Shown piece by piece: positions 1 through 64,000 of a DNA stretch of 64,000 nucleotides. Every line of letters begins with the position of its first letter. The first letter of the stretch is position 1. Under the pieces are notes generated by a model that made no database searches, had not been told where the DNA came from, and worked only from the letters and a program-made list of their open reading frames with translations. The translations under genes and the position numbers were made by a program. This DNA comes from an uncultured Acidimicrobiaceae bacterium (GTDB taxonomy: Bacteria; Actinomycetota; Acidimicrobiia; Acidimicrobiales; RAAP-2): positions 32,228 through 96,227 of the forward strand of contig CAWFPP010000012.1 in NCBI GenBank assembly GCA_963817735.1. Reading direction: 5' to 3'.

Positions 1-519
1 CTGCCCGGATAGATGTTGGTCGGCAGGATCCAGAGGGTCTGATTGCCAATGCTCTGACCGACCGAGAACGCGTGCGTGTGCATGAAGGTGGCGGTGGGCG
101 CCCAGGTGTAGAGATCGTCGCCGCCGATGGAGGTGATGGTGAACGCACCTCCCTGCAGCACCTTCAGCTCCAGGACGATGAACAGGGCGAGGCAGGTCGT
201 GCCCAGGAGGGCGAGTTCCAGGCGCGTGCGCCGGATCGTGTCGAAGAGGCGCTGGCGTCGTCGCCAGCCCACGAGGGCCGAGGCGATGCCCAAAACCACG
301 CACATGGTGACGACGATCGTCCCACTGGCGAAGTGGGGCGACAGCCACTGGCAGGCCCAATAGAGGAGCCCCAACCCGACCAGGGGCGCCGCCAGGAGGG
401 CGGCACCGCCGAGGTTGGGGACGGCGAGAGCGACTGGAGCAAATCCGACCAGGGCGAGCAGCCCGACGGTGCCGGCGCTCAGCAGCGTGAGCTCGAGGAT
501 CAGGAAGAGAACGTGCACG
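1..519 (-). CDS. Hypothetical polytopic membrane protein, 3' part runs off the window
   Basis: Not in the ORF track because it leaves the window. The reverse strand from GTG (519-517) reads VHVLFLILELTLLSAGTVGLLALVGFAPVALAVPNLGGAALLAAPLVGLGLLYWACQW..., several hydrophobic helices with high third-position GC. The listed + ORF 72..596 is its Arg/Gly-rich antisense artefact. Confidence 0.45.
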
Positions 520-736
520 GTCGGGACCCAGTCGGATCGGCATCTGGACCTCCCGGAAGCCGGCGACGGCGCAGTATAAGACCCCTTGTTGTGTAGGCCG
601 AGGCACGGATACCGAGGCGATGCCGGTCGTTGTCACCCGAAGTCAGGGCCACCTAGCCCAGTGCGGGACGAGGACGATGCCAGTCAGGCTGGTGCGGCTG
701 AGCTCCAAGAATTGCCTCGTGAGATGATGTGCTCCC

Positions 737-1666
737 ATGAGGCTCGAGCCACCCCAGCGAACCCGGGAGTACCGCAACCACCATCTCGACAGCACCCGTT
801 GGGACCACTTCGTGCCACGTGACGACGACATCTTCGTCACAACGGCGTACAAGGCCGGGACGACCTGGACGCAGCGCATCCTCGCTGCCCTGATCCTCGG
901 ACCAGAGCCCCTGCCTGCGAGATTGAGCGAAATTTCGCCGTGGATCGACTCACGGTTCATGGGACCTCTCCAACCGATTCTCGATCGTCTCGAGGCACAG
1001 CGTCATCGAAGGTTCATTAAGAGCCATCTGGCCGCTGATGGTCTGCGATTCTTCCCACGGTCAAGCTACATCGTCGTGGGCCGTGACACCCGCGACGTCT
1101 TCATGTCGTTGTTCAACCACTATTCGTCCTACACCGACATCATGTTCGAACTCTTCAACGACCCTGACCGGCCGGGGCCAGAATTCCCTCGTTGCCCGGC
1201 GACGCCCCGCGAGTTGTGGCCTCGGTGGGTGAGTGAGGGATGGTTCGAGTGGGAAACCGACGGCTGGCCATTCTGGTCACATCACCACCATTTATCGACC
1301 TGGTGGGCGGTACGAGAGCTTCCCAAAGTGTTGCTTGTCCACTTCGGTGATCTCAAAGCCGACCCCGAGACTGAGATGCGGCGGATCGCCGATTTCTGCG
1401 CCATAGATGTCAGCGAGGATTCCTGGCCTGCCTTACTGGCAACAGTCGGATTCGACGCCATGCGCGATGAAGCACGTCACTTCGACGACCCGATGGCGAT
1501 GGTGTGGAAGGGCGGCGCAGACAGCTTTTTCTGCAAGGGCGACAGCGGTCGATGGCGCGGTGTGTTGAACTCCGACGATCTCGTGCTGTATGAGAGCTCA
1601 GCGTCGACCCTAGATCCAGCACTACGAACCTGGCTCGAGGGCGGCCGCCACGCCGTCGGGATCTGA
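737..1666 (+). CDS. PAPS-dependent sulfotransferase (Sulfotransfer_1-like)
   Basis: 5'-PSB-like motif TTAYKAGTTWTQRI and 3'-PB-like motif VVGRDTRDVFMSLFNH. Length of 309 aa is typical of cytosolic-type sulfotransferases. Confidence 0.8.
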   Translation: MRLEPPQRTREYRNHHLDSTRWDHFVPRDDDIFVTTAYKAGTTWTQRILAALILGPEPLPARLSEISPWIDSRFMGPLQPILDRLEAQRHRRFIKSHLAADGLRFFPRSSYIVVGRDTRDVFMSLFNHYSSYTDIMFELFNDPDRPGPEFPRCPATPRELWPRWVSEGWFEWETDGWPFWSHHHHLSTWWAVRELPKVLLVHFGDLKADPETEMRRIADFCAIDVSEDSWPALLATVGFDAMRDEARHFDDPMAMVWKGGADSFFCKGDSGRWRGVLNSDDLVLYESSASTLDPALRTWLEGGRHAVGI

Positions 1667-1683
1667 GTGACACGATGGCTCGC

Positions 1684-1714
1684 GGGGTGACCCCGTACAT
1701 TGCCGGTCTGGGTG
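1684..1714 (+). repeat. Hairpin-tail repeat R1
   Basis: GGGGtgaCCCCGTACATTGCCGGTCTGGGTG. Lies between the sulfotransferase and DUF385 genes. Confidence 0.6.
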
Positions 1715-1779
1715 ATTGCCGAGTCGAAGGTATGAACAAATCTCGTCACCATCGAGCCTGGAAACTTTACTCTGCACCC

Positions 1780-2286
1780 ATGAATCCAATCAGCCAGTTG
1801 TTTCAGCGGTACTCGCGGTGGATGTACCGCTCCGGTCGGCCTAACTGGCTAGCGAAACCACAAAACCGTCTTTCGAGTCTTGCTTTCGGAGCTGGTCTTA
1901 TGCCCCAACGAGCTGCCAGCCTGGAGGTCATCGGCAGGAAGAGCGGTCAGCCGATAACCCTCCCAGTAGTCATCGCAGATTGGGACGGTGTCGAGTACCT
2001 GGTGTCCATGTTGGGTGACGGCGCGAATTGGGTCAAGAACATTCGCGCCGCTGACGGCGTCGCCATCCTACGTCGAGGCCATGAAGAACCCGTCAGGCTC
2101 GAAGAGGTCGCTATCGAGGACCGCCCACCGATAATTCGCCGTTATGCCGAAGTCGCTCCAGGCGGCCGCCCGCATTTGAAGCTGTCTCGCAACGCATCGA
2201 TCGATCAGTGCAGAGCGCTCGCACCCCGGATCCCGGTGTTTCGGATAACCCCGCTATCTACAAGTGGTCGAGGTGGTAACGCCTAA
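1780..2286 (+). CDS. Nitroreductase-family deazaflavin (F420H2)-dependent oxidoreductase, DUF385
   Basis: LEVIGRKSGQPITLPVVIADWDGVEYLVSMLGDGANWVKNIRAADGVAILRRG matches the DUF385/Ddn-like split beta-barrel family. ATG at 1780 chosen as the internal Met of ORF 1675..2286. Confidence 0.75.
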   Translation: MNPISQLFQRYSRWMYRSGRPNWLAKPQNRLSSLAFGAGLMPQRAASLEVIGRKSGQPITLPVVIADWDGVEYLVSMLGDGANWVKNIRAADGVAILRRGHEEPVRLEEVAIEDRPPIIRRYAEVAPGGRPHLKLSRNASIDQCRALAPRIPVFRITPLSTSGRGGNA

Positions 2287-2302
2287 CGCCGGGACGGAGC
2301 GG
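2285..2302 (+). repeat. Hairpin-tail repeat R2 (tail only, weak)
   Basis: AACGCCGGGACGGAGCGG. Lies in the 21-nt gap between DUF385 and DUF167. Confidence 0.3.
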
Positions 2303-2307
2303 CACGG

Positions 2308-2592
2308 TCACTCAGGTCTGCCGGAACGCAATAGATCAAGCGCTTTCTGGATGCGCCGAGCATCCACGGATGAGGCCTGAATCTCCAACAACTTCCTCCG
2401 ATTCTTCGGCCCTATCAAGAGGGTCACTGAGCGACGTGGCATGTCAACTGCCGCTGCCACGGCCCTCAGGGCGGCCTCGGTCGCTCGTCCGCTATCTGGC
2501 GGCTCAACGACGCGAACTATGAGTGCCCCGTCGAAGTCCCCACCGACACTAGGTGTTGATGCATTCGGCCGGACATGGATCTCCACCCGCAC
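2308..2592 (-). CDS. DUF167 (YggU-like) family protein
   Basis: VRVEIHVRPNASTPSVGGDFDGALIVRVVEPPDSGRATEAALRAVAAAVDMPRRSVTLLIGPKNRRKLLEI is the typical DUF167 core. GTG at 2592 gives about 94 aa. The longer track ORF (to 2778) would overlap the SRPBCC gene and repeat R3. Confidence 0.65.
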   Translation of the reverse strand: MRVEIHVRPNASTPSVGGDFDGALIVRVVEPPDSGRATEAALRAVAAAVDMPRRSVTLLIGPKNRRKLLEIQASSVDARRIQKALDLLRSGRPE

Positions 2593-2619
2593 TCGATCCA
2601 GTCTGCACGCTGCAGACGC

Positions 2620-2649
2620 GGGCTGCCCCAGTTCGCCGCCGGGAGTGGG
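2620..2649 (+). repeat. Hairpin-tail repeat R3
   Basis: GGGctgCCCCAGTTCGCCGCCGGGAGTGGG. Lies between DUF167 and SRPBCC. Confidence 0.6.
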
Positions 2650-2699
2650 CCGCTGACTCGGCTCGACACCTATCGAGCGCGTGTAGTGAACTTCGACGT

Positions 2700-3158
2700 A
2701 TGACCAAGAGGCTTGAGATCTCCCGTGACATCGACGTCCCGCCTGATCGGGTATACGCCGCCATTTCTGACGTGACACGCATGGGTGAGTGGTCAGAGGA
2801 ATGCCATGCCTGCGAGTGGCACGAGGGGTACGACGGTCCGGTCGTCGGCGCTACCTTCGACGGCCACAACCAGAATGGGGAGCACCAGTGGACCACGCAA
2901 GGGAAGGTCATCGAGGCTGACCCCGGGCGGGCCTTCGCCTTTGAGTGCTCGATGATGGACTTCCATTACTCGACCTGGGGATACCGCATCCAGCCGACCG
3001 AGTCGGGATGCCGTGTGACCGAATGGAATGAGGATCTGCGGCCCGAGTCGGTCCTGGAGTTCAGCAAGCAGACCTCGGGCGTGGATGACCGAACAGAGCG
3101 AAATCGCCGGACCATGAGCGTCACCCTTGCGCGCCTCGCCGAATCCCTAGAGAACTGA
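2700..3158 (+). CDS. SRPBCC (START/polyketide cyclase-like) family protein
   Basis: MTKRLEISRDIDVPPDRVYAAISDVTRMGEWSEEC... has the typical SRPBCC N-terminus and length (152 aa). ATG at 2700 lies inside track ORF 2553..3158. Confidence 0.75.
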   Translation: MTKRLEISRDIDVPPDRVYAAISDVTRMGEWSEECHACEWHEGYDGPVVGATFDGHNQNGEHQWTTQGKVIEADPGRAFAFECSMMDFHYSTWGYRIQPTESGCRVTEWNEDLRPESVLEFSKQTSGVDDRTERNRRTMSVTLARLAESLEN

Positions 3159-3190
3159 TCTGCTGGTTGTCGTCAGATTATTGATTTGGA

Positions 3191-3245
3191 CAGTCAGATT
3201 TGACTGACTGCCTCCGTTCGCTGCCGGGACGGTGGGGCAGTTCGG
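3191..3245 (+). repeat. Hairpin-tail repeat R4
   Basis: CAGTCAGatttgaCTGACTGCCTCCGTTCGCTGCCGGGACGGTGGGGCAGTTCGG. The tail is nearly identical to R18. Confidence 0.7.
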
Positions 3246-3268
3246 CACTTGCGGGCTAAGGCGGGGAA

Positions 3269-3301
3269 GGGGCGTCCCCGCTCGGTAACCGGTAGTTGCG
3301 G
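3269..3301 (+). repeat. Hairpin-tail repeat R5 (tandem to R4)
   Basis: GGGGcgtCCCCGCTCGGTAACCGGTAGTTGCGG. Confidence 0.5.
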
Positions 3302-3353
3302 ACGATCGGCGATGTCGAGAGTTCGTACAGACTCGCAGCCCGACCGACCTGGG

Positions 3354-3878
3354 TCAGATGTCGAGGTCGAGCCGCATGGCCACCTGCCCCTTAGGCGATA
3401 GTCCTCCGGCCACGTCGTGCTCCCCTCTGGCCAGCATCTCGGGTCCCAGTTCCGACTCATCCAGCACTCGGAAGCCGAGGTGCTCGTAGAGCGGACCGTT
3501 CCATGGCACCTCATAGAAGGTCGCCAGGGTTATTGCCGGTCGTCCCGCCGAACGCGCCCAGCTCTTGACCTGCTCGATGAGTGCTTTCCCGACCCCGTGT
3601 CCCTGGTGGTCGGGATGGACGCAGACGTGGAAGATGTGGGCGGCGTTGTCAAGGACACCTACGAGTATGTAGCCCACTACCTCGTCGTCAACCACAGCTA
3701 CCCAGGAGCGTTCTGACCGCGCATACTCGACCAGCAACTCGATGGAGTCCGGGGGGTTGGCAGCAACCTGGTCATAACCGATGGCGGCGAACTGGCCTTG
3801 GGTGGCCAACTCGATCTGTTGGAGACGTGGGGCGTCCTCGGAGCGAGCCGGACGGATGGTGAACCGGCTGTCGGGCAC
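3354..3878 (-). CDS. GNAT family N-acetyltransferase
   Basis: Acetyl-CoA binding motif A, VHPDHQGHGVGKALIE, and a 174-aa GNAT fold pattern. GTG start. Confidence 0.85.
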   Translation of the reverse strand: MPDSRFTIRPARSEDAPRLQQIELATQGQFAAIGYDQVAANPPDSIELLVEYARSERSWVAVVDDEVVGYILVGVLDNAAHIFHVCVHPDHQGHGVGKALIEQVKSWARSAGRPAITLATFYEVPWNGPLYEHLGFRVLDESELGPEMLARGEHDVAGGLSPKGQVAMRLDLDI

Positions 3879-3934
3879 GGGTTCATGGTGGCAGGTCAGA
3901 GCGACCGGGAGTTTGCCGATACCCGGGCGCTCTC

Positions 3935-3972
3935 GGGGTATCCCCGTTCGATCCTCGCTGCCGGCTCAGGGA
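3935..3972 (+). repeat. Hairpin-tail repeat R6
   Basis: GGGGtatCCCCGTTCGATCCTCGCTGCCGGCTCAGGGA. Shares the ATCCTCGCTGCCGGCTC variant with R15. Confidence 0.65.
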
Positions 3973-4033
3973 TGAGCCACCTTCTGGGGCCTAGGCTCCA
4001 CCCAGATGACGTGTCGAGTGAGAGGAATCGGTC

Positions 4034-4588
4034 ATGGAGGATGAATGGGGACCGCTTGGGGCGCTTGCTGGGGAGTGGGAGAGTGACAAGGGTGGCCTCG
4101 ATACAGCGTTCTCGCATTCCGAGGGGAAGGTGTTAGGCAGCCCCTACTTGGAGAAGTGCACGATGAAGCCGTTCGGCCCGGTCGACAATGGGGAACAGCA
4201 TCTCTATGGACTTGACTACAAGAGCGCAATGTGGCGAGGCGACGAGGAGAATCCCTTCCACACAGAGGTCGGCTACTGGCTGTGGGACCCGGCCACCGGC
4301 GAGGTCATGAAGGGTTTCGTCGTCCCCCGCGGCATTACCGCTCTGGCCGGAGGAACGGCTGCCGCCGATGCCACTGAGTTCACCCTGAAAGCAGTGCTCG
4401 GAGAGGCCCAGTACAACATCGGCGAGAACAAGTACCTGGCCAAGAACGCCAGCACTCTGAGCTACGAGGTTGCCGTCACCGTGGGCAAGGACACCTGGTC
4501 CTACGACGAGGTCACCATGCTCCGAATGAAAGAGTTCGATGAGCCGTTCGCCCACACCGACCACAACACCCTGCGCCGGGTGAGCTGA
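4034..4588 (+). CDS. Heme-binding beta-barrel (nitrobindin/THAP4-like, DUF1794) protein
   Basis: N-terminal LAGEWESDKGG (GxWxG-type) motif, 184 aa, alternating beta-strand pattern. Family recognised from memory, no search run. Confidence 0.6.
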   Translation: MEDEWGPLGALAGEWESDKGGLDTAFSHSEGKVLGSPYLEKCTMKPFGPVDNGEQHLYGLDYKSAMWRGDEENPFHTEVGYWLWDPATGEVMKGFVVPRGITALAGGTAAADATEFTLKAVLGEAQYNIGENKYLAKNASTLSYEVAVTVGKDTWSYDEVTMLRMKEFDEPFAHTDHNTLRRVS

Positions 4589-4738
4589 GCCAGGAACAGA
4601 CCTACTGCGACTGGTGCTATTCGACGCTCACCGAGGAGGACCGCACAAGGTCCCGAGCGCTGGGGTTCGACAAGATACGAACCTGGGCGTGTATTCGGTG
4701 CATCGACGCAAAGCGAATCTCGGAAGCGCCTGGCGGAT

Positions 4739-4763
4739 GGGATGGCCCGTTGCCGGCCGATCC
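4739..4763 (+). repeat. Hairpin-tail repeat R7 (weak)
   Basis: GGGatgGCCCGTTGCCGGCCGATCC. Confidence 0.35.
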
Positions 4764-4778
4764 GAAGTAGTCGCCAGC

Positions 4779-4804
4779 GGGTGTCCCCGTCCGCCGGGAT
4801 GGCG
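4779..4804 (+). repeat. Hairpin-tail repeat R8
   Basis: GGGtgtCCCCGTCCGCCGGGATGGCG. Confidence 0.55.
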
Positions 4805-4824
4805 TCACGCTTTCGCCATGAAGG

Positions 4825-5235
4825 TCACGGCATCCAAGGTCTGCGACGATTCGACCTGATACCGCAAGGTCCCTTTCTAAGGGCGGCAGTGAAGAACTCC
4901 AAAGCGATGTTGTCCGGATCACGACAAGAGAGCCCAGCGCCGTAGTCGGCATCGACGATTCCACCATTCTCAAGCTCATCTCGATCACTGCAGGTGAAGG
5001 CCAGATGGTCCAGGCCAATTCGACGTTCATCGAAGGGAATGGCATCAGATGGATCGGGGAATCCGTGCAGCCCGACGAGCGTTTGACCTTCAACAAGCCA
5101 GACAGCTCGTCGAAACGGGCCAGGGCTTTCGTCCCGGTGCAACGCCACGTCGAAGAGTCTTTCGTACCAATGGACACTGCGGTCGAGGTCACTGACTGTC
5201 AAGGTCACATGGGCGATCGTCGGGACCTCAAGCAT
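4825..5235 (-). CDS. VOC (glyoxalase/bleomycin-resistance/dioxygenase) family protein
   Basis: IAHVTLTVSDLDRSVHWYERLF...GLDHLAFTC...RDPDNIALEFF is the classic VOC pattern. Met at 5235 chosen inside ORF 4825..5277. Confidence 0.7.
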   Translation of the reverse strand: MLEVPTIAHVTLTVSDLDRSVHWYERLFDVALHRDESPGPFRRAVWLVEGQTLVGLHGFPDPSDAIPFDERRIGLDHLAFTCSDRDELENGGIVDADYGAGLSCRDPDNIALEFFTAALRKGPCGIRSNRRRPWMP

Positions 5236-5285
5236 GAAGCCTCCCCGTGGAGCCAATGACTTGCCGTCGCTGGTCATTCTTGCCT

Positions 5286-5313
5286 GGAAATGCCCCAGTC
5301 CGCCGGATATGCG
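5286..5313 (+). repeat. Hairpin-tail repeat R9
   Basis: GGaaatgCCCCAGTCCGCCGGATATGCG. Lies between the divergent VOC and HNH genes. Confidence 0.5.
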
Positions 5314-5369
5314 TCTTTCCTCGGCATTCGAGATTTACTGTATTCAGTGCGGCTTTGGAGGAATTTGAG

Positions 5370-5726
5370 ATGCCCGGATTTGACGACGCTCTTAGGGGTT
5401 ACGCGTATCCAGTTCACGAGAGGGATTTGTTTTGCTGTCGATATTGCGGGCTCGATGGACGCGACTCTTTTAGCAACTGGCTCTCTTTGTCCTGGGACCA
5501 CCTTCTCCCGAAAGGCTCTCCGGACCGCGACAATCCTGACTTCATCGTGACCGCCTGCAAGTTCTGCAATACAGCCGACAATCGCTACTTCGATATGGCA
5601 GAGCGGAGAGGGCTAGTGCTTGACGGACTGAGTCCGGACGAACTCGTTGCTCAGCGCTTGCCCTACGTCGAAGCTACGCGTCAAAAGTACCGGGAATTCT
5701 GGAGCCAGCACGTGAGTTCGGACTAG
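5370..5726 (+). CDS. Small HNH endonuclease-like protein
   Basis: CRYCG...WDHLLPKG...ACKFCN is a Cys/His HNH-type arrangement. GGAGG lies 9 nt upstream of ATG 5370. Locally AT-richer sequence. Confidence 0.6.
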   Translation: MPGFDDALRGYAYPVHERDLFCCRYCGLDGRDSFSNWLSLSWDHLLPKGSPDRDNPDFIVTACKFCNTADNRYFDMAERRGLVLDGLSPDELVAQRLPYVEATRQKYREFWSQHVSSD

Positions 5727-5733
5727 TTCCCGA

Positions 5734-5771
5734 GGGGCTAAATGCCCCCGTACATTGCCGCCGGGATAGCG
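5734..5771 (+). repeat. Hairpin-tail repeat R10
   Basis: GGGGctaaatgCCCCCGTACATTGCCGCCGGGATAGCG. Shares CCCCGTACATTGCCG with R1. Confidence 0.65.
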
Positions 5772-5923
5772 ACAGAGTGTTGCCCTCCAAAAGGCCCAGC
5801 CAAGTCCTTCCAACCGGCTAAGAAGCCATTGCTTTCTCGGGCAGAACGAATCGAGTTCTCATCTCTCAGAACTACTGGTGAATGGTCGTAAGATCCCACC
5901 ACGACACCTGAGGAGGATGAGGC

Positions 5924-6304
5924 ATGGATGTCCGCTCGGCGAGGGATGTAGCACCGGTTATCGAACATGCCGGGACGGTACCGGTCTGGTGGCTAATTCA
6001 ACCCGGTGAGCTAAAGGATGCGACTACTGGCGGCTTCCTTGAGCTGGTCAGCGAGTGGGAAGTTGCCGGCGGTGGGCTCGTCGATCCCCACTCACATCCC
6101 ACTCACGAGTTCTATTACATCATTTCCGGACGCGGCATCATGAAGATTGCGGACGAGGAACGAGAGGTCGGACAAGGGGATCTAATCAGGATTCCGCCAA
6201 ACATCGTTCACAGTATTTGGCCGTTGACGGAAAACTCTGGACTCCGGGGCCTGGCCTTCGCCGTCGGCATCGAGGGAGCCGGTCCGGTCGACTACACGAG
6301 CTGA
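5924..6304 (+). CDS. Cupin domain protein
   Basis: Cupin motifs GGGLVDPHSHPTHEFYYIISGRG and GDLIRIPPNIVHSI. 126 aa. Confidence 0.8.
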   Translation: MDVRSARDVAPVIEHAGTVPVWWLIQPGELKDATTGGFLELVSEWEVAGGGLVDPHSHPTHEFYYIISGRGIMKIADEEREVGQGDLIRIPPNIVHSIWPLTENSGLRGLAFAVGIEGAGPVDYTS

Positions 6305-6340
6305 GACAGGGGTGCGGTACCCGATCATTCACCTGCCCTA

Positions 6341-6736
6341 CTAGGCCGGGCTGGTGGCGTATTTGCGACGCTCAAATCGAGCGACGTGGACCTCCGTGGG
6401 GTGGTCGAGGGAGTAACCATAGCCGATTCCAGACTCAGTCAGGTCTCGGCCTATGCCTCGGTGAACTTCGACACAGTCAAAACCCAGGAGGTCGTATTCG
6501 TGCTGAACACGCTCAAGATTCTGAATCGGAAAATGAGGATTCGGAACGACTGGTGTCTGGTATTTGAAGGACTGGCAAGCGCCGTCCGCCGTCTCGTTCA
6601 AATCGGCGAGAAACTCGGCTTCCAACTCAGCCCTTGAACGTGTGCCGAAGGTTTCAGCCAAGACCATCCAAGAGCAGACCATCCCGAGCCAAACGGGCAG
6701 AATCCAGTACCGACGCACGGGGAAGTGTGCCACCAT
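6341..6736 (-). CDS. Hypothetical membrane-anchored protein
   Basis: MVAHFPVRRYWILPVWLGMVCSWMVLAETF has an N-terminal hydrophobic anchor. Met at 6736 chosen because the longer ORF (to 6883) would read through repeat R11 and the end of the ParB-like gene. Confidence 0.4.
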   Translation of the reverse strand: MVAHFPVRRYWILPVWLGMVCSWMVLAETFGTRSRAELEAEFLADLNETADGACQSFKYQTPVVPNPHFPIQNLERVQHEYDLLGFDCVEVHRGIGRDLTESGIGYGYSLDHPTEVHVARFERRKYATSPA

Positions 6737-6746
6737 CGCGTCGGTA

Positions 6747-6813
6747 GGGGTGCCCTGCCCCCGTTCGCTGCCGGATATGGGTTCCCGGTGCTCACCATTC
6801 GGGCAGCGGTCAC
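6747..6813 (+). repeat. Hairpin-tail repeat R11 with an inverted partial partner
   Basis: GGGGtgccctgCCCCCGTTCGCTGCCGGATATGGG, followed 20 nt later by CGGGCAGCGGTCAC, the reverse complement of the CGCTGCCCG core. Confidence 0.65.
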
Positions 6814-6839
6814 CTGGGATGCTCAAGCGGTTCGGCGAC

Positions 6840-7334
6840 CTAAGGATCGGTGAGACCCATTTCGCTGGCCCCGATCGCCCCACCTCCGTGCTCTTTCAGG
6901 TATCGGTCTTGGTCCACCTCACCCGCGAATAGGAGAACTATCCAGGCATGGGTGGCGCCCATTCGGCGCAGTGCGTCGTAACGATGGTTTCCGTCCTCGA
7001 GGAAGTACTTGCCGTCGTGATGCGACACCAACAGCGGCGGGGGTTGCCACCCCAGCTCGACGCTATGTTCCATCGCCTCGACGTCGGACTCCCAGATCCC
7101 CTCCGCCACAGAAACAACCACTTCGTCACCGACGGGGCCGGCCATCGGCGTGAGTCGGTCGAGCGCGAATCGGATCGGACCCACGTAGGTCGCGCCACTC
7201 ATGGCGAAGGCGGCCGCCAGCGCAGAGTTGCTACTGCCCGGGCTAGCGAGGAAGTCAACCACCCATTCAGCCAGTCGCCCCTCGTCCGCGGCATGCTGGG
7301 CCGAGGCGAGTGAGAACTTCTGGTCGTCGGTCAC
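6840..7334 (-). CDS. ParB/Srx-like N-terminal (nuclease-type) domain protein
   Basis: PPLLVSHHDGKYFLEDGNHRYDALRRMG resembles the ParB-like nuclease DGxHR motif. The start overlaps the HAD stop by 4 nt (operon). Confidence 0.55.
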   Translation of the reverse strand: MTDDQKFSLASAQHAADEGRLAEWVVDFLASPGSSNSALAAAFAMSGATYVGPIRFALDRLTPMAGPVGDEVVVSVAEGIWESDVEAMEHSVELGWQPPPLLVSHHDGKYFLEDGNHRYDALRRMGATHAWIVLLFAGEVDQDRYLKEHGGGAIGASEMGLTDP

Positions 7335-8050
7335 GCGGACGCCGTCGCGATCAGCTCGGCGAGCCCTACCAAAGAGTCGATCCGTTCGTAATCGGCGTCG
7401 AAGTGGAGGCCAAGCGGATCCATGAGAATCGGTCGGATCCCGGCTCGGCGGGCGCCGACTACATCGATGGCAGGCATATCACCGACGTACCAAATCCGAT
7501 CCGCGTCGAGACTGAGGAGGTCGATAGCCACCTCGAATATCCGTGGGTCAGGCTTCATGACGCCGACGTTTCCGGAATCGATTACGCACTCGATCTCCAC
7601 GCCGATGCCGGGACCCACTTGGCACAGTTCGAGTTTGGCAAGCCGAGAACCCATCATTCCATCGGCGTTGGAGATGATACCGAGCCGGACCCCGGTGTCG
7701 GCGAGGGCCTGCAGTCCTTCGCGGCTGCCCGGGATCGGTTCGACCCACAGCGCCGCATCAGCGAACTCGCTATCGAGGTGGCGATGGGCGTCGTCACGCC
7801 GATCTCTCGGTACGCCGCACTCGTCGACATACGTTTGGAGGTAGTCGAGCCAGGCCTCAGTCCAGTTCGCCTCGACGTCGAGGTGCGTGCCGAACCTTGC
7901 TGCGGCCCGGTAGTGCGCGTCTGCCAGCACCTCTCGACGGACGCAGCACTCGGCTCGTGTGAAAGCTCCCAGGATCCGTTCGGGGTCGGGAAGGACGAAC
8001 ACGCCCCCGGCGTCGAGGAGTACTGCGGCGGGGTCGCCTGTGTAGGCCAT
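7331..8050 (-). CDS. HAD-IA family hydrolase
   Basis: HAD motifs: motif I-like LLDAGGV, GIISNADG, KPDPRIF, and WYVGDMPAIDVVGARRAG. Confidence 0.8.
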   Translation of the reverse strand: MAYTGDPAAVLLDAGGVFVLPDPERILGAFTRAECCVRREVLADAHYRAAARFGTHLDVEANWTEAWLDYLQTYVDECGVPRDRRDDAHRHLDSEFADAALWVEPIPGSREGLQALADTGVRLGIISNADGMMGSRLAKLELCQVGPGIGVEIECVIDSGNVGVMKPDPRIFEVAIDLLSLDADRIWYVGDMPAIDVVGARRAGIRPILMDPLGLHFDADYERIDSLVGLAELIATASA

Positions 8051-8148
8051 GCCCAGAACCTACTCAGGCGACGCCCCTGCTGGCGGCGTCAGGTCCGTCC
8101 AGAGATCCACCAGTGGCGAGAGGCTCGGGTCCCTCGCCAATCGCACCT

Positions 8149-8170
8149 GCCCCCTACCGCCGGGACTGTG
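8149..8170 (+). repeat. Hairpin-tail repeat R12 (weak)
   Basis: GCCCCCTACCGCCGGGACTGTG. Confidence 0.35.
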
Positions 8171-8211
8171 AGACACAATGGATTAGCAGCACTATCGGTT
8201 GCCGGATGGGT

Positions 8212-8796
8212 CTAACCGTTCGTGGTTGTCTGAGTCACGGTCACGCTCCCGAGGGGTGTTACACCAGCCTTTGCGATGACGAACCCGTTTCCGCTTGGCA
8301 GGGTGCACTTCATTCCTTGCATCAAGGACAGGCACGTAATGGAGTCGAGGGTGACGGAGTACTCGTACGGCAGAGTGGGGGTCCCAATGCCGGCGTTCGC
8401 AAGGCATTCGCCGCCGGTACACGACGTAAGTGTGGACGGGGCGGTCAGCGTGGCCGACTGTGGAGGTGAGAGTGTGTAGCAATAGGCCAGGTTCTCCGAA
8501 TTGGTGCCACTCTGCGTGTCGATTTCGCAGCTGATGTTTCCCGACGGCGAGTAGAACTCGGTGCTAGTCGGAGTCTCGGGGACAAGCGTCCCAGTTGTCG
8601 TGGTTACGGCGCCAGCAGTCGTCGTGATCGAGGCGGGAGTCGTGGTCTCGGTTGTGGAGCTCACGGGACTTGAGGTCGAGGTCGTCGATGTCGCCGATGG
8701 AGGTGCCGAGCTTGAGCAGGACGAAAAGATCGAGGCAGCTGTGCCGACGATCCCAATCAGGATCATGGCCCGCCCAATTGGTCGCCAACGAGCCAC
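8212..8796 (-). CDS. Hypothetical secreted Ser/Thr-rich, Cys-containing protein
   Basis: Signal or lipoprotein-like N-terminus (ILIGIVGTAASIFSSCSSS), a long S/T/P linker, and a Cys-rich C-terminal domain. Confidence 0.5.
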   Translation of the reverse strand: MARWRPIGRAMILIGIVGTAASIFSSCSSSAPPSATSTTSTSSPVSSTTETTTPASITTTAGAVTTTTGTLVPETPTSTEFYSPSGNISCEIDTQSGTNSENLAYCYTLSPPQSATLTAPSTLTSCTGGECLANAGIGTPTLPYEYSVTLDSITCLSLMQGMKCTLPSGNGFVIAKAGVTPLGSVTVTQTTTNG

Positions 8797-8894
8797 CTGC
8801 GAAGCGTAGGCCAGTGGGATCGCATCCCGTAGGCCATGGGGTTAGTCGAGGGCACGTAGGTATGGCCCGGGTCAAGCGAGCCCTTCTAGTGCTT

Positions 8895-8931
8895 GGGTGG
8901 CCCCGTACGCCGGGAAGGTGGGGCAGTTCGG
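8895..8931 (+). repeat. Hairpin-tail repeat R13
   Basis: GGGtggCCCCGTACGCCGGGAAGGTGGGGCAGTTCGG. Confidence 0.65.
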
Positions 8932-9040
8932 ATGGACGCCATTGAGCGCCCACAGAGAGTTGGCCGGAGTAGGTCGAGTGCACAGTCGATGCATGGTGGA
9001 TTCACAGCTTGTCCATATGGAGCTGAGATTGAGTTGTTGA

Positions 9041-10024
9041 ATGGGGCTCCGCTTCTTAGGCCAAGGCAGGCTTGGGATTCTCTTTGCCGCCATGACTGCC
9101 TGCGTCTCCGCTACTTGCGTCAGCCCCCCGGCCGGCGCCCAACAGGCCGAGCCAGCGAGCATTCCGACGACGGCCACATTGGTCTACAACAAAGATTTCC
9201 CCGATCCGAGCATTCTCGTGGTAGGCCACACATACTTCGCGTACTCCACCAACTCCGACGGTGAGAACGTTCCCCTCATAGAGTCGAACGACCTTTTGCA
9301 TTGGCACGCGATCGGCGACGTCATGTCCGTCCTACCGTTATGGGCGAGCGAAGGCTATATCTGGTCGCCATCCGTGAGCCGTGCGCCGGGTGGCGGCTAC
9401 CAGCTCTTCTTCAGTTCCTACGACGAGTCACAAGGTGTCATGTGTCTCGGCCGCTCGACTTCGAGGTCACCGTTCGGACCTTTCGTCGACGTGAGTGGAG
9501 TGCCCTTCTTGTGCCAAGTGAGTGCCGGAGGTTCGATCGATCCCTCCGTCTATCGCTCCGAGGGAGCTGACTACCTCGTTTGGAAAGCTGATGGCGAGGG
9601 TAGACAACCACAGGCGATACTTTCTGCGCGCCTCACTTCCGACGATTCCGAGCTCGTCGGCCAGCCGGATACGCTGCTCAGCGCGAACTTAAGCTGGGAA
9701 GATGGAGTGGTCGAACGCCCCGCGTTCACGGATGCATCCGGGGTCTTGCATCTGTACTTCAGTGCAGGGCATTGGTCGAGTGCGGACTACGCCATAGGAA
9801 ACACCACCTGTTCAACCCCGTTGGGACCCTGTGCAGATAGTGCCTCCCTGCCCGTAACGATCTCATCGAGCGTTGCTACGGGGGCAGGTAGCCCAACGTT
9901 CTTCGTGGCTGACGATCAATCCTACCTAGCGTTCTCCGCTTGGACGAACGGAATCGTTGGCAATGAATTCGGTCATCGAGCTTTGTTCTTGATGAAGATT
10001 GGTGGCGATCAGGTCGCGACATGA
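9041..10024 (+). CDS. Secreted glycoside hydrolase family 43-like (five-bladed beta-propeller)
   Basis: Signal peptide, then DFPDPSILVVGHTYFAYSTN, WSPSV, GSIDPSVY and VERPAF blocks typical of GH43. Confidence 0.75.
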   Translation: MGLRFLGQGRLGILFAAMTACVSATCVSPPAGAQQAEPASIPTTATLVYNKDFPDPSILVVGHTYFAYSTNSDGENVPLIESNDLLHWHAIGDVMSVLPLWASEGYIWSPSVSRAPGGGYQLFFSSYDESQGVMCLGRSTSRSPFGPFVDVSGVPFLCQVSAGGSIDPSVYRSEGADYLVWKADGEGRQPQAILSARLTSDDSELVGQPDTLLSANLSWEDGVVERPAFTDASGVLHLYFSAGHWSSADYAIGNTTCSTPLGPCADSASLPVTISSSVATGAGSPTFFVADDQSYLAFSAWTNGIVGNEFGHRALFLMKIGGDQVAT

Positions 10025-10112
10025 GGACCGTGTCGGAGCGAGCTGCGAGCTCGGGAGGAAGTCTTCAGGATCTTGAAGTGGTGTCCATGGATCCTTTCTG
10101 GGGAAGGTTGTT

Positions 10113-10154
10113 CCATTAGGCCGAAGTGCTCCACACCCCACCTGCCCCAGAACG
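10113..10154 (-). repeat. Hairpin-tail repeat R14, the only inverted copy, flush with the IS110 3' end
   Basis: The minus strand reads CGTTCTGGGGCAGGTGGGGTGTGGAGCACTTCGGCCTAATGG. This aligns with the R4 tail plus its 3' flank, 3217-3260 (CGTTCGCTGCCGGGACGGTGGGGCAGTTCGGCACTTGCGGGCTAAGG). Confidence 0.55.
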
Positions 10155-11473
10155 ATGCTCCTATGGTTTGTCAAGGGCGAATTCTGATCTCGGGAGCGCA
10201 GCGAATACCTCGCGAGCGACGTAGCGCTTGAGGCAGCGAATCGCCTCCTTTGGTTCGACCATCCTTCATCCGACGCTCGATGTAGTGCTTGGTCCTCGGG
10301 TCGTTGACCATGCGGGTGAACACGATGTGCCACAGGGCAGAGTTGGCTTGGCGATCGCCACCGCGGTTGAGACGATGGCGCTCCTGCTTGCCGCTCGAGG
10401 CGTCGAGCGGGGAGACGCCGCAGAGCTTGGCGAAGGTCGCCTCGTTCTTCAGGCGCTCGGGGTTGTCCCCGGCGGCCACCAAGAGGGCCGACGCCACGTC
10501 GGTGCCCACCCCGTCGATGGCCCTGAGCTCGGGAGCGGTCTCGGCCACGAGGGTCTTCAAGATGCGGTCGATCTCTTTGACCTCCCCTTCGAGGGCGAGG
10601 GCCCGGCGGGCCAGCATGCGCAGGGTGAGCTTGGTGACACCCGTGACGTCGGTCCTTCCGGTGTGGCGATACACGCTGGCCAGTTCGAGGACTTTGTAGA
10701 TGGAGAGGTCACGCAGTTCGGCGCGCAGTTCGTCGGGAGCGGTCGAGATCAGGCTGCGCATCTGGTTGATGGCCTGGGTCCGGCTGCGCCGGGCCGAGCT
10801 GCGAGCGACGCGTAAAACCCGCATGGCCTCGACGTTTCCGGTCCTGGTCTTGGCCGATCCGTTGGCATCTCCACCTTGGGCGGCCCGGGCGGCCGAGACG
10901 GCGTCAAGGGTGTCGGACTTGCCTTGGCGCCGGCGCTTTTGGCGGTTGGGCCGATCCACTTCGACTACTGCCACCCCGCGGCGGTGCAGGTGGCGCGTCA
11001 GCCCGGCCCCGTAGCTGCCGGTCCCTTCGACCCCGATGAGCTCAAGGGTCCCGAAGCTTTGCAACCAGGCCAAAAGTGCCTCGTACCCCCTGGGCGTGGT
11101 GGCAAAGCTCTCGGTCCCTAGCAGCGCTCCTCGTTCGTCGAGCGCGGCCGCCACATGGACGTCGAGATGCGTGTCGACCCCTCCGGTGATCGTGCGCGCG
11201 ATAGTGGTCATTGTCATCTGTTCCTTTCGCTTGGGGTGGGTGGCACCGCACGGCCGGAACGATGGACAGGACAGCGAAGGGCCTGTGAAGGCAGGCTCCT
11301 ATGAGGTCACTCCGTCCGACCGGTTGGCGTCGGGTGAGTGTCCGAGCCGGGCCGACGGATCGTCTTGAGGACAGTCCCGAGGGACGTCAGTCGGACTTGC
11401 ATTGGGTCAGACCTGGCTCGGGCACACACCCACACGCTGACCAGTTCTGCCTCTGCAGTGGTGGACCGTCAGC
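10155..11473 (-). mobile_element. IS110-family insertion sequence (approximate ends)
   Basis: Transposase plus about 255 nt of non-coding 5' region (11218-11473) and almost no 3' non-coding region. Flanked by repeat R14 (inverted) and repeat R15. No terminal inverted repeats seen, as expected for IS110. Ends are inferred from where the flanking repeats begin. Confidence 0.55.
10171..11217 (-). CDS. IS110 family transposase (DEDD/RuvC-like N-terminal domain plus Transposase_20 domain); 3' end apparently frameshifted
   Basis: GGVDTHLDVHVAAALD...IGVEGTGSYG... and GVGTDVASALLVAAGDNPERLKNEATFAKLCGVSPLDASSGKQERHRLNRGGDRQANSALW are IS110 hallmarks. The canonical C-terminus AIRCLKRYVAREVFAAL is encoded in the adjacent frame from about 10245 and stops at 10161. 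Confidence 0.9.
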   Translation of the reverse strand: MTMTTIARTITGGVDTHLDVHVAAALDERGALLGTESFATTPRGYEALLAWLQSFGTLELIGVEGTGSYGAGLTRHLHRRGVAVVEVDRPNRQKRRRQGKSDTLDAVSAARAAQGGDANGSAKTRTGNVEAMRVLRVARSSARRSRTQAINQMRSLISTAPDELRAELRDLSIYKVLELASVYRHTGRTDVTGVTKLTLRMLARRALALEGEVKEIDRILKTLVAETAPELRAIDGVGTDVASALLVAAGDNPERLKNEATFAKLCGVSPLDASSGKQERHRLNRGGDRQANSALWHIVFTRMVNDPRTKHYIERRMKDGRTKGGDSLPQALRRSRGIRCAPEIRIRP

Positions 11474-11505
11474 GGGCTGCGTCAATCCTCGCTGCCGGCT
11501 CGCGG
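11474..11505 (+). repeat. Hairpin-tail repeat R15, adjacent to the IS110 5' end
   Basis: GGGctgCGTCAATCCTCGCTGCCGGCTCGCGG. Confidence 0.55.
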
Positions 11506-11516
11506 CGACATAGCTC

Positions 11517-12635
11517 ATGAAACCGTGGCTGTCAGAAGGCTCAATGAGGCGCCTAATACCCCCTGTTCTCATCGTTGTATTGGCGTCAGTGACGATCGGA
11601 GCCGCCCTCATCGGCCAGAGCGAGAGCCCAGGGACTGGCGGAAATCCAGAGGCTCAGGCGACCTTGAACAACGCGGTCCACAAGACACTCGCAGGCGAGA
11701 GTGTGACCATGAGTCTGGGTCAGGGCTTCACGGTTGTCTACGAAGCCCCAGATCTCACGGAAACCGCGATGCCGTTTAACGGCGTGACGATCCAGGATGG
11801 TTCACACACGTTGACGAAAGGATTCGGCCAATGGTTCGAAGATCTGCCTTCTGGGTACGTGCCGGGGCCCTACGCGGCCCTCTTTTCACCTTCGCAGGTC
11901 CTCGGACGGCTGCTCCATCTACCCGACCTCGAGGTCAAGGGTGCCCAGACGTTCGTGTCCAAACGCGTTCTTGCGCCCACCAGGAAAGTTCACAGCACCG
12001 TCACCGTCATCGAGACAGTGCACACAGCTGATGGATTCATTGTCAGCGTCCGCACCACTTATCGAAACGCCCCGCCGATTCCCGTGGCTACTTGTGGCAA
12101 CTGTCAAGGCGAAGCATTTGCTACACCTCTTGCGAGCAGCACCGCGGTCACGTTTGGTGGCTTCAATTCATGGCACGTATCGATCCCTGCCTCGGACGAA
12201 ATCGTGACCCGCACGACCGTGGCCACACAGAAGATAGGCCATGACCGCCTTGCCGTGTACGAATGGGCGTCTGGGGGATCCTCGGGTACGACCACCGGAT
12301 TCAGTCTGACGAATGAACTGGGTAGCCCGATCGACGGCGGTAGCGGGGGCCCCACGGGAGCCCCGATATCGGGACCGGACGGTCTCTTTCCTGAGGGAGG
12401 GGGTTCAAGCGGTCCGGGGTCCTGGGGCGACGTCACGGTGTCGGTGTCGGGTAGCGACGTCACCAGCGTGAGACTGGTCGTGGGCGCCCTAACCGTTGAT
12501 GTCATGGTCCCCGCGAAAGTCGGTTCCAGTCGATTCGTGATTCTCCTCGCCAGGGTGCCAAAGGAAGGAGAAACTTCGATCCAAGGGCTCAATTCGTCCA
12601 ACCAGGTGGCCACATCGACTCCCTACAGCTGGTGA
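11517..12635 (+). CDS. Hypothetical secreted protein
   Basis: N-terminal anchor or signal sequence (RRLIPPVLIVVLASVTIGAALIG), a Gly/Ser-rich segment, coding-like third-position GC. 4-nt overlap with the next gene. The true start may be Met at 11544. Confidence 0.5.
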   Translation: MKPWLSEGSMRRLIPPVLIVVLASVTIGAALIGQSESPGTGGNPEAQATLNNAVHKTLAGESVTMSLGQGFTVVYEAPDLTETAMPFNGVTIQDGSHTLTKGFGQWFEDLPSGYVPGPYAALFSPSQVLGRLLHLPDLEVKGAQTFVSKRVLAPTRKVHSTVTVIETVHTADGFIVSVRTTYRNAPPIPVATCGNCQGEAFATPLASSTAVTFGGFNSWHVSIPASDEIVTRTTVATQKIGHDRLAVYEWASGGSSGTTTGFSLTNELGSPIDGGSGGPTGAPISGPDGLFPEGGGSSGPGSWGDVTVSVSGSDVTSVRLVVGALTVDVMVPAKVGSSRFVILLARVPKEGETSIQGLNSSNQVATSTPYSW

Positions 12636-13336
12636 ATGCAATCATGGATGCGTGGTATCCGGATGATGGCGATCCGTCGGTGATCGGAGAATCGTCCGAC
12701 GAACGAGAGCAGCATCGTCGATCACTCTGGGCGTATTACGACCGGCGGGTGGCCGGACGCTTGCCTGGCTTGGCCAACGCCCATGCCTACTGGACGCGTC
12801 TAGGCGTCACTGTCGAAGTCGAAGACATCGCCGCTGAAGCTGCGCAGCTTGAACGCCTACTTCGTGAACTCTCTGCAGTCCGCTTTGTCGAGGTAGGTGC
12901 CGGGCCAGGCACTTTCACCCGATACCTGTCAGGGAGTGGCATCGCCATCGACCAGAGTCGAAAGGCGCTCGACGTTCTGCGCACCGAAGCTCCGGGGGTG
13001 CCTGTGATCCAGGCAGATGCCACAGCCCTACCCGTAGGATCCCACGCCGTCGACCGCTGTTTCTCCGCCCACCTTTATGGCTTGCTTCTTCCAGGCGAGC
13101 GTGAATCCTTTCTTGCCGAGGCGCACCGGGTTGCGTCCGAGGTCGTAATCCTTGACGCAGGTCGCCCCCGGGGCGTGAGCGCCGAGGAGTGGCAAGAGCG
13201 GACCCTGCCCGAAGGAGATCACTACAGAGTCTTCCGCAGACACTTTGATGCGGACGCGTTGGCCGCCGAAGTCGGTGCTGAGGTCCTGTTCGCCGGGCAG
13301 TTCTACGTGCTGGTGGGCACTACGGCGGCCTCGTAA
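12632..13336 (+). CDS. Class I SAM-dependent methyltransferase
   Basis: Motif I VEVGAGPGTFTRYL and post-I/II pattern (IQADATALP...). ATGA overlap with the upstream gene. Confidence 0.75.
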   Translation: MNAIMDAWYPDDGDPSVIGESSDEREQHRRSLWAYYDRRVAGRLPGLANAHAYWTRLGVTVEVEDIAAEAAQLERLLRELSAVRFVEVGAGPGTFTRYLSGSGIAIDQSRKALDVLRTEAPGVPVIQADATALPVGSHAVDRCFSAHLYGLLLPGERESFLAEAHRVASEVVILDAGRPRGVSAEEWQERTLPEGDHYRVFRRHFDADALAAEVGAEVLFAGQFYVLVGTTAAS

Positions 13337-13470
13337 AATTTCAGCTCCCGAATCGAGGCGGACCGGGAAAGGTGTGCCGGTCCTCGAACTTTCCGTTGGA
13401 AGCTCAGCCACGCGCCCGGTATCGCGTACCCGAGGCCCAATGACCGGATCGGACCTCCGCTTCGCACCTA

Positions 13471-13492
13471 ACCCAGTTCGCCGGGTAGTTGG
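13471..13492 (+). repeat. Hairpin-tail repeat R16 (weak)
   Basis: ACCCAGTTCGCCGGGTAGTTGG. Confidence 0.35.
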
Positions 13493-13518
13493 ACCAACGA
13501 TCTGGCCGAGTCCTCCGT

Positions 13519-13863
13519 TCAACCGATGCAGAATTCGTTGCCTTCAGGGTCAAGCATGACGGTCCAACTGCTTCCGTTGCCCTCTCGGTACTCGACCTTG
13601 GTCGCGCCGAGAGCGACGAGGTGCTGGATCTCCTCCTCTGGGTTCTTGGTGGCCAAGTCAACGTGCATTCGGCTCTTCGTCGTCTTTGGTTCGGGAACCC
13701 GCCAGAACAAGAGCCCCCGGACGCCTCGGTGGTCGGGGGCCACCAGAGCTGCGAACTCATCGTCTTCAGCTACGGACTGATAGCCGGTGACTTCTGACCA
13801 GAAGGCTGAGAGCCGCCTTGGATCGCCACAATCGAATGTCACGTATTTGATGAACGCCGTCAT
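13519..13863 (-). CDS. VOC family (glyoxalase-like domain) protein
   Basis: IKYVTFDCGDPRRLSAFWSEVTGY...RMHVDLAT...LVALGATKV...VMLDPEGNEFCI is typical of Glyoxalase_6-like proteins. Confidence 0.75.
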   Translation of the reverse strand: MTAFIKYVTFDCGDPRRLSAFWSEVTGYQSVAEDDEFAALVAPDHRGVRGLLFWRVPEPKTTKSRMHVDLATKNPEEEIQHLVALGATKVEYREGNGSSWTVMLDPEGNEFCIG

Positions 13864-13939
13864 GGTCCGAAGCTAGGCCAGAATCCGCGCAAACAGGCGC
13901 AAGATCTCAACCCGCGATCTTGTAACCGCACCCGCGGTT

Positions 13940-13972
13940 GGGGTGCACCAGTTCGCTGGATGGTGGGACAGG
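13940..13972 (+). repeat. Hairpin-tail repeat R17
   Basis: GGGGtgcaCCAGTTCGCTGGATGGTGGGACAGG. Confidence 0.55.
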
Positions 13973-13995
13973 ACGCCGCTTGGGATCGCAGGCGA

Positions 13996-14562
13996 TCAGC
14001 CATCTCCGGGCGATCGCTGAGAAAGCTGAATAATCGGAATCGTTCGATGTGCCATGGCTGCCTCACGTCGATAAGTCGCGTAAGCCGGGAACACCCGGTC
14101 CGCCATGGACCACAGCCTGTCTCGATCAGCTTCGTTGTTCACCACCCTGGCTCTCATCGGGATTCCGCCGAAGAGAACATCTGGATGAGCGCGGACGTTG
14201 TGATACCAATCAGGATGCTTCGAACTCCCGGCGTTCGAGGCTGCGATGGTGACTCTTTCACCATCGTGAAAGTAGATGATGGCATTGCGCCGCCGTGCGC
14301 CGCTTTTTACCCCTTTTGTCTCCAACACAGCCGTCGGGAAGACCAGTGTCGTAGCCAATCGTCCATGGCTCACTCGCAAGAGGATTGGATCGAGCTTCCA
14401 GCCGACTTTGCACGACACATACCTGGCGAAGCGTGCCGTGGCGAATGTTGCGTACATACGAGCGAACACGCCAGGCGGCCGAATCGGGTCGACGCATTTG
14501 AGACTGACGGCCAACGCGGACACTCTCCCTTCCGCTATCACCACACTGGCATTTGCGACCAT
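13996..14562 (-). CDS. Nitroreductase-family deazaflavin (F420H2)-dependent oxidoreductase, DUF385 (second paralogue)
   Basis: LLRVSHGRLATTLVFPTAVLETKGVKSGARRRNAIIYFHDGERVTIAASNAGSSKHPDWYHNVRAHPDV is the Ddn/DUF385 core. Met at 14562 preferred, because the track start 14613 lies inside repeat R18. Confidence 0.75.
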   Translation of the reverse strand: MVANASVVIAEGRVSALAVSLKCVDPIRPPGVFARMYATFATARFARYVSCKVGWKLDPILLRVSHGRLATTLVFPTAVLETKGVKSGARRRNAIIYFHDGERVTIAASNAGSSKHPDWYHNVRAHPDVLFGGIPMRARVVNNEADRDRLWSMADRVFPAYATYRREAAMAHRTIPIIQLSQRSPGDG

Positions 14563-14603
14563 TGCGTACACTGTTTGTCGGAAGCGTAGTTGGGTCCGTC
14601 GAT

Positions 14604-14645
14604 GGTGCCCCATTTTCGCTGCCGGGACGGTGGGACAGTTCGCAC
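14604..14645 (+). repeat. Hairpin-tail repeat R18
   Basis: GGtgCCCCATTTTCGCTGCCGGGACGGTGGGACAGTTCGCAC. Confidence 0.7.
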
Positions 14646-14686
14646 ATATGGGCTAGGGGCTGATCCGGCATTTCAGTCCGGTGGAA

Positions 14687-14708
14687 GGGGTAACCGCTAC
14701 TTTGGACG
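14687..14708 (+). repeat. Hairpin-tail repeat R19 (tandem to R18, weak)
   Basis: GGGGtaaCCGCTACTTTGGACG. Aligns with R5. Confidence 0.35.
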
Positions 14709-14711
14709 CGT

Positions 14712-15060
14712 ATGAATGCTGGGGTGTGCGTCCGCATCTACCGACCGAGGGCGCTGATTGGCTGGGGCGGATACTTCAACGTCGTGATCGACGGGGTTGA
14801 GCGGGCCAACTTTGGTCAAAGCAGATGAAGACGTTCGACGTTTGCCGGGGCGACACGAGGTTCAACTGAAATACGGGGTGCTTCCTCGATCAGCCGTGCA
14901 AGAGTTCATCGCAAGCGCTGGAGACGTTGTGAGCTTTGCTTGCTCGCCTGCGCAGACGGCACTGGGCTTGACCGGCTTGCGACCCGCCTCGGCGAGAGAC
15001 AGCGCAGAGATGGAAGCCCTGGTTGTCAAGCCGCCGTCTCCAAGGAACATCTCGCCACCC
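14712..15060 (+). pseudogene. Possible frameshifted small protein (YRP...IDG...PGxH pattern, DUF2846-like?)
   Basis: ATG 14712 gives MNAGVCVRIYRPRALIGWGGYFNVVIDGVERAN, then stops. The sense continues in the +1 frame (LVKADEDVRRLPGRHEVQLKYGVLPRSAVQEFIASAGDVVSFACSP) after a TTT run near 14808. The 3' end is uncertain. Confidence 0.25.
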
Positions 15061-15125
15061 CAGTCCATAATCATCCTGACGAGCGGCTCCGATAGGAAAC
15101 GTTGGCGGCGAATGGCGGCCGTCGA

Positions 15126-15151
15126 GGGTCGCCCAGTTCGTCGGGATCGAG
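15126..15151 (+). repeat. Hairpin-tail repeat R20
   Basis: GGGtcgCCCAGTTCGTCGGGATCGAG. Confidence 0.5.
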
Positions 15152-15163
15152 ACGCCGTACGAC

Positions 15164-15970
15164 TCAGGCAGCGACAGCCCGGCCCAGTACCGCCCTCATG
15201 ATCACGTGGGGATCACTGCTGGCCTGTTCCTCTATGGCGACGAACAGCGCCTCTTGTTGGGGTGGGCCCAGTGCTGCAACCGTTGGACCGTAGGTGGAGC
15301 CGGTGATTCCGAGGGCTGCGCATCGGGGCTCGGGCCACAGAAGCGGGACCTCAACGGTGCGGACGACTGTCTGTTTGGCAGCCACCGTCGTGAGCAGGCG
15401 CCCGATCTCGCTCTCCGACATGGTGACGACCGAGGTGTCGTATGCGTTTGGGTACGGTTCAGGAACGCCATGGTCCTGGAGTATCCGAGCGTAGGAGGCG
15501 AAGGGCTCGGGCGGACACTCGTCGGACCAGACGGCGATCCCGAGAGCGCCACCGGGACGCAGCACTCGGATCATTTCCGTGATCGCGGCGTGTCGGTCAG
15601 ACATGAACTGCAGACCCTGTTGGCAGTAGACGGCATCGATGACTCCATCGGGCAGAGCGAGATGGTCGGCAGGGCTTTCGAGTGCTTCCACCGCGGCCCG
15701 GTCATCCGTTGCTTCGCATCGAACTCCGGCGACCATGAGCGGGCTGACGTCAGAGGCGATCACCCGTCCGCCCGGTCCGACAATGGGTGCCGCCGCGTGT
15801 GCCACCGCACCTGTCCCTGCCGCGACGTCGAGCACCAGGTCCCCGGACGAAGGGGCCACGAAGGCCAGTAGCTCCCGCGCCCACGGATCGAACACTGCCG
15901 GCTGCAGGTAGTGCCGATAGCCGTCCGGAACAGAGGTGAAGTTGAACAGACCTGGCTCGGGTTCGCTCAT
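15164..15970 (-). CDS. Class I SAM-dependent methyltransferase
   Basis: Motif I VLDVAAGTGAVA, DAVYCQQGLQF, and LRPGGALGIAVW. Confidence 0.8.
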   Translation of the reverse strand: MSEPEPGLFNFTSVPDGYRHYLQPAVFDPWARELLAFVAPSSGDLVLDVAAGTGAVAHAAAPIVGPGGRVIASDVSPLMVAGVRCEATDDRAAVEALESPADHLALPDGVIDAVYCQQGLQFMSDRHAAITEMIRVLRPGGALGIAVWSDECPPEPFASYARILQDHGVPEPYPNAYDTSVVTMSESEIGRLLTTVAAKQTVVRTVEVPLLWPEPRCAALGITGSTYGPTVAALGPPQQEALFVAIEEQASSDPHVIMRAVLGRAVAA

Positions 15971-15994
15971 AGGCCAAAACTACTGCTCGCCCCT

Positions 15995-16017
15995 GACCCG
16001 TTCGCCGGCTGGGTGCG
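15995..16017 (+). repeat. Hairpin-tail repeat R21
   Basis: GACCCGTTCGCCGGCTGGGTGCG. Lies between the two methyltransferase genes. Confidence 0.5.
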
Positions 16018-16779
16018 CTACTTGTGGGCTCGCAGCCAGAACCTCCGATGGGGCACCCGGATCGGTCCGTCGTGAAGCCGAAGGAGCGCCTGGCGGTGCG
16101 TGCTGACCGTGAAGCCGGGGACGGCCCACGGCACCGATCGCAGATACCAGGCGAGGGCGCCGATGTCGGCGAACACCGTTGTCGCGGTCCCGACCTCGGC
16201 TTCGTCGATGCTCAGACCCGCATCCTGGAGTTGCGCAACGATCATGTCGAGCTCCAGCTCTTGAACGCTGGGTGACTCTCTTCCGAGGAGCTCGTGGAAC
16301 TGTTGGGAAGCCGAGTGCGTCTGTTGAGTGAGAAACGTGCCCTCACGACGGAGCACCCGAGCCACCTCGGTGGCCCGGAAGCTCTCGTGGCGATTGGTGA
16401 CCAGATCGAATGTCTCGGTGCGAAATGGCAACCGGCCCGCCGGATCCCCGGGCTCTTGGCGATGATTGTCTGTTGCGCCCTCCGTATAAACGACGGGGAT
16501 TCCCAGCGGGCGGAGTCTGCCCGTCGCGACCGCAACGTTCGGTTGCCAGCCCTCGGTCGCAACCGTGATGAGGGCGCGAGCGCGCAGCGACGACAGCCAC
16601 TCGCCGCCGCCGGTCCCCATATCAAGCATTCTTGTGCTGTCTGCGGCCGCGTTTGCGACGATCTCCTCGAAGTCCCAATCCGGCGACTCCAGCGCCAACC
16701 GGTCCCCCAGCGTCGAGAAGTCCCATCCTTGAAAGGTCGTGGCCTCGGCCTCGGCCAGCAACTCCTCGGGGTCGACCAT
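16018..16779 (-). CDS. Class I SAM-dependent methyltransferase
   Basis: MLDMGTGGGEWL motif I, FDLVTNRHE, and LRREGTFLTQQ. Met at 16779 chosen inside ORF 16018..16890. Confidence 0.7.
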   Translation of the reverse strand: MVDPEELLAEAEATTFQGWDFSTLGDRLALESPDWDFEEIVANAAADSTRMLDMGTGGGEWLSSLRARALITVATEGWQPNVAVATGRLRPLGIPVVYTEGATDNHRQEPGDPAGRLPFRTETFDLVTNRHESFRATEVARVLRREGTFLTQQTHSASQQFHELLGRESPSVQELELDMIVAQLQDAGLSIDEAEVGTATTVFADIGALAWYLRSVPWAVPGFTVSTHRQALLRLHDGPIRVPHRRFWLRAHK

Positions 16780-16860
16780 GCACCCAAGTATCTGCCGTCC
16801 GGAAGGGCTCCACCTAATGCGGCGCGTCCGCCTAGGGTTCGCTCCCATCACCGCTGCCGT

Positions 16861-16881
16861 CGAACGCCGGACCGGTGGGTC
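16861..16881 (+). repeat. Hairpin-tail repeat R22 (tail only, weak)
   Basis: CGAACGCCGGACCGGTGGGTC. Resembles R2. Confidence 0.3.
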
Positions 16882-16944
16882 ACACTCCAACCTCGGCCAC
16901 TCACAAGCCTTGAGAAAATCCTGATGCTCCAGGTAAGGATTCGA

Positions 16945-16983
16945 TGTAGTTAAGGGGCGTAGTTAAGGGATGTAGTTAAGGGG
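16945..16983. repeat. 3 x 13-nt perfect-to-near-perfect tandem repeat (TGTAGTTAAGGGG)
   Basis: tgtagttaagggg / cgtagttaaggga / tgtagttaagggg. The stop codon (16963-16965) and last codons of the membrane protein gene lie inside it. Confidence 0.8.
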
Positions 16984-17388
16984 CCAAGCCTCTGTATTCA
17001 CACGCAGGTCGGGTCGGATGACCTGAATTTCCTTGAGGAACGCTCGCAAACCCTTTCGAACCGGAATGGAGACGCAGAAAGAATCGCGTCCAATGAGCAC
17101 CCAGATTCCTGGACCGACGCGGGCCTGGCGAACAGCCGAGAGTTCGTCTATCCGAAGTTCGCCTGTGGCTAACGGGGCGCTCCATCGGAGTCGGTCTCCG
17201 GTTAGCTCCAGCCTGTACGCCCGACGAAAAAGAGTCCGGAACACAGTCCAAATGATGACCGCCACGAAGACAATCACCACAAGGACCAAAACCGCAGGCA
17301 TTTGATTGGCGGCAACAATGAACCCGACAGCCAAAACAGTCATCACGGCCGCGAGCCCGAGGGAGAGGGGGCGGACGAATCCCGGCAT
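16963..17388 (-). CDS. Hypothetical two-TM membrane protein with PH-like C-terminal part
   Basis: MPGFVRPLSLGLAAVMTVLAVGFIVAANQMPAVLVLVVIVFVAVIIWTVF then YRLELTGDRLRWSAP... Met at 17388 preferred, because the longer ORF (to 17499) reads through repeat R23. Confidence 0.45.
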   Translation of the reverse strand: MPGFVRPLSLGLAAVMTVLAVGFIVAANQMPAVLVLVVIVFVAVIIWTVFRTLFRRAYRLELTGDRLRWSAPLATGELRIDELSAVRQARVGPGIWVLIGRDSFCVSIPVRKGLRAFLKEIQVIRPDLRVNTEAWPLNYIP

Positions 17389-17444
17389 CCGATAGCGGGT
17401 CAGCACGGGACCAGTGTTGCCAAGGATCACCGCCAGCCGGGTAA

Positions 17445-17480
17445 GGGGCGGACCATCCCCGTTCGCTGCCGGGATAGAGG
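17445..17480 (+). repeat. Hairpin-tail repeat R23 (last copy seen)
   Basis: GGGGcggaccatCCCCGTTCGCTGCCGGGATAGAGG. Confidence 0.7.
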
Positions 17481-17543
17481 AATGATCCTCTAGGGACATT
17501 TGCCACCCTGGCAGGCGAGAGGATCACGGCGCCGGAGGCCGGG

Positions 17544-18650
17544 TTATCGGTCCGGTCGCTCCAATCGGTACGCCGTCGTCTCCTCTGCGAAGCCCTTCAA
17601 CGTCAGCGGCGCCAGGCGTTGGAACCCGAAACCGCCACAGGCGGCCCGGACCGCCTCGGACACGACGGCCGTCGAGGGTTCGGCCACTCCGACCAGCCGG
17701 GCGGCCAGGTTCACGTCGGGCCCGTAGAGGTCACCGAGCACTGATGCCATCTCCCCGGTCGCCAAGCCGACCCTGACCGGCGGGAGCGTCCCGCCCGCGG
17801 CCTCGACCAGACCGAGCGCGATCCGGCAGGCGTCCCCGGCGTCCTCTGTCACGAACATCGCCTCGTCGCCGATGGTCTTGATGATCTGCCCGTGTCCCGC
17901 CGCGACGACCTCCGAGGTGCGCTGATCGAACTCGACCAGGACGTCGGTGAGCTGGCGCAGCGACAACGATGCCGTCGCAGTCGTGTACCCCACCAGGTCG
18001 ACGAATCCGACGGTGCGCTGCACCGTGACCACGGATCGTTCCGGATCGGTGGACCACATCCGCTCCGCCACGGCGACGATCTGGCGCCGCAGGACCGCGT
18101 CGAGCGTCGAGACGAAGTTCGGCAGCATGGTCTGGCTCAGTTCGGCGTACTCGCGCACGATGTCGACGTACGACCTGCCCTCCACCCGGCGCGGCAGCTC
18201 GACCTGCAGGCGGAAGACGCCGACGATGGTCTCGGCCAGCCGCGCCATGGTGTTGCCGGTGACCCTGGCCAGCTGCAGCGTCGCCTCCTCGCCGAGCAGG
18301 CTGTTGTGCGCGCCCGCCAGGAGCCGGACGCTGGCCGCCTCAGCGGCCGTCACGGGGAAGTCGGGGTCCGTCGAGAGGCCGGCGGCCGTCATGAGTCGCA
18401 GTGTCGTGGGCCAATCGATGCCCGCCGCTGTCGCCACCTCGTGCAGCGGCAACGGGCCCCGGGGGCGCAGCGTCAGGTCGAGCGCCAGCTCCCCCAGGTT
18501 GGGTACTCGCGCCACATCCTCGAGGGTGGCTCCCAGGTCGAGTACGTAGCGGATCAGCTGCAGACGATCGGGTGCGTCAGGCGCGTCGGGCTCGTACAGG
18601 CCCAGGCGCTCCAGCTCCTCAGGGTCGGGCGCCTGCCGGTCGTCGGTCAT
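17544..18650 (-). CDS. Class III adenylate/guanylate cyclase domain protein
   Basis: C-terminal VGFVDLVGYTT...IKTIGDEAMFV...VRVGLATGE...GDLYGPDVNLAARL is the cyclase catalytic core. ATG at 18650 (MTDDRQAP...) chosen inside ORF 17544..18863. Confidence 0.8.
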   Translation of the reverse strand: MTDDRQAPDPEELERLGLYEPDAPDAPDRLQLIRYVLDLGATLEDVARVPNLGELALDLTLRPRGPLPLHEVATAAGIDWPTTLRLMTAAGLSTDPDFPVTAAEAASVRLLAGAHNSLLGEEATLQLARVTGNTMARLAETIVGVFRLQVELPRRVEGRSYVDIVREYAELSQTMLPNFVSTLDAVLRRQIVAVAERMWSTDPERSVVTVQRTVGFVDLVGYTTATASLSLRQLTDVLVEFDQRTSEVVAAGHGQIIKTIGDEAMFVTEDAGDACRIALGLVEAAGGTLPPVRVGLATGEMASVLGDLYGPDVNLAARLVGVAEPSTAVVSEAVRAACGGFGFQRLAPLTLKGFAEETTAYRLERPDR

Positions 18651-18699
18651 GGCACCAGCTTGCCCGACGCCGCTCGACGCCGGCCGTCCCGGGGGTTGA

Positions 18700-19557
18700 T
18701 CAGCTCCGCGTGGGTTTGACGGCCAGCTTCTCGTGGCGCAGCGTGGCCCAGCGGAGCTTGACGAGCACGCGAATGGCCCACCAACCGGGATCGATCTCAC
18801 CCTTCGCCATCGACATGCGGCTCGATGTGGTGACGGCGTGGTGGTTGTTGTGGAGCCCCTCACCGGCGACCAACCAGGCCAGCCACTGATTGTTCGTGGC
18901 CAGGTTGTCGTGCGGCCTCTTGCCCCACTTGTGCCCGATCCCGTTGATGGCGCCTCCGCCCAGGAGGTAGATGGAGGCGTGGACGCCCCCCGCGATCAGC
19001 CCGATCTCCCAGCCGAAGACGGCGACCAGGAGACCGATGCCGAGTGCGAGGCCCAGCAGCGCGTGGTTGAACAGCACCTTGTCCCACCGGTCCTCAGGGA
19101 GATCCCTGGCGTAGCGGGCAACCTGCTCGGCATTCTTGGAGACCCGGCGGTAGAGCACGGCGTTGCCGAACTGGACCAGCGAATAGCCGAAGATCACCGG
19201 CGAATGCGGGTCGCCCTCCTGGTCGGTGTGGGCATGGTGCTTGCGGTGTACCGCCACCCACTGCCGTGGCCGTGTCCCCGTCGACATCCAGATGATGACG
19301 CGGCACGCGAACACGACTGAAGGCCGCAGGGTGACGGCCTTGTGCGCCATGGCGCGGTGCAGGTACACCGTCGTGACGATGAACGAGATCTGGGAAGTGA
19401 TGAGCCCGATGAGAAGGGCCTCGAGGACCGCGGGCACGCCCGCAACAGTAGCCCAGCGGACGACCCCCCTCGGGGCGGTCCGCCGCGACATCCCGCTCGA
19501 GCGGCCCCGGCGGCCTTCCATCTGCACCCCCCGGCGCAACGGAGCGACACGCGCCAA
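18700..19557 (-). CDS. Acyl-CoA (membrane) fatty-acid desaturase
   Basis: Three His boxes: HRAMAHKA, HRKHHAHTD, and HNNHHA. The start may be an internal Met (about 19491). Confidence 0.8.
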   Translation of the reverse strand: MARVAPLRRGVQMEGRRGRSSGMSRRTAPRGVVRWATVAGVPAVLEALLIGLITSQISFIVTTVYLHRAMAHKAVTLRPSVVFACRVIIWMSTGTRPRQWVAVHRKHHAHTDQEGDPHSPVIFGYSLVQFGNAVLYRRVSKNAEQVARYARDLPEDRWDKVLFNHALLGLALGIGLLVAVFGWEIGLIAGGVHASIYLLGGGAINGIGHKWGKRPHDNLATNNQWLAWLVAGEGLHNNHHAVTTSSRMSMAKGEIDPGWWAIRVLVKLRWATLRHEKLAVKPTRS

Positions 19558-19598
19558 GATGTGCGGATTGGCGACGATTCGATGCGAGGTGCCTTTCC

Positions 19599-20690
19599 AT
19601 GAGCTTCACGCCGTACGACCGGCCGGTTCGAGCTGCCTTCATCGGCCTCGGGCGTATCTATGACCTCAACGTCCGGGCCTATCTCGACAACCCCGATGTC
19701 GAAGTGGTGGCGCTCGTCGACCAGCTCAGTGAGCGCCGGGACCAGCGCGGCGCTGACTGGCCGGAGGCCAAGACGTTCGCCTCCGCCGCCGAGCTGGCGG
19801 CGAGCGGCCTGGAGGTGGACGCCGTGGAGGTGCTGCTCCCGACGCCGTTCCACGACGAGGCGGTGGTCGAGCTCCTGGGCTACGGCTGGCACGTCAACCT
19901 GCAGAAGCCGATGTGCAACGACCTCGACGGTGCGCGGCGAATGGTGGACGCGGCCGCGGCCAACGACCGCCTGCTGCGGGTCATGGAGAACTACGTGTTC
20001 TACGAGCCCCTGGTCAAGCTGAAGGAGGTCGTGGAGTCGGGCGAGATCGGCACCGTCAGCGGCTACCACATGAAGATGGTGGCGAGCGGCCGCGGCGGCT
20101 GGGACGTCCCGGCGAACAGCTTCGAATGGCAGTTCCGCCAGATGCAGGAGGGGCGCGGCATCCTGGTCTTCGACGACGGGTGGCACAAGATGGCGACCGC
20201 CCACTGGCTCTTCGGTCCCGTCAAAGAGGTGCGGGCTTGGCTGGGCGGCACAGAGGTGGTGCCCGGCATCACGATTGACGCGCCGGCGACCTTCGTGTGG
20301 GAGCACGAAAACGGCGTGCGCGGGGTGTGGGACATCACCTTGGCCACGGACATGTACCTCCGTTCCGACTACTACACCAACGACGAGCGCTGGGAGGTCA
20401 CCGGCCGCACCGGGTTCGCCCGGGTCAACCGCTGCACCGGCCGCGGCATTCAGCAGCCGAGCCTCGAGGTCTACCTCGACGGCGTCATGCGCTCGTACCA
20501 CGCCCTCGACGACGACTGGGCGAGCAGCTTCCGGGACTCTGGCCTGCACTGGATCCGCTACCTCAAGACGGGGGAGGGCCCCATGCTCTGGAGCGGCGAG
20601 GAAGCGGCCGACATCCTCCGTTTCGCCGTCGCGGCGTACACGAGCAGCGAAGCGGGCGGCATCGGCGTCAATCCGGCCTCTCTCGGCTAG
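19599..20690 (+). CDS. Gfo/Idh/MocA family oxidoreductase
   Basis: N-terminal Rossmann segment VRAAFIGLGRIYDLNVRAYL, EKP-like LQKPM motif, 363 aa. Confidence 0.85.
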   Translation: MSFTPYDRPVRAAFIGLGRIYDLNVRAYLDNPDVEVVALVDQLSERRDQRGADWPEAKTFASAAELAASGLEVDAVEVLLPTPFHDEAVVELLGYGWHVNLQKPMCNDLDGARRMVDAAAANDRLLRVMENYVFYEPLVKLKEVVESGEIGTVSGYHMKMVASGRGGWDVPANSFEWQFRQMQEGRGILVFDDGWHKMATAHWLFGPVKEVRAWLGGTEVVPGITIDAPATFVWEHENGVRGVWDITLATDMYLRSDYYTNDERWEVTGRTGFARVNRCTGRGIQQPSLEVYLDGVMRSYHALDDDWASSFRDSGLHWIRYLKTGEGPMLWSGEEAADILRFAVAAYTSSEAGGIGVNPASLG

Positions 20691-20781
20691 ATGTCGCCCC
20701 GCCCGGCGCCCACGGCGCCGTCATCCCGCAGGTCGGCGGCGCCCGGTGCCGAACACGGTCCCTGTCATTACGCTTTTCTCC

Positions 20782-21264
20782 GTGGTGCAACTGCAGCCCG
20801 CAGCGAGCCTCGGCCGGCGCATCGGGGCCCTGGCCCTGGGCCTCGTCCTGGTGGTGGGAACGCTGGTCGTGGGCTGGCTCGTCTGGAGCGTCTTCGAGTG
20901 GCGTCAGGGTCGCACGCCGACGTACCGCCTTCTCGGGCTGCGCGCGGTCAGCCGTTCCGACAGGCAACCGATCGGCCTCGGGCGGTCGTTCCTACGCAGC
21001 GGCATCTGCTGCCCGCTCCTGGTCGTCCCGACCGCGGCCGTCGGTGCCGTCGTCCTGCTCTGCTTCGCGTTCGGCGCCTCGCCGCCGGACGGTCTGTTCC
21101 GGCGGGCGCGCCGCGCTCCCTGGGACGTCCTCACCGCGACGACGGTGCTCGACGAACGTCCCCGGCCGATTGTCCAGTTGGGGGCGGAGTTCCAGCCCAT
21201 CGATCCCGTCGATCTCGGCGGCGTCACCGGCGCCGTCGAGCGGGCACGCCCTGAACTGAACTGA
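20782..21264 (+). CDS. RDD family membrane protein
   Basis: ASLGRRIGALALGLVLVVGTLVVGWLVWSVFEWRQGRTPTYRLLGLRAV... is an RDD-domain pattern. It is one of three overlapping open frames here. GTG 20782 is a tentative start. Confidence 0.45.
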   Translation: MVQLQPAASLGRRIGALALGLVLVVGTLVVGWLVWSVFEWRQGRTPTYRLLGLRAVSRSDRQPIGLGRSFLRSGICCPLLVVPTAAVGAVVLLCFAFGASPPDGLFRRARRAPWDVLTATTVLDERPRPIVQLGAEFQPIDPVDLGGVTGAVERARPELN

Positions 21265-21289
21265 ACCCGAGCCTCCCGCCCGCCCCGGG

Positions 21290-22774
21290 TCAGCTGGAAG
21301 GATTTCCCCGCCAGCGGCGCTCGAAGGGAAGCCGCCACGTGCGCGGCGCGATGAGCTCGTTGATGGACGGCGGTCCCCAGCTGCCCTCGGTGTAGGGCTG
21401 CACCGGGGGAGGCTGCTCCAGCAGCGGTGTCGACACCTCCCACAGGCGCTCGATCCCCTCGGCCGTGTTGAAGAGCGTGTGGTCGCCGATCATGGCGTCG
21501 TGTATCAGGCGCTCGTAGGCCTCGAGCACGTCCGCGTCCTGGCCCGTCTCGTGCAGCGCGAACTGCAGGCTCAGCTTCTCGAGCTTCATGCCGGGCCCCG
21601 GCTTCTTCCCGTAGAAGGACAACGACAGCTTCGACGAGTCGGCCAGGTCGAAGGTGAGGTGGTCGGGGCCCTGGGCGCCGACGCCGGAGTCGTCGGGGAA
21701 CATCGACTTGGGCGGTGCGCGGAAGGCGATGGAGATGATGCGCTCCCCGCCGCCGAGCTTCTTGCCGGTGCGCAGGTAGAAGGGCACGCCGGCCCAGCGC
21801 CAGTTGTCGATCTCCACCTGCAGCGCCACGAAGGTCTCCGTGTCGGACTCCGCCGCTACGCCGGGGATGTCGCGGTAGCCGTCGTACTGCCCGCGCACCA
21901 CCTGGGTCACGTCGAGCGGCCGCATGGAGCGGAAGACCTTGTCCTTCTCCTCGTTGATGGGGCCGGCCGCCAGCGCCGTCGGCGGCTCCATGGCCATGAA
22001 GCCCAGGATCTGGAACAGGTGGGTGACCACCATGTCCTTGAAGGCGCCGGTGGCCTCGTAGAAGGCGACGCGGTCGTCGACGCCGAGTGTCTCGGGCACG
22101 TCGATCTGCACGTTGTCGATGTGGTCGCGGTTCCAGATGGGCTCGAAGAGGCCGTTGGCGAAGCGGAAGGCCAAAATGTTCTGCACGCCTTCCTTGCCGA
22201 GGAAGTGGTCGATGCGGAAGATCTGCTCCTCGTCGAACACCTGGTGCAACATGTCGTTGAGCGCCACCGCACTGGCCAGGTCGGTGCCGAAGGGCTTCTC
22301 CATCACCACCCGTGAGCGCTCGACCAGCTTGGCGTCGGAGATCATCTGGATCACGGAGCGGTCGGCCACCGGCGGCACGCTGAGGTAGTGCAGCCGCCGG
22401 GGCTCGCCGCCGATCTCCTTCTCCGCTGCCTCCACCGCTGCGGCCAGCGCCTCGGGCCCCGCCGAGGTGGAGCAGAAGGTCAGCCGTTTCTCGAAGTTGG
22501 CCCACTGCAGGAGGGAGATCTTGTCGGTCGAGAACTGGTCGACGGCATGGCGGGCCAGGTGGCGGAACTCCTCGTCGCTCAGGCTGCTGGTCGCGCTGCC
22601 CACGATCCGGTAGTCGGGCAGCATCCCCGACATGGCCAGGTGCAGCAGGCCGGGCAGCAGCTTGCGCGCCGCCAGGTCGCCCGTGGCGCCGAACAGGAGG
22701 ATGACGTAGGGCTCGATCTGGTTGCCCGGGGTGGCGGGCTCCGCCTTCGCGCTCTTGTCCGTCACTTCGGTCAC
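21290..22774 (-). CDS. zwf: Glucose-6-phosphate dehydrogenase
   Basis: LLFGATGDLAARKLLPGL NADP-binding motif and the active-site signature RIDHFLGKE. 494 aa. Confidence 0.95.
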   Translation of the reverse strand: MTEVTDKSAKAEPATPGNQIEPYVILLFGATGDLAARKLLPGLLHLAMSGMLPDYRIVGSATSSLSDEEFRHLARHAVDQFSTDKISLLQWANFEKRLTFCSTSAGPEALAAAVEAAEKEIGGEPRRLHYLSVPPVADRSVIQMISDAKLVERSRVVMEKPFGTDLASAVALNDMLHQVFDEEQIFRIDHFLGKEGVQNILAFRFANGLFEPIWNRDHIDNVQIDVPETLGVDDRVAFYEATGAFKDMVVTHLFQILGFMAMEPPTALAAGPINEEKDKVFRSMRPLDVTQVVRGQYDGYRDIPGVAAESDTETFVALQVEIDNWRWAGVPFYLRTGKKLGGGERIISIAFRAPPKSMFPDDSGVGAQGPDHLTFDLADSSKLSLSFYGKKPGPGMKLEKLSLQFALHETGQDADVLEAYERLIHDAMIGDHTLFNTAEGIERLWEVSTPLLEQPPPVQPYTEGSWGPPSINELIAPRTWRLPFERRWRGNPSS

Positions 22775-22790
22775 GCCGGCCTCCGCTCGG

Positions 22791-23975
22791 TCACGCGGGC
22801 CTCCGCTCGTTGAGCTCGGACACGTTGCCTCCCATGATCTTGGGTACCGACTCGCGGGGGAGCTTCTGCAGCTCGGTGACCCAGTCGATCGGCTCCGGCA
22901 GCCCCTCGATGTGCGGCCAGTCCGACCCGAAGATCACCCGGTCGTCCCCCATGAGGTCGACGATCTCACCGACGTCGTCCTCCCAGAACGGGTTGATCCA
23001 CACGTTGCGGCGGAAGGTCAGGACCGGGTCCTCGGAGAAGTAGCCCGGCATGCGCCGCGTCGTCGTGCGCAGCCTGGCGAAGAGGGGAGCGAGGAATTCG
23101 GAGCCGTTCTCGACCGACGCCACGCGTACGTTCGGGAAGCGGTCGAAGAGCTTCTCCAGCAGGAGCGTGGCCAGGAAATCGTGGGCCGCCCGCTCAATGG
23201 CGAACATCTTGATGCTCGGGCGCGACGGGCCGGCGCGGAACGAGGCTGAGAAGCCGTCCGGCGCGTAGCCGTTGGAGCTCAGCCCGGCGTCGCCGGCGTG
23301 CACGACGACCGTGATGCCGGCCTCGTTGACCCGGGCCCAGAAGGGGTCGAATACCTCGGCGGCCGGGGACAGGGGCCCGCCCGCGGTGATGGGGGCGGCC
23401 GCCCGCATGACGACGGCCCGGGCGTCCTGGTCCAGCGCCCACTCCAGCTCGCGCACGGCCTCGTCGATGTCGGCCAGCGTGATGTAGGGGGCGGCGAAGA
23501 TCCGGTCCGCATGGGCCATGCCCCAGTCCTCGGCCAGCCAGCGGTTGAAGGCCCGGAACAGCAGCACGACGGCACCGGGGTCGTGCTTGAGCGCCTCCTC
23601 GTAGAGCATGCCCAGGGTGGGGAAGAGCCAGACCTTGGACAGGTGCTGGGCGTCCATGGTGGCGAGACGGGCGTCGCGGTCGCGGTACTCGGCGCGGATG
23701 GGCTCGGGTGTGCCCATGAGCTCGTGGATCGGCCGCCCGTCCGGGTTGCCCCGGAAGTAGTCGACGAGCGCCCCGGCCGGCGCGATCGGGTTGAAGGTGG
23801 GGTTCGTCACGGCCCGGCTGACCCGGCCGCCCAACGCGTGGTAGCGCCGCCCGTTGACCTCGACCCACTCGATGACACGCGGGCCGAGCTTCGGATCGAG
23901 GTGGCGGGTGAAGGCATCGAGCGCTTCGTAGTAGTGGTTGTCCGCGTCGAAGACGGGCGAGTCGAGAGCGTGCAT
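22791..23975 (-). CDS. Amidohydrolase-2 family metal-dependent hydrolase
   Basis: VFDADNHYYE near the N-terminus and VIFGSDWPHIEG near the C-terminus, typical of the Amidohydro_2 (ACMSD-like) family. Confidence 0.8.
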   Translation of the reverse strand: MHALDSPVFDADNHYYEALDAFTRHLDPKLGPRVIEWVEVNGRRYHALGGRVSRAVTNPTFNPIAPAGALVDYFRGNPDGRPIHELMGTPEPIRAEYRDRDARLATMDAQHLSKVWLFPTLGMLYEEALKHDPGAVVLLFRAFNRWLAEDWGMAHADRIFAAPYITLADIDEAVRELEWALDQDARAVVMRAAAPITAGGPLSPAAEVFDPFWARVNEAGITVVVHAGDAGLSSNGYAPDGFSASFRAGPSRPSIKMFAIERAAHDFLATLLLEKLFDRFPNVRVASVENGSEFLAPLFARLRTTTRRMPGYFSEDPVLTFRRNVWINPFWEDDVGEIVDLMGDDRVIFGSDWPHIEGLPEPIDWVTELQKLPRESVPKIMGGNVSELNERRPA

Positions 23976-24012
23976 GGTCAGCCTTCCGCGAGCGTGCCCA
24001 ACAACTCAGACT

Positions 24013-24741
24013 CTATTGGCTGCTGGTCGGCGGCCCCGCCGCCGTATGGGCGGTTCCGGGCGGGTCGACCGCCCAGGCGGGGGCCTCGCCCCAACGCTTC
24101 CCGTACACCAGCTCGTGCAGGGGACGGCGGCGCACCGGCCCGTGGTGGCCCTGCGGGCGGCCCAGGGTGATGGTCGCCATGATCTCGGTCCCCTCGGGGA
24201 TGTGCAGCAGCGCCCGCAGCTCGGCATCGGCCGCGAACTGCCAGCCCGTCATCACGCCGCCGAAGCCGAGGGCCCGGGCGGCCAGCAGCAGGTTCTGGCA
24301 GGCCGGGAAGACCGATGCACCGTCGGTGTAGCCGCTGGCGTGGCGGTAGCGGGTGAAGCAGGCCAGCACGAGCACGGGCACCGACTCGTACGTGTCCACG
24401 TAGTGCTGCATGGTGCGGGCCAGGCGCGCCTTGGGGGAGTCGGCCTTCGCACCGGATCCGCTGTCGTACCCGTCGGCCTCCCGCTTGGCGGCCCAGAACC
24501 GGCGGGCCCCCTCGCCGATCAGCCGCTTCGCCTCCTCCGCCACTGGCCCCTCGGTGAGGACGATGAAGCGGAAGGGCTGGCGGTTCGACCCGCTCGGGGC
24601 GCGGGTGGCGGCAAAGAGGATGTCGCGCAGCGCCTCGTCGGGGATCGGATCGTCGGTGTAGCGCCGGATGGCCCGCGTGGTGAGCAGTCCCTCGTAGAGG
24701 GACACCTCTGCCGCCGGCCTCTCGCCCGCTGTCCCAGCCAT
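24013..24741 (-). CDS. Nitroreductase family protein
   Basis: LLTTRAIRRYTDDPIPDEALRDILFAATRAPSGSNRQPFRFIVL is the nitroreductase signature. Confidence 0.85.
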   Translation of the reverse strand: MAGTAGERPAAEVSLYEGLLTTRAIRRYTDDPIPDEALRDILFAATRAPSGSNRQPFRFIVLTEGPVAEEAKRLIGEGARRFWAAKREADGYDSGSGAKADSPKARLARTMQHYVDTYESVPVLVLACFTRYRHASGYTDGASVFPACQNLLLAARALGFGGVMTGWQFAADAELRALLHIPEGTEIMATITLGRPQGHHGPVRRRPLHELVYGKRWGEAPAWAVDPPGTAHTAAGPPTSSQ

Positions 24742-24781
24742 CCGGCGACCCTACCCAATGGCCGGCTGCAGCCGTCTGCCC

Positions 24782-27134
24782 TCAGCCCTGGTTGCCGAGC
24801 GGGGCATAGGCCCGGCAGGGCTCACCTCGCAATGCGCCGCAGACCGGCATGGCGGAGGACGGGACGACACCGCCCACCTCGTTGACCACCAGTGACGAGC
24901 CGTGGATGCCGCCGAGTGCCACCGTGTCGAGCACCGAACCGTGGGTGGCCGGCGTGTCGAAGGTCCACGACGGGCGGTCCCCGCCGGGGGCCGAAATCAC
25001 GATGCGCAGCCGCGTTCCGGCCCGGAACGTGTGCGCAATGGGATCCACCGGCACCCGCACGAGCGTGAAGCGCCCGCGGGGAAGGGGCTGGCGGTCAGAG
25101 GCGAGGTAGGTGGGCACCGGGTCGAGCGGAGTCGAATTGGCCGCCAGGGTGCGGTCGCTGCTGCGGAGGAAGCCCGAGGTGACGTATTCCTCTTGCATCT
25201 CGCCCGGCCGGACCTCGGTCACCGTCACCTGCAGGTCGGTGACGGGCGCGCTCGACTCGAGCCGCAAGTTGAGGCTGGCCGGCCCCACAATCGTGGTGGC
25301 GCTGGTGAAGGCGGATGTCTGGAAGGCGATTCCATTGGCGGTGGGCACCGTCGTCCAGTTGTAGGGGGGCTGGGCCGCCCAGGCGTTGGCCGAGGCGGCC
25401 AGGTCGTCGGCGGGGCGTACGGAGGGGTCGGGCCGGAACGATGCGGTGGACGAGCCCTTGGCCGCGCCCGTCTGGAGCGTGCCGTCCGGTCCGAGGCCGT
25501 AGGACACGACGGTGCCGGTCGGTGGCCACGACGAGAAGCCCGCCTCGTACGTCGGTTGGAGCGCGCCCTGCCCGAGAGATCCGCCACCGTTGTCGAAGAG
25601 CACCCGCACCCGCGGGTCCTTTGCTGCGAAGGCGGCCTTGGCCGCGGCGACCGAAGGCTCGTTCGTGAAGCGGATGGGTGGGACCGGTGCCGACGGCGCG
25701 CCACCGGTGAGCCCCGAATACAGGGTGGGCGCCAACGCGTCGAGGGTCGGCGACGGCGTCGGCACGCGGTCGGCCACGTAGAGGTCGAGGAACTCGAGCC
25801 AGCGCGAAATCGTGTCGGGACCGAGCGAGTCGGTGTGGGTGCCGTTCATCATGGTGACGTAGACGTTCTTGTCGCCGTCGAGCGCGGTGATGAGGGCGGG
25901 CCACTGCGGCCCCACCTGCTCGTCCTCCACGGCTCCGGCCAGGAAGACGGGCACTTTGATATGCGAGGCCCACACGGTGGGCGAGCGCGGGTCGAAGAGC
26001 GCGGGGGTGCGGCCGAGGTCGGGGCTGACCAGGGTCTCGAGGCTCTGCGCCTGCAGATGGAGCCGCTGGTTGGCCAGGCAGGTCTTGTCGCCCGTGGCGA
26101 TCTCGGCCGTCGCCCACGGCTGCCCCCCGCCGGGTGCGGGACGCGCGTCCGACACGCGCTCGGCCACCCAGCTGGCGGCGAAGCCGTCGTTGTAGATCCC
26201 GCCCGGATAGCCGGTCGAGTAGAGGTCGTCGGTGGGGCTGAGCGGCGTGATGGCCGCCAGGTCCGGCGGATCGGTGCCGGCCACGACCAGCTGCGAGAAC
26301 CCCGAGTACGAAATCCCGACCATGCCCACCTTGTGGTTGAGGACCCAGGGCTGCGCGCCGACGGTCTGCACCACGTCGTAGCCGTCGTAGTCCGAAGGAA
26401 GGCCGAAGAGGTCGAAGGCGCCGCCGGAGCATCCGCTGCCGCGCATCTGCACGCTGACTGTGACGAAGCCCAGCAAGGGCGCGACGACAGAACCGACGAC
26501 GGTCGACGTGTCGGGGAGCAGGGGATCGCTCGTCGAGCCGTGCCCCTCCAGCGCGTCGATGAGGCTGTGCGGTCCGGCGACGTCGTACCCGGAGTACTCG
26601 ATCACGGTGGGGAAGGGCCCGTCCGCCAGCGTCTTGCCCGGGGGCAGGCGCACGGTGGCAGCCAGCAGGATCCCGTCGCGCATGCGCACGTAGTTGAGCC
26701 CGGCATGCAGTTCCTGCGACGAGTAGAAGGACGCGGGCGGGGTCGAGGACGTTGACAGGACGGAGAAGGCAGCCGTGCGGCGCGCTCCCGAATTCGGTCC
26801 CCTCGGAAAAGCGGTACCCGGGGCCGGGCGTCAGGTTGCGCACGATCAGGCTGCCGAGCCGGTCGACCACCCCGGATCCCACCTTGGCATCGCGCGCGTC
26901 CAGGACGGCCAGGTGTGCGCCGGGAGGGGCACCGGTGACGTAGGCCTCCCCGATCGACCCGTGACCGTCGAACGGCAGCAGGGCCGGGGAGGCGAGGGCG
27001 TGGCCGCCTGACGCGAGGGCGCTCCCGGCGGTGATCGCCACGACGACACAGGAGAGCACGACCCGCCACCGGGAGGCAACGACGAAGTGACCCCGCGCCG
27101 CACCCGCCCGCCCTTCGTCCCCCGTTCCTGCCAT
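24782..27134 (-). pseudogene. CocE/NonD (peptidase S15, X-Pro dipeptidyl-peptidase-like) secreted hydrolase with an internal frameshift near 26770-26790
   Basis: ORF 24782..26689 is the hydrolase body (RDGILLAATVRLP..., TVIEYSGY..., SYSGF...). The signal peptide and first ~125 aa (MAGTGDEG...VVAITAGSALASGG...GYRFSEGTEFGSA) are in another frame, at the start of ORF 25095..27134. The two frames join sensibly at ...EFGSA / AAFSVLSTSSTPPASFYSSQELHAGLNYVRMRDG. Confidence 0.7.
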
Positions 27135-27232
27135 CCGGCGACCCTACTCAACGGCCCGCCGAGCACCCCGTCGAGCACCCCGTCTCGCACCGTCGCCCGG
27201 GCGGGCTCCGGCTGCCCATGGTTGAATGAGCC

Positions 27233-27460
27233 ATGTTCTACGTGCTGATCTTCAGCCTGGCGGCCGTGGTCCTGGTCGTCGCCTTCTTCGCCGCGATGTC
27301 ACGCCGCCGCCGCACGCTGCACAATGAGGACGCGCAGGCCGTCAGCGCCACCGGACACACGGCGCACGCCGCCCACGGCACTCACCCGGACGCAGCCGGA
27401 CGCCGGAACCGTAAGGCCAAGCGCACCCAGTCCCAGCACGACCGGCGTAAGCGGCACTGA
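27233..27460 (+). CDS. Hypothetical small membrane protein with a basic His/Arg/Lys-rich tail
   Basis: MFYVLIFSLAAVVLVVAFFAAM forms one TM helix, followed by a highly basic tail. Lies in an otherwise empty gap. Confidence 0.35.
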   Translation: MFYVLIFSLAAVVLVVAFFAAMSRRRRTLHNEDAQAVSATGHTAHAAHGTHPDAAGRRNRKAKRTQSQHDRRKRH

Positions 27461-27495
27461 GCGCGGATCGCGCGCGGAGCGGAGAGGACCGAAGA

Positions 27496-28353
27496 TCAGG
27501 CCGATTCGGCCGGGACGCGCTCGACGTAGAGGTCGGGATGGCGTCCGTCCTCCAGGAGCCCGGAGATCCCCTCGCGCGCGTATGCGATGTGCAGGTCGAT
27601 CCGGTGCACCAGCAGTTCGGCCCGGGCGAGCGAGCCCGGCACGGCCCGGCTGGCCTCCGCCACGACGGTGCCGGTTGGCGCCACGATCCGGCTGGCCCCG
27701 AGCAGCGTCGAGGTGGAGTGCGACCCGGCCTGGTTGGCCTGGACCCACCACTGGCTGTTGGTGAGCGCCAGGGCGGGGTAGAGGAGGTCCCAGGCGTTGG
27801 CCCCCTCCACCTCGTAGGCCGCCGGAGCGAGGATGAGGCGGGCACCGCGCAGCGCCATCGTCCGGGCGACCTCGGGGAAGTCGCCGTCGAAACACACCAC
27901 GAGGCCGACGCGCCCGAGGGCAGGGTCGTCGAACGTCGTCAACCGGTCGCCGGGGGTGAACACGGATGGCTCGAGCGTCGGCGGGTAGAGATGCGCCTTG
28001 CGATGCCAGGCAGCGAGCTCGCCGCGGGGGTTGAAGACGAGCGCCGTATCGTAGACGAGGCCGTCGTCGCCCAGCTCGGGCACGCTGCCGGCCGCCAGCC
28101 ACATCTCGCGCCGCCGAGCCGCCGCGCCCAGCCGTGCCGAACGTGGACCGTCGCGCGGCTCGGCGTCCGCTCGTGCGTCCCGGGCCAGCGTCTCGGGGTC
28201 GTAGCCGCACGACCACAGCTCCGGCAGCACGAGGAGCTCGACGCCGCGCGCCGCCGCATCGTCGACCATGCTGAGCGCCACGTTCATGTTCTGGCGCGGC
28301 TCCCCTGGCGCGGCCAGCCACTGGGCCACACCAACCAGAAGATCTCGCTTCAC
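27496..28353 (-). CDS. Carbon-nitrogen hydrolase (nitrilase superfamily)
   Basis: Glu-Lys-Cys triad contexts LLVLPELW, HRKAHLY, and GLVVCFDGDFPE. Confidence 0.85.
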   Translation of the reverse strand: MKRDLLVGVAQWLAAPGEPRQNMNVALSMVDDAAARGVELLVLPELWSCGYDPETLARDARADAEPRDGPRSARLGAAARRREMWLAAGSVPELGDDGLVYDTALVFNPRGELAAWHRKAHLYPPTLEPSVFTPGDRLTTFDDPALGRVGLVVCFDGDFPEVARTMALRGARLILAPAAYEVEGANAWDLLYPALALTNSQWWVQANQAGSHSTSTLLGASRIVAPTGTVVAEASRAVPGSLARAELLVHRIDLHIAYAREGISGLLEDGRHPDLYVERVPAESA

Positions 28354-28488
28354 GTCGGGTACCTGGTTTTCCCACCTTTGTACTTCTCTGTGCCGCTCAC
28401 CCTAGAGATGCAACGTTCGCAGCCCGTTTCCCGCACGTGAATGCACTGTTACAAGAGCAGCGCACGCTCCTGGTGAGAGGGCGCCGGA

Positions 28489-29448
28489 TCAGGCCTTCTC
28501 GGGCACCACCATGATCGCCAGCAGGTCATAGAGCACGTGCGCCGCGGCGACAGCGGTGATCTCGGCGTGGTCGTAGGCCGGGGAGACCTCCACCAGGTCG
28601 CCCCCCACGACAGCGGCAGGGCGGAGGCCCCGCACCAGGGCCAGGAGCTCGCGGCTGGTCAGGCCACCCGCCTCGGGCGTGCCGGTGCCCGGCGCGTGCG
28701 CCGGGTCGAGGACGTCGATGTCGACCGACACGTAGACCGGGGCGTCACCCACCCGCGCCAGCAGGTGCCGCACGACCTCGGCCACTCCGTGCACCGCCAC
28801 GTCGTCGGTGGTGATCTGGGCGAAGCCCATGGAGGAGTCGTCGGAGAGGTCGGCCCCGGAGTACAGCGGCCCGCGCAACCCTACGTGCACACTGTGGTCG
28901 TGGAGCAGGAGGCCCTCCTCCCAGGCGCGCCGGAACGGCGTCCCGTGCGTGTAGCGCTGCCCGAAGTACGTGTCCCAGGTATCGAGATGCGCATCGAAGT
29001 GCACCAGGGCGAGCGGGCCGTGCCGACGCGCCGTGGAGCGCAACAGCGGCAGCGCGATGGTGTGGTCACCCCCGATGGCGAGCAGTCGCCCGCCCTCCCG
29101 CAGGAGCGTGTCGGCTCCGGCCTCGATCTGCGCCACCGCCTCCTCGGCGCTGAAAGGTGTGCAGGCGATGTCGCCGGCGTCGACCACCTGGGCCAGCTCG
29201 AAGGGCAGCACCTCGAGCGCCGGGTGGTACGGCCGGAGCAGGCGCGAGCCCTGGCGCACGGCGGCCGGCCCGAAGCGGGCGCCGGGCCGGTAGCTGGTGC
29301 CGCCGTCGAAGGGCACGCCGACCACTGCGATGTCCCAGCGCGCCACTTGTTCGGCCGTGGGCAGGCGGGCGAAGGTGGCGAGGCCGGAGAAGCGGGGGAC
29401 GACGCTGGCGTCGGCCGGTCCGACCGGCTCCTGAGCGTCGGCCATCAA
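28489..29448 (-). CDS. Agmatinase / ureohydrolase family protein
   Basis: Mn-binding motifs [19 protein letters not shown], and [23 protein letters not shown]. Confidence 0.85.
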
Positions 29449-30662
29449 TCGTCGAGGGCCTGATAGACCAGCGCCCGCAGCTGGGCCCGGAAGGGATAGG
29501 CCACCGACGGGAAGAGCTGTGTCATGAAGACGACGAAGAGGTCCTCGGCCGGGTCGACCCAGAAGGCGGTGCTCGCCGCGCCACCCCAGTAGAACTCGCC
29601 GCCCGAGCCCGCCATGGCGGTGGCCGCCGGCCCCAGCCCGACCGCGAAGCCCAGGCCGAAGCCGACGCCCTCGAAGTTGGCCTCACCGAAGCCCCCGACC
29701 GCCAGGTCCTCCAACGCGGCGCCGCCGGGGAGGTGGTTGACGGTCATGAGCTGCAGCGTCTTGCGTCCGAGGACCCGCCGCCCGTCGAGCTGGCCACCGT
29801 TGGCCAGCATCTGGCAGAAGGCCACGTAGTCGTGGGTGGTCGAGACCAGGCCACCCGCTCCGGAGAGGTAGGACCGGGGGTGCAAGAAGCCGTTGGCGAA
29901 GGGGCCCTCCATGAGGCGGGGGGTGTTGGCCGGTCGGTACTGGTAGCAGGCGGCCAGACGAGGCGCCGATTGCCCGGGGACGAAGAAACCCGTGTCGACC
30001 ATGCCCAGCGGCTCGAAGAGCTCGCGTCGCAGGTACTCGTCGAGGGGCAGACCCGAGAGGATCTCCACGAGTCGTCCCACGATGTCGGTCGAGATCCCGT
30101 AGTTCCAATGCGCCCCGGGGTGGAACTTGAGGGGGTGCTCGGCCAGGAGTGCCGTGACGCTCTCGAGTGTCTGCTCGGGTCCCAGTTCGGCCCGGGCCTC
30201 GGTGAACGCGGCGTCGATGGGGTTGTCCGCGAGGATCCCGCCCGGCAGGCCGGTCATGTGCATCAGCACGTCACGCATGTTCATCGGGCGCTCCGGCTTC
30301 ACGAGAGTGACCATGCCATCGTCGCCCACCAGTGCGACTTGCTGGGTCCGCCACGCCGGGATGTAGCGGTGCACCGGGTCGAGCAGCTGGAAGCGACCCT
30401 GTTCGTACAGCTGCATGAGCGCGACCGACACGATGGGCTTGGTCATGGAGTAGATCCGGAAGATGGCGTCCTCGGCCATCGGCTTCTCCGCCTCACGGTC
30501 CATGAGACCGAGGGAGCGGTGATAGCCGACATGGCCGCCCCTGACCACCGTGATCTGGCAGCCGGCGATCTTCCCCGGCTCCACGTAGGTGGACGAGAAG
30601 TGGTCCGTGATGCGCTCGAGGCGCCCCTCGCTCATCCCGGCTGCGTCTGGTTCGATCTTCAT
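29445..30662 (-). CDS. Serine hydrolase (class C beta-lactamase/esterase family)
   Basis: SxxK motif in [19 protein letters not shown] at 30662 ([15 protein letters not shown]...) lies inside ORF 29445..30800. 4-nt overlap with the agmatinase start. Confidence 0.8.
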
Positions 30663-30675
30663 GGCTGCTCCTCGG

Positions 30676-31485
30676 CTACCCCTTCTTGAGCTTCTGGTCG
30701 CGCAGGTACCCCGCGGTCCCCGCCATGAACGCGGCAACGTCCTTTTCCTTGGAGGCGGCCAGACCCTGGAAGTACTCGGGGAAGTAGACCTGGGCGGCAC
30801 CCGACTCGAGCCCCGCCAGAATGGCGTCGGCCATCGCCTGGACCGGCTCGGCCGGAATGGGCAGGTCGGGCACGTCGTTGTCGGGCAGCGAGAACAACGG
30901 CGTATCGATCACACCGGGGTAGACCACCATCACCTTGATCCCGGTCTCCCACAGGTCCACGGCCATCGCCTCGGAGAATGCCGTGAGCGCCGCCTTCGAC
31001 GCGTCGTAGGCCGCTTCACCGGGCGCGCTGAGCTTGGCCGCGATCGACGAGATGTTGACGATGGTGCCCGAGCCGCGGGCCAGCATCTGGGGGAGCAGGT
31101 CGTAGGTGAGGCGCATCGGCGACAGGTAGTTGATGTTCATCACCGCGGTGATGGTGTCGATGTCGAGCGCCGTGGTCTGTCGACGCTTGGGGATGCCTGC
31201 GTTGTTGATGAGGAGGTCGACCCCGCCGAAGGCGTCCAGCACGTCCACCGCCAGCTGGTCCACCGCATCGGGGTCGGCCAGGTCGGTCACCCACATGCGG
31301 CTGTCGGGCGAATGCTTCATGCAGCGCCCCACCACCTCTTTGAGCAACTCGTCCCGGCGGGCGCAGATGCCCACGACGGCACCCCGCTCGGCCAGGGTCT
31401 CGGCCAGCCCGGCCCCGATCCCCGATGAGCCCCCGGTCACCAGCGTGCGGCACCCCTGCAGGTCCAACGCCATCATCCACCCCAC
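30676..31485 (-). CDS. SDR family oxidoreductase
   Basis: TLVTGGSSGIGAG, NNAG, and a YDASKAAL catalytic motif. Confidence 0.85.
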   Translation of the reverse strand: MGWMMALDLQGCRTLVTGGSSGIGAGLAETLAERGAVVGICARRDELLKEVVGRCMKHSPDSRMWVTDLADPDAVDQLAVDVLDAFGGVDLLINNAGIPKRRQTTALDIDTITAVMNINYLSPMRLTYDLLPQMLARGSGTIVNISSIAAKLSAPGEAAYDASKAALTAFSEAMAVDLWETGIKVMVVYPGVIDTPLFSLPDNDVPDLPIPAEPVQAMADAILAGLESGAAQVYFPEYFQGLAASKEKDVAAFMAGTAGYLRDQKLKKG

Positions 31486-31612
31486 TTTCGTATCCGTGTC
31501 AGCCCGCCGTCACCTTAGGCACAGCCGGCACCCGGCGGGCATTGACATTTTGTTGATGTCTATGGACGCCGCGTTCACGCTGGGTTCACAAACGCCCCGC
31601 CAGCATGGGTCC

Positions 31613-31696
31613 ATGGCTGACTTTCTCGCAGTGCTCGGCATCGTGGGCTTCATCGCGGTGTTCATGGGCTTGATCTGGTGCCTGGAGCGGGTATGA
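31613..31696 (+). CDS. Candidate 27-aa hydrophobic micro-protein upstream of kdpF
   Basis: MADFLAVLGIVGFIAVFMGLIWCLERV forms a single TM helix. Its stop overlaps the kdpF ATG (ATGA). Confidence 0.3.
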   Translation: MADFLAVLGIVGFIAVFMGLIWCLERV

Positions 31697-31782
31697 CCTG
31701 GGTCCAGGGACTGCTGCTCGGCATCTCCGTCGTGATGTTCATCTACCTGGGGATCGCCATGTTCAAGCCCGAGTGGTTCTGA
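31693..31782 (+). CDS. kdpF: K+-transporting ATPase subunit F
   Basis: A 29-aa hydrophobic peptide, MTWVQGLLLGISVVMFIYLGIAMFKPEWF, ending 6 nt before kdpA. KdpF-like length and position. Confidence 0.6.
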   Translation: MTWVQGLLLGISVVMFIYLGIAMFKPEWF

Positions 31783-31788
31783 TCTGAC

Positions 31789-33477
31789 ATGGGTTTCTTT
31801 TGGACCGTCGTCGTTCTGATCGTCGCCCTGGGGATCACCTGGCGATACCTGGGCTCGTACATGGCCGCCGTCTTCGACGGCCGCGTCCACTACCTCGCCT
31901 GGGCGGAGCGGCCCTTCTACCGCCTACTGGGCACCGGCCCCGACAAAGAGCAGTCATGGCAGCGCTACGCCGGCTCGACCATCGTCTTCTCCGGTGTGTT
32001 CGTCGGCTTCGGCTATCTGTTGCTGCGGATCCAAGGGTCGCTGCCCCTCAACCCGCAGCACTTCGGTGCCGTGCCGCAAGCGCTCAGCTTCAACACGATC
32101 GTGTCGTTCATGACCAACACGAACTGGCAGAACTACGGCGGCGAGACGTCCATGTCGTACTTCTCCCAGATCGGCGTGCTCACCGTGCAGCAGTTCGTCA
32201 GCGCCGCCGTCGGGATCGCCGTGGCGATCGCCGTGACCCGGGGATTCTCCCGGCGAAACTCTCCGACCATCGGCAATTTCTGGGTCGACATCACCCGCTG
32301 CATGCTCTACATCCTGCTCCCGATCGTGTTCGTGACCGGGATCATCATTGTGGGAGAGGGCGCGGTGCAGACCCTCGCCGGCCCAGTGACGATCCATGAC
32401 GCGCTCAACGGCGTCACCCAGACCATTCCCCGCGGTCCGGCCGGCTTCATGGGCACGATCATGCAGATCGGGACCAACGGCGGCGGCTTCTTCAACGTCG
32501 ACCTGGCCCACCCGTTCGAGAACCCGACCGGGGTCACCAACCTCATCTACATCTGGCTCACCCTGTCCATCCCGTTCGCCCTCACCTACACCTTCGGCAA
32601 GATGGTGGGCAGCATCCGCCACGGGGTCGCCTTGCTGATCGCCATGGTGTTGATCTTCGGAACCTGGGTGGGCTTCACCGTCTACGCCGAGCACCAGAAC
32701 AACCCGGCCATCGCAACAGCCGGCGTGCACTCCACGGTCGGGAACACCGAGGGCAAAGAAGTCCGCTTCGGCGTCCCAACGAGCGCACTGTTCAACGTGT
32801 CGATGACCCAGACGTCCGACGGTGCCGTCGACAGCGCGACGGACTCGTACAACCCGATCGGCGGCATGGGTCCTCTGACCGGCATGATGCTGGGTGAGGT
32901 GACCCCGGGTGGGACGGGGAGCGGTCTGTACACCATCCTCATCTACGCCGTCATCGCGGTCTTCCTCGGCGGCCTCATGATCGGGCGTACGCCCGAGTAC
33001 TTGGGAAAGAAGATCCAGTCCCGGGAGGTGAAACTCGCCGGGCTGGCGGCCCTGGTGATGCCCATCATCGTGCTCGTCCTCACGGCGATCGCCGTGTCCA
33101 TCCATGCCGGCCGTGCGGGCCCCCTCAACTCCGGCCCGCACGGCTTCACTGAGATCCTCTACGCCCTCACGTCACAGGGCAACAACAACGGGTCCGCCAT
33201 GGCCGGACTGACCGGGAACACGACGTTCTACAACGTGGTCGGCAGCATCGACATGCTCATCGGAAGGTTCGGCGTGATGATCCCGGCCCTCGCGCTCGGA
33301 GGGGGCTTGGCCGCCAAGGGCATAGTGCCCACGTCCCTCGGGACCTTCCGCACCGACAACGGCATGTTCGTCGGTCTAGTCATCGGCGTCATCCTCATCA
33401 TCGGTGGCCTCACCTTCTTCCCTGCCGTCTCACTCGGCCCCATCGTCGAGCAGCTCAGCCACGGAAAGTTCTTCTGA
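31789..33477 (+). CDS. kdpA: K+-transporting ATPase subunit A
   Basis: 562-aa polytopic protein. The N-terminus [12 protein letters not shown]...RPFYRLLG and [10 protein letters not shown] are KdpA signatures. Followed by kdpB and kdpC. Confidence 0.95.
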
Positions 33478-35540
33478 TGACCACAGTGACCGCACAACCG
33501 CAAGCCCAGCCCGGCGATCTGCCGCACGGCGTGAGCGGGTCTCGGAGCCTCTTCGATCGCCAGATCATGGGCCGGGCGTTGATCGACGCCTTCAAAAAGT
33601 TCGACCCGCGGGTGCAGATCAAGAACCCGGTCATGTTCGTGGTGCTCGTCGGCACGGTCGTGACTCTGATCGAGTCGATCGCGCATCCCGGCAAGTTCGA
33701 CTGGTCCATCACGATCTGGCTGTTCTTGACCGTGATGTTCGCCAACTTCGCCGAGGCGATGGCGGAAGGGCGAGGGAAGGCCCAGGCCGACACCCTCCGC
33801 CGCATGCGCGCCGAGACCGAGGCGCGTCGCCTCACTCCGGACGGGACGGAGGAGCGGGTGCATGCCGCGGAACTGGCGAAGGGGGACCTCGTGGTGTGCG
33901 AGGCGGGTGACATCATCCCCTCGGACGGCGAGATCGTCGAGGGCATCGCCTCGGTGGACGAGTCGGCCATCACGGGGGAGTCGGCACCCGTCATCCGCGA
34001 GTCCGGAGGTGATCGCTCTGCCGTCACGGGAGGCACACGCGTGCTCTCCGACCGCATCGTGGTGCGTATCACGGCCGAGCGAGGTAAGACCTTCCTCGAC
34101 CGCATGATCACCCTGGTCGAAGGGGCCAACCGCCAGAGGACGCCGAACGAGATCGCTCTCACCATCCTCCTGGCCGTGCTGACCATCGTCTTCATCCCCG
34201 TCGTGGTGACCCTGCAGGCGTTCGGGAAGTACTCGGGCGCGACGGTGTCGGTCGTCATCTTGGTGTCGCTACTCGTGTGCCTCATTCCGACGACCATCGG
34301 CGCGCTCCTCTCCGCCATTGGCATCGCCGGCATGGACCGACTCGTACAGCGCAACGTCCTCGCCATGAGCGGGCGCGCCGTCGAGGCGGCGGGCGACGTG
34401 CAGACGCTGCTGCTCGACAAGACCGGGACGATCACGCTCGGCAACCGCATGGCGTCGAACTTCTTTCCGGCGCACGGACACACCGAAGAGGAGGTGGCCG
34501 ACGTCGCCCAGCTGGCTTCGCTGGCCGACGAGACTCCCGAGGGCAGGTCCATCGTGGTCCTGGCCAAGGAGCGCTTCAACATTCGCGAACGAGAGCTGGG
34601 TGCGCACGAGTTCGTCCCGTTCTCGGCGACCACCCGGATGTCGGGACTCGACCTCGAGGGCCGTCAGATCCGCAAGGGTGCGGCGGATTCGGTGCGGGCC
34701 TGGGCGGTCGAGCAGGGGGGTACACCGCCCGACGGGCTCCAAGAGATCGTCGATCGCATCGCCCGGGCCGGCTCCACCCCACTGGTCGTCGCCGATGGCC
34801 CAGCGATTCTCGGGGTGATCGAGCTCAAGGACGTGGTGAAGACCGGGATCCGCGAGAAGTTCGCCGAGATGCGTCAGATGGGGATCAAGACGGTCATGAT
34901 CACCGGCGACAACCCCCTCACAGCGGCAGCCATTGCCCAAGAGGCAGGCGTCGACGACTTCTTGGCTGAGGCAACCCCCGAGGCCAAACTCGAGCTGATC
35001 CGCCAGGAGCAGGCAGGAGAGAAGCTGGTCGCCATGACGGGCGACGGCACCAACGACGCGCCAGCCCTGGCTCAAGCTGATGTAGGCGTCGCGATGAACA
35101 CCGGGACGACCGCGGCCAAAGAGGCCGGCAACATGGTCGACCTCGATTCCAACCCCACCAAGCTGATCGACATCGTCGAAATCGGCAAGCAGCTGCTCAT
35201 CACCCGCGGATCGCTTACGACGTTCTCCATCGCCAACGATGTGGCCAAGTACTTTGCCATCATCCCGGCGCTATTCGTGGCGACCTATCCGCAGCTCAAC
35301 ACCCTCAACATCATGAAGTTGCACAGCCCGGAGAGTGCGGTGCTCTCGGCCGTGATCTTCAACGCCCTCGTGATCGTGGCGCTCATCCCGCTGGCGCTGC
35401 GAGGAGTGAAGTTCAGGGCGGCGTCCGCAGAGGCGATCCTGCGCCGAAACGTCTTCATCTACGGCGTGGGCGGGATCATCGCGCCGTTCATCTTCATCAA
35501 GCTCATCGACATCATCCTTGTCGCCCTCCACGCGTATTGA
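33477..35540 (+). CDS. kdpB: K+-transporting P-type ATPase subunit B
   Basis: P-type motifs DKTGTIT, TGDN, and [15 protein letters not shown] overlap with kdpA. Confidence 0.95.
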
Positions 35541-35553
35541 TAGCGAGTCCCAC

Positions 35554-36201
35554 ATGATCATCCACCTCCGCCGCTCTGTCGTGGCCATCCTGGTCTTCAC
35601 CGTCTTCTTCGGGTTCGTCTACGCCTTCGTCGGCACCGGGGTCGCCCAGCTGTTCTTCAAGAACCAGGCCGACGGGTCCATCACGGCCAACGGCTCGACG
35701 CTCATCGGGCAGAACTGGTCCCAGACCAAGTGCCCGGGCCATCCGCTCGGCAGCTGCGTGTTCCAGGGCCGCCCCGACGCCCTCGGCCCGTACGCGGGCT
35801 CCGCGAACCCGGTCGCCGCCGGGGGCGACAACCCGTTCGAGGCCAACAACATCCCCGGCAAGCCCAACGTCCTGAACCCCGGCGAGTCCTCGGCGACCAA
35901 CCTCGGGCCCCGCTCCGAGACTCTGCTGAAGAACGCCCAGCAGTTGGCGGCCTACTGGGAGGCACGGGGGGTCAACCCGACACCCGACCTCGTCACCACC
36001 TCGGGCAGCGGGATCGACCCGGACATCACCCCTCAGGACGCCATTGCGGAGATCCCCATGGTGTCGCGCGCGACCGGGATCTCCGCTTCGACGCTGCGGC
36101 ATCTGATCAGCCAGCAGACCACGGGCATGCAGCTGGGTTTCCTGGGCTCGCCCTACGTCAACGTGCTGCAGCTCAACGAGGCGCTGGCCAAGCTGAAGTG
36201 A
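35554..36201 (+). CDS. kdpC: K+-transporting ATPase subunit C
   Basis: MIIHLRRSVVAILVFTVFFGFVYAFVGTGVAQ..., then SGSGIDPDITP, typical of KdpC. ATG 35554 lies 13 nt after the kdpB stop. Confidence 0.9.
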   Translation: MIIHLRRSVVAILVFTVFFGFVYAFVGTGVAQLFFKNQADGSITANGSTLIGQNWSQTKCPGHPLGSCVFQGRPDALGPYAGSANPVAAGGDNPFEANNIPGKPNVLNPGESSATNLGPRSETLLKNAQQLAAYWEARGVNPTPDLVTTSGSGIDPDITPQDAIAEIPMVSRATGISASTLRHLISQQTTGMQLGFLGSPYVNVLQLNEALAKLK

Positions 36202-36491
36202 CCACGACCGCCATCGGGGCGGTGGTGCTCCGCAAGCGGAACACGGTGCGCGGACAGGTCGTCTCTCTGACAGCCTTCGAGCGCCCCTGGGTGCGTACCG
36301 ATGCCGTGCTGGACGACGGCACCGGAACGTTGGTGTTGCGCTTCTTCGGCCGTCCAGGGGTGGCGGGTCTCGTCACCGGTAGCCGAATCGTGGCCCAGGG
36401 GACGCCGGGTCGTGTCGACGGAACCATCGTGATGATCAACCCGGTCTACTCGTTCAACGTGGGAGAGTGGTCCCTTGGCACCAGCTGGTAG
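36198..36491 (+). CDS. Small OB-fold domain protein, translationally coupled to kdpC
   Basis: GTG overlaps the kdpC stop (GTGA). VRGQVVSLTAFERPWVRTDAVLDDGTGTLVLRFFGRPGVAGLVTGSRIVAQGTPGRVDGTIVMINPVY matches the actinobacterial family annotated as an OB-fold nucleic acid binding domain (recognised from memory). Confidence 0.55.
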   Translation: MTTTAIGAVVLRKRNTVRGQVVSLTAFERPWVRTDAVLDDGTGTLVLRFFGRPGVAGLVTGSRIVAQGTPGRVDGTIVMINPVYSFNVGEWSLGTSW

Positions 36492-37156
36492 CCGATGCCG
36501 GGCACTGTCTTGAGCAACGTGCCTTCCTCGTCTCCCAACTTCTTACGCAGTCGGTGGGTGTAGACCCGCACGTAGTTGGCCTCGGCGCCGTAGCCGGGCC
36601 CCCACACGTCCTTGAGGATCATGTGGTGGGTGCACACCTTGCCGGCGTGACGGGCGAGATAGGCCAGGAGCTCGAACTCCTTGGCCGTGAGCTGCAGCTC
36701 CGAGCCCGACAGCGTGGCCATGTGATGGACGAGGTCGATGTCGAGATCGCCGACCACGAGGGTGGTCGTCTTGTCCGACCCCTCGCTCTTCCGGGCGGCG
36801 GCGTGGCGCAGTGCGACCCTGAGCCGCGCCTCGAGCTCCGCCATGCCGAAGGGCTTCGTCACGAAGTCGTCGGCCCCGCTGTCGAGCGCCTCCACCTTGC
36901 GACGCTCGTCCCCGTAGGCGGACAGCACCACGATCGGCACATCCGAGAATTCGCGGACACGGCGGCAGACCTCGAGGCCGTCGACGTCGGGCAGGCCCAG
37001 ATCGAGGATGACAAGGTCTGGTCCGGCGAGCGCGACCTGGTTGATGGCCTCCGTCCCCGAATGCGCGACGAGCACATCATCCCCGCGAGCCGTCAGGCCG
37101 ATTCGCAGTACCTTCAGCAGCGATGGATCGTCGTCGACGACGAGCACCTTGGTCAT
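36446..37156 (-). CDS. kdpE: OmpR-family response regulator KdpE
   Basis: Receiver domain (VLVVDDDPSLL...DLVILDLGLPDVDG) plus a winged-helix C-terminus. Immediately downstream of the kdpD kinase gene. Confidence 0.9.
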   Translation of the reverse strand: MTKVLVVDDDPSLLKVLRIGLTARGDDVLVAHSGTEAINQVALAGPDLVILDLGLPDVDGLEVCRRVREFSDVPIVVLSAYGDERRKVEALDSGADDFVTKPFGMAELEARLRVALRHAAARKSEGSDKTTTLVVGDLDIDLVHHMATLSGSELQLTAKEFELLAYLARHAGKVCTHHMILKDVWGPGYGAEANYVRVYTHRLRKKLGDEEGTLLKTVPGIGYQLVPRDHSPTLNE

Positions 37157-37165
37157 GGCGGCGGT

Positions 37166-38734
37166 TCAGACCGGCGCCGCGACGCGGGTTTCGGACGGGA
37201 CGGTGAAGACGATCCGGGCACCGCGGGTCACATCGGGGTCGATCCAGATGTGCCCGCCGTGCGCCTCGACGAAGGCCTTGGCGATGGCCAGCCCGAGGCC
37301 GGCTCTTCCTCCGCCACTGTTCTGGCTGAACATCTCGAAGACGCTCTCGCTGTCCTCCCGTGCGATGCCGGGGCCGTCATCGGCGACAGCGATCTCCACC
37401 CGTTGCGGTTGGCCGGGCGCGCGGCGCGCTGTCACACGGATCACGCTGTACTGGGGAGAAAGGCGCTCGGCGTTCTCGAGCACGTTCGCCAGGACCTGGC
37501 TCATCAGGACGGGATCGAGGTGGAGCGGCGGCAGGTCTGCCGGGGCCTCTACCGTGATGCGGCCGGGTGCGACGATCCCGCCCAACTGGGCCAGTGCCTC
37601 CTCGACCAGGCCGGTGAAGCTGACTGTCATCGGTCGCAGCTCGAGCGAGCCTGCCTCCAGCCGGGTCATGTCGAGAAGGTTGGTCACCAGCCGCGCCAGG
37701 CGGTCCGATTGGAGCTCAATGAGCTCCAGCAGCTCGGCGCGGTCCTCCGGGCTCAGCTGAGCATCGACTTGGCGCATACTCGACACGGCCGTTTTGATGG
37801 AGGCCAGCGGGGTGCGCAGGTCGTGCGAGGCCGCGCCCATCAGCGCGCGGCGCCAACGGTCGATCTCCTCGAGCAGGCGTGCCCGCAGCGCCTGTTCGCT
37901 GAGCTGCGCCCGATCGATGGCCAGCGCGGCCTGGTTGGCGAACGTGCCGAGGAGGCTGCGGTCGTGCTCCACCAGCTGCACGTCTTGGAGCACCAGCATG
38001 CCCACCGGCCGGTGGTTGACGACCAGCGCGACCGAGACCCGTCGCGGGCTGGCATCGTCGAGCCATCCGAGGGATCGCGCCCGCCCACCGCCCGACGTGA
38101 CCGAAGCGATGTCCTCGTCCGTCAGGGGCTCGCCCGCACTGGCGGCAACCCGCAGGGCTGTCGCAGGTCCATGATCGGCGGCATCCGAATCGGGCAGCAC
38201 GAGCGTCGTCCAGCGCGGAGCGAAGACGGACTGGACGGTGGTGACCATGTGCGTCAGCAGCTGGGACAACGTGAGGTCCCCGATCAATGCCTGGGACAGC
38301 TCGTACAGGCGTTCGGACTCCCCGGTGCGGAGCTCCGCCTCTTCCCGCGCGCCCTGCAGCTTGGCCACGACTTGGGAGACGACCAGTACGACCACGACAT
38401 AGACGACAAGTGCGACCCAGTTCTGGGGCGAGCGGACCGTCAGCGTGTTGTAGGGAGGGAGGAAGAACACGTCGTAGAGGACGAATCCCACCAATGCGCC
38501 GACGAGCCCGGGAAGCAAGCCGCCGATGACGACCCCTGCCAGCGCCGGCAGCACGAACAACAAGGCCGGGAGGGCGATGCTCAGATGAGCCCGGAAGGGA
38601 AGCAGGAGGCCCAGCAGCGCGCCGAGGCCTGCCAACGTGACCGCGATCCCCACTGCGGTTCGCTGGTATGTTGCCCTGGTAAGCAGCCCTCTTGGTCTGA
38701 CCTGCGTCACAATTTCCGTCCTTCGGAGTGTCAT
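37166..38734 (-). CDS. kdpD: KdpD C-terminal module: 4-TM + GAF + HisKA + HATPase sensor kinase lacking the KdpD N-terminal/Usp domains
   Basis: Starts MTLRRTEIVTQVRPRGLL, then TM helices, a GAF-like region, H-box GAASHDLRTPLASI, and G-boxes DDGPGI / GLGLAIAKAF. The track ORF extension to 39337 is antisense to the KdpD-N gene and looks non-coding. Confidence 0.85.
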   Translation of the reverse strand: MTLRRTEIVTQVRPRGLLTRATYQRTAVGIAVTLAGLGALLGLLLPFRAHLSIALPALLFVLPALAGVVIGGLLPGLVGALVGFVLYDVFFLPPYNTLTVRSPQNWVALVVYVVVVLVVSQVVAKLQGAREEAELRTGESERLYELSQALIGDLTLSQLLTHMVTTVQSVFAPRWTTLVLPDSDAADHGPATALRVAASAGEPLTDEDIASVTSGGGRARSLGWLDDASPRRVSVALVVNHRPVGMLVLQDVQLVEHDRSLLGTFANQAALAIDRAQLSEQALRARLLEEIDRWRRALMGAASHDLRTPLASIKTAVSSMRQVDAQLSPEDRAELLELIELQSDRLARLVTNLLDMTRLEAGSLELRPMTVSFTGLVEEALAQLGGIVAPGRITVEAPADLPPLHLDPVLMSQVLANVLENAERLSPQYSVIRVTARRAPGQPQRVEIAVADDGPGIAREDSESVFEMFSQNSGGGRAGLGLAIAKAFVEAHGGHIWIDPDVTRGARIVFTVPSETRVAAPV

Positions 38735-38779
38735 TGAGTGTACCGACGGGCTGGTGGGACCGGTCGAAGAGAGGTGGAA

Positions 38780-39928
38780 ATGACTGCCAGCACAGGTGAA
38801 GACGAAGGTGTCCGCCCAACCGGGAAATTCAGGGTCTACCTCGGAGCGGCTGCCGGAGTCGGCAAGACGTGCGCCATGCTCGACGAGGGATGGCGTCGCT
38901 TCCAGCGCGGGGCCGACGTGGTCGTCGGATTCGTCGAGACACACAAGCGGCCCTACACCGTCGAGCAGATCCGGGATCTTCCGGTCGTGCCACGCAAACA
39001 TGTGCAGTACCGCGACGCCGACTGGGAGGAGCTGGATGTCGACGCCGTGCTGGCCCGTCAGCCCAAAGTGGTGTTGATCGACGAGCTGGCGCATACCAAT
39101 GTGCCCGATTCGGGTCGCCACGAGAAGCGTTGGGAAGACGTCCTCGAGATCCTTGACGCGGGTATTGCGGTGATCACGACGGTCAATATTCAACACATCG
39201 AATCTGTGGCCGACGCCGTCGAGCGGATCACCGGGGTCGGCGTGCGCGAGCGGGTCCCCGACTGGGTTGTCCGGAGGGCGGACCAGATCGAGCTGATCGA
39301 TTCCTCGGCCGACCAGCTCCGCCGGCGCATGCTGCACGGCAACATCTACCCCGAGAGCAAGGTCCCGGCGGCCCTGAACGGGTTCTTCCGGGCCGAGAAT
39401 CTGGCGGCCCTGCGCGAGCTTTCGCTGCGCTTCGTGGCCGACGAGACCGAAGAGGAGCTCCTCGAGTACCTACGCTCGAAGGGAGCGGGCGGGGAGCTCT
39501 GGGAAACCACCGAGCGCATCATGGTTGCAGTCACCGGGGCGCCGGGGAACGCCTCTGTGATCAGACGGGCGGCGCGCATCGCGGCCCGGGTCAAGGCTCC
39601 CCTCGTGGCGATCCATGTGGTGTCCGGTGATGCCAACGCGAACCAGGCCAGTACGGCCGAGCTGGAGGAGTTGGTGACGGCGGTCGGGGGTTCCTGGCAG
39701 ACAGTGGAAGGCGACGACATCGCGAAAGCGATCTTCGCCGCTGCGGTGGACCAGCAGATCACTCAGATCGTGATAGGGACCTCGCGCCTGACCCGCTGGC
39801 AGTCGATGACCCGAGCCTCGGTCGTGCAGCAGATTCTGCGCATGGCGTCCGAGAACGACATCGACCTGCACGTGATTGCGCGCCGGCAGGAAGTAAAGGA
39901 TCGTCCGACCGTAGACGAGGACGGCTAG
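38780..39928 (+). CDS. Stand-alone KdpD N-terminal sensor domain plus Usp domain protein
   Basis: FRVYLGAAAGVGKTCAMLDEG...VVGFVETHKR...LIDELAHTNVPDSGRHEKRWEDVLEILDAGIAVITTVNIQHIES...ALRELSLR is the KdpD N-terminal domain. A Usp-like part follows (IMVAVTGAPGNASVIRRAARIA...). ATG 38780 has GAGAGGTGGAA upstream. Confidence 0.85.
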   Translation: MTASTGEDEGVRPTGKFRVYLGAAAGVGKTCAMLDEGWRRFQRGADVVVGFVETHKRPYTVEQIRDLPVVPRKHVQYRDADWEELDVDAVLARQPKVVLIDELAHTNVPDSGRHEKRWEDVLEILDAGIAVITTVNIQHIESVADAVERITGVGVRERVPDWVVRRADQIELIDSSADQLRRRMLHGNIYPESKVPAALNGFFRAENLAALRELSLRFVADETEEELLEYLRSKGAGGELWETTERIMVAVTGAPGNASVIRRAARIAARVKAPLVAIHVVSGDANANQASTAELEELVTAVGGSWQTVEGDDIAKAIFAAAVDQQITQIVIGTSRLTRWQSMTRASVVQQILRMASENDIDLHVIARRQEVKDRPTVDEDG

Positions 39929-40644
39929 CTGTAGGGGCCCGAGAGATCGCCGAAGGCGGCGTCCGCCGCCTTACTCGCCGCCAGCTGCATGCACTTGTTG
40001 AGATGCGCCAACGCCTTGGCGCGCCGCGGATCCCGAGCCAGGTACTTGGCCACAGCGACGGGGTCCGCCGACCCGTCGGGCTTACTCAACCTGAAGACAG
40101 CCTGGTCCACCATGTGCTCGTCCGGGCGGTCGCTGATGCCGCGATAGACCGACCACTCGACACCGGCCTCGTCACACACCTCGGCCACGCCGGCAGCCTC
40201 CATGTCGACGGCACCGAAGCCTCGTTCGACGATGGGGCGCCACACGTCGTCGTCGTCAAAGAGCCCGTCGGTGGTCATGAGGGCTCCCGCCGCCTGCCGC
40301 GGACCGACCGGGTGAGCGCTGAAGACAGGCCCGTCGGGATAGAGCTGCACCCGCTCCGGGACCATCAGCGACCCGACGGGGAGCGCAGGGTCCAGCCCGC
40401 CGGCGATCCCAATCACCATGACGTGGTCGATCGATCCGGCCGACAGGGCCTGGTGGGTGGCCTGGCGCGCCAGGGCCGGGCCCATACCTGTCACGAGCGC
40501 TCCTACCCACCATGCTCCCGCGGTCCCCGCATGGGAGAACACTGGATCCGTCGGTGTGGCGTCCAGGCCGAAGGATTTCACGATCGCCTTGAGCTCGGGC
40601 TGCATCGGAGCCAGTACGGCCACTCGTTTCGTGGTCTCTGTCAC
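39925..40644 (-). CDS. Nucleoside phosphorylase-family protein (MTA/SAH nucleosidase or futalosine hydrolase-like)
   Basis: VAVLAPMQPEL...VTGMGPALA...IGIAGGLDP...VDMEAAGVAEVC is the PNP_UDP_1 pattern. Confidence 0.65.
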   Translation of the reverse strand: MTETTKRVAVLAPMQPELKAIVKSFGLDATPTDPVFSHAGTAGAWWVGALVTGMGPALARQATHQALSAGSIDHVMVIGIAGGLDPALPVGSLMVPERVQLYPDGPVFSAHPVGPRQAAGALMTTDGLFDDDDVWRPIVERGFGAVDMEAAGVAEVCDEAGVEWSVYRGISDRPDEHMVDQAVFRLSKPDGSADPVAVAKYLARDPRRAKALAHLNKCMQLAASKAADAAFGDLSGPYS

Positions 40645-40673
40645 GCCGTCATCATGCCCGATCGTTCGATAGC

Positions 40674-41081
40674 GTGAGCGGCCAGGTCAGCCAGAGAGGA
40701 GCGCCGATGCCCAGCGCCGAACAGGTCGTGCAGGACTTCTGTGCCGCAGCGAGCACTCGGGACCCTCAGGTGCTGCGGTCCTTCTTCTCGGACGACATCG
40801 TCTACCACAACATCCCGATGGAGCCAGCCGAGGGGATCGACGCCACCATGGCGGTGATCGACATGTTTCTCGGCATGTGCGACGCCCTGGAATTCAAGGT
40901 CCACCATCTGGCGAGCGACGGGACAACGGTGCTCACTGAACGGACCGACATCTTCACCATCAACGGGAAGTCCGCCCCCCTGCCCGTCATGGGTGCCTTC
41001 CACGTGGTCGACGGGAAGATCACCGCATGGCGGGACTACTTCGACATGGCGCAGGTAACGGCCATGTTCGAAGCGGGGTAA
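40674..41081 (+). CDS. SnoaL-like / limonene-1,2-epoxide hydrolase family (NTF2 fold) protein
   Basis: VVQDFCAAASTRDPQVLRSFFSDDIVYHNIPMEP...GKITAWRDYFDMAQV is typical of LEH-like proteins. Confidence 0.7.
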   Translation: MSGQVSQRGAPMPSAEQVVQDFCAAASTRDPQVLRSFFSDDIVYHNIPMEPAEGIDATMAVIDMFLGMCDALEFKVHHLASDGTTVLTERTDIFTINGKSAPLPVMGAFHVVDGKITAWRDYFDMAQVTAMFEAG

Positions 41082-41090
41082 CGACAAGAC

Positions 41091-41615
41091 TCAGTAGCTG
41101 TGGCACTCTCCGGGTGCGTCGGGCGGTCCTTGACCGTGCGCCGCCTCCCAGGCCAGTTGGACCGACGCCGGGGCGCTGCCGGCGGTCGGGTAGCCATCAA
41201 AGCCGTTCCACTCGAGGATCCCGAAGTAGCCGGCATACGGGTTGTCGTTCCCGCCCTCTTCGCAGATGGCTGTCGGCATCCATGACGCCGGGATGGTGTT
41301 CTCCTGGGCCGCGATGGCCTGAAAGAACCTCAGGTTCTGAATGAACGTCAGATCCTTGTAGAAGGTGGCCTCTTGCGCCGCCTCGACTGCGTTGGCGTAG
41401 GTCACGATCTGGGCGGCCTTGCGGGCCTGGGAATAGGACATCAACTTGTCGTCGATGCGCACCGGTCGGTGCGTGTCGGTACCCGGGTGGGCGCCCACCG
41501 CTTCGTGGCGGGTCGCCTGGGCCCAGGCGGCGTCACTGCTCGACAGCGACGTGAGTACTGGAATGGCAACAGCGTTGACGGCCACCGCCGTCGTGAGTGC
41601 AATGCGGATCCGCAC
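41091..41615 (-). CDS. Secreted Rpf-like transglycosylase domain protein (paralogue 1)
   Basis: GTG start with GGGAGG 7 nt upstream and a signal-like VRIRIALTTAVAVNAVAIPVL. The C-terminal AICEEGGNDNPYAGYFGILEWNGF resembles the Rpf transglycosylase-like core (CExGGN...G.FQ...W). Confidence 0.65.
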   Translation of the reverse strand: MRIRIALTTAVAVNAVAIPVLTSLSSSDAAWAQATRHEAVGAHPGTDTHRPVRIDDKLMSYSQARKAAQIVTYANAVEAAQEATFYKDLTFIQNLRFFQAIAAQENTIPASWMPTAICEEGGNDNPYAGYFGILEWNGFDGYPTAGSAPASVQLAWEAAHGQGPPDAPGECHSY

Positions 41616-41773
41616 GGCACCTCCCTTCGTCGGGCGCGCGCTCGGCGCGCGCCAGGCTCTGCTCGGTGTGGGCGGGCTCCGGCCATTGCATTCGCGCCCC
41701 GAACGGCGAGCGGGAAGGCTTCGTCCGTTCTGGCTTGTCGCCGCAGGGTGTGCGGCCGGTTGTGTACAGCCCT
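41616..41773 (-). promoter_or_regulatory. Conserved structured 5' leader, copy 1 (candidate c-di-AMP/ydaO-type riboswitch)
   Basis: About 158 nt, nearly identical to 42541-42693 upstream of the paralogue. Contains GGGGCGCGAAUGC and CCGGAGCCCGCCCACACCGAGCAGAGCC, which loosely resemble the ydaO segments GGGGUGAAUCC and CCCGAACCCGACAGCUAACCUCGUAAGCG. A GC hairpin sits just 5' of the SD. Confidence 0.4.
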
Positions 41774-41847
41774 TCTCAAGTCGTTGCTCGGTGTCGTCCT
41801 CGCTTCATGTCCCGGCCTTCACCGGGGCTGGTCGATTGCTCGGTCTC

Positions 41848-42540
41848 TCAGAGCCCGCAGAGGTAGCGGGTCGTCCAGGGTTCCCAGCCGCGTTGGGAGT
41901 AGAGCTTGAGCGCGGCCGCGTCCTGCACTGCCGGCGGGTAGTCCTCGGCTGGCGAAGGCAAGCCCGTCAGGGCCGTCCACGTACCGAACTCGAACTGGTA
42001 CGCGCCACCGTTCCCGACGGAGTAGTTCCCTCCGGACTCGTGCTGCCGGATGCAGGCCCAGTCAGGCGTATTGGTGCTCGTGGCATCGGAGGCCTCGGCG
42101 GGAGCTGCGGTTGCTTGCGCCGCTGCCGCTGCCGCTGCCGCTGCCGCTGCCGGTGCCGCTGCCGGTGCCGGCGCTGGCGATGGTGCTGGTGGCGGAACCG
42201 CCGCGGCCTGGGCCCTTGCCGCCGCCGCTGCGGCTGCTGCTTGCGCGGCGGCCTGCTGCTGACGCTGGGCCGCGACCGCCTTGATGTAGGAGATCTCGGT
42301 CAGATACGTCTTGACTTCGCCCGCCTCCACGGCGCCGGCGTACGTGACCATGCGGGCAACGTTCTGTGCTTGGGCGTACGACATGAGCGTGTCATCGATT
42401 TTCACGGTCCGGTGTCGGCTGATCGCCTCGTGGCGGGACAACCGCGTCGAAGCCGCGGAGGTACTGCTGAAGAACGCGAAAAAGATCGCGGGTATAGCTA
42501 TGACGGCAACTGCCGTCCCTAGTGCAATGCGGATCCGCAC
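41848..42540 (-). CDS. Secreted transglycosylase-like protein with an Ala/Pro-rich linker (paralogue 2)
   Basis: Same N-terminus type (VRIRIALGTAVAVIAIPAIFF) and middle domain as 41091..41615, followed by poly-Ala/Pro. The C-terminal DWACIRQHESGGNYSVGNGGAYQFEFGTWTAL is an IsaA/Rpf-type transglycosylase motif. GTG at 42540 by analogy with the paralogue. Confidence 0.65.
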   Translation of the reverse strand: MRIRIALGTAVAVIAIPAIFFAFFSSTSAASTRLSRHEAISRHRTVKIDDTLMSYAQAQNVARMVTYAGAVEAGEVKTYLTEISYIKAVAAQRQQQAAAQAAAAAAAARAQAAAVPPPAPSPAPAPAAAPAAAAAAAAAAAQATAAPAEASDATSTNTPDWACIRQHESGGNYSVGNGGAYQFEFGTWTALTGLPSPAEDYPPAVQDAAALKLYSQRGWEPWTTRYLCGL

Positions 42541-42693
42541 GGCACCTCCCTTCGTCGGACGCGCAAGGCGCGCCAGGCTCTGCTCGGTGTAGGCGGGCTC
42601 CGGCCATTGCATTCGCGCCCCGAACGGCGAGCGGGAAGGCGTCGTCCGTTCTGGCTAGTCGCCGCAGGGTGTGCGGCCGGTTGTGTACAGCCC
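42541..42693 (-). promoter_or_regulatory. Conserved structured 5' leader, copy 2 (candidate c-di-AMP/ydaO-type riboswitch)
   Basis: Near-identical to 41616-41773. The differences cluster in the SD-proximal GC hairpin (GGCGCGCGCcgaGCGCGCGCC versus a shorter GGCGCGCCttGCGCGUCC version). Confidence 0.4.
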
Positions 42694-42942
42694 CTGGAAT
42701 GGTCCTGGGTGTCGTCCTCGATTCACTGTCTCGGCTGGCCTGCAGCCAGGCGCGCCGTGACGTCGGTCATTATGAAAACGTCCGGTTGGCCACTTGCTTT
42801 CGGTATGCAGCTCTAACTCTGTTCACCGCTTGCATCCGAAAGGCCATCCCGGATTTGCGGACAGCAATCTACAGGGTTGCCACTTGAACCGGTGTTCGCT
42901 GAGCCGTTCACCGCTCTGAGCTGGGAGTTTAGGGATATTCCT

Positions 42943-42958
42943 TGTGACACAAATCACA
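42943..42958. promoter_or_regulatory. Perfect CRP/GlxR-type palindrome TGTGA-N6-TCACA
   Basis: TGTGAcacaaaTCACA lies in the AT-richer ~450-nt gap between the Rpf-like gene (divergent) and the acyl-CoA ligase gene. Confidence 0.45.
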
Positions 42959-43148
42959 AAGTCCCTGGTCGGAGGGTCGCATTTAGATCAATGGGAGCCA
43001 TAAATTTGCCATTAATTTCCCGAAAAAGCGCCTGACCAGTAGTTACGCTGATCGCGCAAGACCGTCAGATCGCCCCGAATCCCCGGCAGGCCCGTCGCGA
43101 GACTGCCTAGGGTCCCGTGCCGAAACGGTCGCGAGGAGGAGGTCACCG

Positions 43149-44756
43149 GTGGCATCGAGCGGGAGTGTCACTGGGGAGGACCGCTACACGGTGGCAGGCT
43201 TGTTGCGCCACCTGGCGCGCCGGCAGGCGAACGACGAGATGCTGGTGCAGGGTGTGCTGCGCCGCACCTGGGCCGAGGAGTTCGACGTTGCATGCCGCGT
43301 CGCGCAGGCGGCACGGCGGGACGGTCTCGGAGTCGGTGACCGGATCGCCTTTCTCGACCGCAACGGCATCGCGTACTTCGACTTCCTGTTCGGCGGCTCG
43401 TTCATCGGAGCGGTGAACGTCGCCGTGAACTGGAGGCTGGCGCCGGCGGAGATGGCCGCCATCATCGATGACTCGGGTGCGCCGTTGCTGGCGATCCACG
43501 CCGACTACCTCCCCGTGCTGGCGGACATGGCCAGCGACCTTCCTTCGGTCCGTCGGATAGTCGTCATCGGTGACGTGCCTGCCGAGTGCACGGACGCTCG
43601 GGCGCTGCCCTTCGATGCGTGGATCGAAGGCGCTCCTGGGGAAGACCCTGGGCACGTCGGAGCGCCCGACGAGGTGAGCATGCAGCTCTACACGTCGGGG
43701 ACCACCGGGTTGCCCAAGGGGGTGATGTTGACCAACGCCAACCTCTCGACGGCGATCGGGGAAGCCGGTGTCACCTTCCACATCACCGACGACACCGTCA
43801 GCCTCGTTGCCATGCCGCTCTTTCATATCGGCGGCTCCGGCTGGGCGTTGTGTGCCATGTCACGGGGCGGACGCTCGGTCATTCTGCGCGACGTCGATCC
43901 GAGCGTCCTCCTGCGCATCATCGCGGACGAACGGATCACCGAGATGTTCGTCGTGCCCGCCGTTCTGATGCTGTTGCTGGCCACACCCTCATTGGGGGAG
44001 ACGGACCTGTCGAGCCTGCGCCTCATCTTCTACGGGGCGTCGCCCATATCCGAAGACGTCCTGGTCAAATGCATGACGACCTTTGGATGCGCCTTCTGCC
44101 AGGTCTACGGCATGACCGAGACCACCGGCGCCATTACGGCGCTCCCCTTCGAGGATCACGATCCGGACGGTCCGAAGCGCGGTCTCCTGCGCTCGGCCGG
44201 CAGGCCGCACCCGTCCGTCGCGCTGCGCGTCGTCGATCCCGACAGCGGACGGGACGCGGCGATCGGCGCGGTGGGGGAGGTCTGGACTCGCTCGCCTTAC
44301 AACATGGCGGGCTATTGGCGGAAGCCTGAAGAGACCGCAGCGACCGTGGACGACGACGGGTGGCTCCGAACCGGAGACGCCGGCTATTTCGACGCGGACG
44401 GCTACCTTTACCTGCACGATCGGATCAAGGACATGGTCGTGAGCGGTGGCGAGAACATCTACCCAGCAGAAGTCGAGAACGTCCTGCTTTCGTATTCGGC
44501 CATTGTTGACGCCGCGGTCATCAGCGTTCCGGACCCGAAATGGGGGGAGACGGTGAAGGCGATCGTCGTCTTGGCTCCGGGGCAGACGTTGGACGAAGCG
44601 GGAGTCATCGCGCACTGCCGCGACAACCTGGCCCACTACAAGTGCCCGACTTCGGTCGATGTCGCGGACTCTCTGCCTCGCAACCCCTCGGGCAAGATCC
44701 TGAAGCGTGAACTCCGGGCGCCCTACTGGGCGGGCAAGGAACGCTCCATCAACTGA
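43149..44756 (+). CDS. AMP-dependent acyl-CoA synthetase/ligase (FadD-like)
   Basis: AMP-binding motif YTSGTTGLPKGV, GYWRKPEET, TGDAGYFDADGYLYLHDRIKDMVVSGGENIYP, and the terminal PRNPSGKILKREL. Confidence 0.85.
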   Translation: MASSGSVTGEDRYTVAGLLRHLARRQANDEMLVQGVLRRTWAEEFDVACRVAQAARRDGLGVGDRIAFLDRNGIAYFDFLFGGSFIGAVNVAVNWRLAPAEMAAIIDDSGAPLLAIHADYLPVLADMASDLPSVRRIVVIGDVPAECTDARALPFDAWIEGAPGEDPGHVGAPDEVSMQLYTSGTTGLPKGVMLTNANLSTAIGEAGVTFHITDDTVSLVAMPLFHIGGSGWALCAMSRGGRSVILRDVDPSVLLRIIADERITEMFVVPAVLMLLLATPSLGETDLSSLRLIFYGASPISEDVLVKCMTTFGCAFCQVYGMTETTGAITALPFEDHDPDGPKRGLLRSAGRPHPSVALRVVDPDSGRDAAIGAVGEVWTRSPYNMAGYWRKPEETAATVDDDGWLRTGDAGYFDADGYLYLHDRIKDMVVSGGENIYPAEVENVLLSYSAIVDAAVISVPDPKWGETVKAIVVLAPGQTLDEAGVIAHCRDNLAHYKCPTSVDVADSLPRNPSGKILKRELRAPYWAGKERSIN

Positions 44757-44823
44757 GGAGCCATGAGCGGCGGCGCCGGTTGCTCCTTGTGCTTTGGTGC
44801 GGACGCAGGCGGCCGTGCCGGTG

Positions 44824-46638
44824 CTACCCGAACGTGAAGTCGTAGGCCTCCAGGCCAGGTGAGAACGTCAGGGTCAGGGTGCCGGTTTGCAGCACGGTGC
44901 CGGAGAACAGCGTGTAGAGCTTGGGAATCCCCGAGACCGGCACGGTCGTCAAGTGCTTGCCGTTGTACGACACCCCGATCGTGCCCTCCCCGCTGATCAC
45001 GAGGTAGACGTCGTCTGCCGTGAACTGCAGACCGAGCGTCGCGTCGTTCCCGGCCGTCGCCTCCTGGTCCTGCACGGTCCAGGTGCCACCGAACGCCAGG
45101 CTGTTCGAGGGGATGGTGGAGGGCGGGTGGTACACGGTCGCCTTGTTCGGCACCACTGCGGTCCCGACCGCATTGTCCAGGCGCTCGTCCCCGACGTAGC
45201 TCTCCGGCGTGATGTCGTTGGTCGGCGTCTTGTCGGGCACATCGCTCCGCGCCGGAAGGTCGGTGACCCCGTTCGCCGTCAGGAGCATCCTGATGTTGTT
45301 CTCCATGGAGCTGTAGCCACCCTCACCGAAGTCGTAGGCGCGCACGATGCCCGTGGGATCGATGAGGTACTCCGCCGGCCAGTACTCGTTGTTGTAGGCG
45401 TCCCAGGTGGCCAAGTTGTCGTCGACGGCGACGGGATAGTCGATCCCGAGGCTGCCCGCCGCGGTCTGCACATTGGAGACGACGTGCTCGAAGGCGAATT
45501 CCGGTGCCGACACGCCGACCACGACCAGGCCGTCCTTCTTGTAGTCGTTGTACCAACCCTCGACGTGGGGCAGCGCGCGCTGACAGTTGATGCACGAGTA
45601 GGTCCAGAAGTCGATCAGCACCACCTTGCCCCTGAGTTGACTGAGCGTCAGCGGCTTGTTGCCGGGAGTGTTGAACCAGGCCGTGATCCCGGTGAAGTTC
45701 GGGGCCCGGCCCAGGTTGGGCAGGTTCGTCTTGCTGGCCATGAATACCGGCGCCTTTTGTGGCGACGAGGGGGAGGTCGTCGTGGTCGTCGTCGCCGTCT
45801 TGGCTCCCGCCGCCAGGTGGCCACTCTGCGAGTCGCCCTCGTCCGTGGCGGCACAGGTCGCCTTCTTGCCCTCGAGGCGGGCGTTGGCGGCGGCGAACTG
45901 GTTCTGGTGCTCTCCGGTCAGCTGTCGCAGCTGGTTGCAGGCGGACCCCGTCGATTCGATGTGATCCTCCAGGGCAGTGGTGTAGCCGGGGACGTCACGC
46001 TGCAGTGCGCCGAGCCAGTTGAACACGATGGCCAACGTGGCCACGCCCAACACCACGCCGGCCACCTTGCGGACGGTGGGCAGGTGGCTGCGCAGCGATG
46101 ACCACGAGGTCGTGGCGCGCTGGGCGACCACCGCGAGCACGAGGAGGGGGATGGTGACGCCGACCGCGTAGAAGAGGGTGACGAGGAGCGAGGTCCCGCC
46201 TGCATGGTGGTGCGCGGCCGCCACCGAGATCGCCGTCAGGACGGGCCCGGCGCAGGGGACGAAGACGAGGCCGAGGCTCAGCCCCAGAACGAAACCGCCT
46301 CCCTGGTTGGCGTAGCGCGAAGCGCCGAGCCGGGCGAAGGGCCGCTCAATGACCTCGCCGAGCTTGGGGATCAAGAGGCCCAGCGACAAGAGGCCCAGCA
46401 GGGCGACACCCAGCCAGAACAAGAGGTCCTGGGGCAGATGGAGGAAGCCGAGCAGCGAACTGGCAAACAGCACGGAGAGGCTGAAGCTCACGACCAGCCC
46501 CGCAATGATCACGTACGGTCGCCACCTGCTCGTCCCAGCCGAACCGCCGGCCATCACGACGGGGATGACGGGGACGATGCAGGGAGACAGCCCGGTGATC
46601 AACCCGCCGAGAAAGGCGACGACGAGGAGCTCACCCAT
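44824..46638 (-). CDS. dipZ: DipZ-type fusion: CcdA/DsbD membrane domain + thioredoxin-like (CxxC) domain + C-terminal beta-rich domain
   Basis: MGELLVVAFLGGLITGLSPCIVPVIP and VFVPCAGPVL form the CcdA Cys pair. VVLIDFWTYSCINCQRALPH is a redoxin CxxC. ATG at 46638 chosen, because the upstream part of the track ORF is non-coding-like. Confidence 0.8.
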   Translation of the reverse strand: MGELLVVAFLGGLITGLSPCIVPVIPVVMAGGSAGTSRWRPYVIIAGLVVSFSLSVLFASSLLGFLHLPQDLLFWLGVALLGLLSLGLLIPKLGEVIERPFARLGASRYANQGGGFVLGLSLGLVFVPCAGPVLTAISVAAAHHHAGGTSLLVTLFYAVGVTIPLLVLAVVAQRATTSWSSLRSHLPTVRKVAGVVLGVATLAIVFNWLGALQRDVPGYTTALEDHIESTGSACNQLRQLTGEHQNQFAAANARLEGKKATCAATDEGDSQSGHLAAGAKTATTTTTTSPSSPQKAPVFMASKTNLPNLGRAPNFTGITAWFNTPGNKPLTLSQLRGKVVLIDFWTYSCINCQRALPHVEGWYNDYKKDGLVVVGVSAPEFAFEHVVSNVQTAAGSLGIDYPVAVDDNLATWDAYNNEYWPAEYLIDPTGIVRAYDFGEGGYSSMENNIRMLLTANGVTDLPARSDVPDKTPTNDITPESYVGDERLDNAVGTAVVPNKATVYHPPSTIPSNSLAFGGTWTVQDQEATAGNDATLGLQFTADDVYLVISGEGTIGVSYNGKHLTTVPVSGIPKLYTLFSGTVLQTGTLTLTFSPGLEAYDFTFG

Positions 46639-46785
46639 GGGAGTCGCTCTGTTGCGGACGGTGAGCGGGCACCGGTGCCTCTCCTTCAAGTGACGTTCTC
46701 GATTGAACCTAGCGGTCTGCACGCTGGGAAGGGTGTCGCCCTCGGGGGGTGACGGCAGCTTCGCCAGACAGCAGACTGTGACACG

Positions 46786-47430
46786 GTGATCAACGAGAAT
46801 TGGATTTACCTGGGTACCGCAATCGGCGCGGCCGGTGCCCTCGTATATCTGAGGGACACCCTGCGGGGAACCACGCAGCCCAATCGGGTGACGTGGCTCC
46901 TCTGGGCCGTCGCGCCCCTGCTCGCTGCCGCCGTCGAGCTCAACGAGGGCGTGGGCCTGCGCGCCCTGCCGACATTCATGGTCGGTTTCATGCCCCTGCT
47001 GATCTTCATCGCCTCGTTTCACAATTCCGCCGCCGTGTGGAAGGTGCGGCGGATGGACTACGTGTGCGGCGCAGTCTCCGTGGTCGGCACGGTGGTGTGG
47101 CTCGTGACTCGCAACGGAGTCCTGGCCATCGCCGCCGCCATCGCCGCCGACTTCCTGGCCGGCTTACCTACTCTGTTCAAGAGCTGGACCAACCCGGAGA
47201 CCGAGACGGTGCACTCCTATGTCGGGGCGTTGATCAGCATGGTCATCTTGTTGTTGACGGTCGAGCACTGGACCTTTGACGTGGTGGCGTTCCCGCTCTT
47301 CGTGGCGTGCATGGCCACGGTGGAATCGGTGGTCATCGGCTTCGACGTCGGCCCGAGGTTTCGCCGCTTGGGTCGAGGCCATGGCGACGAAACCGCCCAG
47401 GCCTCTTCGGCAGAGGGTCTGCCTCGCTGA
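46786..47430 (+). CDS. Hypothetical polytopic membrane protein
   Basis: Six or so hydrophobic segments (AIGAAGALVYL, WLLWAVAPLLAAAV, FMVGFMPLLIFIA...). GTG start. Confidence 0.5.
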   Translation: MINENWIYLGTAIGAAGALVYLRDTLRGTTQPNRVTWLLWAVAPLLAAAVELNEGVGLRALPTFMVGFMPLLIFIASFHNSAAVWKVRRMDYVCGAVSVVGTVVWLVTRNGVLAIAAAIAADFLAGLPTLFKSWTNPETETVHSYVGALISMVILLLTVEHWTFDVVAFPLFVACMATVESVVIGFDVGPRFRRLGRGHGDETAQASSAEGLPR

Positions 47431-47443
47431 GCGGCTTCCTGGT

Positions 47444-48355
47444 ATGAAGTCGGTCAGGACAGCCACCCGAAGGGAGCCGACCGTGCCACAGGCCAACGTC
47501 AACGGGATCGACATCGAGTACGTCACCGAGGGCGACCCCTCCGATCCGGCGTTGCTTCTCGTCATGGGCCTGGGAGCCCAACTCACGACCTGGCCCGAGG
47601 GGTTCGTCGACGGACTGCGGCGCCGCGGCTTCTTCGTCGTCCTCTTCGACAACCGAGACAGCGGGCTGTCCTCCAAGTTCGAGGGAGTGCCCGACATCGC
47701 AGCGCTGTTCAACGGCACGGACCTCTCGTCGGTTTCCTACCGGATAGAGGACATGGCCGACGATGCCGCAGCGCTGCTCGGAGCGCTGGGCATCGCAAAG
47801 GCGCACGTGGTCGGTGCCTCCATGGGCGGCATGATCACGCAGGCCCTGGTCATCAACCACCCTGATCTCTTCCTCAGCGCCACCTCCATCATGTCGACGA
47901 CGGGTGACCGCGCCGTCGGCGCGCCGACCGGCGAGGCCCTGACCGCGCTGCTGCGACCCGTTGCCACGACTCGGGAAGAGGCGATCCAAGCGAGCGTGGA
48001 GGGCAGTCTCGTGATCGGCTCGCCGGGCTATCCGGCCGACGAGGGCATCCTGCGGCAGCGGGCCGCGGCGGCCTACGACCGCGCTTACTGCCCAGAGGGC
48101 ACCGTCCGCCAACTCGGCGCCATCCTGGGCTCGCCCGATCGCACGGAAGGGCTGCACGGCGTCCGCATCCCCTTTCTCGCTATGCACGGGGAGGCCGATC
48201 CGCTCGTCACGCCCAGTGGCGGCCAGGCGACGGCGGCAGCGGTGCCCGGCTCGAAGTTGCTCACGTTCCCGGGCATGGGCCATGACCTGCCCGAAGCGCT
48301 GTGGGACGCCATCACGGACGCCATCGTCGCCAACACGGAGCTGGCCGCGGTCTGA
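47444..48355 (+). CDS. Alpha/beta hydrolase
   Basis: LLLVMGLGAQ (HG-like region), nucleophile elbow VVGASMGGMI, and a C-terminal GMGHDLP. ATG 47444 lies inside ORF 47276..48355. Confidence 0.8.
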   Translation: MKSVRTATRREPTVPQANVNGIDIEYVTEGDPSDPALLLVMGLGAQLTTWPEGFVDGLRRRGFFVVLFDNRDSGLSSKFEGVPDIAALFNGTDLSSVSYRIEDMADDAAALLGALGIAKAHVVGASMGGMITQALVINHPDLFLSATSIMSTTGDRAVGAPTGEALTALLRPVATTREEAIQASVEGSLVIGSPGYPADEGILRQRAAAAYDRAYCPEGTVRQLGAILGSPDRTEGLHGVRIPFLAMHGEADPLVTPSGGQATAAAVPGSKLLTFPGMGHDLPEALWDAITDAIVANTELAAV

Positions 48356-48362
48356 ACAGGCC

Positions 48363-49556
48363 TCAGGCGTCGAGTGCGTTGGACGCTGCCACCGAGGCCA
48401 GCCACCGCGCACTGGGCTTCGGAGAGCGGGCAAACGTCGTGCGATCAACGCCGACGAGGCCGAACTTGGGTCTGTACCCCAACGCCCACTCGAAGTTGTC
48501 GAGCAGCGACCAGTAGGTGTAGCCCCGGACGTCGACGCCGTCGGCGAGGGCGCGGAGCACGCCGGTCAACGCCTGGCGCACATAGTCGATGCGCTGCTCG
48601 TCGTCAGTGGTGCCGATGCCGTTCTCTGTGACCAGGAGAGGCACGGCGCCACCCGTGTAGTCCCAGGCGCGGCGCAGACAATTGCCGAGCGAGGCGGGAT
48701 AGAACTCGTAGCCCATGTCGAGAACGGGCACGCCGTCCTCGTAGCCGGCCCAGCCCTCGGGGCCGATCAGCATCCGGGTGTAGACCTGCACGCCAAGGAA
48801 GTCGTCCCCCGCGCTGGCGTCGAGGAAGACGTCCTCGGCGTGGTGCCGGATGCTCTCGAGCTTCTCCTTGCCCCCGGGGGCGAGCTGGTAGTCGGTCATC
48901 GACAAGGTGAGCCCGACGGGGACGCCCGGTGCTCCGGCGCGGATGGTCTCGACGGCCACGCGGTGTGCCGCGGCGAAACGAGTGGCGACGGCGCGGGAGA
49001 GCGCGAGGTCCTTCTTGCCCGGTGGGAACATCCCGGCATGCCAGCCCATCGTGGCGACGATGTTCGGCTCGTTGAGCGTGCACGCCCTCGCCATGACGTC
49101 TCCCAGTGCCTCGGTGACAACGCCACAGAAGCGAGCGAAGCGCTCAACCGCGAGGTCGCTCTCCCAGCCCCCCTGCGCCGTCAGCCATTGAGGGGTCGTG
49201 AAGTGGTGAAACGTCACCACGGGGTCGACGCCGCGCTCGCGCAGCCCGACGCACTGGCGTCTGTAGTGCGCCAGTGCAGCACTCGAGAACTCACCCTCGG
49301 CCGGCTCGATCCGGCTCCACTCCACCGAGAAGCGGTAGTTGTCGAGCCCGAGCCCGGCCACCAGGTCCGCGTCCTCCTCCCAGCGGTCCCACGAGTCACA
49401 ACAGTCACCGGAAGGCTCTGCGCAGCCCGAGCCCGGGGCGTGCTCGAAGGCCCACCAGTCGTTGTTCGAGTTCCCACCCTCGATCTGGTGGGCCGCCGTC
49501 GCCGTGCCCCATGTGAACCCCGGCGGGAACTGCCGCCCCAGTCCATTCCCAGCCAT
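48363..49556 (-). CDS. GH1 beta-glucosidase
   Basis: FTWGTATAAHQIEGG, acid/base TLNEPN, and nucleophile VTENGIG. Confidence 0.9.
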   Translation of the reverse strand: MAGNGLGRQFPPGFTWGTATAAHQIEGGNSNNDWWAFEHAPGSGCAEPSGDCCDSWDRWEEDADLVAGLGLDNYRFSVEWSRIEPAEGEFSSAALAHYRRQCVGLRERGVDPVVTFHHFTTPQWLTAQGGWESDLAVERFARFCGVVTEALGDVMARACTLNEPNIVATMGWHAGMFPPGKKDLALSRAVATRFAAAHRVAVETIRAGAPGVPVGLTLSMTDYQLAPGGKEKLESIRHHAEDVFLDASAGDDFLGVQVYTRMLIGPEGWAGYEDGVPVLDMGYEFYPASLGNCLRRAWDYTGGAVPLLVTENGIGTTDDEQRIDYVRQALTGVLRALADGVDVRGYTYWSLLDNFEWALGYRPKFGLVGVDRTTFARSPKPSARWLASVAASNALDA

Positions 49557-49613
49557 CGGCCTGCCCTCCCGGTTGCGTAGCGTCCTGGAGCGGCACGGTA
49601 TCGTTCCCTGACA

Positions 49614-50618
49614 ATGACGTCACATTCCTCGCCGATGACTGACGCCCCCGATTCGGAGCCGACGGGGACGGGCGCGTCACAAGCGGCTGCGACGACGTCC
49701 CCCATGGTGGAGGCGCACGGGCTCGTCAAGCGCTTCGGCGATTTCGTCGCCGTCGACGGGGTCGATTTCAGCATCGCCAAGGGCGAGTCGTTCGGCTTTC
49801 TCGGTCCCAACGGGGCGGGCAAGACCTCGACCATGCGGATGATCTCGTGTATCAGCCCGCTCAGCGCGGGCACGCTCAGCGTGCTGGGGATGGACCCGGC
49901 CAAGGACGGTCCCCGCATTCGGGCCCGCATGGGACTCGTGCCTCAGGAGGACTCGCTCGACCTGGAGCTGACTGTCCTCGACAACCTGATGATCTACGGG
50001 CGCTACTTCGACATGCCCAAGAAGGTGATCCGCGAACGGGCCGAACAGCTGCTCGACTTCGCCCAGTTGACCGAGCGGGCCAATGACCGCGTGGATCCCT
50101 TGTCGGGAGGGATGAAGCGGCGCCTCACCATTGCGCGCGCCCTCATTTCCGACCCCGATCTCCTCATCCTCGACGAGCCCACGACGGGTCTCGATCCGCA
50201 GGCCCGGCACTTGCTCTGGGATCGCCTCTATCGGCTCAAGCAGGACGGCGTGACCCTGGTGATCACCACCCACTACATGGATGAGGCCGAGCAACTCTGC
50301 GACCGCCTCGTCGTCATGGACAAGGGCCGCTTCGCCGCCGAGGGCTCGCCGCGTCAGCTGATAGACGAATACTCGACCAAAGAGGTCGTCGAGCTGCGCT
50401 TCGCGCCGGGGCAACACGAGGAAGTGGCGCCGTCGCTGGCCAAGCTGGCCGAGCGCCACGAGGTGTTGCCCGACCGCATCCTTCTCTACACCGACGACGG
50501 CGACGCCGCTCTGGCCGAGGTCGCCCGCATGGGTCACGTCGCCCGGGCCACGCTCGTGCGCCGGTCGACGCTCGAGGACGTGTTCCTCCGCCTCACCGGG
50601 CGCTCCCTGGTCGACTGA
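49614..50618 (+). CDS. ABC transporter ATP-binding protein (DrrA/NodI-like, ABC-2 type)
   Basis: Walker A GPNGAGKTS, signature LSGGMKRRL, and Walker B LLILDEPTTGLD. Confidence 0.9.
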   Translation: MTSHSSPMTDAPDSEPTGTGASQAAATTSPMVEAHGLVKRFGDFVAVDGVDFSIAKGESFGFLGPNGAGKTSTMRMISCISPLSAGTLSVLGMDPAKDGPRIRARMGLVPQEDSLDLELTVLDNLMIYGRYFDMPKKVIRERAEQLLDFAQLTERANDRVDPLSGGMKRRLTIARALISDPDLLILDEPTTGLDPQARHLLWDRLYRLKQDGVTLVITTHYMDEAEQLCDRLVVMDKGRFAAEGSPRQLIDEYSTKEVVELRFAPGQHEEVAPSLAKLAERHEVLPDRILLYTDDGDAALAEVARMGHVARATLVRRSTLEDVFLRLTGRSLVD

Positions 50619-50621
50619 TCG

Positions 50622-51470
50622 ATGACGGCAGTGAGCGACACGGCGACGCCGCAAGGCTCCGCTCTCTTCGGCCACGGCCAGGAATGGGAGACACGCCGCT
50701 TCGTCACGCCGATGTGGCTGCGCGCCGCGCGCTACTGGGGCTACCAGTACAAGCGGACCTGGCGCAGCTCCGTGGTGACCAGCTTTCTCATCCCCGTGCT
50801 GTACCTGGCGGCCATGGGTGTCGCCCTCGGGTCGCTGATCGACAAGCATTCACACGGCGTCGACGGCGTGACGTACGTCGCCTTCCTCGCACCCGGCCTC
50901 TTAGCCGGCACCTGCATGCAGATCGGCACGAACGATGCCACCTATCCGGTGATGGGCGCCATCAAGTGGGTGCGCACCTACTACGCCCAACTGGCGGGGC
51001 CGCTCAGCGTCTACGACGTGCTCCTCGGGCACCTGGCCTGGATCGCCGCCCGCCTGGCCATCGTCAGCTCCATCTACCTCGCGGTCATGGCGGCCTTCGG
51101 GGTCGTGTACTCCCCGTGGGCCATCCTGGCCCTCCCGGCCGCCGTCCTGACGGGGATGGCGTTCGCCGGACCGGTCAGCGCGTTCGCAGCCACCCAGGAG
51201 AAGGACTCCTCCTTCTCGACCTTGTACCGGTTCGCCATCATCCCGATGTTCCTCTTCTCGGGCACGTTCTTCCCTGTCTCGCAGCTGCCGACGTGGCTCG
51301 AGGCGGTGGCCTATTGCCTTCCGCTGTATCACGGGGTCGCCCTGTGTCGTGACCTGACTCTGGGCCAGGTGAGCTGGGCCGACCTGGGGCACGTCGCCTA
51401 CCTGGCCGCACTGTTCGGCGCGGGCTACAGCGCCGGCCGGCGGACCTTCGCCAAGAAGTTGGTGGTGTGA
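50622..51470 (+). CDS. ABC-2 type transporter permease
   Basis: Six-TM ABC-2 permease pattern, directly after the ATPase gene. Confidence 0.8.
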   Translation: MTAVSDTATPQGSALFGHGQEWETRRFVTPMWLRAARYWGYQYKRTWRSSVVTSFLIPVLYLAAMGVALGSLIDKHSHGVDGVTYVAFLAPGLLAGTCMQIGTNDATYPVMGAIKWVRTYYAQLAGPLSVYDVLLGHLAWIAARLAIVSSIYLAVMAAFGVVYSPWAILALPAAVLTGMAFAGPVSAFAATQEKDSSFSTLYRFAIIPMFLFSGTFFPVSQLPTWLEAVAYCLPLYHGVALCRDLTLGQVSWADLGHVAYLAALFGAGYSAGRRTFAKKLVV

Positions 51471-51474
51471 GGCC

Positions 51475-52323
51475 ATGACGACCACCTCCACCGGATCGGG
51501 CACTACCACGGACCAGCGGTCTCTCGGCGTGGCGGCCCGCATCACGCCCATGGCCCTTTTGGGGGGAGGGCGCGCGTCCCGGGTGCTCGAGCGCAACATC
51601 CTGGTCTACCGGCGCTCTTGGATCTTCATCATCTCCGGGTTCTTCGAACCGCTCTTCTACCTGCTCTCCATCGGTGTCGGGCTGTCCCACCTGGTCGGGC
51701 CCATCAACGTTGACGGCCGGGAGATCCCCTACACCGCCTTCGTGGCACCCGGATTGCTGGCGTCGTCGGCAATGAACGGCGCCATGCTCGATTCGACCTT
51801 CCTGGTCTTCTTCAAGCTCAAGATCGCCAAGACCTACGACGCCATGCTCTCGACGCCCCTGGGCGTGACGGACGTGGCCCTGGGCGAGCTCAGCTGGTGC
51901 GTCCTGCGCGGCACCCTCTACACGGGTGCCTTCCTCGCCATCATGGCGATCCTGGGCTACATCGTTTCGCCGTGGGCGATCCTGTGCTGGCCGGCGGCCG
52001 TTCTCATCAGCCTGGCCTTCGCGTCCGCCGGCATGGCCGGCACGACCTACATGCGGACGTGGCAGGACTTCGACATGGTCTCGCTCGCCTTCATCCCCCT
52101 GTTCCTGTTCTCCGCGACCTTCTATCCGCTCACCGTCTACCCCGGGTGGCTGCAGGCGGTCGTCCGTTGCACCCCCCTGTATCAAGGGGTGGTGCTCGTG
52201 CGCGCGGCCGACCTGGGCATCTGGGACTGGACGCTGCTGGGTCACATCGCCTACCTGCTGGCGATGGCCGTGGCCGGGGTCGTGATCACCAGACGCCGCC
52301 TCGGGGCGCTCCTCCTGCCGTAA
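51475..52323 (+). CDS. ABC-2 type transporter permease (second subunit)
   Basis: Paralogous to the preceding permease (same length, similar TM layout, CTPLYQGV versus CLPLYHGV). Confidence 0.8.
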   Translation: MTTTSTGSGTTTDQRSLGVAARITPMALLGGGRASRVLERNILVYRRSWIFIISGFFEPLFYLLSIGVGLSHLVGPINVDGREIPYTAFVAPGLLASSAMNGAMLDSTFLVFFKLKIAKTYDAMLSTPLGVTDVALGELSWCVLRGTLYTGAFLAIMAILGYIVSPWAILCWPAAVLISLAFASAGMAGTTYMRTWQDFDMVSLAFIPLFLFSATFYPLTVYPGWLQAVVRCTPLYQGVVLVRAADLGIWDWTLLGHIAYLLAMAVAGVVITRRRLGALLLP

Positions 52324-52386
52324 CGCGGCACCCCGGTCGACCGGTACCGTAAGGGCCGAATTCCGACTGCCAGAGGACCGGACCCA

Positions 52387-52968
52387 ATGAACATCGTCGT
52401 CAGCAACGTCAAAGGCGGGGTCGGCAAGACCACGACCGCCGTGTACCTGGCCGCGGTGGCGGCACGCCGAGGTCGTGGTCCCGTGCTTCTGGTCGACGCC
52501 GACCCCCAAGGCTCGACGGCCGAGTGGTACGAAGTCGACCCCCTCGAGGGCGTCGAGCTGATGGAGGGCCCATCGGTTCGGACCGTCACCAAGGCGATGG
52601 GCCAGGAAGACGGCATCGTCGTGGTCGACACCCCGCCGGGCGAAGGCAACGTCGTGCAGGCCGCACTCGGCCGGGCGGATGCGGTCGTGATCCCCACCCG
52701 GGCCGGCGGGGTCGAGCCGAATCGAGTCGTCACGACACTGGAGATGACACCCAGCAACATCCCGGCCGGCGTGGTCATCTGTTCGGCTCGCCTGGGCACG
52801 AACGACCTCGACGCGACCGTGGAGTGGTGGACCGAGCTGAAGGTGCCGGTCTGGGGCATCGTTCCCGAGCGGGTCTCCATCGCGAGCGGTCCCGCCGCAG
52901 CGCTGTCAGCTGAAGGCCTGGAGCACTACGCCAAGGTGTTGAAGAAGGCGACCACCAAGAATCGGTGA
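52387..52968 (+). CDS. Small ParA/MinD-like P-loop ATPase (orphan, no parB nearby)
   Basis: Deviant Walker A KGGVGKTT, and LVDADPQGS. Confidence 0.75.
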   Translation: MNIVVSNVKGGVGKTTTAVYLAAVAARRGRGPVLLVDADPQGSTAEWYEVDPLEGVELMEGPSVRTVTKAMGQEDGIVVVDTPPGEGNVVQAALGRADAVVIPTRAGGVEPNRVVTTLEMTPSNIPAGVVICSARLGTNDLDATVEWWTELKVPVWGIVPERVSIASGPAAALSAEGLEHYAKVLKKATTKNR

Positions 52969-52978
52969 TCGGCGGCGT

Positions 52979-55900
52979 TCAGCGGACCGGCACGGCGTGC
53001 AGCTCGTCGTGGAACCGGCTCTCGACCCAGGCCACCGGAGCCCTGCCGTGCAGCTGTCCCGTGAGTTCGGAGAGAAACCAACGGCGGACGGCCACGCTGG
53101 TCGGGGACGCCGGCAGGGTCAAGAGCCGCTGCGCCAGCCCGAACTCGTCGGCTTCGTCCAGCATCGTGTCGTAAAACTCGACCGCGGCCACCGCCGACTG
53201 CGGCAGCTCGAGCGTCCAGTCGAAGTATTCGACCTTGTTGTCCACGGCGGTCTGCCACATTTCGTCCATGCCGGGCCCGAGTCCGTTGAAGCGGGTGCCG
53301 ATCTGGGACACCAGGACGGCAAGACGCTCGGGCAGATGGGGCGCCTCGGGCGCGCTGTCTGCCCGCTCCTTCATCAGCCGGAGCTCGCGGAACAGTGCCT
53401 CGTACTGCTCACTCGACTTCTGCAGCAGCGCCACCGGTATCCCCTGCAGCCGGACCGTCAGGCCTTCCGACTCGGCTGGCTCACCGTGGAGGTCCGATCG
53501 CGTGATGCCGGTCAGGTCGAAGCGGAAACTGCCGTCGGAGATGCTGGTGGGGGTGACCGGGAAGTCGACCGGAAGCTCGAACCACACGATCTTGCCGCCC
53601 TCGACGGCCTGGACGCCCCAGTTCGACGCCAGCGTGTTGAACAGCGTGAGGCCTCGACCGGTCGCCGCGTCCTTGCCGTACTCCTTGACCGATGGAAAGG
53701 CTGGGTTGCCGTCGGCGACGTCCACCCGGATGCGGTCGGGCAGGGTGTGGAGCGTGATGCACATCGGCGTTGCCGCGTGCAGCACTGCGTTGGTGACCAG
53801 TTCGGAGGTCAACAGGGTGGCGCACCCGCTGATCTCCGCCGGCAGATCGCGCAGGTGCGCCGCCATCCAGTGGCGCGCCACAGGCGTGCTTTCGACCACC
53901 GGTTCGAGATGCAGGGTTGACATGCCATCTCGTGACGTACCCACTGGCGGTGCGGTTATGCCCCCCTGGGGGAGCCCGGTGTAGTTCAGGCACAGGACCA
54001 CGACATCGTCGGTGCGCTCTTCGATGCTCAACATCGACGCGAAAGTGACAGCGGGATGGTCCGGCCACCCGGCGCGCGCAATGACCGTTGCCGTATTGGC
54101 CAACCGTTCCATTCCGTGTGTGATGAGCTCTCCGCGGCGCTCGATCAGCCCGTCCGAGTACATGATGAGCGAGTCGCCGCGGTGCAGGACGACCTCGTCC
54201 CGCGGCCGGAGCGAGCCACTCAACCCGGCCGCGATGAGCAGCGTGCGTTGCATGGGGCAGAAGGTGGCGCTGCCATCGGCGCGCACCACCAACGGCGGCG
54301 GGTGGCCCGCGTTGCTCAGGACCACCCGACCGGTCGAGGGGGTGATGGTCCCAACGACCGCGGTCACGACCCTGTCCTCGATCAGCGTGTCGAAGAGGCG
54401 ATCCAGCGAGGAGAGCACCTCCGTCGGCGAGAGGCCGGAGACCGCGTAGGCGCGGATGGCACTGCGCACCTGACCCATGAGGGCCGCTGCCGGCGCCCCC
54501 TTGCCCATGACATCGCCGACACTGAAGAAGACGGAGTCGTCGCCGAGCTCGAAGACGTCGTACCAGTCACCCCCGGCATAGGTCCCCGCGACCCCCGCCC
54601 GATACTCGGCATCGAGCAACAGGCCCTTGACATCGGGGAGCGAATCGGGGAGGACGGCGCGCTGCAGCACGTCCGCCACGATGTGCTCGCGTTGGAACCG
54701 CGTGGCGTTGGAGAGGGCGACTCCGGCCCGGCTCGCCACCTCGGTGGCCAGCGAGACGTCGTCTGCCTCGAAGATCCGGCCCGGTCCATCCACGAATGTC
54801 ATGACGCCGATGACTTCGCCGTTGGCGGTGAGGGGCACGGACAGGGCAGTGGAGACGCCGGCGGGCTGGGGGCCGTCTCCGCGGTCATGCAGCGGGGCCA
54901 GCTGGGTTCGCCCCGTGCGGAAGGCAACGGCAGCGGGTGCGTCGGACCCGAAGGGCAGGACGTCTCGCCCGCTGGTGTCCGTGCCGGGCCGGGGCGGTGA
55001 TGCCGGCCCGGGATCGCGCACGTCGAGTCGCACCAGTCCGCTCTCGCCCGGCACCTGGACTGAGCACGAGTCGGCCAGCCGGCCCTCCACCAAGCTCATG
55101 GTGCGCCGGATCACCGTCGTGGGCTCGAGGCTCGAGCTCAACAAACGGGTCACCTCCGAAAGCAGGGACAGACGCTCGCGCCCCGCCTCCGCGTCCCGCA
55201 AGGCCTCGCGTTCGTGCTCGAAGACTTGGGCTCGCTCCAAGGCCTGCGCCGTCAGCCCCGCCAAGGTCGAGAGAAACCGCAGATCGGGCTCGCTCGGTTC
55301 GGGTTGCGCGACGAAGGCGAGTGACAGCACTCCCAGCGGTCCGCTGCTGCCGATGAGCGGCTCGCTGACGATCGTCACGGGTTTCGGGAGCTCGTGCAAG
55401 ACCCGGGCCACGATCTCCGCTTCGAGGCTCTCACGCACATCCTGATCGCTGGCGATGCCGGCCATGACGGTCAGGCCGCGCGCGAAGCAGGTGCCGGCGT
55501 GGCTCCCGTGAAGAGGAACCAGGGTGCGGGCGAGGAGCGCGGGGTGCCCGCTGCTGGCCAGGCAGGCCAGGCCGCGCTCACCCTCGGCCGGGACGCGCAC
55601 CACGGCGGATTGTGCGCCCAAGGCGCGGCGGCCACCGGCAATGGCCGCATGGGCCACGTCGCCCGGCGTCGTGGCAGCTGCCAGCGCCGAGCTCAGCTGA
55701 TGGAGATGCTGACTGCGCTCCAGGTTGACGAACTCGGTGAGCGTCAGACGGGCTCTCTCGACGGCCTGCGCCGCGTTGCCGGTGATCGTGAAGAGGAAGG
55801 TCCGGTCGGGCTCGGAGATCTCACGATCGTCAGCCCAATGGACCACCACGGCACCGATGGTGCGGTCGGACACGACCAGCGGGATGATGGCGAGTGCCCG

Positions 55901-56644
55901 GAACCGGTTCGAACGGAGGGACGAGTAGATGTCGGGCCGATCGCGCTGCAGGTCGTCGACGCTCTCGCAGAAAAAGGCGACGTTGTGGCCCAGGACCGGG
56001 CCGTCGATCTGGAGCGAGGCCAGCACCTCGTCCGAGGGGTCGTCGGGGTCGTACCCGAAGCGACGCAGTGTGTGCAGGATGCCGCGCTCGTCAAGGAGAG
56101 CAAACGTCGATGCATCCACGCGCAACTCGTCGCGCATGGCGGCAAACACCGCATCGGCCACCTGCGCCGGGTCGGCCGCTGTCGTGAGGGCCCGCGCCAT
56201 CGTCTGCATCCGTTGGGCCGTCTCGGCCGCGACGCGTCGGCGCCTCTCGTTCCTCGTTTCGGAGCGGGCGGTCCACAGTTGCACGTTGCGCTGACCGCGC
56301 AGGTAGGAGATCCACATCGCCACCGCGGTTGCCGCCAGCATCGTCACGACGCGCAGCGTGTGATTCAGCTGACCGTAGCCGTGCGACGGCGTGCTGATGA
56401 CGAGCGCAAAGAAGGCCGTCAGGATTCCGACGAGCGCCACTCGGGAGGGCCGGACGAAGGGGGCGGCGATGAAGGGGGAGAGAGCCAGCAGGCCGACGAG
56501 CGAGATGTTCCCTCCGTAGACGGCGAAGATGATCGCGACGGTCGACGCCCACACGAGGGCGAGAAGAGTTGCCAGCGCCTCGGCCCGGTCGATGCGGGCG
56601 GTGCGAGGGGTGGTCGAAAGCTGCTCGTCTCCTGGTTCGGGCAC
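52979..56644 (-). CDS. 1221-aa multidomain sensor: N-terminal TM region, multiple GAF-like domains, PP2C/SpoIIE phosphatase, RsbW-like HATPase, and an unassigned ~190-aa C-terminal domain
   Basis: TM helices at the N-terminus and several GAF-like repeats. PP2C motifs GGDWYDVF...VGDVMGKG...SNAGHPPP...LIMYSDGLIE. HATPase part TSELVTNAVLHA...TGRGLTLF. Confidence 0.85.
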   Translation of the reverse strand: MPEPGDEQLSTTPRTARIDRAEALATLLALVWASTVAIIFAVYGGNISLVGLLALSPFIAAPFVRPSRVALVGILTAFFALVISTPSHGYGQLNHTLRVVTMLAATAVAMWISYLRGQRNVQLWTARSETRNERRRRVAAETAQRMQTMARALTTAADPAQVADAVFAAMRDELRVDASTFALLDERGILHTLRRFGYDPDDPSDEVLASLQIDGPVLGHNVAFFCESVDDLQRDRPDIYSSLRSNRFRALAIIPLVVSDRTIGAVVVHWADDREISEPDRTFLFTITGNAAQAVERARLTLTEFVNLERSQHLHQLSSALAAATTPGDVAHAAIAGGRRALGAQSAVVRVPAEGERGLACLASSGHPALLARTLVPLHGSHAGTCFARGLTVMAGIASDQDVRESLEAEIVARVLHELPKPVTIVSEPLIGSSGPLGVLSLAFVAQPEPSEPDLRFLSTLAGLTAQALERAQVFEHEREALRDAEAGRERLSLLSEVTRLLSSSLEPTTVIRRTMSLVEGRLADSCSVQVPGESGLVRLDVRDPGPASPPRPGTDTSGRDVLPFGSDAPAAVAFRTGRTQLAPLHDRGDGPQPAGVSTALSVPLTANGEVIGVMTFVDGPGRIFEADDVSLATEVASRAGVALSNATRFQREHIVADVLQRAVLPDSLPDVKGLLLDAEYRAGVAGTYAGGDWYDVFELGDDSVFFSVGDVMGKGAPAAALMGQVRSAIRAYAVSGLSPTEVLSSLDRLFDTLIEDRVVTAVVGTITPSTGRVVLSNAGHPPPLVVRADGSATFCPMQRTLLIAAGLSGSLRPRDEVVLHRGDSLIMYSDGLIERRGELITHGMERLANTATVIARAGWPDHPAVTFASMLSIEERTDDVVVLCLNYTGLPQGGITAPPVGTSRDGMSTLHLEPVVESTPVARHWMAAHLRDLPAEISGCATLLTSELVTNAVLHAATPMCITLHTLPDRIRVDVADGNPAFPSVKEYGKDAATGRGLTLFNTLASNWGVQAVEGGKIVWFELPVDFPVTPTSISDGSFRFDLTGITRSDLHGEPAESEGLTVRLQGIPVALLQKSSEQYEALFRELRLMKERADSAPEAPHLPERLAVLVSQIGTRFNGLGPGMDEMWQTAVDNKVEYFDWTLELPQSAVAAVEFYDTMLDEADEFGLAQRLLTLPASPTSVAVRRWFLSELTGQLHGRAPVAWVESRFHDELHAVPVR

Positions 56645-56786
56645 CTACTCTCCCCTGGTCGGCGGGCTTGCCTTCAAAACGCTATTCCCCTGGCCGGGCT
56701 GGCAGGTCAACCCCGCAGTTCACCCGGGTTGTAGTGCAATTCACTACCCGGGCCAGCCTGGTCGGAAACCCCGGTGGCGGCCAGAA

Positions 56787-56813
56787 GGTTTAGGTTCAGC
56801 CTCAGGCGGCTAT
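56787..56813 (+). promoter_or_regulatory. Candidate SigB/SigF-type promoter (GGTTT-N16-GGCTAT) upstream of the rsbV-like gene
   Basis: GGTTTaggttcagcctcaggcGGCTAT lies ~70 nt upstream of GTG 56885. It resembles the mycobacterial SigF consensus GGTTT-N15-17-GGGTAT. Confidence 0.35.
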
Positions 56814-56884
56814 AGAACCTGTGGCCAATCGGGATTGCACGTCGTCCGCTGGGTGGCGCAGGATGAGCCCACGGGAGGGCGGGA

Positions 56885-57226
56885 GTGGAACAGGAATTTC
56901 ATATTGAGGAGCGGGACGGCTCGACGCCTCCGGTGATCTCCGTGAGCGGCGAGATCGACGTGGCCACGGCGCCGCAGCTGCGGGAATACCTGCACAGTGT
57001 GATTGCGCAGGGCGAGGCGACAGTTGTCCTCGACCTCCTCGGCGTGACGTTCCTAGATTCCACCGCTCTGGGTGTCCTCGTGGGAGCTCTCAAGCGCTGC
57101 CGTGAGCTGGGTGGGGAACTGCACGTCGTGGTGGCAGATCCGCGCATCGTCAAGATCTTCGAGATCACCGGCCTCACCAGTGTGTTCACCATCGCCGACT
57201 CGTTGGAATCGGCGGGAGCGGCGTGA
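56885..57226 (+). CDS. STAS-domain anti-sigma-factor antagonist (RsbV/SpoIIAA-like)
   Basis: VVLDLLGVTFLDSTALGVLVGALKR, with the conserved phosphorylatable Ser in DST. Confidence 0.8.
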   Translation: MEQEFHIEERDGSTPPVISVSGEIDVATAPQLREYLHSVIAQGEATVVLDLLGVTFLDSTALGVLVGALKRCRELGGELHVVVADPRIVKIFEITGLTSVFTIADSLESAGAA

Positions 57227-57648
57227 CCGAGACGACGGACCGGCTCGAGAAGGGTGACCGCATTGAGCTGAAGTTTCCGGCCCGGGGTGATCTCATAGTG
57301 CTGGCTCGGTTGGTCACGAGTGCCATTTCCGCCCGAGCCGGCTTCGACATCGAGGAACTCGAAGATCTGCGGCTCGCCGTCGGCGAGCTCTGCCTGTTGA
57401 CACTGCAGGGCAGCGACGCACAGCACGGGGACCTCCGGCTCGAGCTCAGCGTGTTGGGCGATGCCCTTGAGGTGGTCTGTACACTCGAGCGGGCGGAGGT
57501 GGCGAAGGCTCCGGTGCCCGAAGGGGACGAGGTCGCCCGGCTGAGCGTGCAGATACTGGACGCGCTGGTCGACGAGCACGGAAGAGAGAGTCGGGACGGG
57601 TCTGCCCGTGCCTGGCTCCGCAAACGCCGGGGGGGGCATGCAGAGTGA
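57223..57648 (+). CDS. Anti-sigma factor (RsbW/UsfX-like)
   Basis: Position between the antagonist and sigma genes with GTGA overlaps on both sides. 141 aa. ELEDLRLAVGELC region. No clear N/G boxes seen, so kinase activity is uncertain. Confidence 0.6.
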   Translation: MTETTDRLEKGDRIELKFPARGDLIVLARLVTSAISARAGFDIEELEDLRLAVGELCLLTLQGSDAQHGDLRLELSVLGDALEVVCTLERAEVAKAPVPEGDEVARLSVQILDALVDEHGRESRDGSARAWLRKRRGGHAE

Positions 57649-58406
57649 CGGAGGGCCGGGAACACGATCCCGGGCCGCTGTCGGACGTCGTAGAATCTGA
57701 CCGTCCTGCCCTCGATCCTGCGGAACGCGAGGAGCTCATTACCGCCAACCTGGGGTTGGCGCATCAGCTTGCTCGACGTTTCCTCCATCGGGGCGAGCCG
57801 TTGGACGACCTTGTGCAGGTGGCGTCGGTGGCGCTCGTCAAGTCTGTCGATCGTTTCGACCCCTCACGCGGTGTCGACTTTGCCGCATTCGCGACACGGA
57901 CGATCATCGGAGAGCTGAAGCGGCACTTCCGCGACAAGGGCTGGGCCGTGCGCGCCAGTCGCCGGGTACAGGAGCTGTATCTCGAGCTGGGGCATGCCAC
58001 GTCCGCGCTCGTGCAGCAGCTCGGCCGCAACCCGACGGTGAGCGAGCTGGCCGAGACCACCGGAGCCAGCGAGGAAGCGGTGATCGAGGCGATCGAAGCC
58101 GGCCAGGGGTATCGCGCCGCCTCCATCGACGCGTCGGAGAGCGAGGACGACCCGCTGTCGGCGCGGCTGGGGGAGGAGGACGACAACTTCGGTTCGGTGG
58201 AGGACCGGGCTCTCCTGGGTCCTGCTCTGGCCACCCTGCCTGAGCGTGAGCAGTCGATCCTGCGCATGCGCTTCGTCGAGGGACTGACCCAGTCGGAGAT
58301 CGCGTCAGCGGTCGGGGTCAGTCAGATGCACGTTTCCCGTCTGCTGTCGTCGAGCCTGCAGAAGCTGCGCGCCGGCATCGAACAGAGGGAATCCAAGCGC
58401 CGCTAA
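57645..58406 (+). CDS. SigB/SigF/SigG-family RNA polymerase sigma factor
   Basis: Region 2 DDLVQVASVALVKSVDRFDPSRGVDFAAFATRTIIGELKRHFRD and region 4 LTQSEIASAVGVSQMHVSRLL. Confidence 0.9.
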   Translation: MTEGREHDPGPLSDVVESDRPALDPAEREELITANLGLAHQLARRFLHRGEPLDDLVQVASVALVKSVDRFDPSRGVDFAAFATRTIIGELKRHFRDKGWAVRASRRVQELYLELGHATSALVQQLGRNPTVSELAETTGASEEAVIEAIEAGQGYRAASIDASESEDDPLSARLGEEDDNFGSVEDRALLGPALATLPEREQSILRMRFVEGLTQSEIASAVGVSQMHVSRLLSSSLQKLRAGIEQRESKRR

Positions 58407-58543
58407 CGGCGACGATATCGGGCGGCCAAAGCCCGTTCTCCCTCTGAAAAGTGGGCCAGATCCCCGGGTGGCGGACGGTATCAGTGAAAAAGTGTCGAAA
58501 TTCTCGCGGCGCTTGAGTAGGGTGCGGGCAAATCTTCTCGAGA

Positions 58544-60199
58544 TTGGGGGCGACCATGGTGCATCTCGATGCGGCACTGGCTCACGAAGACGTTGGTGAG
58601 AAGGGGCTGAAAGGAGGGGCCCTCGGGTTCGTCTCCTCGGTTGTCGTCGGTGTGGCATCCACCGCGCCGGCATACAGCCTGGCCGCCACGCTCGGGTTCG
58701 TGGTCATCGCCATCGCCGGATTGCAAGCGCCCATCATCACGATCCTGGCTTTCGTCCCGATGCTGCTCATCTCTTATGGCTACAAGGCCCTCAACACCGC
58801 CGATCCCGACTGCGGCACGACCTTCACCTGGGCCACCCGAGCCTTCGGGCCCAAGACGGGCTGGTTGGGCGGCTGGGGGATCATCGCCGCCGACATCCTG
58901 GTGATGGCCAGCCTGGCCCAGATCGCGGGGCAGTACGTGTTCCTGCTGTTCGATGCCAACGGGATCGGGCACAACGCCGACAGCGGGTGGGTGCTCCTGG
59001 TCGGCGTCATGTGGATCGTGGCCATGACCGCCATCTGCTACGTGGGCATAGAGATCTCGGCCAACTTCCAGAAGGCGCTGCTCGGGATCGAGATCACCAT
59101 GCTCACGGTGCTCTCGGTGGTCGCCCTGTACAAGGTTGGTGCCGGCACCGCCCCGGTCGGTCACCTCACGCCCAGCTGGTCCTGGTTCAACCCCTTCGCC
59201 GTGCCGGGCCCGGAGAGCTTCATGGTCGGTCTCACCTTGATGCTCTTCATCTATTGGGGGTGGGACACCGCGGTGTCGGTCAACGAGGAGACCAAAGAAC
59301 GCGACAAGATCCCGGGGCGGGCCGCCGTCACGTCCACCTTTATCCTGTTGGGCATTTACGCCGTCGTGATCATCGCCACCCAGGCCTACGCCGGCATCGG
59401 AACCAAGGGGATCGGTCTCTCCAATCCCAACAACATCGGTGACGTGCTGTCCGTGCTCGGGTCGTCGATCTTCGGCACGTCGGGACTGGGGAGCTTCTTG
59501 TCCCACTTGCTGCTGCTGATGGTGCTCAGCTCGGCCGCCGCCTCGACCCAGACCACGATTTTGCCGACCGCCCGCACCACGCTGTCAATGGCCGTGTTCA
59601 AGGCCGTTCCGGACGCCTTCGGCAAGATCCACCGGCGCTACCTCACGCCGACGGTGTCGACACTCACAATGGGCGGCGTCGCCATCGTGCTCTACGTGAT
59701 ATTGAACTACGTGTCCAACGGCAACAGCGTCATCGCCGACTCGGTGTCTGCCCTCGGGGTGTGGATCGCCTTCTACTACGGGCTGACGGGGTTCTCGTGC
59801 TTCTGGTACTACCGCAAGACCCTGCGCGAGAGCCCCCGCACGCTGTGGATGCGCGGCATCCTTCCTCTGGTCGGCGGCCTCATCCTGTGGTTCGCCATGT
59901 TCTGGTCCTTCTGGTACTACTGGAACCCGATCAACAGTTACAGCCACTTCACCTTCCCCGGTACCGACCGGGTCATCGGTGGCGTCTTCGCCCTCGATGT
60001 GGGCACCGTCATCCTCGGCGTGGTGCTGATGTACCTCTGGATGGCGTTTCGCCCGGCCTTCTTCCGGGGCGAAATCCTCAACCGTGACACGCCGACCCGG
60101 GTGCCGACGGATATCGGCGTGCCCGTAGGCCTGTTCGGAATCGAGGCGTTCCCCGATGCCGAGGACCACGCCAAGAACGAGCCCACCGGGTCCGAATAG
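58544..60199 (+). CDS. APC superfamily amino-acid/polyamine permease
   Basis: A 12-TM pattern with a typical APC N-terminal segment, LKGGALGFVSSVVVGVASTAPAYSL. Confidence 0.8.
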   Translation: MGATMVHLDAALAHEDVGEKGLKGGALGFVSSVVVGVASTAPAYSLAATLGFVVIAIAGLQAPIITILAFVPMLLISYGYKALNTADPDCGTTFTWATRAFGPKTGWLGGWGIIAADILVMASLAQIAGQYVFLLFDANGIGHNADSGWVLLVGVMWIVAMTAICYVGIEISANFQKALLGIEITMLTVLSVVALYKVGAGTAPVGHLTPSWSWFNPFAVPGPESFMVGLTLMLFIYWGWDTAVSVNEETKERDKIPGRAAVTSTFILLGIYAVVIIATQAYAGIGTKGIGLSNPNNIGDVLSVLGSSIFGTSGLGSFLSHLLLLMVLSSAAASTQTTILPTARTTLSMAVFKAVPDAFGKIHRRYLTPTVSTLTMGGVAIVLYVILNYVSNGNSVIADSVSALGVWIAFYYGLTGFSCFWYYRKTLRESPRTLWMRGILPLVGGLILWFAMFWSFWYYWNPINSYSHFTFPGTDRVIGGVFALDVGTVILGVVLMYLWMAFRPAFFRGEILNRDTPTRVPTDIGVPVGLFGIEAFPDAEDHAKNEPTGSE

Positions 60200-60279
60200 G
60201 GGCACCGGATCTCCACCGCTTCCATTAGACAGTGACGGTGCGGGCACGTCCGCCGGCACGAGGACATGGTGGAGGCTCC

Positions 60280-61038
60280 ATGAAGAGACTGGAAGGAACG
60301 GTTGCCCTCGTGACCGGGGCCAGCAGCGGCATCGGCGAGGCGACCGCGGTTGCACTGGCCGACGAGGGTGCGACGGTCGCGCTGGTAGCCCGGCGCCGCG
60401 ACCGGCTCGAGGCGCTGGCCGAGCGCATCGGTGGCGCGGGGAACGCGCTGGTCATAGAGGCCGACATCACGGACCAGGCCCAGGCCGAGCGCGCCGTCGC
60501 CACCACGGTGTCCGAGTTGGGCCGCCTGGACACGCTGGTGAACAACGCCGGCGTCATGCTGCTGGGGCCGATCGTCGGCGCCCCGGTCGAGGAATGGCAG
60601 CGGATGGTCAACCTCAACGTGCTGGGCCTTCTCTACTGCACGCACGCCGCGTTGCCGCATCTCCTGGTCGCGGCCGAGGGCGAGCCGAGGTCCGTCGCCG
60701 ACGTCGTGAACGTGAGCTCGGTGGCCGGACGGGTGGCCCGGCTCAACAGCGGCGTGTACAACGCCACCAAGCACGGCGTCGGCGCCTTCAGCGAGTCGCT
60801 GCGTCAGGAGGTCACGAGCCGCCACGTACGGGTGACCCTCATTGAGCCTGGCGCCACCGCCACCGAGCTCGGCTCGCACAACCGGCCCGAGATCCTTGAG
60901 GGCATGGCCAAGACCTTCGGCGGCATCGAGATCATGCGGGCTGAGGACATCGCCGAGGCGATCCGCTACGCCGTGACCCAGCCGCGCCGCGTCGCCGTCA
61001 ACGAGATCCTGATCAGGCCCACCGAACAGGAACGCTGA
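60280..61038 (+). CDS. SDR family oxidoreductase
   Basis: VALVTGASSGIGEA, NNAG, and YNATKHGV. ATG 60280 lies inside ORF 60232..61038. Confidence 0.85.
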   Translation: MKRLEGTVALVTGASSGIGEATAVALADEGATVALVARRRDRLEALAERIGGAGNALVIEADITDQAQAERAVATTVSELGRLDTLVNNAGVMLLGPIVGAPVEEWQRMVNLNVLGLLYCTHAALPHLLVAAEGEPRSVADVVNVSSVAGRVARLNSGVYNATKHGVGAFSESLRQEVTSRHVRVTLIEPGATATELGSHNRPEILEGMAKTFGGIEIMRAEDIAEAIRYAVTQPRRVAVNEILIRPTEQER

Positions 61039-61039
61039 C

Positions 61040-61594
61040 ATCCGACGGGTTGCTGTCGTCGGTTGCTCGGGCTCGGGGAAGACGACCCTGGCCCGCTCGT
61101 TGGCGGGCGCGCTCGAGGCGCCGCTTCTCGAGCTCGACGCGATCTTCCACCAGCCCAGGTGGACTCCGCTCGACGACGACACCTTCTTGGCCCGGGTCAT
61201 GGAGGCGACCGAGGCGGAGCGCTGGGTCGTCGATGGCAACTACTCCACGGTCCGCGAGCCGGTCTGGGAGCGGGCCGACACCGTCGTGTGGTTCGACCTG
61301 CCCTTCGCCGTGGTCATGGCTCGCACGATCCGGCGCACTGTCCGGCGCACCGTGACCCGACAGGAGCTGTGGAACGGCAACAAGGAGCCCTGGTCCAACC
61401 TCTACTCGTGGAACCCCCAGAAGTCGATCATCGCCTGGGCTGCCACCCGGCATGGCGTCTACCGTCGGCGCTACGGGGACGCCGAGCACGATCCGCGCTG
61501 GGCCGGACTCGAGTTCGTCCGCCTGGGCTCGCAGCGCCAGGTCGATGCGTTCCTGGCCGGTGTGACGACCGCCGCACAGAGCAAAGAGGAGTGA
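61040..61594 (+). CDS. P-loop kinase-like protein (FlaR / adenylate-kinase-like) with no canonical start codon before the Walker A motif
   Basis: The frame opened by the in-frame stop at 61010-12 reads ...DIRRVAVVGCSGSGKTTLARSLAGALEAPLLELD...WVVDGNY... with no ATG, GTG or TTG before the P-loop. ATC at 61040 sits where Met is expected. The track ORF starts only at TTG 61100. Confidence 0.5.
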   Translation: MRRVAVVGCSGSGKTTLARSLAGALEAPLLELDAIFHQPRWTPLDDDTFLARVMEATEAERWVVDGNYSTVREPVWERADTVVWFDLPFAVVMARTIRRTVRRTVTRQELWNGNKEPWSNLYSWNPQKSIIAWAATRHGVYRRRYGDAEHDPRWAGLEFVRLGSQRQVDAFLAGVTTAAQSKEE

Positions 61595-61597
61595 CAC

Positions 61598-62374
61598 ATG
61601 GAACTGGAACTGGCCGGCAGGTGCATCCTCGTCACCGGGGGCACGGATGGGCTCGGCCTGGCCCTCGCTACCCAGCTGGCGAGCGAGGGTGCGGCTGTCG
61701 GCATCTGCGGGCGTGACGACGGCCGTCTGCGCGCGGCCGAGACGGCCGTCCTGGCCGCGGGCGGCGACGTGCTGGCGCAGCGGGCCGACGTCTCGAGGGT
61801 CGCGGACCTCGAAGCGTTTGTCGAGGCGGCCGTATCCCGCTGGGGACGCATCGACGGGATCGTCCACAACGCCGGGCGGGCATCCGCCGGCTCCATCGAA
61901 GCGATCGACGACGAGACGTGGGAGTCCGACGTCCAACTCAAGTTGATGGCAGCCGTGCGGCTCACCCGCCTTGCACTGCCACACCTGCGGGCCAGCCGAG
62001 GCGCCGTCCTTTTCACGCTCGCCCTGTCGGCCAAGACACCCGGTGCGTCGAGCGAGCCGAGTTCGGTGACCCGCGCCGCCGGTATGGCGCTCATGAAGGC
62101 GCTGTCGAAGGAACTGGCGAGCGACGGCATCCGCGTCAACGCGGTCCTCATCGGGTTCGTCGAGAGCGGTCAATGGGTGCGAATCGCAGAAAGGTCGGGG
62201 ACCGGTCTGGCGGAGTTCTACGAGCGTTTCGCCGCGGACGCGGGAATTCCGCTTGGCCGCTTCGGTCGTGCAGCCGAGTTTGCCGACCTCGCTTGTTTCC
62301 TGCTGTCGGCACGCGCGTCGTATCTGACCGGGACGGCGATCAATCTCGATGGCGGGATGTCCCCGTCGGTCTGA
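61598..62374 (+). CDS. SDR family oxidoreductase
   Basis: ILVTGGTDGLGLA, HNAG, and an SDR-length 258 aa. Confidence 0.85.
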   Translation: MELELAGRCILVTGGTDGLGLALATQLASEGAAVGICGRDDGRLRAAETAVLAAGGDVLAQRADVSRVADLEAFVEAAVSRWGRIDGIVHNAGRASAGSIEAIDDETWESDVQLKLMAAVRLTRLALPHLRASRGAVLFTLALSAKTPGASSEPSSVTRAAGMALMKALSKELASDGIRVNAVLIGFVESGQWVRIAERSGTGLAEFYERFAADAGIPLGRFGRAAEFADLACFLLSARASYLTGTAINLDGGMSPSV

Positions 62375-62386
62375 GATCTCCGGCAG

Positions 62387-62641
62387 TTAGTTGTAGCCCT
62401 CGCTCTCGGTCGAGTCGCCGGTGCCGGCCGGCTGGAGGCCGACGGCGAAGCCGTCGATCATGTCCAGCCGGGTAAGGGCGTCGACGTGGGGCCGGCCACC
62501 GCCGCCCCACTTGGTCCGGGCGGCCCGCCGGGCGGACTCCATGTCCTCGGCTACGACGAACACGACCTCATGGTCCTCTCCCATGCGGCCCGCTGCCAGC
62601 TCACCACCCAGGAACGCGGCGTAGAGGTGCACGCGCGGCAT
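62387..62641 (-). CDS. DUF1543 domain protein
   Basis: LYAAFLGGELAAGRMGEDHEVVFVVAEDMESARRAARTKW...HVDAL is the DUF1543 pattern (recognised from memory). Confidence 0.55.
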   Translation of the reverse strand: MPRVHLYAAFLGGELAAGRMGEDHEVVFVVAEDMESARRAARTKWGGGGRPHVDALTRLDMIDGFAVGLQPAGTGDSTESEGYN

Positions 62642-62662
62642 CGTAGCGAGTACGAAGGGCGT

Positions 62663-63583
62663 ATGAGTCCAGACAAATTGCAGGGAAGCACCATCGTTGT
62701 CACCGGGGTCACGGGGCAGGTGGCGCGCCCGCTGGCAACCGCCCTGGCCCGCGACAACCGCGTCATCGGAGCGGCCCGTTTCTCCGACGCCGCCGCCCGA
62801 GCCGAGCTGGAGGCGGCCGGGGTCGAGTGCGTCCCAGTCGATCTGGTGTCAGGCGACATGGGCCAGTTGCCCGAGGACGCCGAGTACGTACTCCATTTCG
62901 CCGTCGCCAAGACGAACGACTGGGAAAAGGACCTGGCGGCCAACAGCGGCGGCCTGGCCTACCTCATGGAGCACCACCGGGGCGCACGGGCCTTCTTGCA
63001 TTGCTCCTCCACGGCGGTCTACAAGCCCGAGGGGCACCGTGTCTTCGACGAGGACGGTCCGCTCGGCGACAACCACGGCGTGTGGCCGTTCCTGCGCACG
63101 TACAGCATCTGCAAGATCGCCGCCGAGGGCACCGCCCGCTGGGGCGCCGAACGCTTCGCGCTGCCGACGACCATCGCCCGGCTGTCCGTGCCCTACGGCG
63201 ACAACGGGGGCTGGCCGGCCATTCACCTGCACATGATGCTGTCCGGTCACGCCATCCCCGTTCACGTGGACGCGCCGAGCGTCTACCACCCACTGCACGC
63301 CGACGACATCCTGGCCATGGTGCCGCGCCTGCTCGCCGCCGCGTCGGTGCCGGCGGTAACGGTCAATTGGGGTGGGAGCGAGCCCGTCAGCATCGAAGAG
63401 TGGTGCACGTATCTGGCCGGCTTGGCCGGCACGGAGGCCCGCTTCGAGCCGACGGTCCAGACCATCGACAGCGTGCAGATCGACACCACCCGGATGCACG
63501 AGTTGGCGGGGCAGACCAGCGTGCCCTGGCGCGAGGGCATGCGACGCATGGCCAAGGCGCTGCACCCCGACCGGGTGCAGTGA
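62663..63583 (+). CDS. NAD-dependent epimerase/dehydratase family protein
   Basis: IVVTGVTGQVARPL Rossmann motif and YSICKIAAE (YxxxK). ATG 62663 lies inside ORF 62486..63583. Confidence 0.8.
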   Translation: MSPDKLQGSTIVVTGVTGQVARPLATALARDNRVIGAARFSDAAARAELEAAGVECVPVDLVSGDMGQLPEDAEYVLHFAVAKTNDWEKDLAANSGGLAYLMEHHRGARAFLHCSSTAVYKPEGHRVFDEDGPLGDNHGVWPFLRTYSICKIAAEGTARWGAERFALPTTIARLSVPYGDNGGWPAIHLHMMLSGHAIPVHVDAPSVYHPLHADDILAMVPRLLAAASVPAVTVNWGGSEPVSIEEWCTYLAGLAGTEARFEPTVQTIDSVQIDTTRMHELAGQTSVPWREGMRRMAKALHPDRVQ

Positions 63584-64000
63584 GCGCCGACCCTTTGGAG
63601 GGAGCGGGTGCGGTGCGCTTCAACCGGTGCGACCCCGAGGACCCTCCGGCGTCGGAGCTCCTGGCCGCCATGCGGGTCGAGCTCAACGACGCCTACGGGA
63701 CGATCAGCCGCCTGGACAACCCGCAGCTGCTCCCGGACGAGCTCCGTCCGCCGGGCGGCGCCTACTTCGTGGGGTTCGAGGGCACCGAGGCGGTCGCCGG
63801 TGGGGGACTGCGCCGGCTCGGTGACGGGGTGGCGGAAATCAAACGGATGTACGTCCGCCCCGAAGCGCGGTCGCGGGGGTTGGCCGCGGCGCTGTTCGCG
63901 CGCGCTCGAGGAGGCGGCGCGGGACCTCGGCTACGCCTACGCGCGGCTCGACACCGGCCCCAAGCAGGTGTACGCCGCACGCCTCTACCGCGCCGCGGGG
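63580..64000 (+). CDS. GNAT family acetyltransferase, partial at the window end, apparent frameshift in a CG run at 63897-63905
   Basis: GTGA overlap with the epimerase stop. AEIKRMYVRPEARSRGLAAAL is motif A. The canonical continuation ALEEAARDLGYAYARLDTGPKQVYAARLYRAAG is in the next frame after cgcgcgcgc. Confidence 0.5.
   Translation, partial: MSADPLEGAGAVRFNRCDPEDPPASELLAAMRVELNDAYGTISRLDNPQLLPDELRPPGGAYFVGFEGTEAVAGGGLRRLGDGVAEIKRMYVRPEARSRGLAAALFARARGGGAGPRLRLRAARHRPQAGVRRTPLPRRG

Follow-up and report, generated by a model that had tools for sequence, protein, structure and literature searches.

REP sequences are classical targets of IS110 elements, and both REP/BIME sequences and the dRS3/NIME repeats of Neisseria are targeted by IS110/Piv-family recombinases and give mosaic intergenic arrays. 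Integrons have IS110-family elements specialised on attC, the IS1111-attC group. In the pdif and IMEX systems, sites flank gene modules and the recombinases are Xer-type tyrosine recombinases (PMC7399989, PMC12907356). Complete integrons are absent from Actinobacteria (PMC4889954, PMC9024848). Here we analyze a stretch of 64,000 nucleotides (the window) from an uncultured Acidimicrobiaceae bacterium, one of a group of actinobacteria found in soil and peat, in which a directional repeat separates nearly every gene of one block. The joints between these gene cassettes point to integron-like gene capture in a phylum essentially without true integrons.

A co-oriented repeat family in the window

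Reading the letters of the window directly, we found 23 copies of the repeat spanning 0.65–17.5 kb, in agreement with the original prediction of a repeat family occupying the intergenic gaps. All 23 are on the + strand and a search of the - strand of the window found none, so that the predicted co-orientation stands while the single minus-strand copy among 23 does not. A profile drawn largely from copies in other genomes recovered 14 of the 23 copies at E ≤ 1, all on the + strand and within 2.3–16.9 kb, and the abundance of the motif exceeds what composition would give, since 100 dinucleotide shuffles of the block yielded on average 0.16 hits and never more than 2. Neither the profile scan nor reading detected a copy between 17.5 and 64 kb (46.5 kb of window core), and GC content is 0.585–0.644 inside the block versus 0.643–0.719 beyond it, both as predicted. 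The gene families of the block and the presence of flanking genes in both directions likewise agree with Pfam results. We conclude that the repeat family in the window is real.

The leftmost copy, at 652..682 (CCTAGCCCAGTGC^GGGACGAGGACG, the caret marking the joint), is degenerate, was found by direct reading and forms the left joint of a sulfotransferase cassette 83% identical to L011 2857-3879; the homology begins at this copy and stops at the next (1684..1716, GGGGTGACCCCGTAC-ATT-GCCGG, where ATT is an insertion and GCCGG lies at 1702). Profile matches follow at 2277..2304 (GCCGG at 2288), 2621..2650 (2638) and 3206..3260 (3223), the last being full-length and scoring 38.7 bits. A degenerate copy at 3271..3300 (GCGTCCCCGCTC^GGTAACCGG), seen by direct reading only and giving no profile match, lies 61 nt past the preceding joint, leaving an "empty cassette" between the two. 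The copy at 3938..3975 (GTTCG-ATCCTCGCT-GCCGG), recognized by reading, profile and comparison of IS ends, carries the scar of a collapsed IS110 element and is the joint of a GNAT cassette whose 97.6% identity to L043 ends at 3950. The profile also detected copies at 4778..4812 (GCCGG at 4793), 5288..5316 (5302), 5741..5777 (5760, a variant with ATT and GCC insertions), 8145..8177 (8159) and 8895..8931 (8909, 39.9 bits). Between these lie a copy identified by direct reading with a weak profile match (6333..6362, CTGCCCTACTAG^GCCGGGCTGGTGG) and a GCT variant (6755..6783, GCCGG at 6770).

The next copy is split into a 5' half (10141..10153) and a 3' half (11491..11510) by an insertion sequence on the - strand (10154..11490, transposase 10171-11217). 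The IS predicted in the block is indeed an IS110-family element according to Pfam and NCBIfam (166 bits, cut-off 140) and, as a comparison of its ends with L013, L032 and L044 indicates, it sits at the exchange point of the repeat described below, with flanks CCCCAGAA[CG]AT...CCT[CG]CTGCCGG. To its right, a short variant copy at the end of a methyltransferase ORF (13281..13306, GTCCTGTTC^GCCGGGCAGTTC) was found by reading and has weak profile matches. The profile recovered the copies at 13467..13496 (GCCGG at 13480), where the 89% identity of the upstream cassette to L078 stops, 13944..13972 (GCTGG core at 13955), 14604..14657 (full-length, GCCGG at 14621), 15125..15159 (GTCGG core at 15140), 15996..16023 (GCCGG at 16004) and 16855..16883 (CTGCCGTCGAAC^GCCGGACCGGTGGGTCAC). 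Reading, profile and synteny agree on the last copy (17452..17484, GCCGG at 17466), which is followed by a spacer of about 80 nt and then by a core gene, the adenylate cyclase gene on the - strand (17544..18863) that synteny identifies as the right flank of an island.

An island missing from related genomes

Synteny with L046-L049, the gene order of L050 and low GC content assign positions 1..17546 of the window (+ strand) to this island, which reaches a further 5.2 kb upstream of the window, to position ~4025-4056 of L001, and measures 22.8 kb in total. The left edge of the block, predicted at 1684 with a right limit at 17480, had therefore been set too far to the right. In the island, the repeat links cassette to cassette. 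All five orthologous loci (L046-L050) lack the island, and in them the adenylate cyclase gene directly abuts a Cupin_2 or Peripla_BP_6 gene (57 nt apart in L048), whereas the same core flanks lie 22.8 kb apart in the window contig. These comparisons show the block to be an insertion relative to the orthologous loci. The empty sites of the relatives contain no repeat.

Scanning for an exact 22-mer from the 3' arm of the repeat collected 44 genome loci, nearly all in Acidimicrobiaceae MAGs and several per genome, and 71 metagenome loci, a sample biased to one sub-family by the use of a single 22-mer. Over 1.0 Mb of loci, 212 neighbour pairs of repeats are co-oriented and 7 opposed. Successive joints are a median of 874 bp apart, mostly with 0-2 ORFs in between, and genes are oriented at random (61 vs 71). 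No copy was found in 124 kb of core loci of relatives. The repeat is a lineage-wide family forming co-oriented arrays.

The repeat is conserved in sequence and not in structure

The site is about 45-50 bp long, with consensus GGGTGCCCCAGTWC^GCCGGGACGGTGGGGCAGTTCGGCAC. Its 5' arm (GGGTGCCCCAGTWC) is followed by a core, GCCGG(G), that hardly varies, and then by the 3' arm (ACGGTGGGGCAGTTCGGCAC-N4-GGGG). The arm motifs TGCCCCA and TGGGGCA flank the core as an imperfect inverted repeat, giving a 28-bp, 11-6-11 arrangement, which is how core sites of tyrosine recombinases acting on double-stranded DNA are built. The original prediction had instead described a hairpin followed by a tail, whose stem bases vary while pairing is kept. 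A GGGG-loop-CCCC hairpin occurs only in a subset of copies. In 152 copies, neither the 5' nor the 3' half folds better than shuffled sequence or random genomic DNA, no specific complementarity was found between site halves (z = 0.35 and -0.8) and RNAalifold returned no consensus structure for 54 copies (-0.08 kcal/mol, 0 covarying pairs). The predicted repeat block is hence upheld for the repeat and not for its hairpin anatomy, and a folded hairpin selected for structure is rejected. In its behaviour the repeat resembles a double-strand site conserved by sequence.

The same data weigh on two alternatives. The window could carry a classical integron cassette array lacking an adjacent integrase (CALIN, cf. 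PMC4889954) with divergent attC sites, since its array organization, its cassette-like genes and the missing integrase next to it are all CALIN-like. This we regard as extremely improbable: the R''/R' pair RYYYAAC...GTTRRRY was found on neither strand in 18 kb, the site is conserved by sequence with no conserved hairpin, gene orientation is random, array-associated recombinases score 30-75 bits against an integron-integrase model with a cut-off of 265, and the phylum is the one from which complete integrons are absent. Alternatively, the modules could be single-strand (HUH) transposons of the IS200/IS605 or IS91 type, non-autonomous and arranged in tandem. Each would have inserted 3' of a GTWC supplied by the right end of the element before it, which would yield strand-specific co-oriented arrays. 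A GTTC/GTAC-like tetranucleotide does directly precede the joint, GTTC being the target of IS91, and polarity is strict regardless of gene direction. Even so, this origin is very unlikely, as subterminal hairpins are absent, no HUH gene occurs among the recurrent proteins, the strand of the repeat is unlinked to local GC skew (23/45 loci), and one contig carries arrays of both orientations at a distance of 272 kb, with convergence within 2 kb elsewhere.

Homologous modules switch at a single point

Homologous modules were found in different arrays, and their similarity changes at a single point, C^GCCGG. Between genomes, 30 of 107 homology-block ends lie ≤15 nt from a joint (random expectation 1.4%), a proximity partly expected for BLAST ends since all copies are alike; the argument is therefore carried by diagnostic positions at the base level. 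In the seven modules and the 14 module ends compared in this way, every switch falls in the interval from -2 to +9 of C^GCCGG; of the diagnostic arms, the 5' one accompanies the module upstream and the 3' one the module downstream. For example, L084 and L095, from two strains, share 99.9% identity over 2.4 kb and are unrelated directly after ...CCCCCGTTAC^GCCGGGAGC; conversely, L058 is 98-99% identical to L056/L105 downstream of a joint and unrelated upstream of it. At the level of aligned sequences, a fixed exchange point and mosaicism of cassettes are thus shown.

Mosaicism could also arise if a REP-like selfish or structural repeat had accumulated in accessory islands, with no dedicated recombinase or cassette system, and served as a hot spot of homologous or illegitimate recombination and of mobile-element insertion. 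The family is indeed short, intergenic, multi-copy and lineage-specific, IS110 elements insert into it, and no recombinase is present beside the window array or most array flanks. We nevertheless judge this explanation, which the original prediction had offered as its alternative, unlikely. The repeat has neither palindrome nor conserved hairpin, inverted pairs are absent (212 co-oriented vs 7 opposed) and no copy occurs in the 46.5 kb of window core or the 124 kb of core loci of relatives. Moreover, all 14 module ends share one exchange point, yet the longest stretch of identity is in the 3' arm, which is where most homologous crossovers would be expected. Finally, the place at which arrays change orientation coincides exactly with a recombinase gene.

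A recombinase gene where arrays converge

No recombinase was found in 73 kb of the window contig (the window plus 9.3 kb upstream), in line with the prediction that a cognate enzyme would lie outside the window. Elsewhere, a gene for a 303-aa Xer-like tyrosine recombinase, accompanied by a conserved convergent partner ORF (136-154 aa, 77% identity), is flanked by a + array and a - array exactly where the two converge (L134, L135, L136 and L137), although L134/L135 and L136/L137 are near-duplicates and count as only two independent fully flanked platforms. L012, L133, L065 and L138 are consistent with this position on one side only. All seven orientation flips of the data set are convergent; four contain the Xer-like/partner gene pair, and no Xer-like gene was found in the other three (L004, L032, L006). 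At the innermost joints the sequence is CCTGCCCCCGTAC^platform on one strand and GGGTAGCCCCGTAC^platform on the opposite one. The candidate scores 118 bits against XerC/XerD equivalog models with cut-offs of 330-335. Gene position makes it the likely cassette recombinase; it belongs to a very large family with 77-98% identity throughout Actinomycetota, a Jiangellaceae MAG among them, which could denote a promiscuous transposon instead of a dedicated integrase.

The cassettes could accordingly be real and have another mover, with the Xer-like gene a passenger or transposon. IS110 genes are the most recurrent array genes (two types in 12 and 7 loci), and three IS110 types insert at the exchange point, in the same phosphodiester region. 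A transposon with two tyrosine recombinases (complete or as remnants in L037, L040, L011, L003, L018 and L065; terminal inverted repeat TTATACAGGTGATCC) has GCCGG on both flanks and uses this sequence, at the same point, for its crossover. Mobilization by the enzymes of this transposon or by RNA-guided recombinases of the IS110 type, which the conservation of the Xer-like family across taxa also favors, seems to us distinctly improbable. On direct comparison the transposon ends do not resemble the repeat arms, its insertions keep both flanks co-oriented, as a parasite of the site would, and IS110 recombination requires a donor site that differs from its target. Neither element is found at orientation flips, whereas the Xer-like gene is.

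Discussion

The best reading of the system is that it is neither a classical integron nor a REP family. Its repeats are probably double-strand recombination sites of a cassette system analogous to integrons, of which the window holds an array without recombinase. Repeat enrichment and polarity, module mosaicism, the fixed switch point, its use by independent mobile elements, the island insertion and the recombinase gene at converging arrays speak for the sites of non-classical cassette capture originally proposed; selection on a hairpin structure, part of the same proposal, has to be abandoned, and its REP-like alternative fits poorly. The repeats would be the joints of mobile gene cassettes, each consisting of a 3' arm, one or few genes in either orientation and a 5' arm. 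Arrays would grow when a circular cassette with one complete site recombines conservatively with a chromosomal site through strand exchange at C^GCCGG, which necessarily yields co-oriented sites. The likely enzyme is the Xer-like recombinase encoded where two arrays face each other, the joints of a 5' arm to the platform on both sides being the expected remains of cassette insertion at two attI-like sites. The island in the window would be comparable to a CALIN and served in trans. Its seeding calls for an extra assumption because the relatives' empty sites lack the repeat; a CCGG pseudo-site within the short gap that separates two convergent core genes may have been its start.

With REP/BIME and dRS3/NIME sequences the repeat shares its short length, lineage specificity and intergenic position. 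Those elements are palindromic, bound non-coding units and are found in either orientation or as inverted pairs, whereas the repeat described here is non-palindromic overall, strictly polar and island-confined, and bounds genes. The pdif sites of Acinetobacter plasmids and the sites of IMEX stacked at dif resemble it as double-strand sites of ~28 bp with two arms and a short centre that flank gene modules and involve Xer-type tyrosine recombinases. However, pdif sites alternate in inverted orientation and use the host XerC/XerD, whereas here direct repeats form long chromosomal arrays, the core is GC-rich (GCCGGG) and the candidate enzyme falls below the XerC/XerD equivalog cut-offs. As in integrons and CALINs, co-oriented sites separate accessory cassettes of one or two genes, the crossover has a fixed position within the site, one cassette can turn up in more than one array, some arrays adjoin a tyrosine recombinase gene and others do not, and IS110-family elements are specialized on the site. 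The system differs from integrons in its sequence-conserved repeat without hairpin or R''/R' boxes, its mid-site crossover (at the 3' edge in the integron site), its random gene orientation, a plain 303-aa Xer-like candidate far under the IntI model cut-off and a host phylum without integrons (PMC9024848). Whereas a single array leads away from a divergent intI in integrons, two arrays converge here on the recombinase gene.

A polar repeat family confined to the island

By direct reading, almost all intergenic gaps in the first 18.6 kb of the window hold a short element. A profile built from an alignment of 15 copies was run against the window and 9.3 kb of upstream DNA, which was reached through a look-up of the first complete gene; the window belongs to ENA ERZ25039493 contig_34518 (205 kb). 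At E<0.05 every match lay on the + strand; all fell between 2.6 and 17.5 kb except for a single copy outside the window, 3.7 kb before its start. A second profile, made mostly of copies from other genomes, gave 14 window matches at E<=1, again all on the + strand and none past 17.5 kb, compared with a mean of 0.16 in dinucleotide shuffles (n = 100). The original observation that no copy was seen in the gaps inspected beyond 17.5 kb is borne out. When degenerate copies read by eye are included, the original count of 23 copies stands, but all 23 and not 22 of them lie on the + strand. The block was also confirmed to be lower in GC than the remainder of the window and to carry small, unrelated genes in both directions, with the Pfam content initially listed. 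In one gap between two cassette genes (window 16946-16984) a 13-nt unit, GTAGTTAAGGGGN, is present in three tandem copies. A search of the whole window against Rfam at the gathering threshold gave no match, and at E<=1 window 1-18 kb gave only a chance match.

Other loci were collected with an exact 22-mer from the repeat tail, using one genome per species; the sample, which rests on this single 22-mer, comprises 44 genome loci, almost all in Acidimicrobiaceae MAGs and often several per genome, and 71 JGI metagenome loci, many of whose contigs start or stop at the repeat. Viral contigs gave 0 matches in the 22-mer scan and plasmids only chance partial matches to the repeat. Many short-read metagenome contigs (L052-L122) begin or end less than about 100 nt from a copy, consistent with assemblies being broken by the repeat or by variable neighbours at it.

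Across 152 copies conservation extends from -14 to about +33 relative to a GCCGG that hardly varies, and the consensus is GGGTGCCCCAGTWC|GCCGGGACGGTGGGGCAGTTCGGCAC-N4-GGGG. TGCCCCA and TGGGGCA are inverted about the core and fit an 11-6-11 layout, and a hot spot of insertion and deletion sits exactly between GTWC and GCCGG. The family is polar: in 1.0 Mb of loci, 212 neighbouring pairs are co-oriented and 7 opposed. No copy was found in 46.5 kb of window core DNA, nor in the relatives' core loci that were compared with the island (124 kb in all). As for a polarity set by the replication strand, the strand of the repeat was unlinked to local GC skew (23 of 45 loci), in eight-kb windows that make this a weak test.

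The sequence of the repeat, not its folding, is conserved

The stem had initially been read as conserved in its pairing, as expected of a selected folded structure. The folding energies of the repeat halves equal those of shuffles and are no better than those of random genomic DNA, and the halves do not covary. Complementarity between a half and its own partner, or the partner found at the opposite end of its cassette, is no higher than with permuted partners. RNAalifold, run on 54 strong copies, detected neither a consensus structure nor any compensatory change (0 covarying pairs). It is the sequence of the repeat itself that is conserved, and hairpin or structure models were rejected on these folding, complementarity and alignment tests, together with the predicted selection on pairing. 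The proposed GGGG-loop-CCCC stem does occur in a subset of copies but is not general to the family.

Cassettes are exchanged at a fixed point

Successive repeat copies (joints) are separated by a median of 874 bp, and the enclosed ORFs are oriented at random relative to the array (61 in the same orientation versus 71 opposite). When homology blocks shared between genomes were delimited, 30 of their 107 ends fell within 15 nt of a joint (1.4% expected). At the base level, a non-consensus 5' arm is always kept with the upstream module and a non-consensus 3' arm with the downstream module, which places the switch at C^GCCGG.

The resulting mosaicism is visible in individual cassettes. The GNAT cassette of the window is 97.6% identical to its counterpart in another locus, L043, and the match ends at 3950; the sulfotransferase cassette matches the repeat-bearing contig L011 from one joint to the next, and the cassette preceding window 13480 matches another such contig, L078. 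Between a further pair of contigs, an identity of 99.9% over 2.4 kb gives way to unrelated sequence directly past ...CCCCCGTTAC|GCCGGGAGC, and a cassette of L058 is 98-99% identical to those of L056 and L105 while its upstream neighbour is unrelated. Homologues of the GNAT cassette found elsewhere lie mostly in short contigs or in non-array surroundings. An apparent breakpoint between contigs L083 and L101 was rejected, being merely a pair of contig ends.

The island is an insertion between neighbouring core genes

Genomic contexts were retrieved for orthologues of the adenylate cyclase that borders the island. In five loci of relatives (L046-L050) the cyclase gene has as its immediate neighbour a Cupin_2 or Peripla_BP_6 gene, with ApbA next in line. 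Cyclase and neighbour are 57 nt apart in L048; 22.8 kb separate these flanks in the window contig. The island edges read TAGC[CCGG]CAGTTGACGCAC... and ...GTTCGCT[GCCGG]GATAGAGG, and may reflect seeding at a CCGG pseudo-site. In one relative (L051, 11108-12453) the same cupin/cyclase spacer holds a single alcohol-dehydrogenase gene with no repeat bounding it, which indicates that the spacer is a general variable spot. Two proteins of 636 and 249 aa at the upstream end of the island were considered as recombinases and discarded, since their translated sequences look like those of membrane proteins; neither matches a Pfam family.

Mobile elements insert at the exchange point

The IS within the block is an IS110-family RNA-guided transposase. 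It carries Pfam PF01548 and PF02371 (DEDD transposase, Transposase_20) above cut-off, scores 166 bits against NCBIfam NF033542 (cut-off 140) and is inserted site-specifically without TIRs. Its flanks are CCCCAGAA[CG]AT...CCT[CG]CTGCCGG, and homologous elements are placed identically in L013, L032 and L044 (four loci including the window), with two further IS110 types at neighbouring positions. Comparison of the window IS110's non-coding end with its target, in search of a complementary guide, gave no clear result.

The copy at window 3938-3975 holds a collapsed IS110 scar. Small insertions lie exactly at the exchange point at window 3951-3959, 1699-1701 and 5754-5756 and at about 5663 in L024, another array contig, and resemble scars of IS110 in their sequence: ATCCTCGCT agrees with the first 2 and last ~5 nt of the window-type element together with a duplicated CG core, and the ATT of GTAC-ATT-GCCGG variants corresponds to the initial 3 nt of a different IS110 type (ATTGATAC...). 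A second type, with a 467-aa transposase, always adjoins GCTAAA|TG(C/T)CCC (L023 ~3530, L024 ~5672, L034 ~4325, L106 ~1843); its target is the repeat arm, whichever way the arm faces, and this probably explains the 'GGGGCTAAATGCCCC' hairpin initially noted at window 5735.

Repeat copies also harbour a 2.5-kb transposon that encodes two tyrosine recombinases in tandem (one of 355 aa, the other of 427 aa and Cys-rich at its C-terminus), with perfect 16-bp TIRs (TTATACAGGTGATCC) and GCCGG on both sides. It occurs on the - strand of L037 (2412-4880) and the + strand of L040 (1426-3878), with remnants at L011 1-396, L003 114-314, L018 ~2519-2680 and L065 ~1180-1250. In a further contig, L036, at least two tyrosine recombinase genes in the same orientation (5246-6457 and 7302-8000, within 5246-8000) directly follow a six-copy array, resembling a recombinase-in-trio element.

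A Xer-like recombinase gene lies between convergent arrays

A cognate recombinase, if any, had been predicted to lie outside the window, and indeed no tyrosine recombinase is encoded in the window, nor in the 9.3 kb upstream. No recombinase recurred at the array flanks, which carried various IS and otherwise just unrelated genes of housekeeping or accessory function. A 303-aa Xer-like gene was found first in L012 and again in L133 (90% identity) and L065, and the contexts of its close homologues were scanned for repeats with a sequence-only model. Repeats upstream of the gene lie on its strand and those downstream on the opposite strand. In the homologue locus L134, + copies at 2414-9443 precede the gene (10001-10912) and - copies follow at 11460-16347; L135, L136 and L137 show the same arrangement, with which L138, L133, L012 and L065 are consistent on their visible sides. 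All seven changes of repeat orientation in the data set are convergent and none divergent, and four of the seven enclose the Xer-like gene with a conserved convergent partner ORF. The three other convergent flips, at L004 1244/2307, L032 646/5084 and L006 3492/5073, have no Xer-like gene between them. On both sides the innermost joint reads 5' arm|platform sequence, as predicted for circular cassettes inserting at two inverted attI-like sites.

The partner ORF (136-154 aa) is convergent with the Xer-like gene, overlaps its stop and has no Pfam match; it lies at L134 10909-11319 (-), L138 10933-11397 (-), L012 131-520 (+) and L136 ~10921-11414 (-), and the L134 and L138 products are 77% identical. 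Among solved structures XerD and XerA are nearest to the Xer-like protein, whose scores fall well short of the cut-offs for XerC, XerD and the integron integrase (related-locus recombinases reach 30-75 bits against TIGR02249, cut-off 265). The gene is preceded by a conserved 5' leader, GGTGTTCGCTGTC(T/C)TC...ACAAGGAGGA (L134 9960-9998, L136 9963-9998, L133 ~5535-5500, L065 ~1478-1512), containing GTTCGCTG, which resembles the repeat core GTTCGCTGCC and may be a regulatory or attI-like feature. The Xer-like family numbers 3570 proteins at E<=1e-60; the best 120 are 77-98% identical, lie mostly on short contigs and in some cases bear the label Jiangellaceae or Actinomycetota. Either the system extends far outside Acidimicrobiaceae, or a promiscuous element carries the gene.

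A possible integron analogue

The sequence comparisons establish the repeat family with its polarity, the fixed point of exchange, the mosaic cassettes, the inserted island and where the recombinase gene lies; the mechanism is inferred. The Xer-like enzyme is a candidate solely by the position of its gene, in a small number of independent platforms. We propose that circular cassettes would recombine conservatively on double-stranded DNA, that the catalyst would be the Xer-like enzyme, perhaps with its partner, and that the window array would be a platform-less copy served in trans. The wider reading, to which we give slightly less than an even chance, is that Acidimicrobiaceae, and perhaps many Actinomycetota, have an integron analogue of independent evolutionary origin. 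The platform would consist of a plain Xer-like tyrosine recombinase and a small partner protein with convergent arrays on both sides. Its cassettes, bringing their own promoters and able to face either way, would be linked through a double-strand site of ~45 bp that is sequence-specific and has its crossover at C^GCCGG; further platform-less arrays, such as that of the window, would be distributed around the chromosome and served in trans.

If so, a functionally equivalent system with a different site and recombinase clade would help to explain the exchange of small accessory genes in abundant soil and peat bacteria, cassette capture would have evolved more than once and would not need a folded single-strand site, and a new recombinase/site pair would be available for engineering GC-rich actinobacteria. 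The repeat sequence also offers an easy means of retrieving cassettes from metagenomic data.

Comparison with known systems

No description of the repeat, of such a platform or of a comparable system was found in the searchable literature. Integron surveys report Actinobacteria to be without complete integrons (PMC4889954, PMC9024848). Integrons and CALINs work in a similar way, but every attC and IntI hallmark that was tested fails here. The R''/R' inverted boxes of attC (RYYYAAC...GTTRRRY), initially stated to be missing, yielded 0 pairs 50-150 nt apart on either strand of window 1-18000, where shuffles give 0.68. Structure is kept in attC while sequence varies, whereas here sequence is kept with no consensus structure; neither the window nor its 9.3 kb of upstream DNA encodes an IntI-type integrase, and the recombinases of related loci score as low as stated against TIGR02249; integron cassettes carry ORFs mostly co-oriented with the array, in contrast to the random orientation found here. 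Classical attC/CALIN identity was rejected on the negative box scan, the lack of a hairpin and the ORF orientation.

REP/REPIN elements are palindromic units with a stable hairpin, scattered through extragenic space and often in inverted pairs, whereas the present repeat has neither palindrome nor hairpin, is co-oriented and is absent from the core DNA scanned; no RAYT (Y1 HUH) gene was among the recurrent proteins scanned. REP and dRS3 repeats share with it their targeting by IS110 elements, but palindromy and scatter are theirs only. IS200/IS605 and IS91 (HUH) elements have subterminal hairpins and a HUH transposase; here there are no hairpins, and no HUH gene was among the recurrent families. 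With Xer/pdif modules the site may share a double-strand, two-arm design: read directly, TGCCCCAGTTC-GCCGGG-ACGGTGGGGCA fits a 28-bp 11-6-11 layout with the outer 7 nt inverted. The candidate enzyme falls below the XerC/XerD cut-offs, and pdif sites alternate in inverted orientation, whereas those of the present arrays are direct repeats.

Follow-up and report, generated by a model that had tools for sequence, protein, structure and literature searches.

Related systems

The closest described counterpart of the element reported here is IS621 of Escherichia coli with its bridge RNA (Durrant et al. 2024, PMC11208160; Hiraizumi et al. 2024, PMC11208158). A long left end and a short right end are the layout of the IS110 group as given by Durrant et al. 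(PMC11208160), and recent preprints favour copy-out and top-strand insertion for the IS110 family. As far as the accounts cited here describe them, IS110 elements of the ISPpu10 and ISPpu9 type insert into REP sequences (bioRxiv 10.64898/2026.03.19.712850; Tobes & Pareja 2006, via PMC11208160), and a related family, the IS1111-attC group, uses a seekRNA (Post & Hall 2009, via PMC11208160).

The window, by which we mean the whole 64,000-nt stretch of DNA that was analysed, comes from an uncultured Acidimicrobiaceae bacterium. With a probability of about 85%, we read the locus described below as an RNA-guided insertion sequence (IS) of the IS110 group that interrupts a single unit of a hairpin repeat. 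It is an ordinary member of the IS110 family, and this kind of element is already known; specific here are the Acidimicrobiaceae lineage, a hairpin target resembling a cassette array, short guides, unequal junction dinucleotides and possible scars. The locus and its relatives add a well-populated actinobacterial (Acidimicrobiaceae) branch to the bridge-RNA elements, with guides, target and one empty site mapped.

The likeness to IS621 extends to several levels. Both have a recombinase with DEDD and Tnp domains and a long left end beside a very short right end. In both, the leader combines a 5' stem-loop with two modules in which a stem leads through an internal loop to a hairpin; the 5' loop strands agree in sense with the left halves of their DNA, the 3' strands are the antisense of the right halves, and the bases 3' of each right guide match the non-cognate partner (the ‘handshake’). 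The target is in each case a repeated palindromic element. However, the proteins are only distantly related, the identical CT of IS621 is replaced here by G-C on the left and T-C on the right, the target guide is a short one of about 5 + 5 nt, and the right donor guide runs over 8 nt without a break. The host, a member of the Acidimicrobiaceae, is also different, and the present element is known from its sequence.

In comparison with the ISPpu10 and ISPpu9 elements, as the cited accounts portray them, we again see an IS110-group element that targets a multi-copy intergenic hairpin repeat in fixed orientation; the repeat family is a different one, and here it is co-oriented and cassette-array-like. 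The IS1111-attC elements, within the scope of the same indirect account, likewise encode DEDD transposases and are site-specific for the recombination-site-like repeats of gene-cassette arrays. Their guide RNA, however, lies in a long right end with subterminal inverted repeats, whereas the present element has a left end of 277 nt and a right end of 6 nt. A further difference from the integron setting is that an integron integrase was not found: in the window's own genome (87% complete), TIGR02249 gave no match above its cut-off.

The element and its transposase

All features described below lie on the minus strand. The element, CAGCGAGGAT...CCATAGGAGCAT, occupies positions 10155..11494 and is 1340 bp long, with a boundary uncertain by 1 nt because a C is common to both junctions. 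These limits are given by an occupied/empty pair (locus L044 compared with G000 C16/C25, described below) and by the same termini in 64 elements. The transposase gene spans 10161..11217. An open reading frame listed at 10171-11217 encodes 348 aa, compared with 352 aa in an intact relative, and matches Pfam families PF01548 (DEDD_Tnp_IS110; 7.8e-21, residues 13-158) and PF02371 (Transposase_20; 1.9e-17, residues 230-313). The intact relative (L026) scores 181.9 bits against the NCBIfam equivalog NF033542, ‘IS110 family RNA-guided transposase’, for which the cut-off is 140 bits. The preliminary description had assigned the element to the IS110 family, and the reading frame, both domains and the equivalog score bear this out. 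The DEDD residues can be picked out by eye as D15, E64, D102 and D105 in GVDTH, GVEGTG and SDTLDA, and the C-terminal Tnp domain contains, again as judged by eye, an SSGK motif with a putative conserved serine. Sequence matches of the intact relative in the PDB are weak and are to the transposases of IS621 (E about 4e-6) and ISCro4.

Upstream of the gene, the non-coding left end at 11218..11494 is the proposed bridge-RNA gene, on the basis of its fold and structure covariation. Non-coding DNA had been noted here earlier; it is present as stated, and its extent changes from 11218-11473 (~255 nt) to 11218-11494 (277 nt). After the transposase stop codon only 6 nt remain. The IS right end CATAGGAGCAT, which contains the TAG stop codon and provides the left-donor segment, lies at 10155..10165. 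With a left end of 277 nt far longer than the right end of 6 nt, and a structured, covarying RNA in the left end, the element belongs to the IS110 group and not to the IS1111 group.

Relatives exist both in the same genome and elsewhere. The window's own genome has a 75%-identical paralogue on contig C13, one fragment consisting of a left end only, and roughly ten elements of a more distant IS110 type. When species-representative genomes were scanned, 80 loci came up, nearly all in Acidimicrobiaceae metagenome-assembled genomes (MAGs); another MAG contributes two of the 80, as copies with about 99% identity. The full elements, counting the window and C13 copies, have identical junctions in 64 of 64 cases, across many MAGs: ..CCGG-CAGCGAGGAT-(variable) on the left and ..C(A/C)TAGGAGCAT-CG-NNN-GGG.. 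on the right. Between insertions, the flanking DNA is variable outside CCGG on the left and beyond CG-NNN on the right. The orientation of insertion is fixed and there is no multi-base target duplication, as judged from the same junctions in all 64 and from an empty site that shares 0-1 nt.

A single repeat unit is split

The preliminary description placed the element between an inverted copy (R14) and a direct copy (R15) of a hairpin-tail repeat family and proposed that this repeat was its insertion target. Repeat-like sequence is indeed seen next to both ends, and the junctions shared by 64 of 64 relatives identify the hairpin-tail repeat as the target. The arrangement is a different one, however: R14 and R15 together make up one repeat unit, each being half of it, in the orientation of the neighbouring copies, and R14 is not inverted. 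The left half, CCGG (LT), is at 11495..11498, in R15; homology between independent insertions ends here, and the sequence upstream of it is variable. Contigs from public sequencing runs that derive from other insertions part from the window exactly at 11498. The right half, CG-TTC-TGGGGCAGGTGGGG (the core-proximal CG, RT and a hairpin arm), is at 10136..10154, and the hairpin side of R14 reads CG-TTC-TGGGGCAGG from 10154 to 10141. We take these to be halves of one co-oriented copy because the empty site, and the position of the inserted DNA between CCGG and CG, match an abundant IS-free form of the repeat, CCGG-CG-NNN-GGGG. Nor is R15 repeat throughout: its CTCGCTG (11488-11494, 7 nt) is the left terminus of the IS, as the empty site indicates.

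A count of CCGG-CG-NNN-GGG with an A/T-rich NNN gave 123 sites in the genome, compared with 56 in a reversed-sequence control, and this form is found in co-oriented arrays (16 sites on contig C14, 7 on C4 and 7 in the window's array). On our reading, the hairpin repeats of cassette-like arrays in these genomes are read by an RNA-guided recombinase. The pattern CCGGCAGCGNNNGGG across the genus was uninformative, its count being equal to that of the reversed control, and an nhmmer profile of the repeat tail was too weak to separate reconstructed empty sites. The CCGG-CG form also occurs in many flanks of the relatives, where an earlier flank count with the CAG-bearing motif alone undercounted.

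Empty site and crossover

The junctions by themselves fit three registers, and the choice among these was made with one occupied/empty pair. A search for empty sites, which had been suggested as a way to define the ends and the core dinucleotide of the IS, located one orthologous pair. Locus L044, with a window-type element, interrupts a glycosyltransferase-like gene whose flanks match two uninterrupted copies of the gene in the window's own genome (G000 C16/C25). The occupied site reads ..ATGCTCGG[CAGCGAGGAT...GGAGCAT]CGTCTTGGAGGG.. and the empty site reads ..ATGCTCGG|CGTCTTGGAGGG.., and about 25 orthologues (matches to the locus in 24 further genomes of the genus, together with the C25 copy) are without any extra codon at this point. 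CAG and CGAGGAT come in with the element, since they are missing from the empty site. The mobile DNA is therefore CAGCGAGGAT...GGAGCAT, placed between CCGG and CG, with one empty site as the basis; this site, the sole one found, is an atypical intragenic target.

The pair defines the element's ends, and the core dinucleotide is a different matter: only a single C is common to the two sides of the crossover in this one pair, and the neighbouring dinucleotides are unequal (G-C on the left and T-C on the right). An N-C core, with G-C in the target and T-C in the donor, would follow the top-strand rule of IS621, in which the left junction keeps the dinucleotide of the target and the right junction that of the donor. 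By analogy, the recombinase would exchange strands beside the shared C. In this register the junction of a circular form would read ...CCATAGGAGCAT-C-AGCGAGGATTGAC..., and an empty allele of the window site would read ...CTGCCCCAGAACG|CCGGCTCGCGG... on the + strand. A metagenome scan for circle junctions or tandem copies (right end joined to left end) gave 43 matches, all chance, and the contigs of four public runs contained neither the empty-site joint nor the circle joint. Other candidates for an empty site were discarded: in the orthologue of the window's GH43 flank in genome G011 the hairpin is kept and the downstream DNA is different, and for the distant subfamily L091/93/94 the search returned occupied sites and chance matches only.

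Predicted bridge RNA

The window's leader folds better than shuffled sequences (z = -2.6). Applied to 42 distinct leaders, RNAalifold predicts two modules of the stem, internal-loop and hairpin type. The consensus fold has 51 pairs, 10 of them with compensatory changes, and 0 of 500 shuffles attain the observed values; when the pairing partners are slid along the sequence as a control, pairing falls from 98.6% to 32-52%. Module 1, the analogue of the target-binding loop, spans 11332..11431, with a basal stem formed by 11406-11431 and 11332-11356 and an inner hairpin at 11368-11392; seven of its compensatory pairs are in helix 1 and one in helix 2. Module 2, the analogue of the donor-binding loop, spans 11264..11317, with a stem formed by 11306-11317 and 11264-11272 and a hairpin at 11281-11296. 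Its helices 4-6 are almost invariant, with one compensatory pair. A 5' stem-loop at 11441..11464, aligned by eye and outside the RNAalifold consensus, varies in stem sequence by subfamily while its pairing is kept.

The proposal that this segment encodes a guide RNA is strengthened by structure covariation and by covariation of the guides with the flanks: the left end behaves as a bridge-RNA gene, here predicted, whose two internal-loop modules match target and donor. By analogy with IS621, the left end would be transcribed, and the RNA would bridge the joined IS ends and the target. Contigs from RNA libraries contain 11213-11498; these may be DNA carry-over or read-through, and so are no proof of transcription. 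By eye, no convincing -10 promoter element was seen. At 10169-10174 there is a conserved TTGACA, which we regard as a lead and no more.

Guide segments

The loops of the proposed RNA had been expected to match sequence at the element's ends, and four loop segments do match, and covary with, their DNA, in the manner of the four guides known from IS621. At the end of the module-1 5' strand, a segment at 11390..11394 that resembles a left target guide (LTG) has the same sense as the target CCGG + C. The window has CCGAC in this segment where all relatives and the short-read contigs have CCGGC; the segment turns into CGGGC in four elements where the target reads CGGG (L061 and L091/93/94). Across the loop, the 3' strand of module 1, CAAGACGAUCC (11357..11367), holds the right target guide (RTG) AGA-CG, which emerges from mutual information, a pairing table and a permutation test. 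Its NNN-CG is antisense to the host CG-NNN, and the AU that follows matches the ..AT of the IS right end, a match of the handshake type. The NNN flank positions (3-5 after the AT of GGAGCAT) have their top mutual information with three consecutive antiparallel columns of the leader, with pair fractions of 0.76, 0.98 and 0.60. Over 17 RTG types, 3.47 of 4 positions are paired, compared with 2.40 after permutation (0/10000), and where the flank has CA in place of CG, the RNA has UG in place of CG (L061, L088 and L091/93/94).

On the donor side, the 5' strand of module 2 holds the left donor guide (LDG) CAUAGGAGC (11295..11303), which repeats the IS right end CATAGGAGC (10157-10165) in the same sense. 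In the form C(A/C)UAGGAGC it covaries with the right end at the A/C position (same-sense agreement 1.00), and it does not pair with the last base or bases before the crossover. The 3' loop of module 2, CCUUCGCUGUCC (11269..11280), is the right donor guide (RDG) and is complementary to the left junction GG-CAGCGAGG, with 2 nt reaching the GG of the target. Its C-N-UCGCUG is antisense to CAGCGAGG (11487..11494), the right-donor segment, which lies at the IS left terminus. Two independent variants covary as well: L088 has GCAAGG with UUGC, and L061/79/81/91/93/94 have CAACG with CGUUG. The variable 5' strand of the module-1 loop had no consistent partner in the covariation and pairing comparisons. 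Short, mismatch-tolerant guides and unequal junction dinucleotides could interest those who engineer bridge recombinases.

Alternative readings

The two other registers, one with a CG core and one with an AT core, are disfavoured by the empty site. In the first, the same element would run from AGGAT to GGAGCAT (10155-11489) and the target would be a short form, CCGGCAG-CG-NNN-GGGG, with the CG core duplicated; the module-2 3' loop would then read the core and AGG, followed by a long handshake to CAG, and the circle would read GGAGCAT-CG-AGGATTGAC. This register is compatible with all the RNA-DNA complementarities, it accounts for an invariant left-junction block, CCGGCAGCGAGGAT, as a 14-nt sequence with the 7 + 2 + 5 layout of IS621, and IS-free repeats of the short form do exist, four of them within the window. 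We nevertheless consider it unlikely, because CAG is missing from the only empty site and from all of the roughly 25 orthologues, and the repeat without CAG is about ten times commoner. Moreover, in elements whose two candidate ‘core’ dinucleotides are unequal, the left one agrees with the donor guide in every case and the right one with the target guide; the favoured register, with insertion between CCGG and CG, instead expects the circle GGAGCAT-C-AGCGAGGAT. If the core were AT, the IS would run from TGAC to GGAGC and the target would be a long form, CCGGCAGCGAGG-AT-CG-NNN. Across 61 genomes belonging to the genus there are nine IS-free sites of this form (the window has one, at 3942-3964), the module-1 3' loop NNNCGAUCC is fully complementary to GGATCGNNN, and T is the second core base in IS621 too. 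Yet CAGCGAGGAT comes with the IS according to the empty site, one occupied/empty pair has thus already been seen in which the empty site is without GCGAGGAT, a guide for the resulting right-donor segment was not found, and long-form sites are far rarer than occupied sites, all of which makes an AT core extremely improbable.

It is also very unlikely that the leader is just a 5' untranslated or promoter region and that its similarity to the flanks is sequence mimicry of the IS ends and the target. In favour of this reading, neither the RNA-library contigs nor the inspection by eye yielded a defined transcript or a promoter, and an Rfam search of 9800-11800 returned chance miRNA-like matches only, with no matching family; the library, however, is without a bridge-RNA family. 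Such a leader would hardly keep a two-module fold through compensatory changes or have loop positions that covary with host DNA outside the element, and the mechanism is experimentally established in the IS110 family for IS621 (PMC11208160, PMC11208158).

Element-end letters in IS-free repeats

Some IS-free repeats carry extra letters between CCGG and CG, and these letters are identical to the opening 3 nt (CAG) or 10 nt (CAGCGAGGAT) of the IS. The form CCGG-CAG-CG-NNN occurs 13 times in the genome, compared with 2 in the control, and is concentrated in the window's array; CCGG-CAGCGAGGAT-CG-NNN accounts for the nine sites in 61 genomes mentioned above. A speculative and rather doubtful explanation is that these inserts are site-specific scars left when an element was removed in an alternative register. 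In such a removal CG would be set against CG, or AT against AT, and both registers are complementary to the guide loops too. If so, the window's TTCGCTGCCGG-type repeats would be a record of repeated visits by the IS, and the recombination-site-like repeats that make up a cassette array would be changing under the action of an IS110 element. The inserts could also be repeat variants that the IS end mimics. Either way, 3- and 10-nt inserts identical to the IS end are a concrete, testable oddity.

Integrity of the window copy

The 3' end of the transposase gene had been described as frameshifted by a 1-nt indel. The conserved C-terminus, (K)EAIRCLKRYVAREVFAAL..., is indeed readable in the neighbouring frame and ends at the TAG at 10161-10163, but the indel is of 2 nt: the A-run at 10249..10251 is AAA in the window and AAAAA in L026 and L027, where intact relatives read ACC-AAA-AAG-GAG-GCG. 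We compared this region with Logan short-read contigs of four runs (X1, X2, X11 and X12), two of them of soil DNA and two of rhizosphere RNA libraries. Read support had been named as the check on the frameshift; what was used is assembled contigs rather than raw reads, and in all four runs the contigs carry the two extra letters, so that only the 5-A form is seen. The A-run contig is without an anchor in the flank of the window insertion. Run X1 holds the window's own flanks without difference, and its contig 8 spans the window's own left junction with a sole difference at 11391, where the window has A within an otherwise invariant CCGGC and contigs of all four runs have G.

Short-read contigs thus disagree with the window at both places, which speaks against the frameshift as a real lesion. 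Judging from these contigs, the frameshift is likely to be an assembly error, the base change in the LTG at 11391 is most likely one as well, and the window copy is probably intact. It is less likely that the copy is a genuine pseudogene, in which a 2-nt deletion truncates and alters the last ~30 residues and a point mutation changes the LTG. Both changes are present in the assembled sequence and the C13 paralogue is frame-broken too; on the other hand, the 3-A form is in no contig of the four runs, and the X1 contig that spans the junction has G at 11391. The annotation of the locus is corrected in that one repeat is split, part of what was called a repeat is the end of the IS, and the frameshift is probably unreal. 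One X1 contig also contains a joint of 10914 to 11382.

Repeat units carrying letters of the IS end

Some repeats that hold no copy of the IS110-group element (IS) nevertheless carry letters of its left end. The common IS-free form of the targeted hairpin repeat reads CCGG-CG-NNN-GGG, and the IS sits between CCGG and CG. At this same position, the repeats at window 3942-3964, at C10:21501-21516 of the window's own genome (G000) and at loci L117-L125 contain a 10-nt insert that is exactly IS nt 1-10, CAGCGAGGAT. IS-free sites of the form CCGG-CAGCGAGGAT-CG number nine across 61 genomes of the genus, versus none in a reversed control. Five further window units (2627-2642, 3217-3227, 6759-6774, 14615-14625 and 17457-17472) have a 3-nt insert, which is CAG, identical to IS nt 1-3, except at 2627-2642, where it is CGG instead. 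The exact motif TTCGCTGCCGG occurs nine times in the 4.5-Mb genome, with four of these occurrences inside the window; nearly all units in the genome's other repeat arrays are of the CAG-less form.

Relatives and possible remnants

In G000, a paralogue with 75% identity to the IS (L002, C13:19797-21158) has its frame broken mid-gene, and 5 kb from it, in an IS-rich stretch, lies a fragment consisting of the left end only (C13:25079-25376, 80% identical). At an orthologue of the GH43 gene in another genome (L116, G011:C24, about 142100-142212), the hairpin is kept and is followed by GTAC-ATTGACGCGGGCC. This stretch resembles IS left-end nt 9-21 in the opposite orientation and may be a rearranged IS remnant.

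Leader and candidate promoter

One relative, L040, lacks 12-14 nt of its left end right after the invariant CAGCGAGGAT but retains the remainder of the leader, the proposed bridge-RNA gene; this fits dispensability of the missing stretch. A perfect TTGACA, also conserved in relatives, lies at window 10169-10174, within the final codons of the transposase gene; the right end of the IS is 15 nt away. A promoter that becomes complete at the circle junction could have this hexamer as its -35 box; a -10 to match it was not seen.

Comparison with short-read contigs

At window positions 11391, 10339, 10673 and 10966, the window has A/T where the Logan contigs of all four public sequencing runs have G/C. 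Together with the A-run deficit that breaks the transposase frame (AAA at 10249-10251 versus AAAAA in intact relatives), these single transitions suggest consensus errors of the assembly. In one low-depth contig from run X1, position 10914 is joined directly to 11382 and the 467 nt between them are missing (side 26; the letters shared at the joint number 4); the joint may be an artefact or reflect an internally deleted copy.

Other repeat arrays in the genome

Additional co-oriented CCGG-CG-NNN-GGG arrays are found in G000 at C14:388262-421301, C4:8047-19735, C10:21501-33094 and C13:126937-128308. Copies of a second IS110 subfamily (~65% identical) lie within or adjoining the C4 and C14 arrays.
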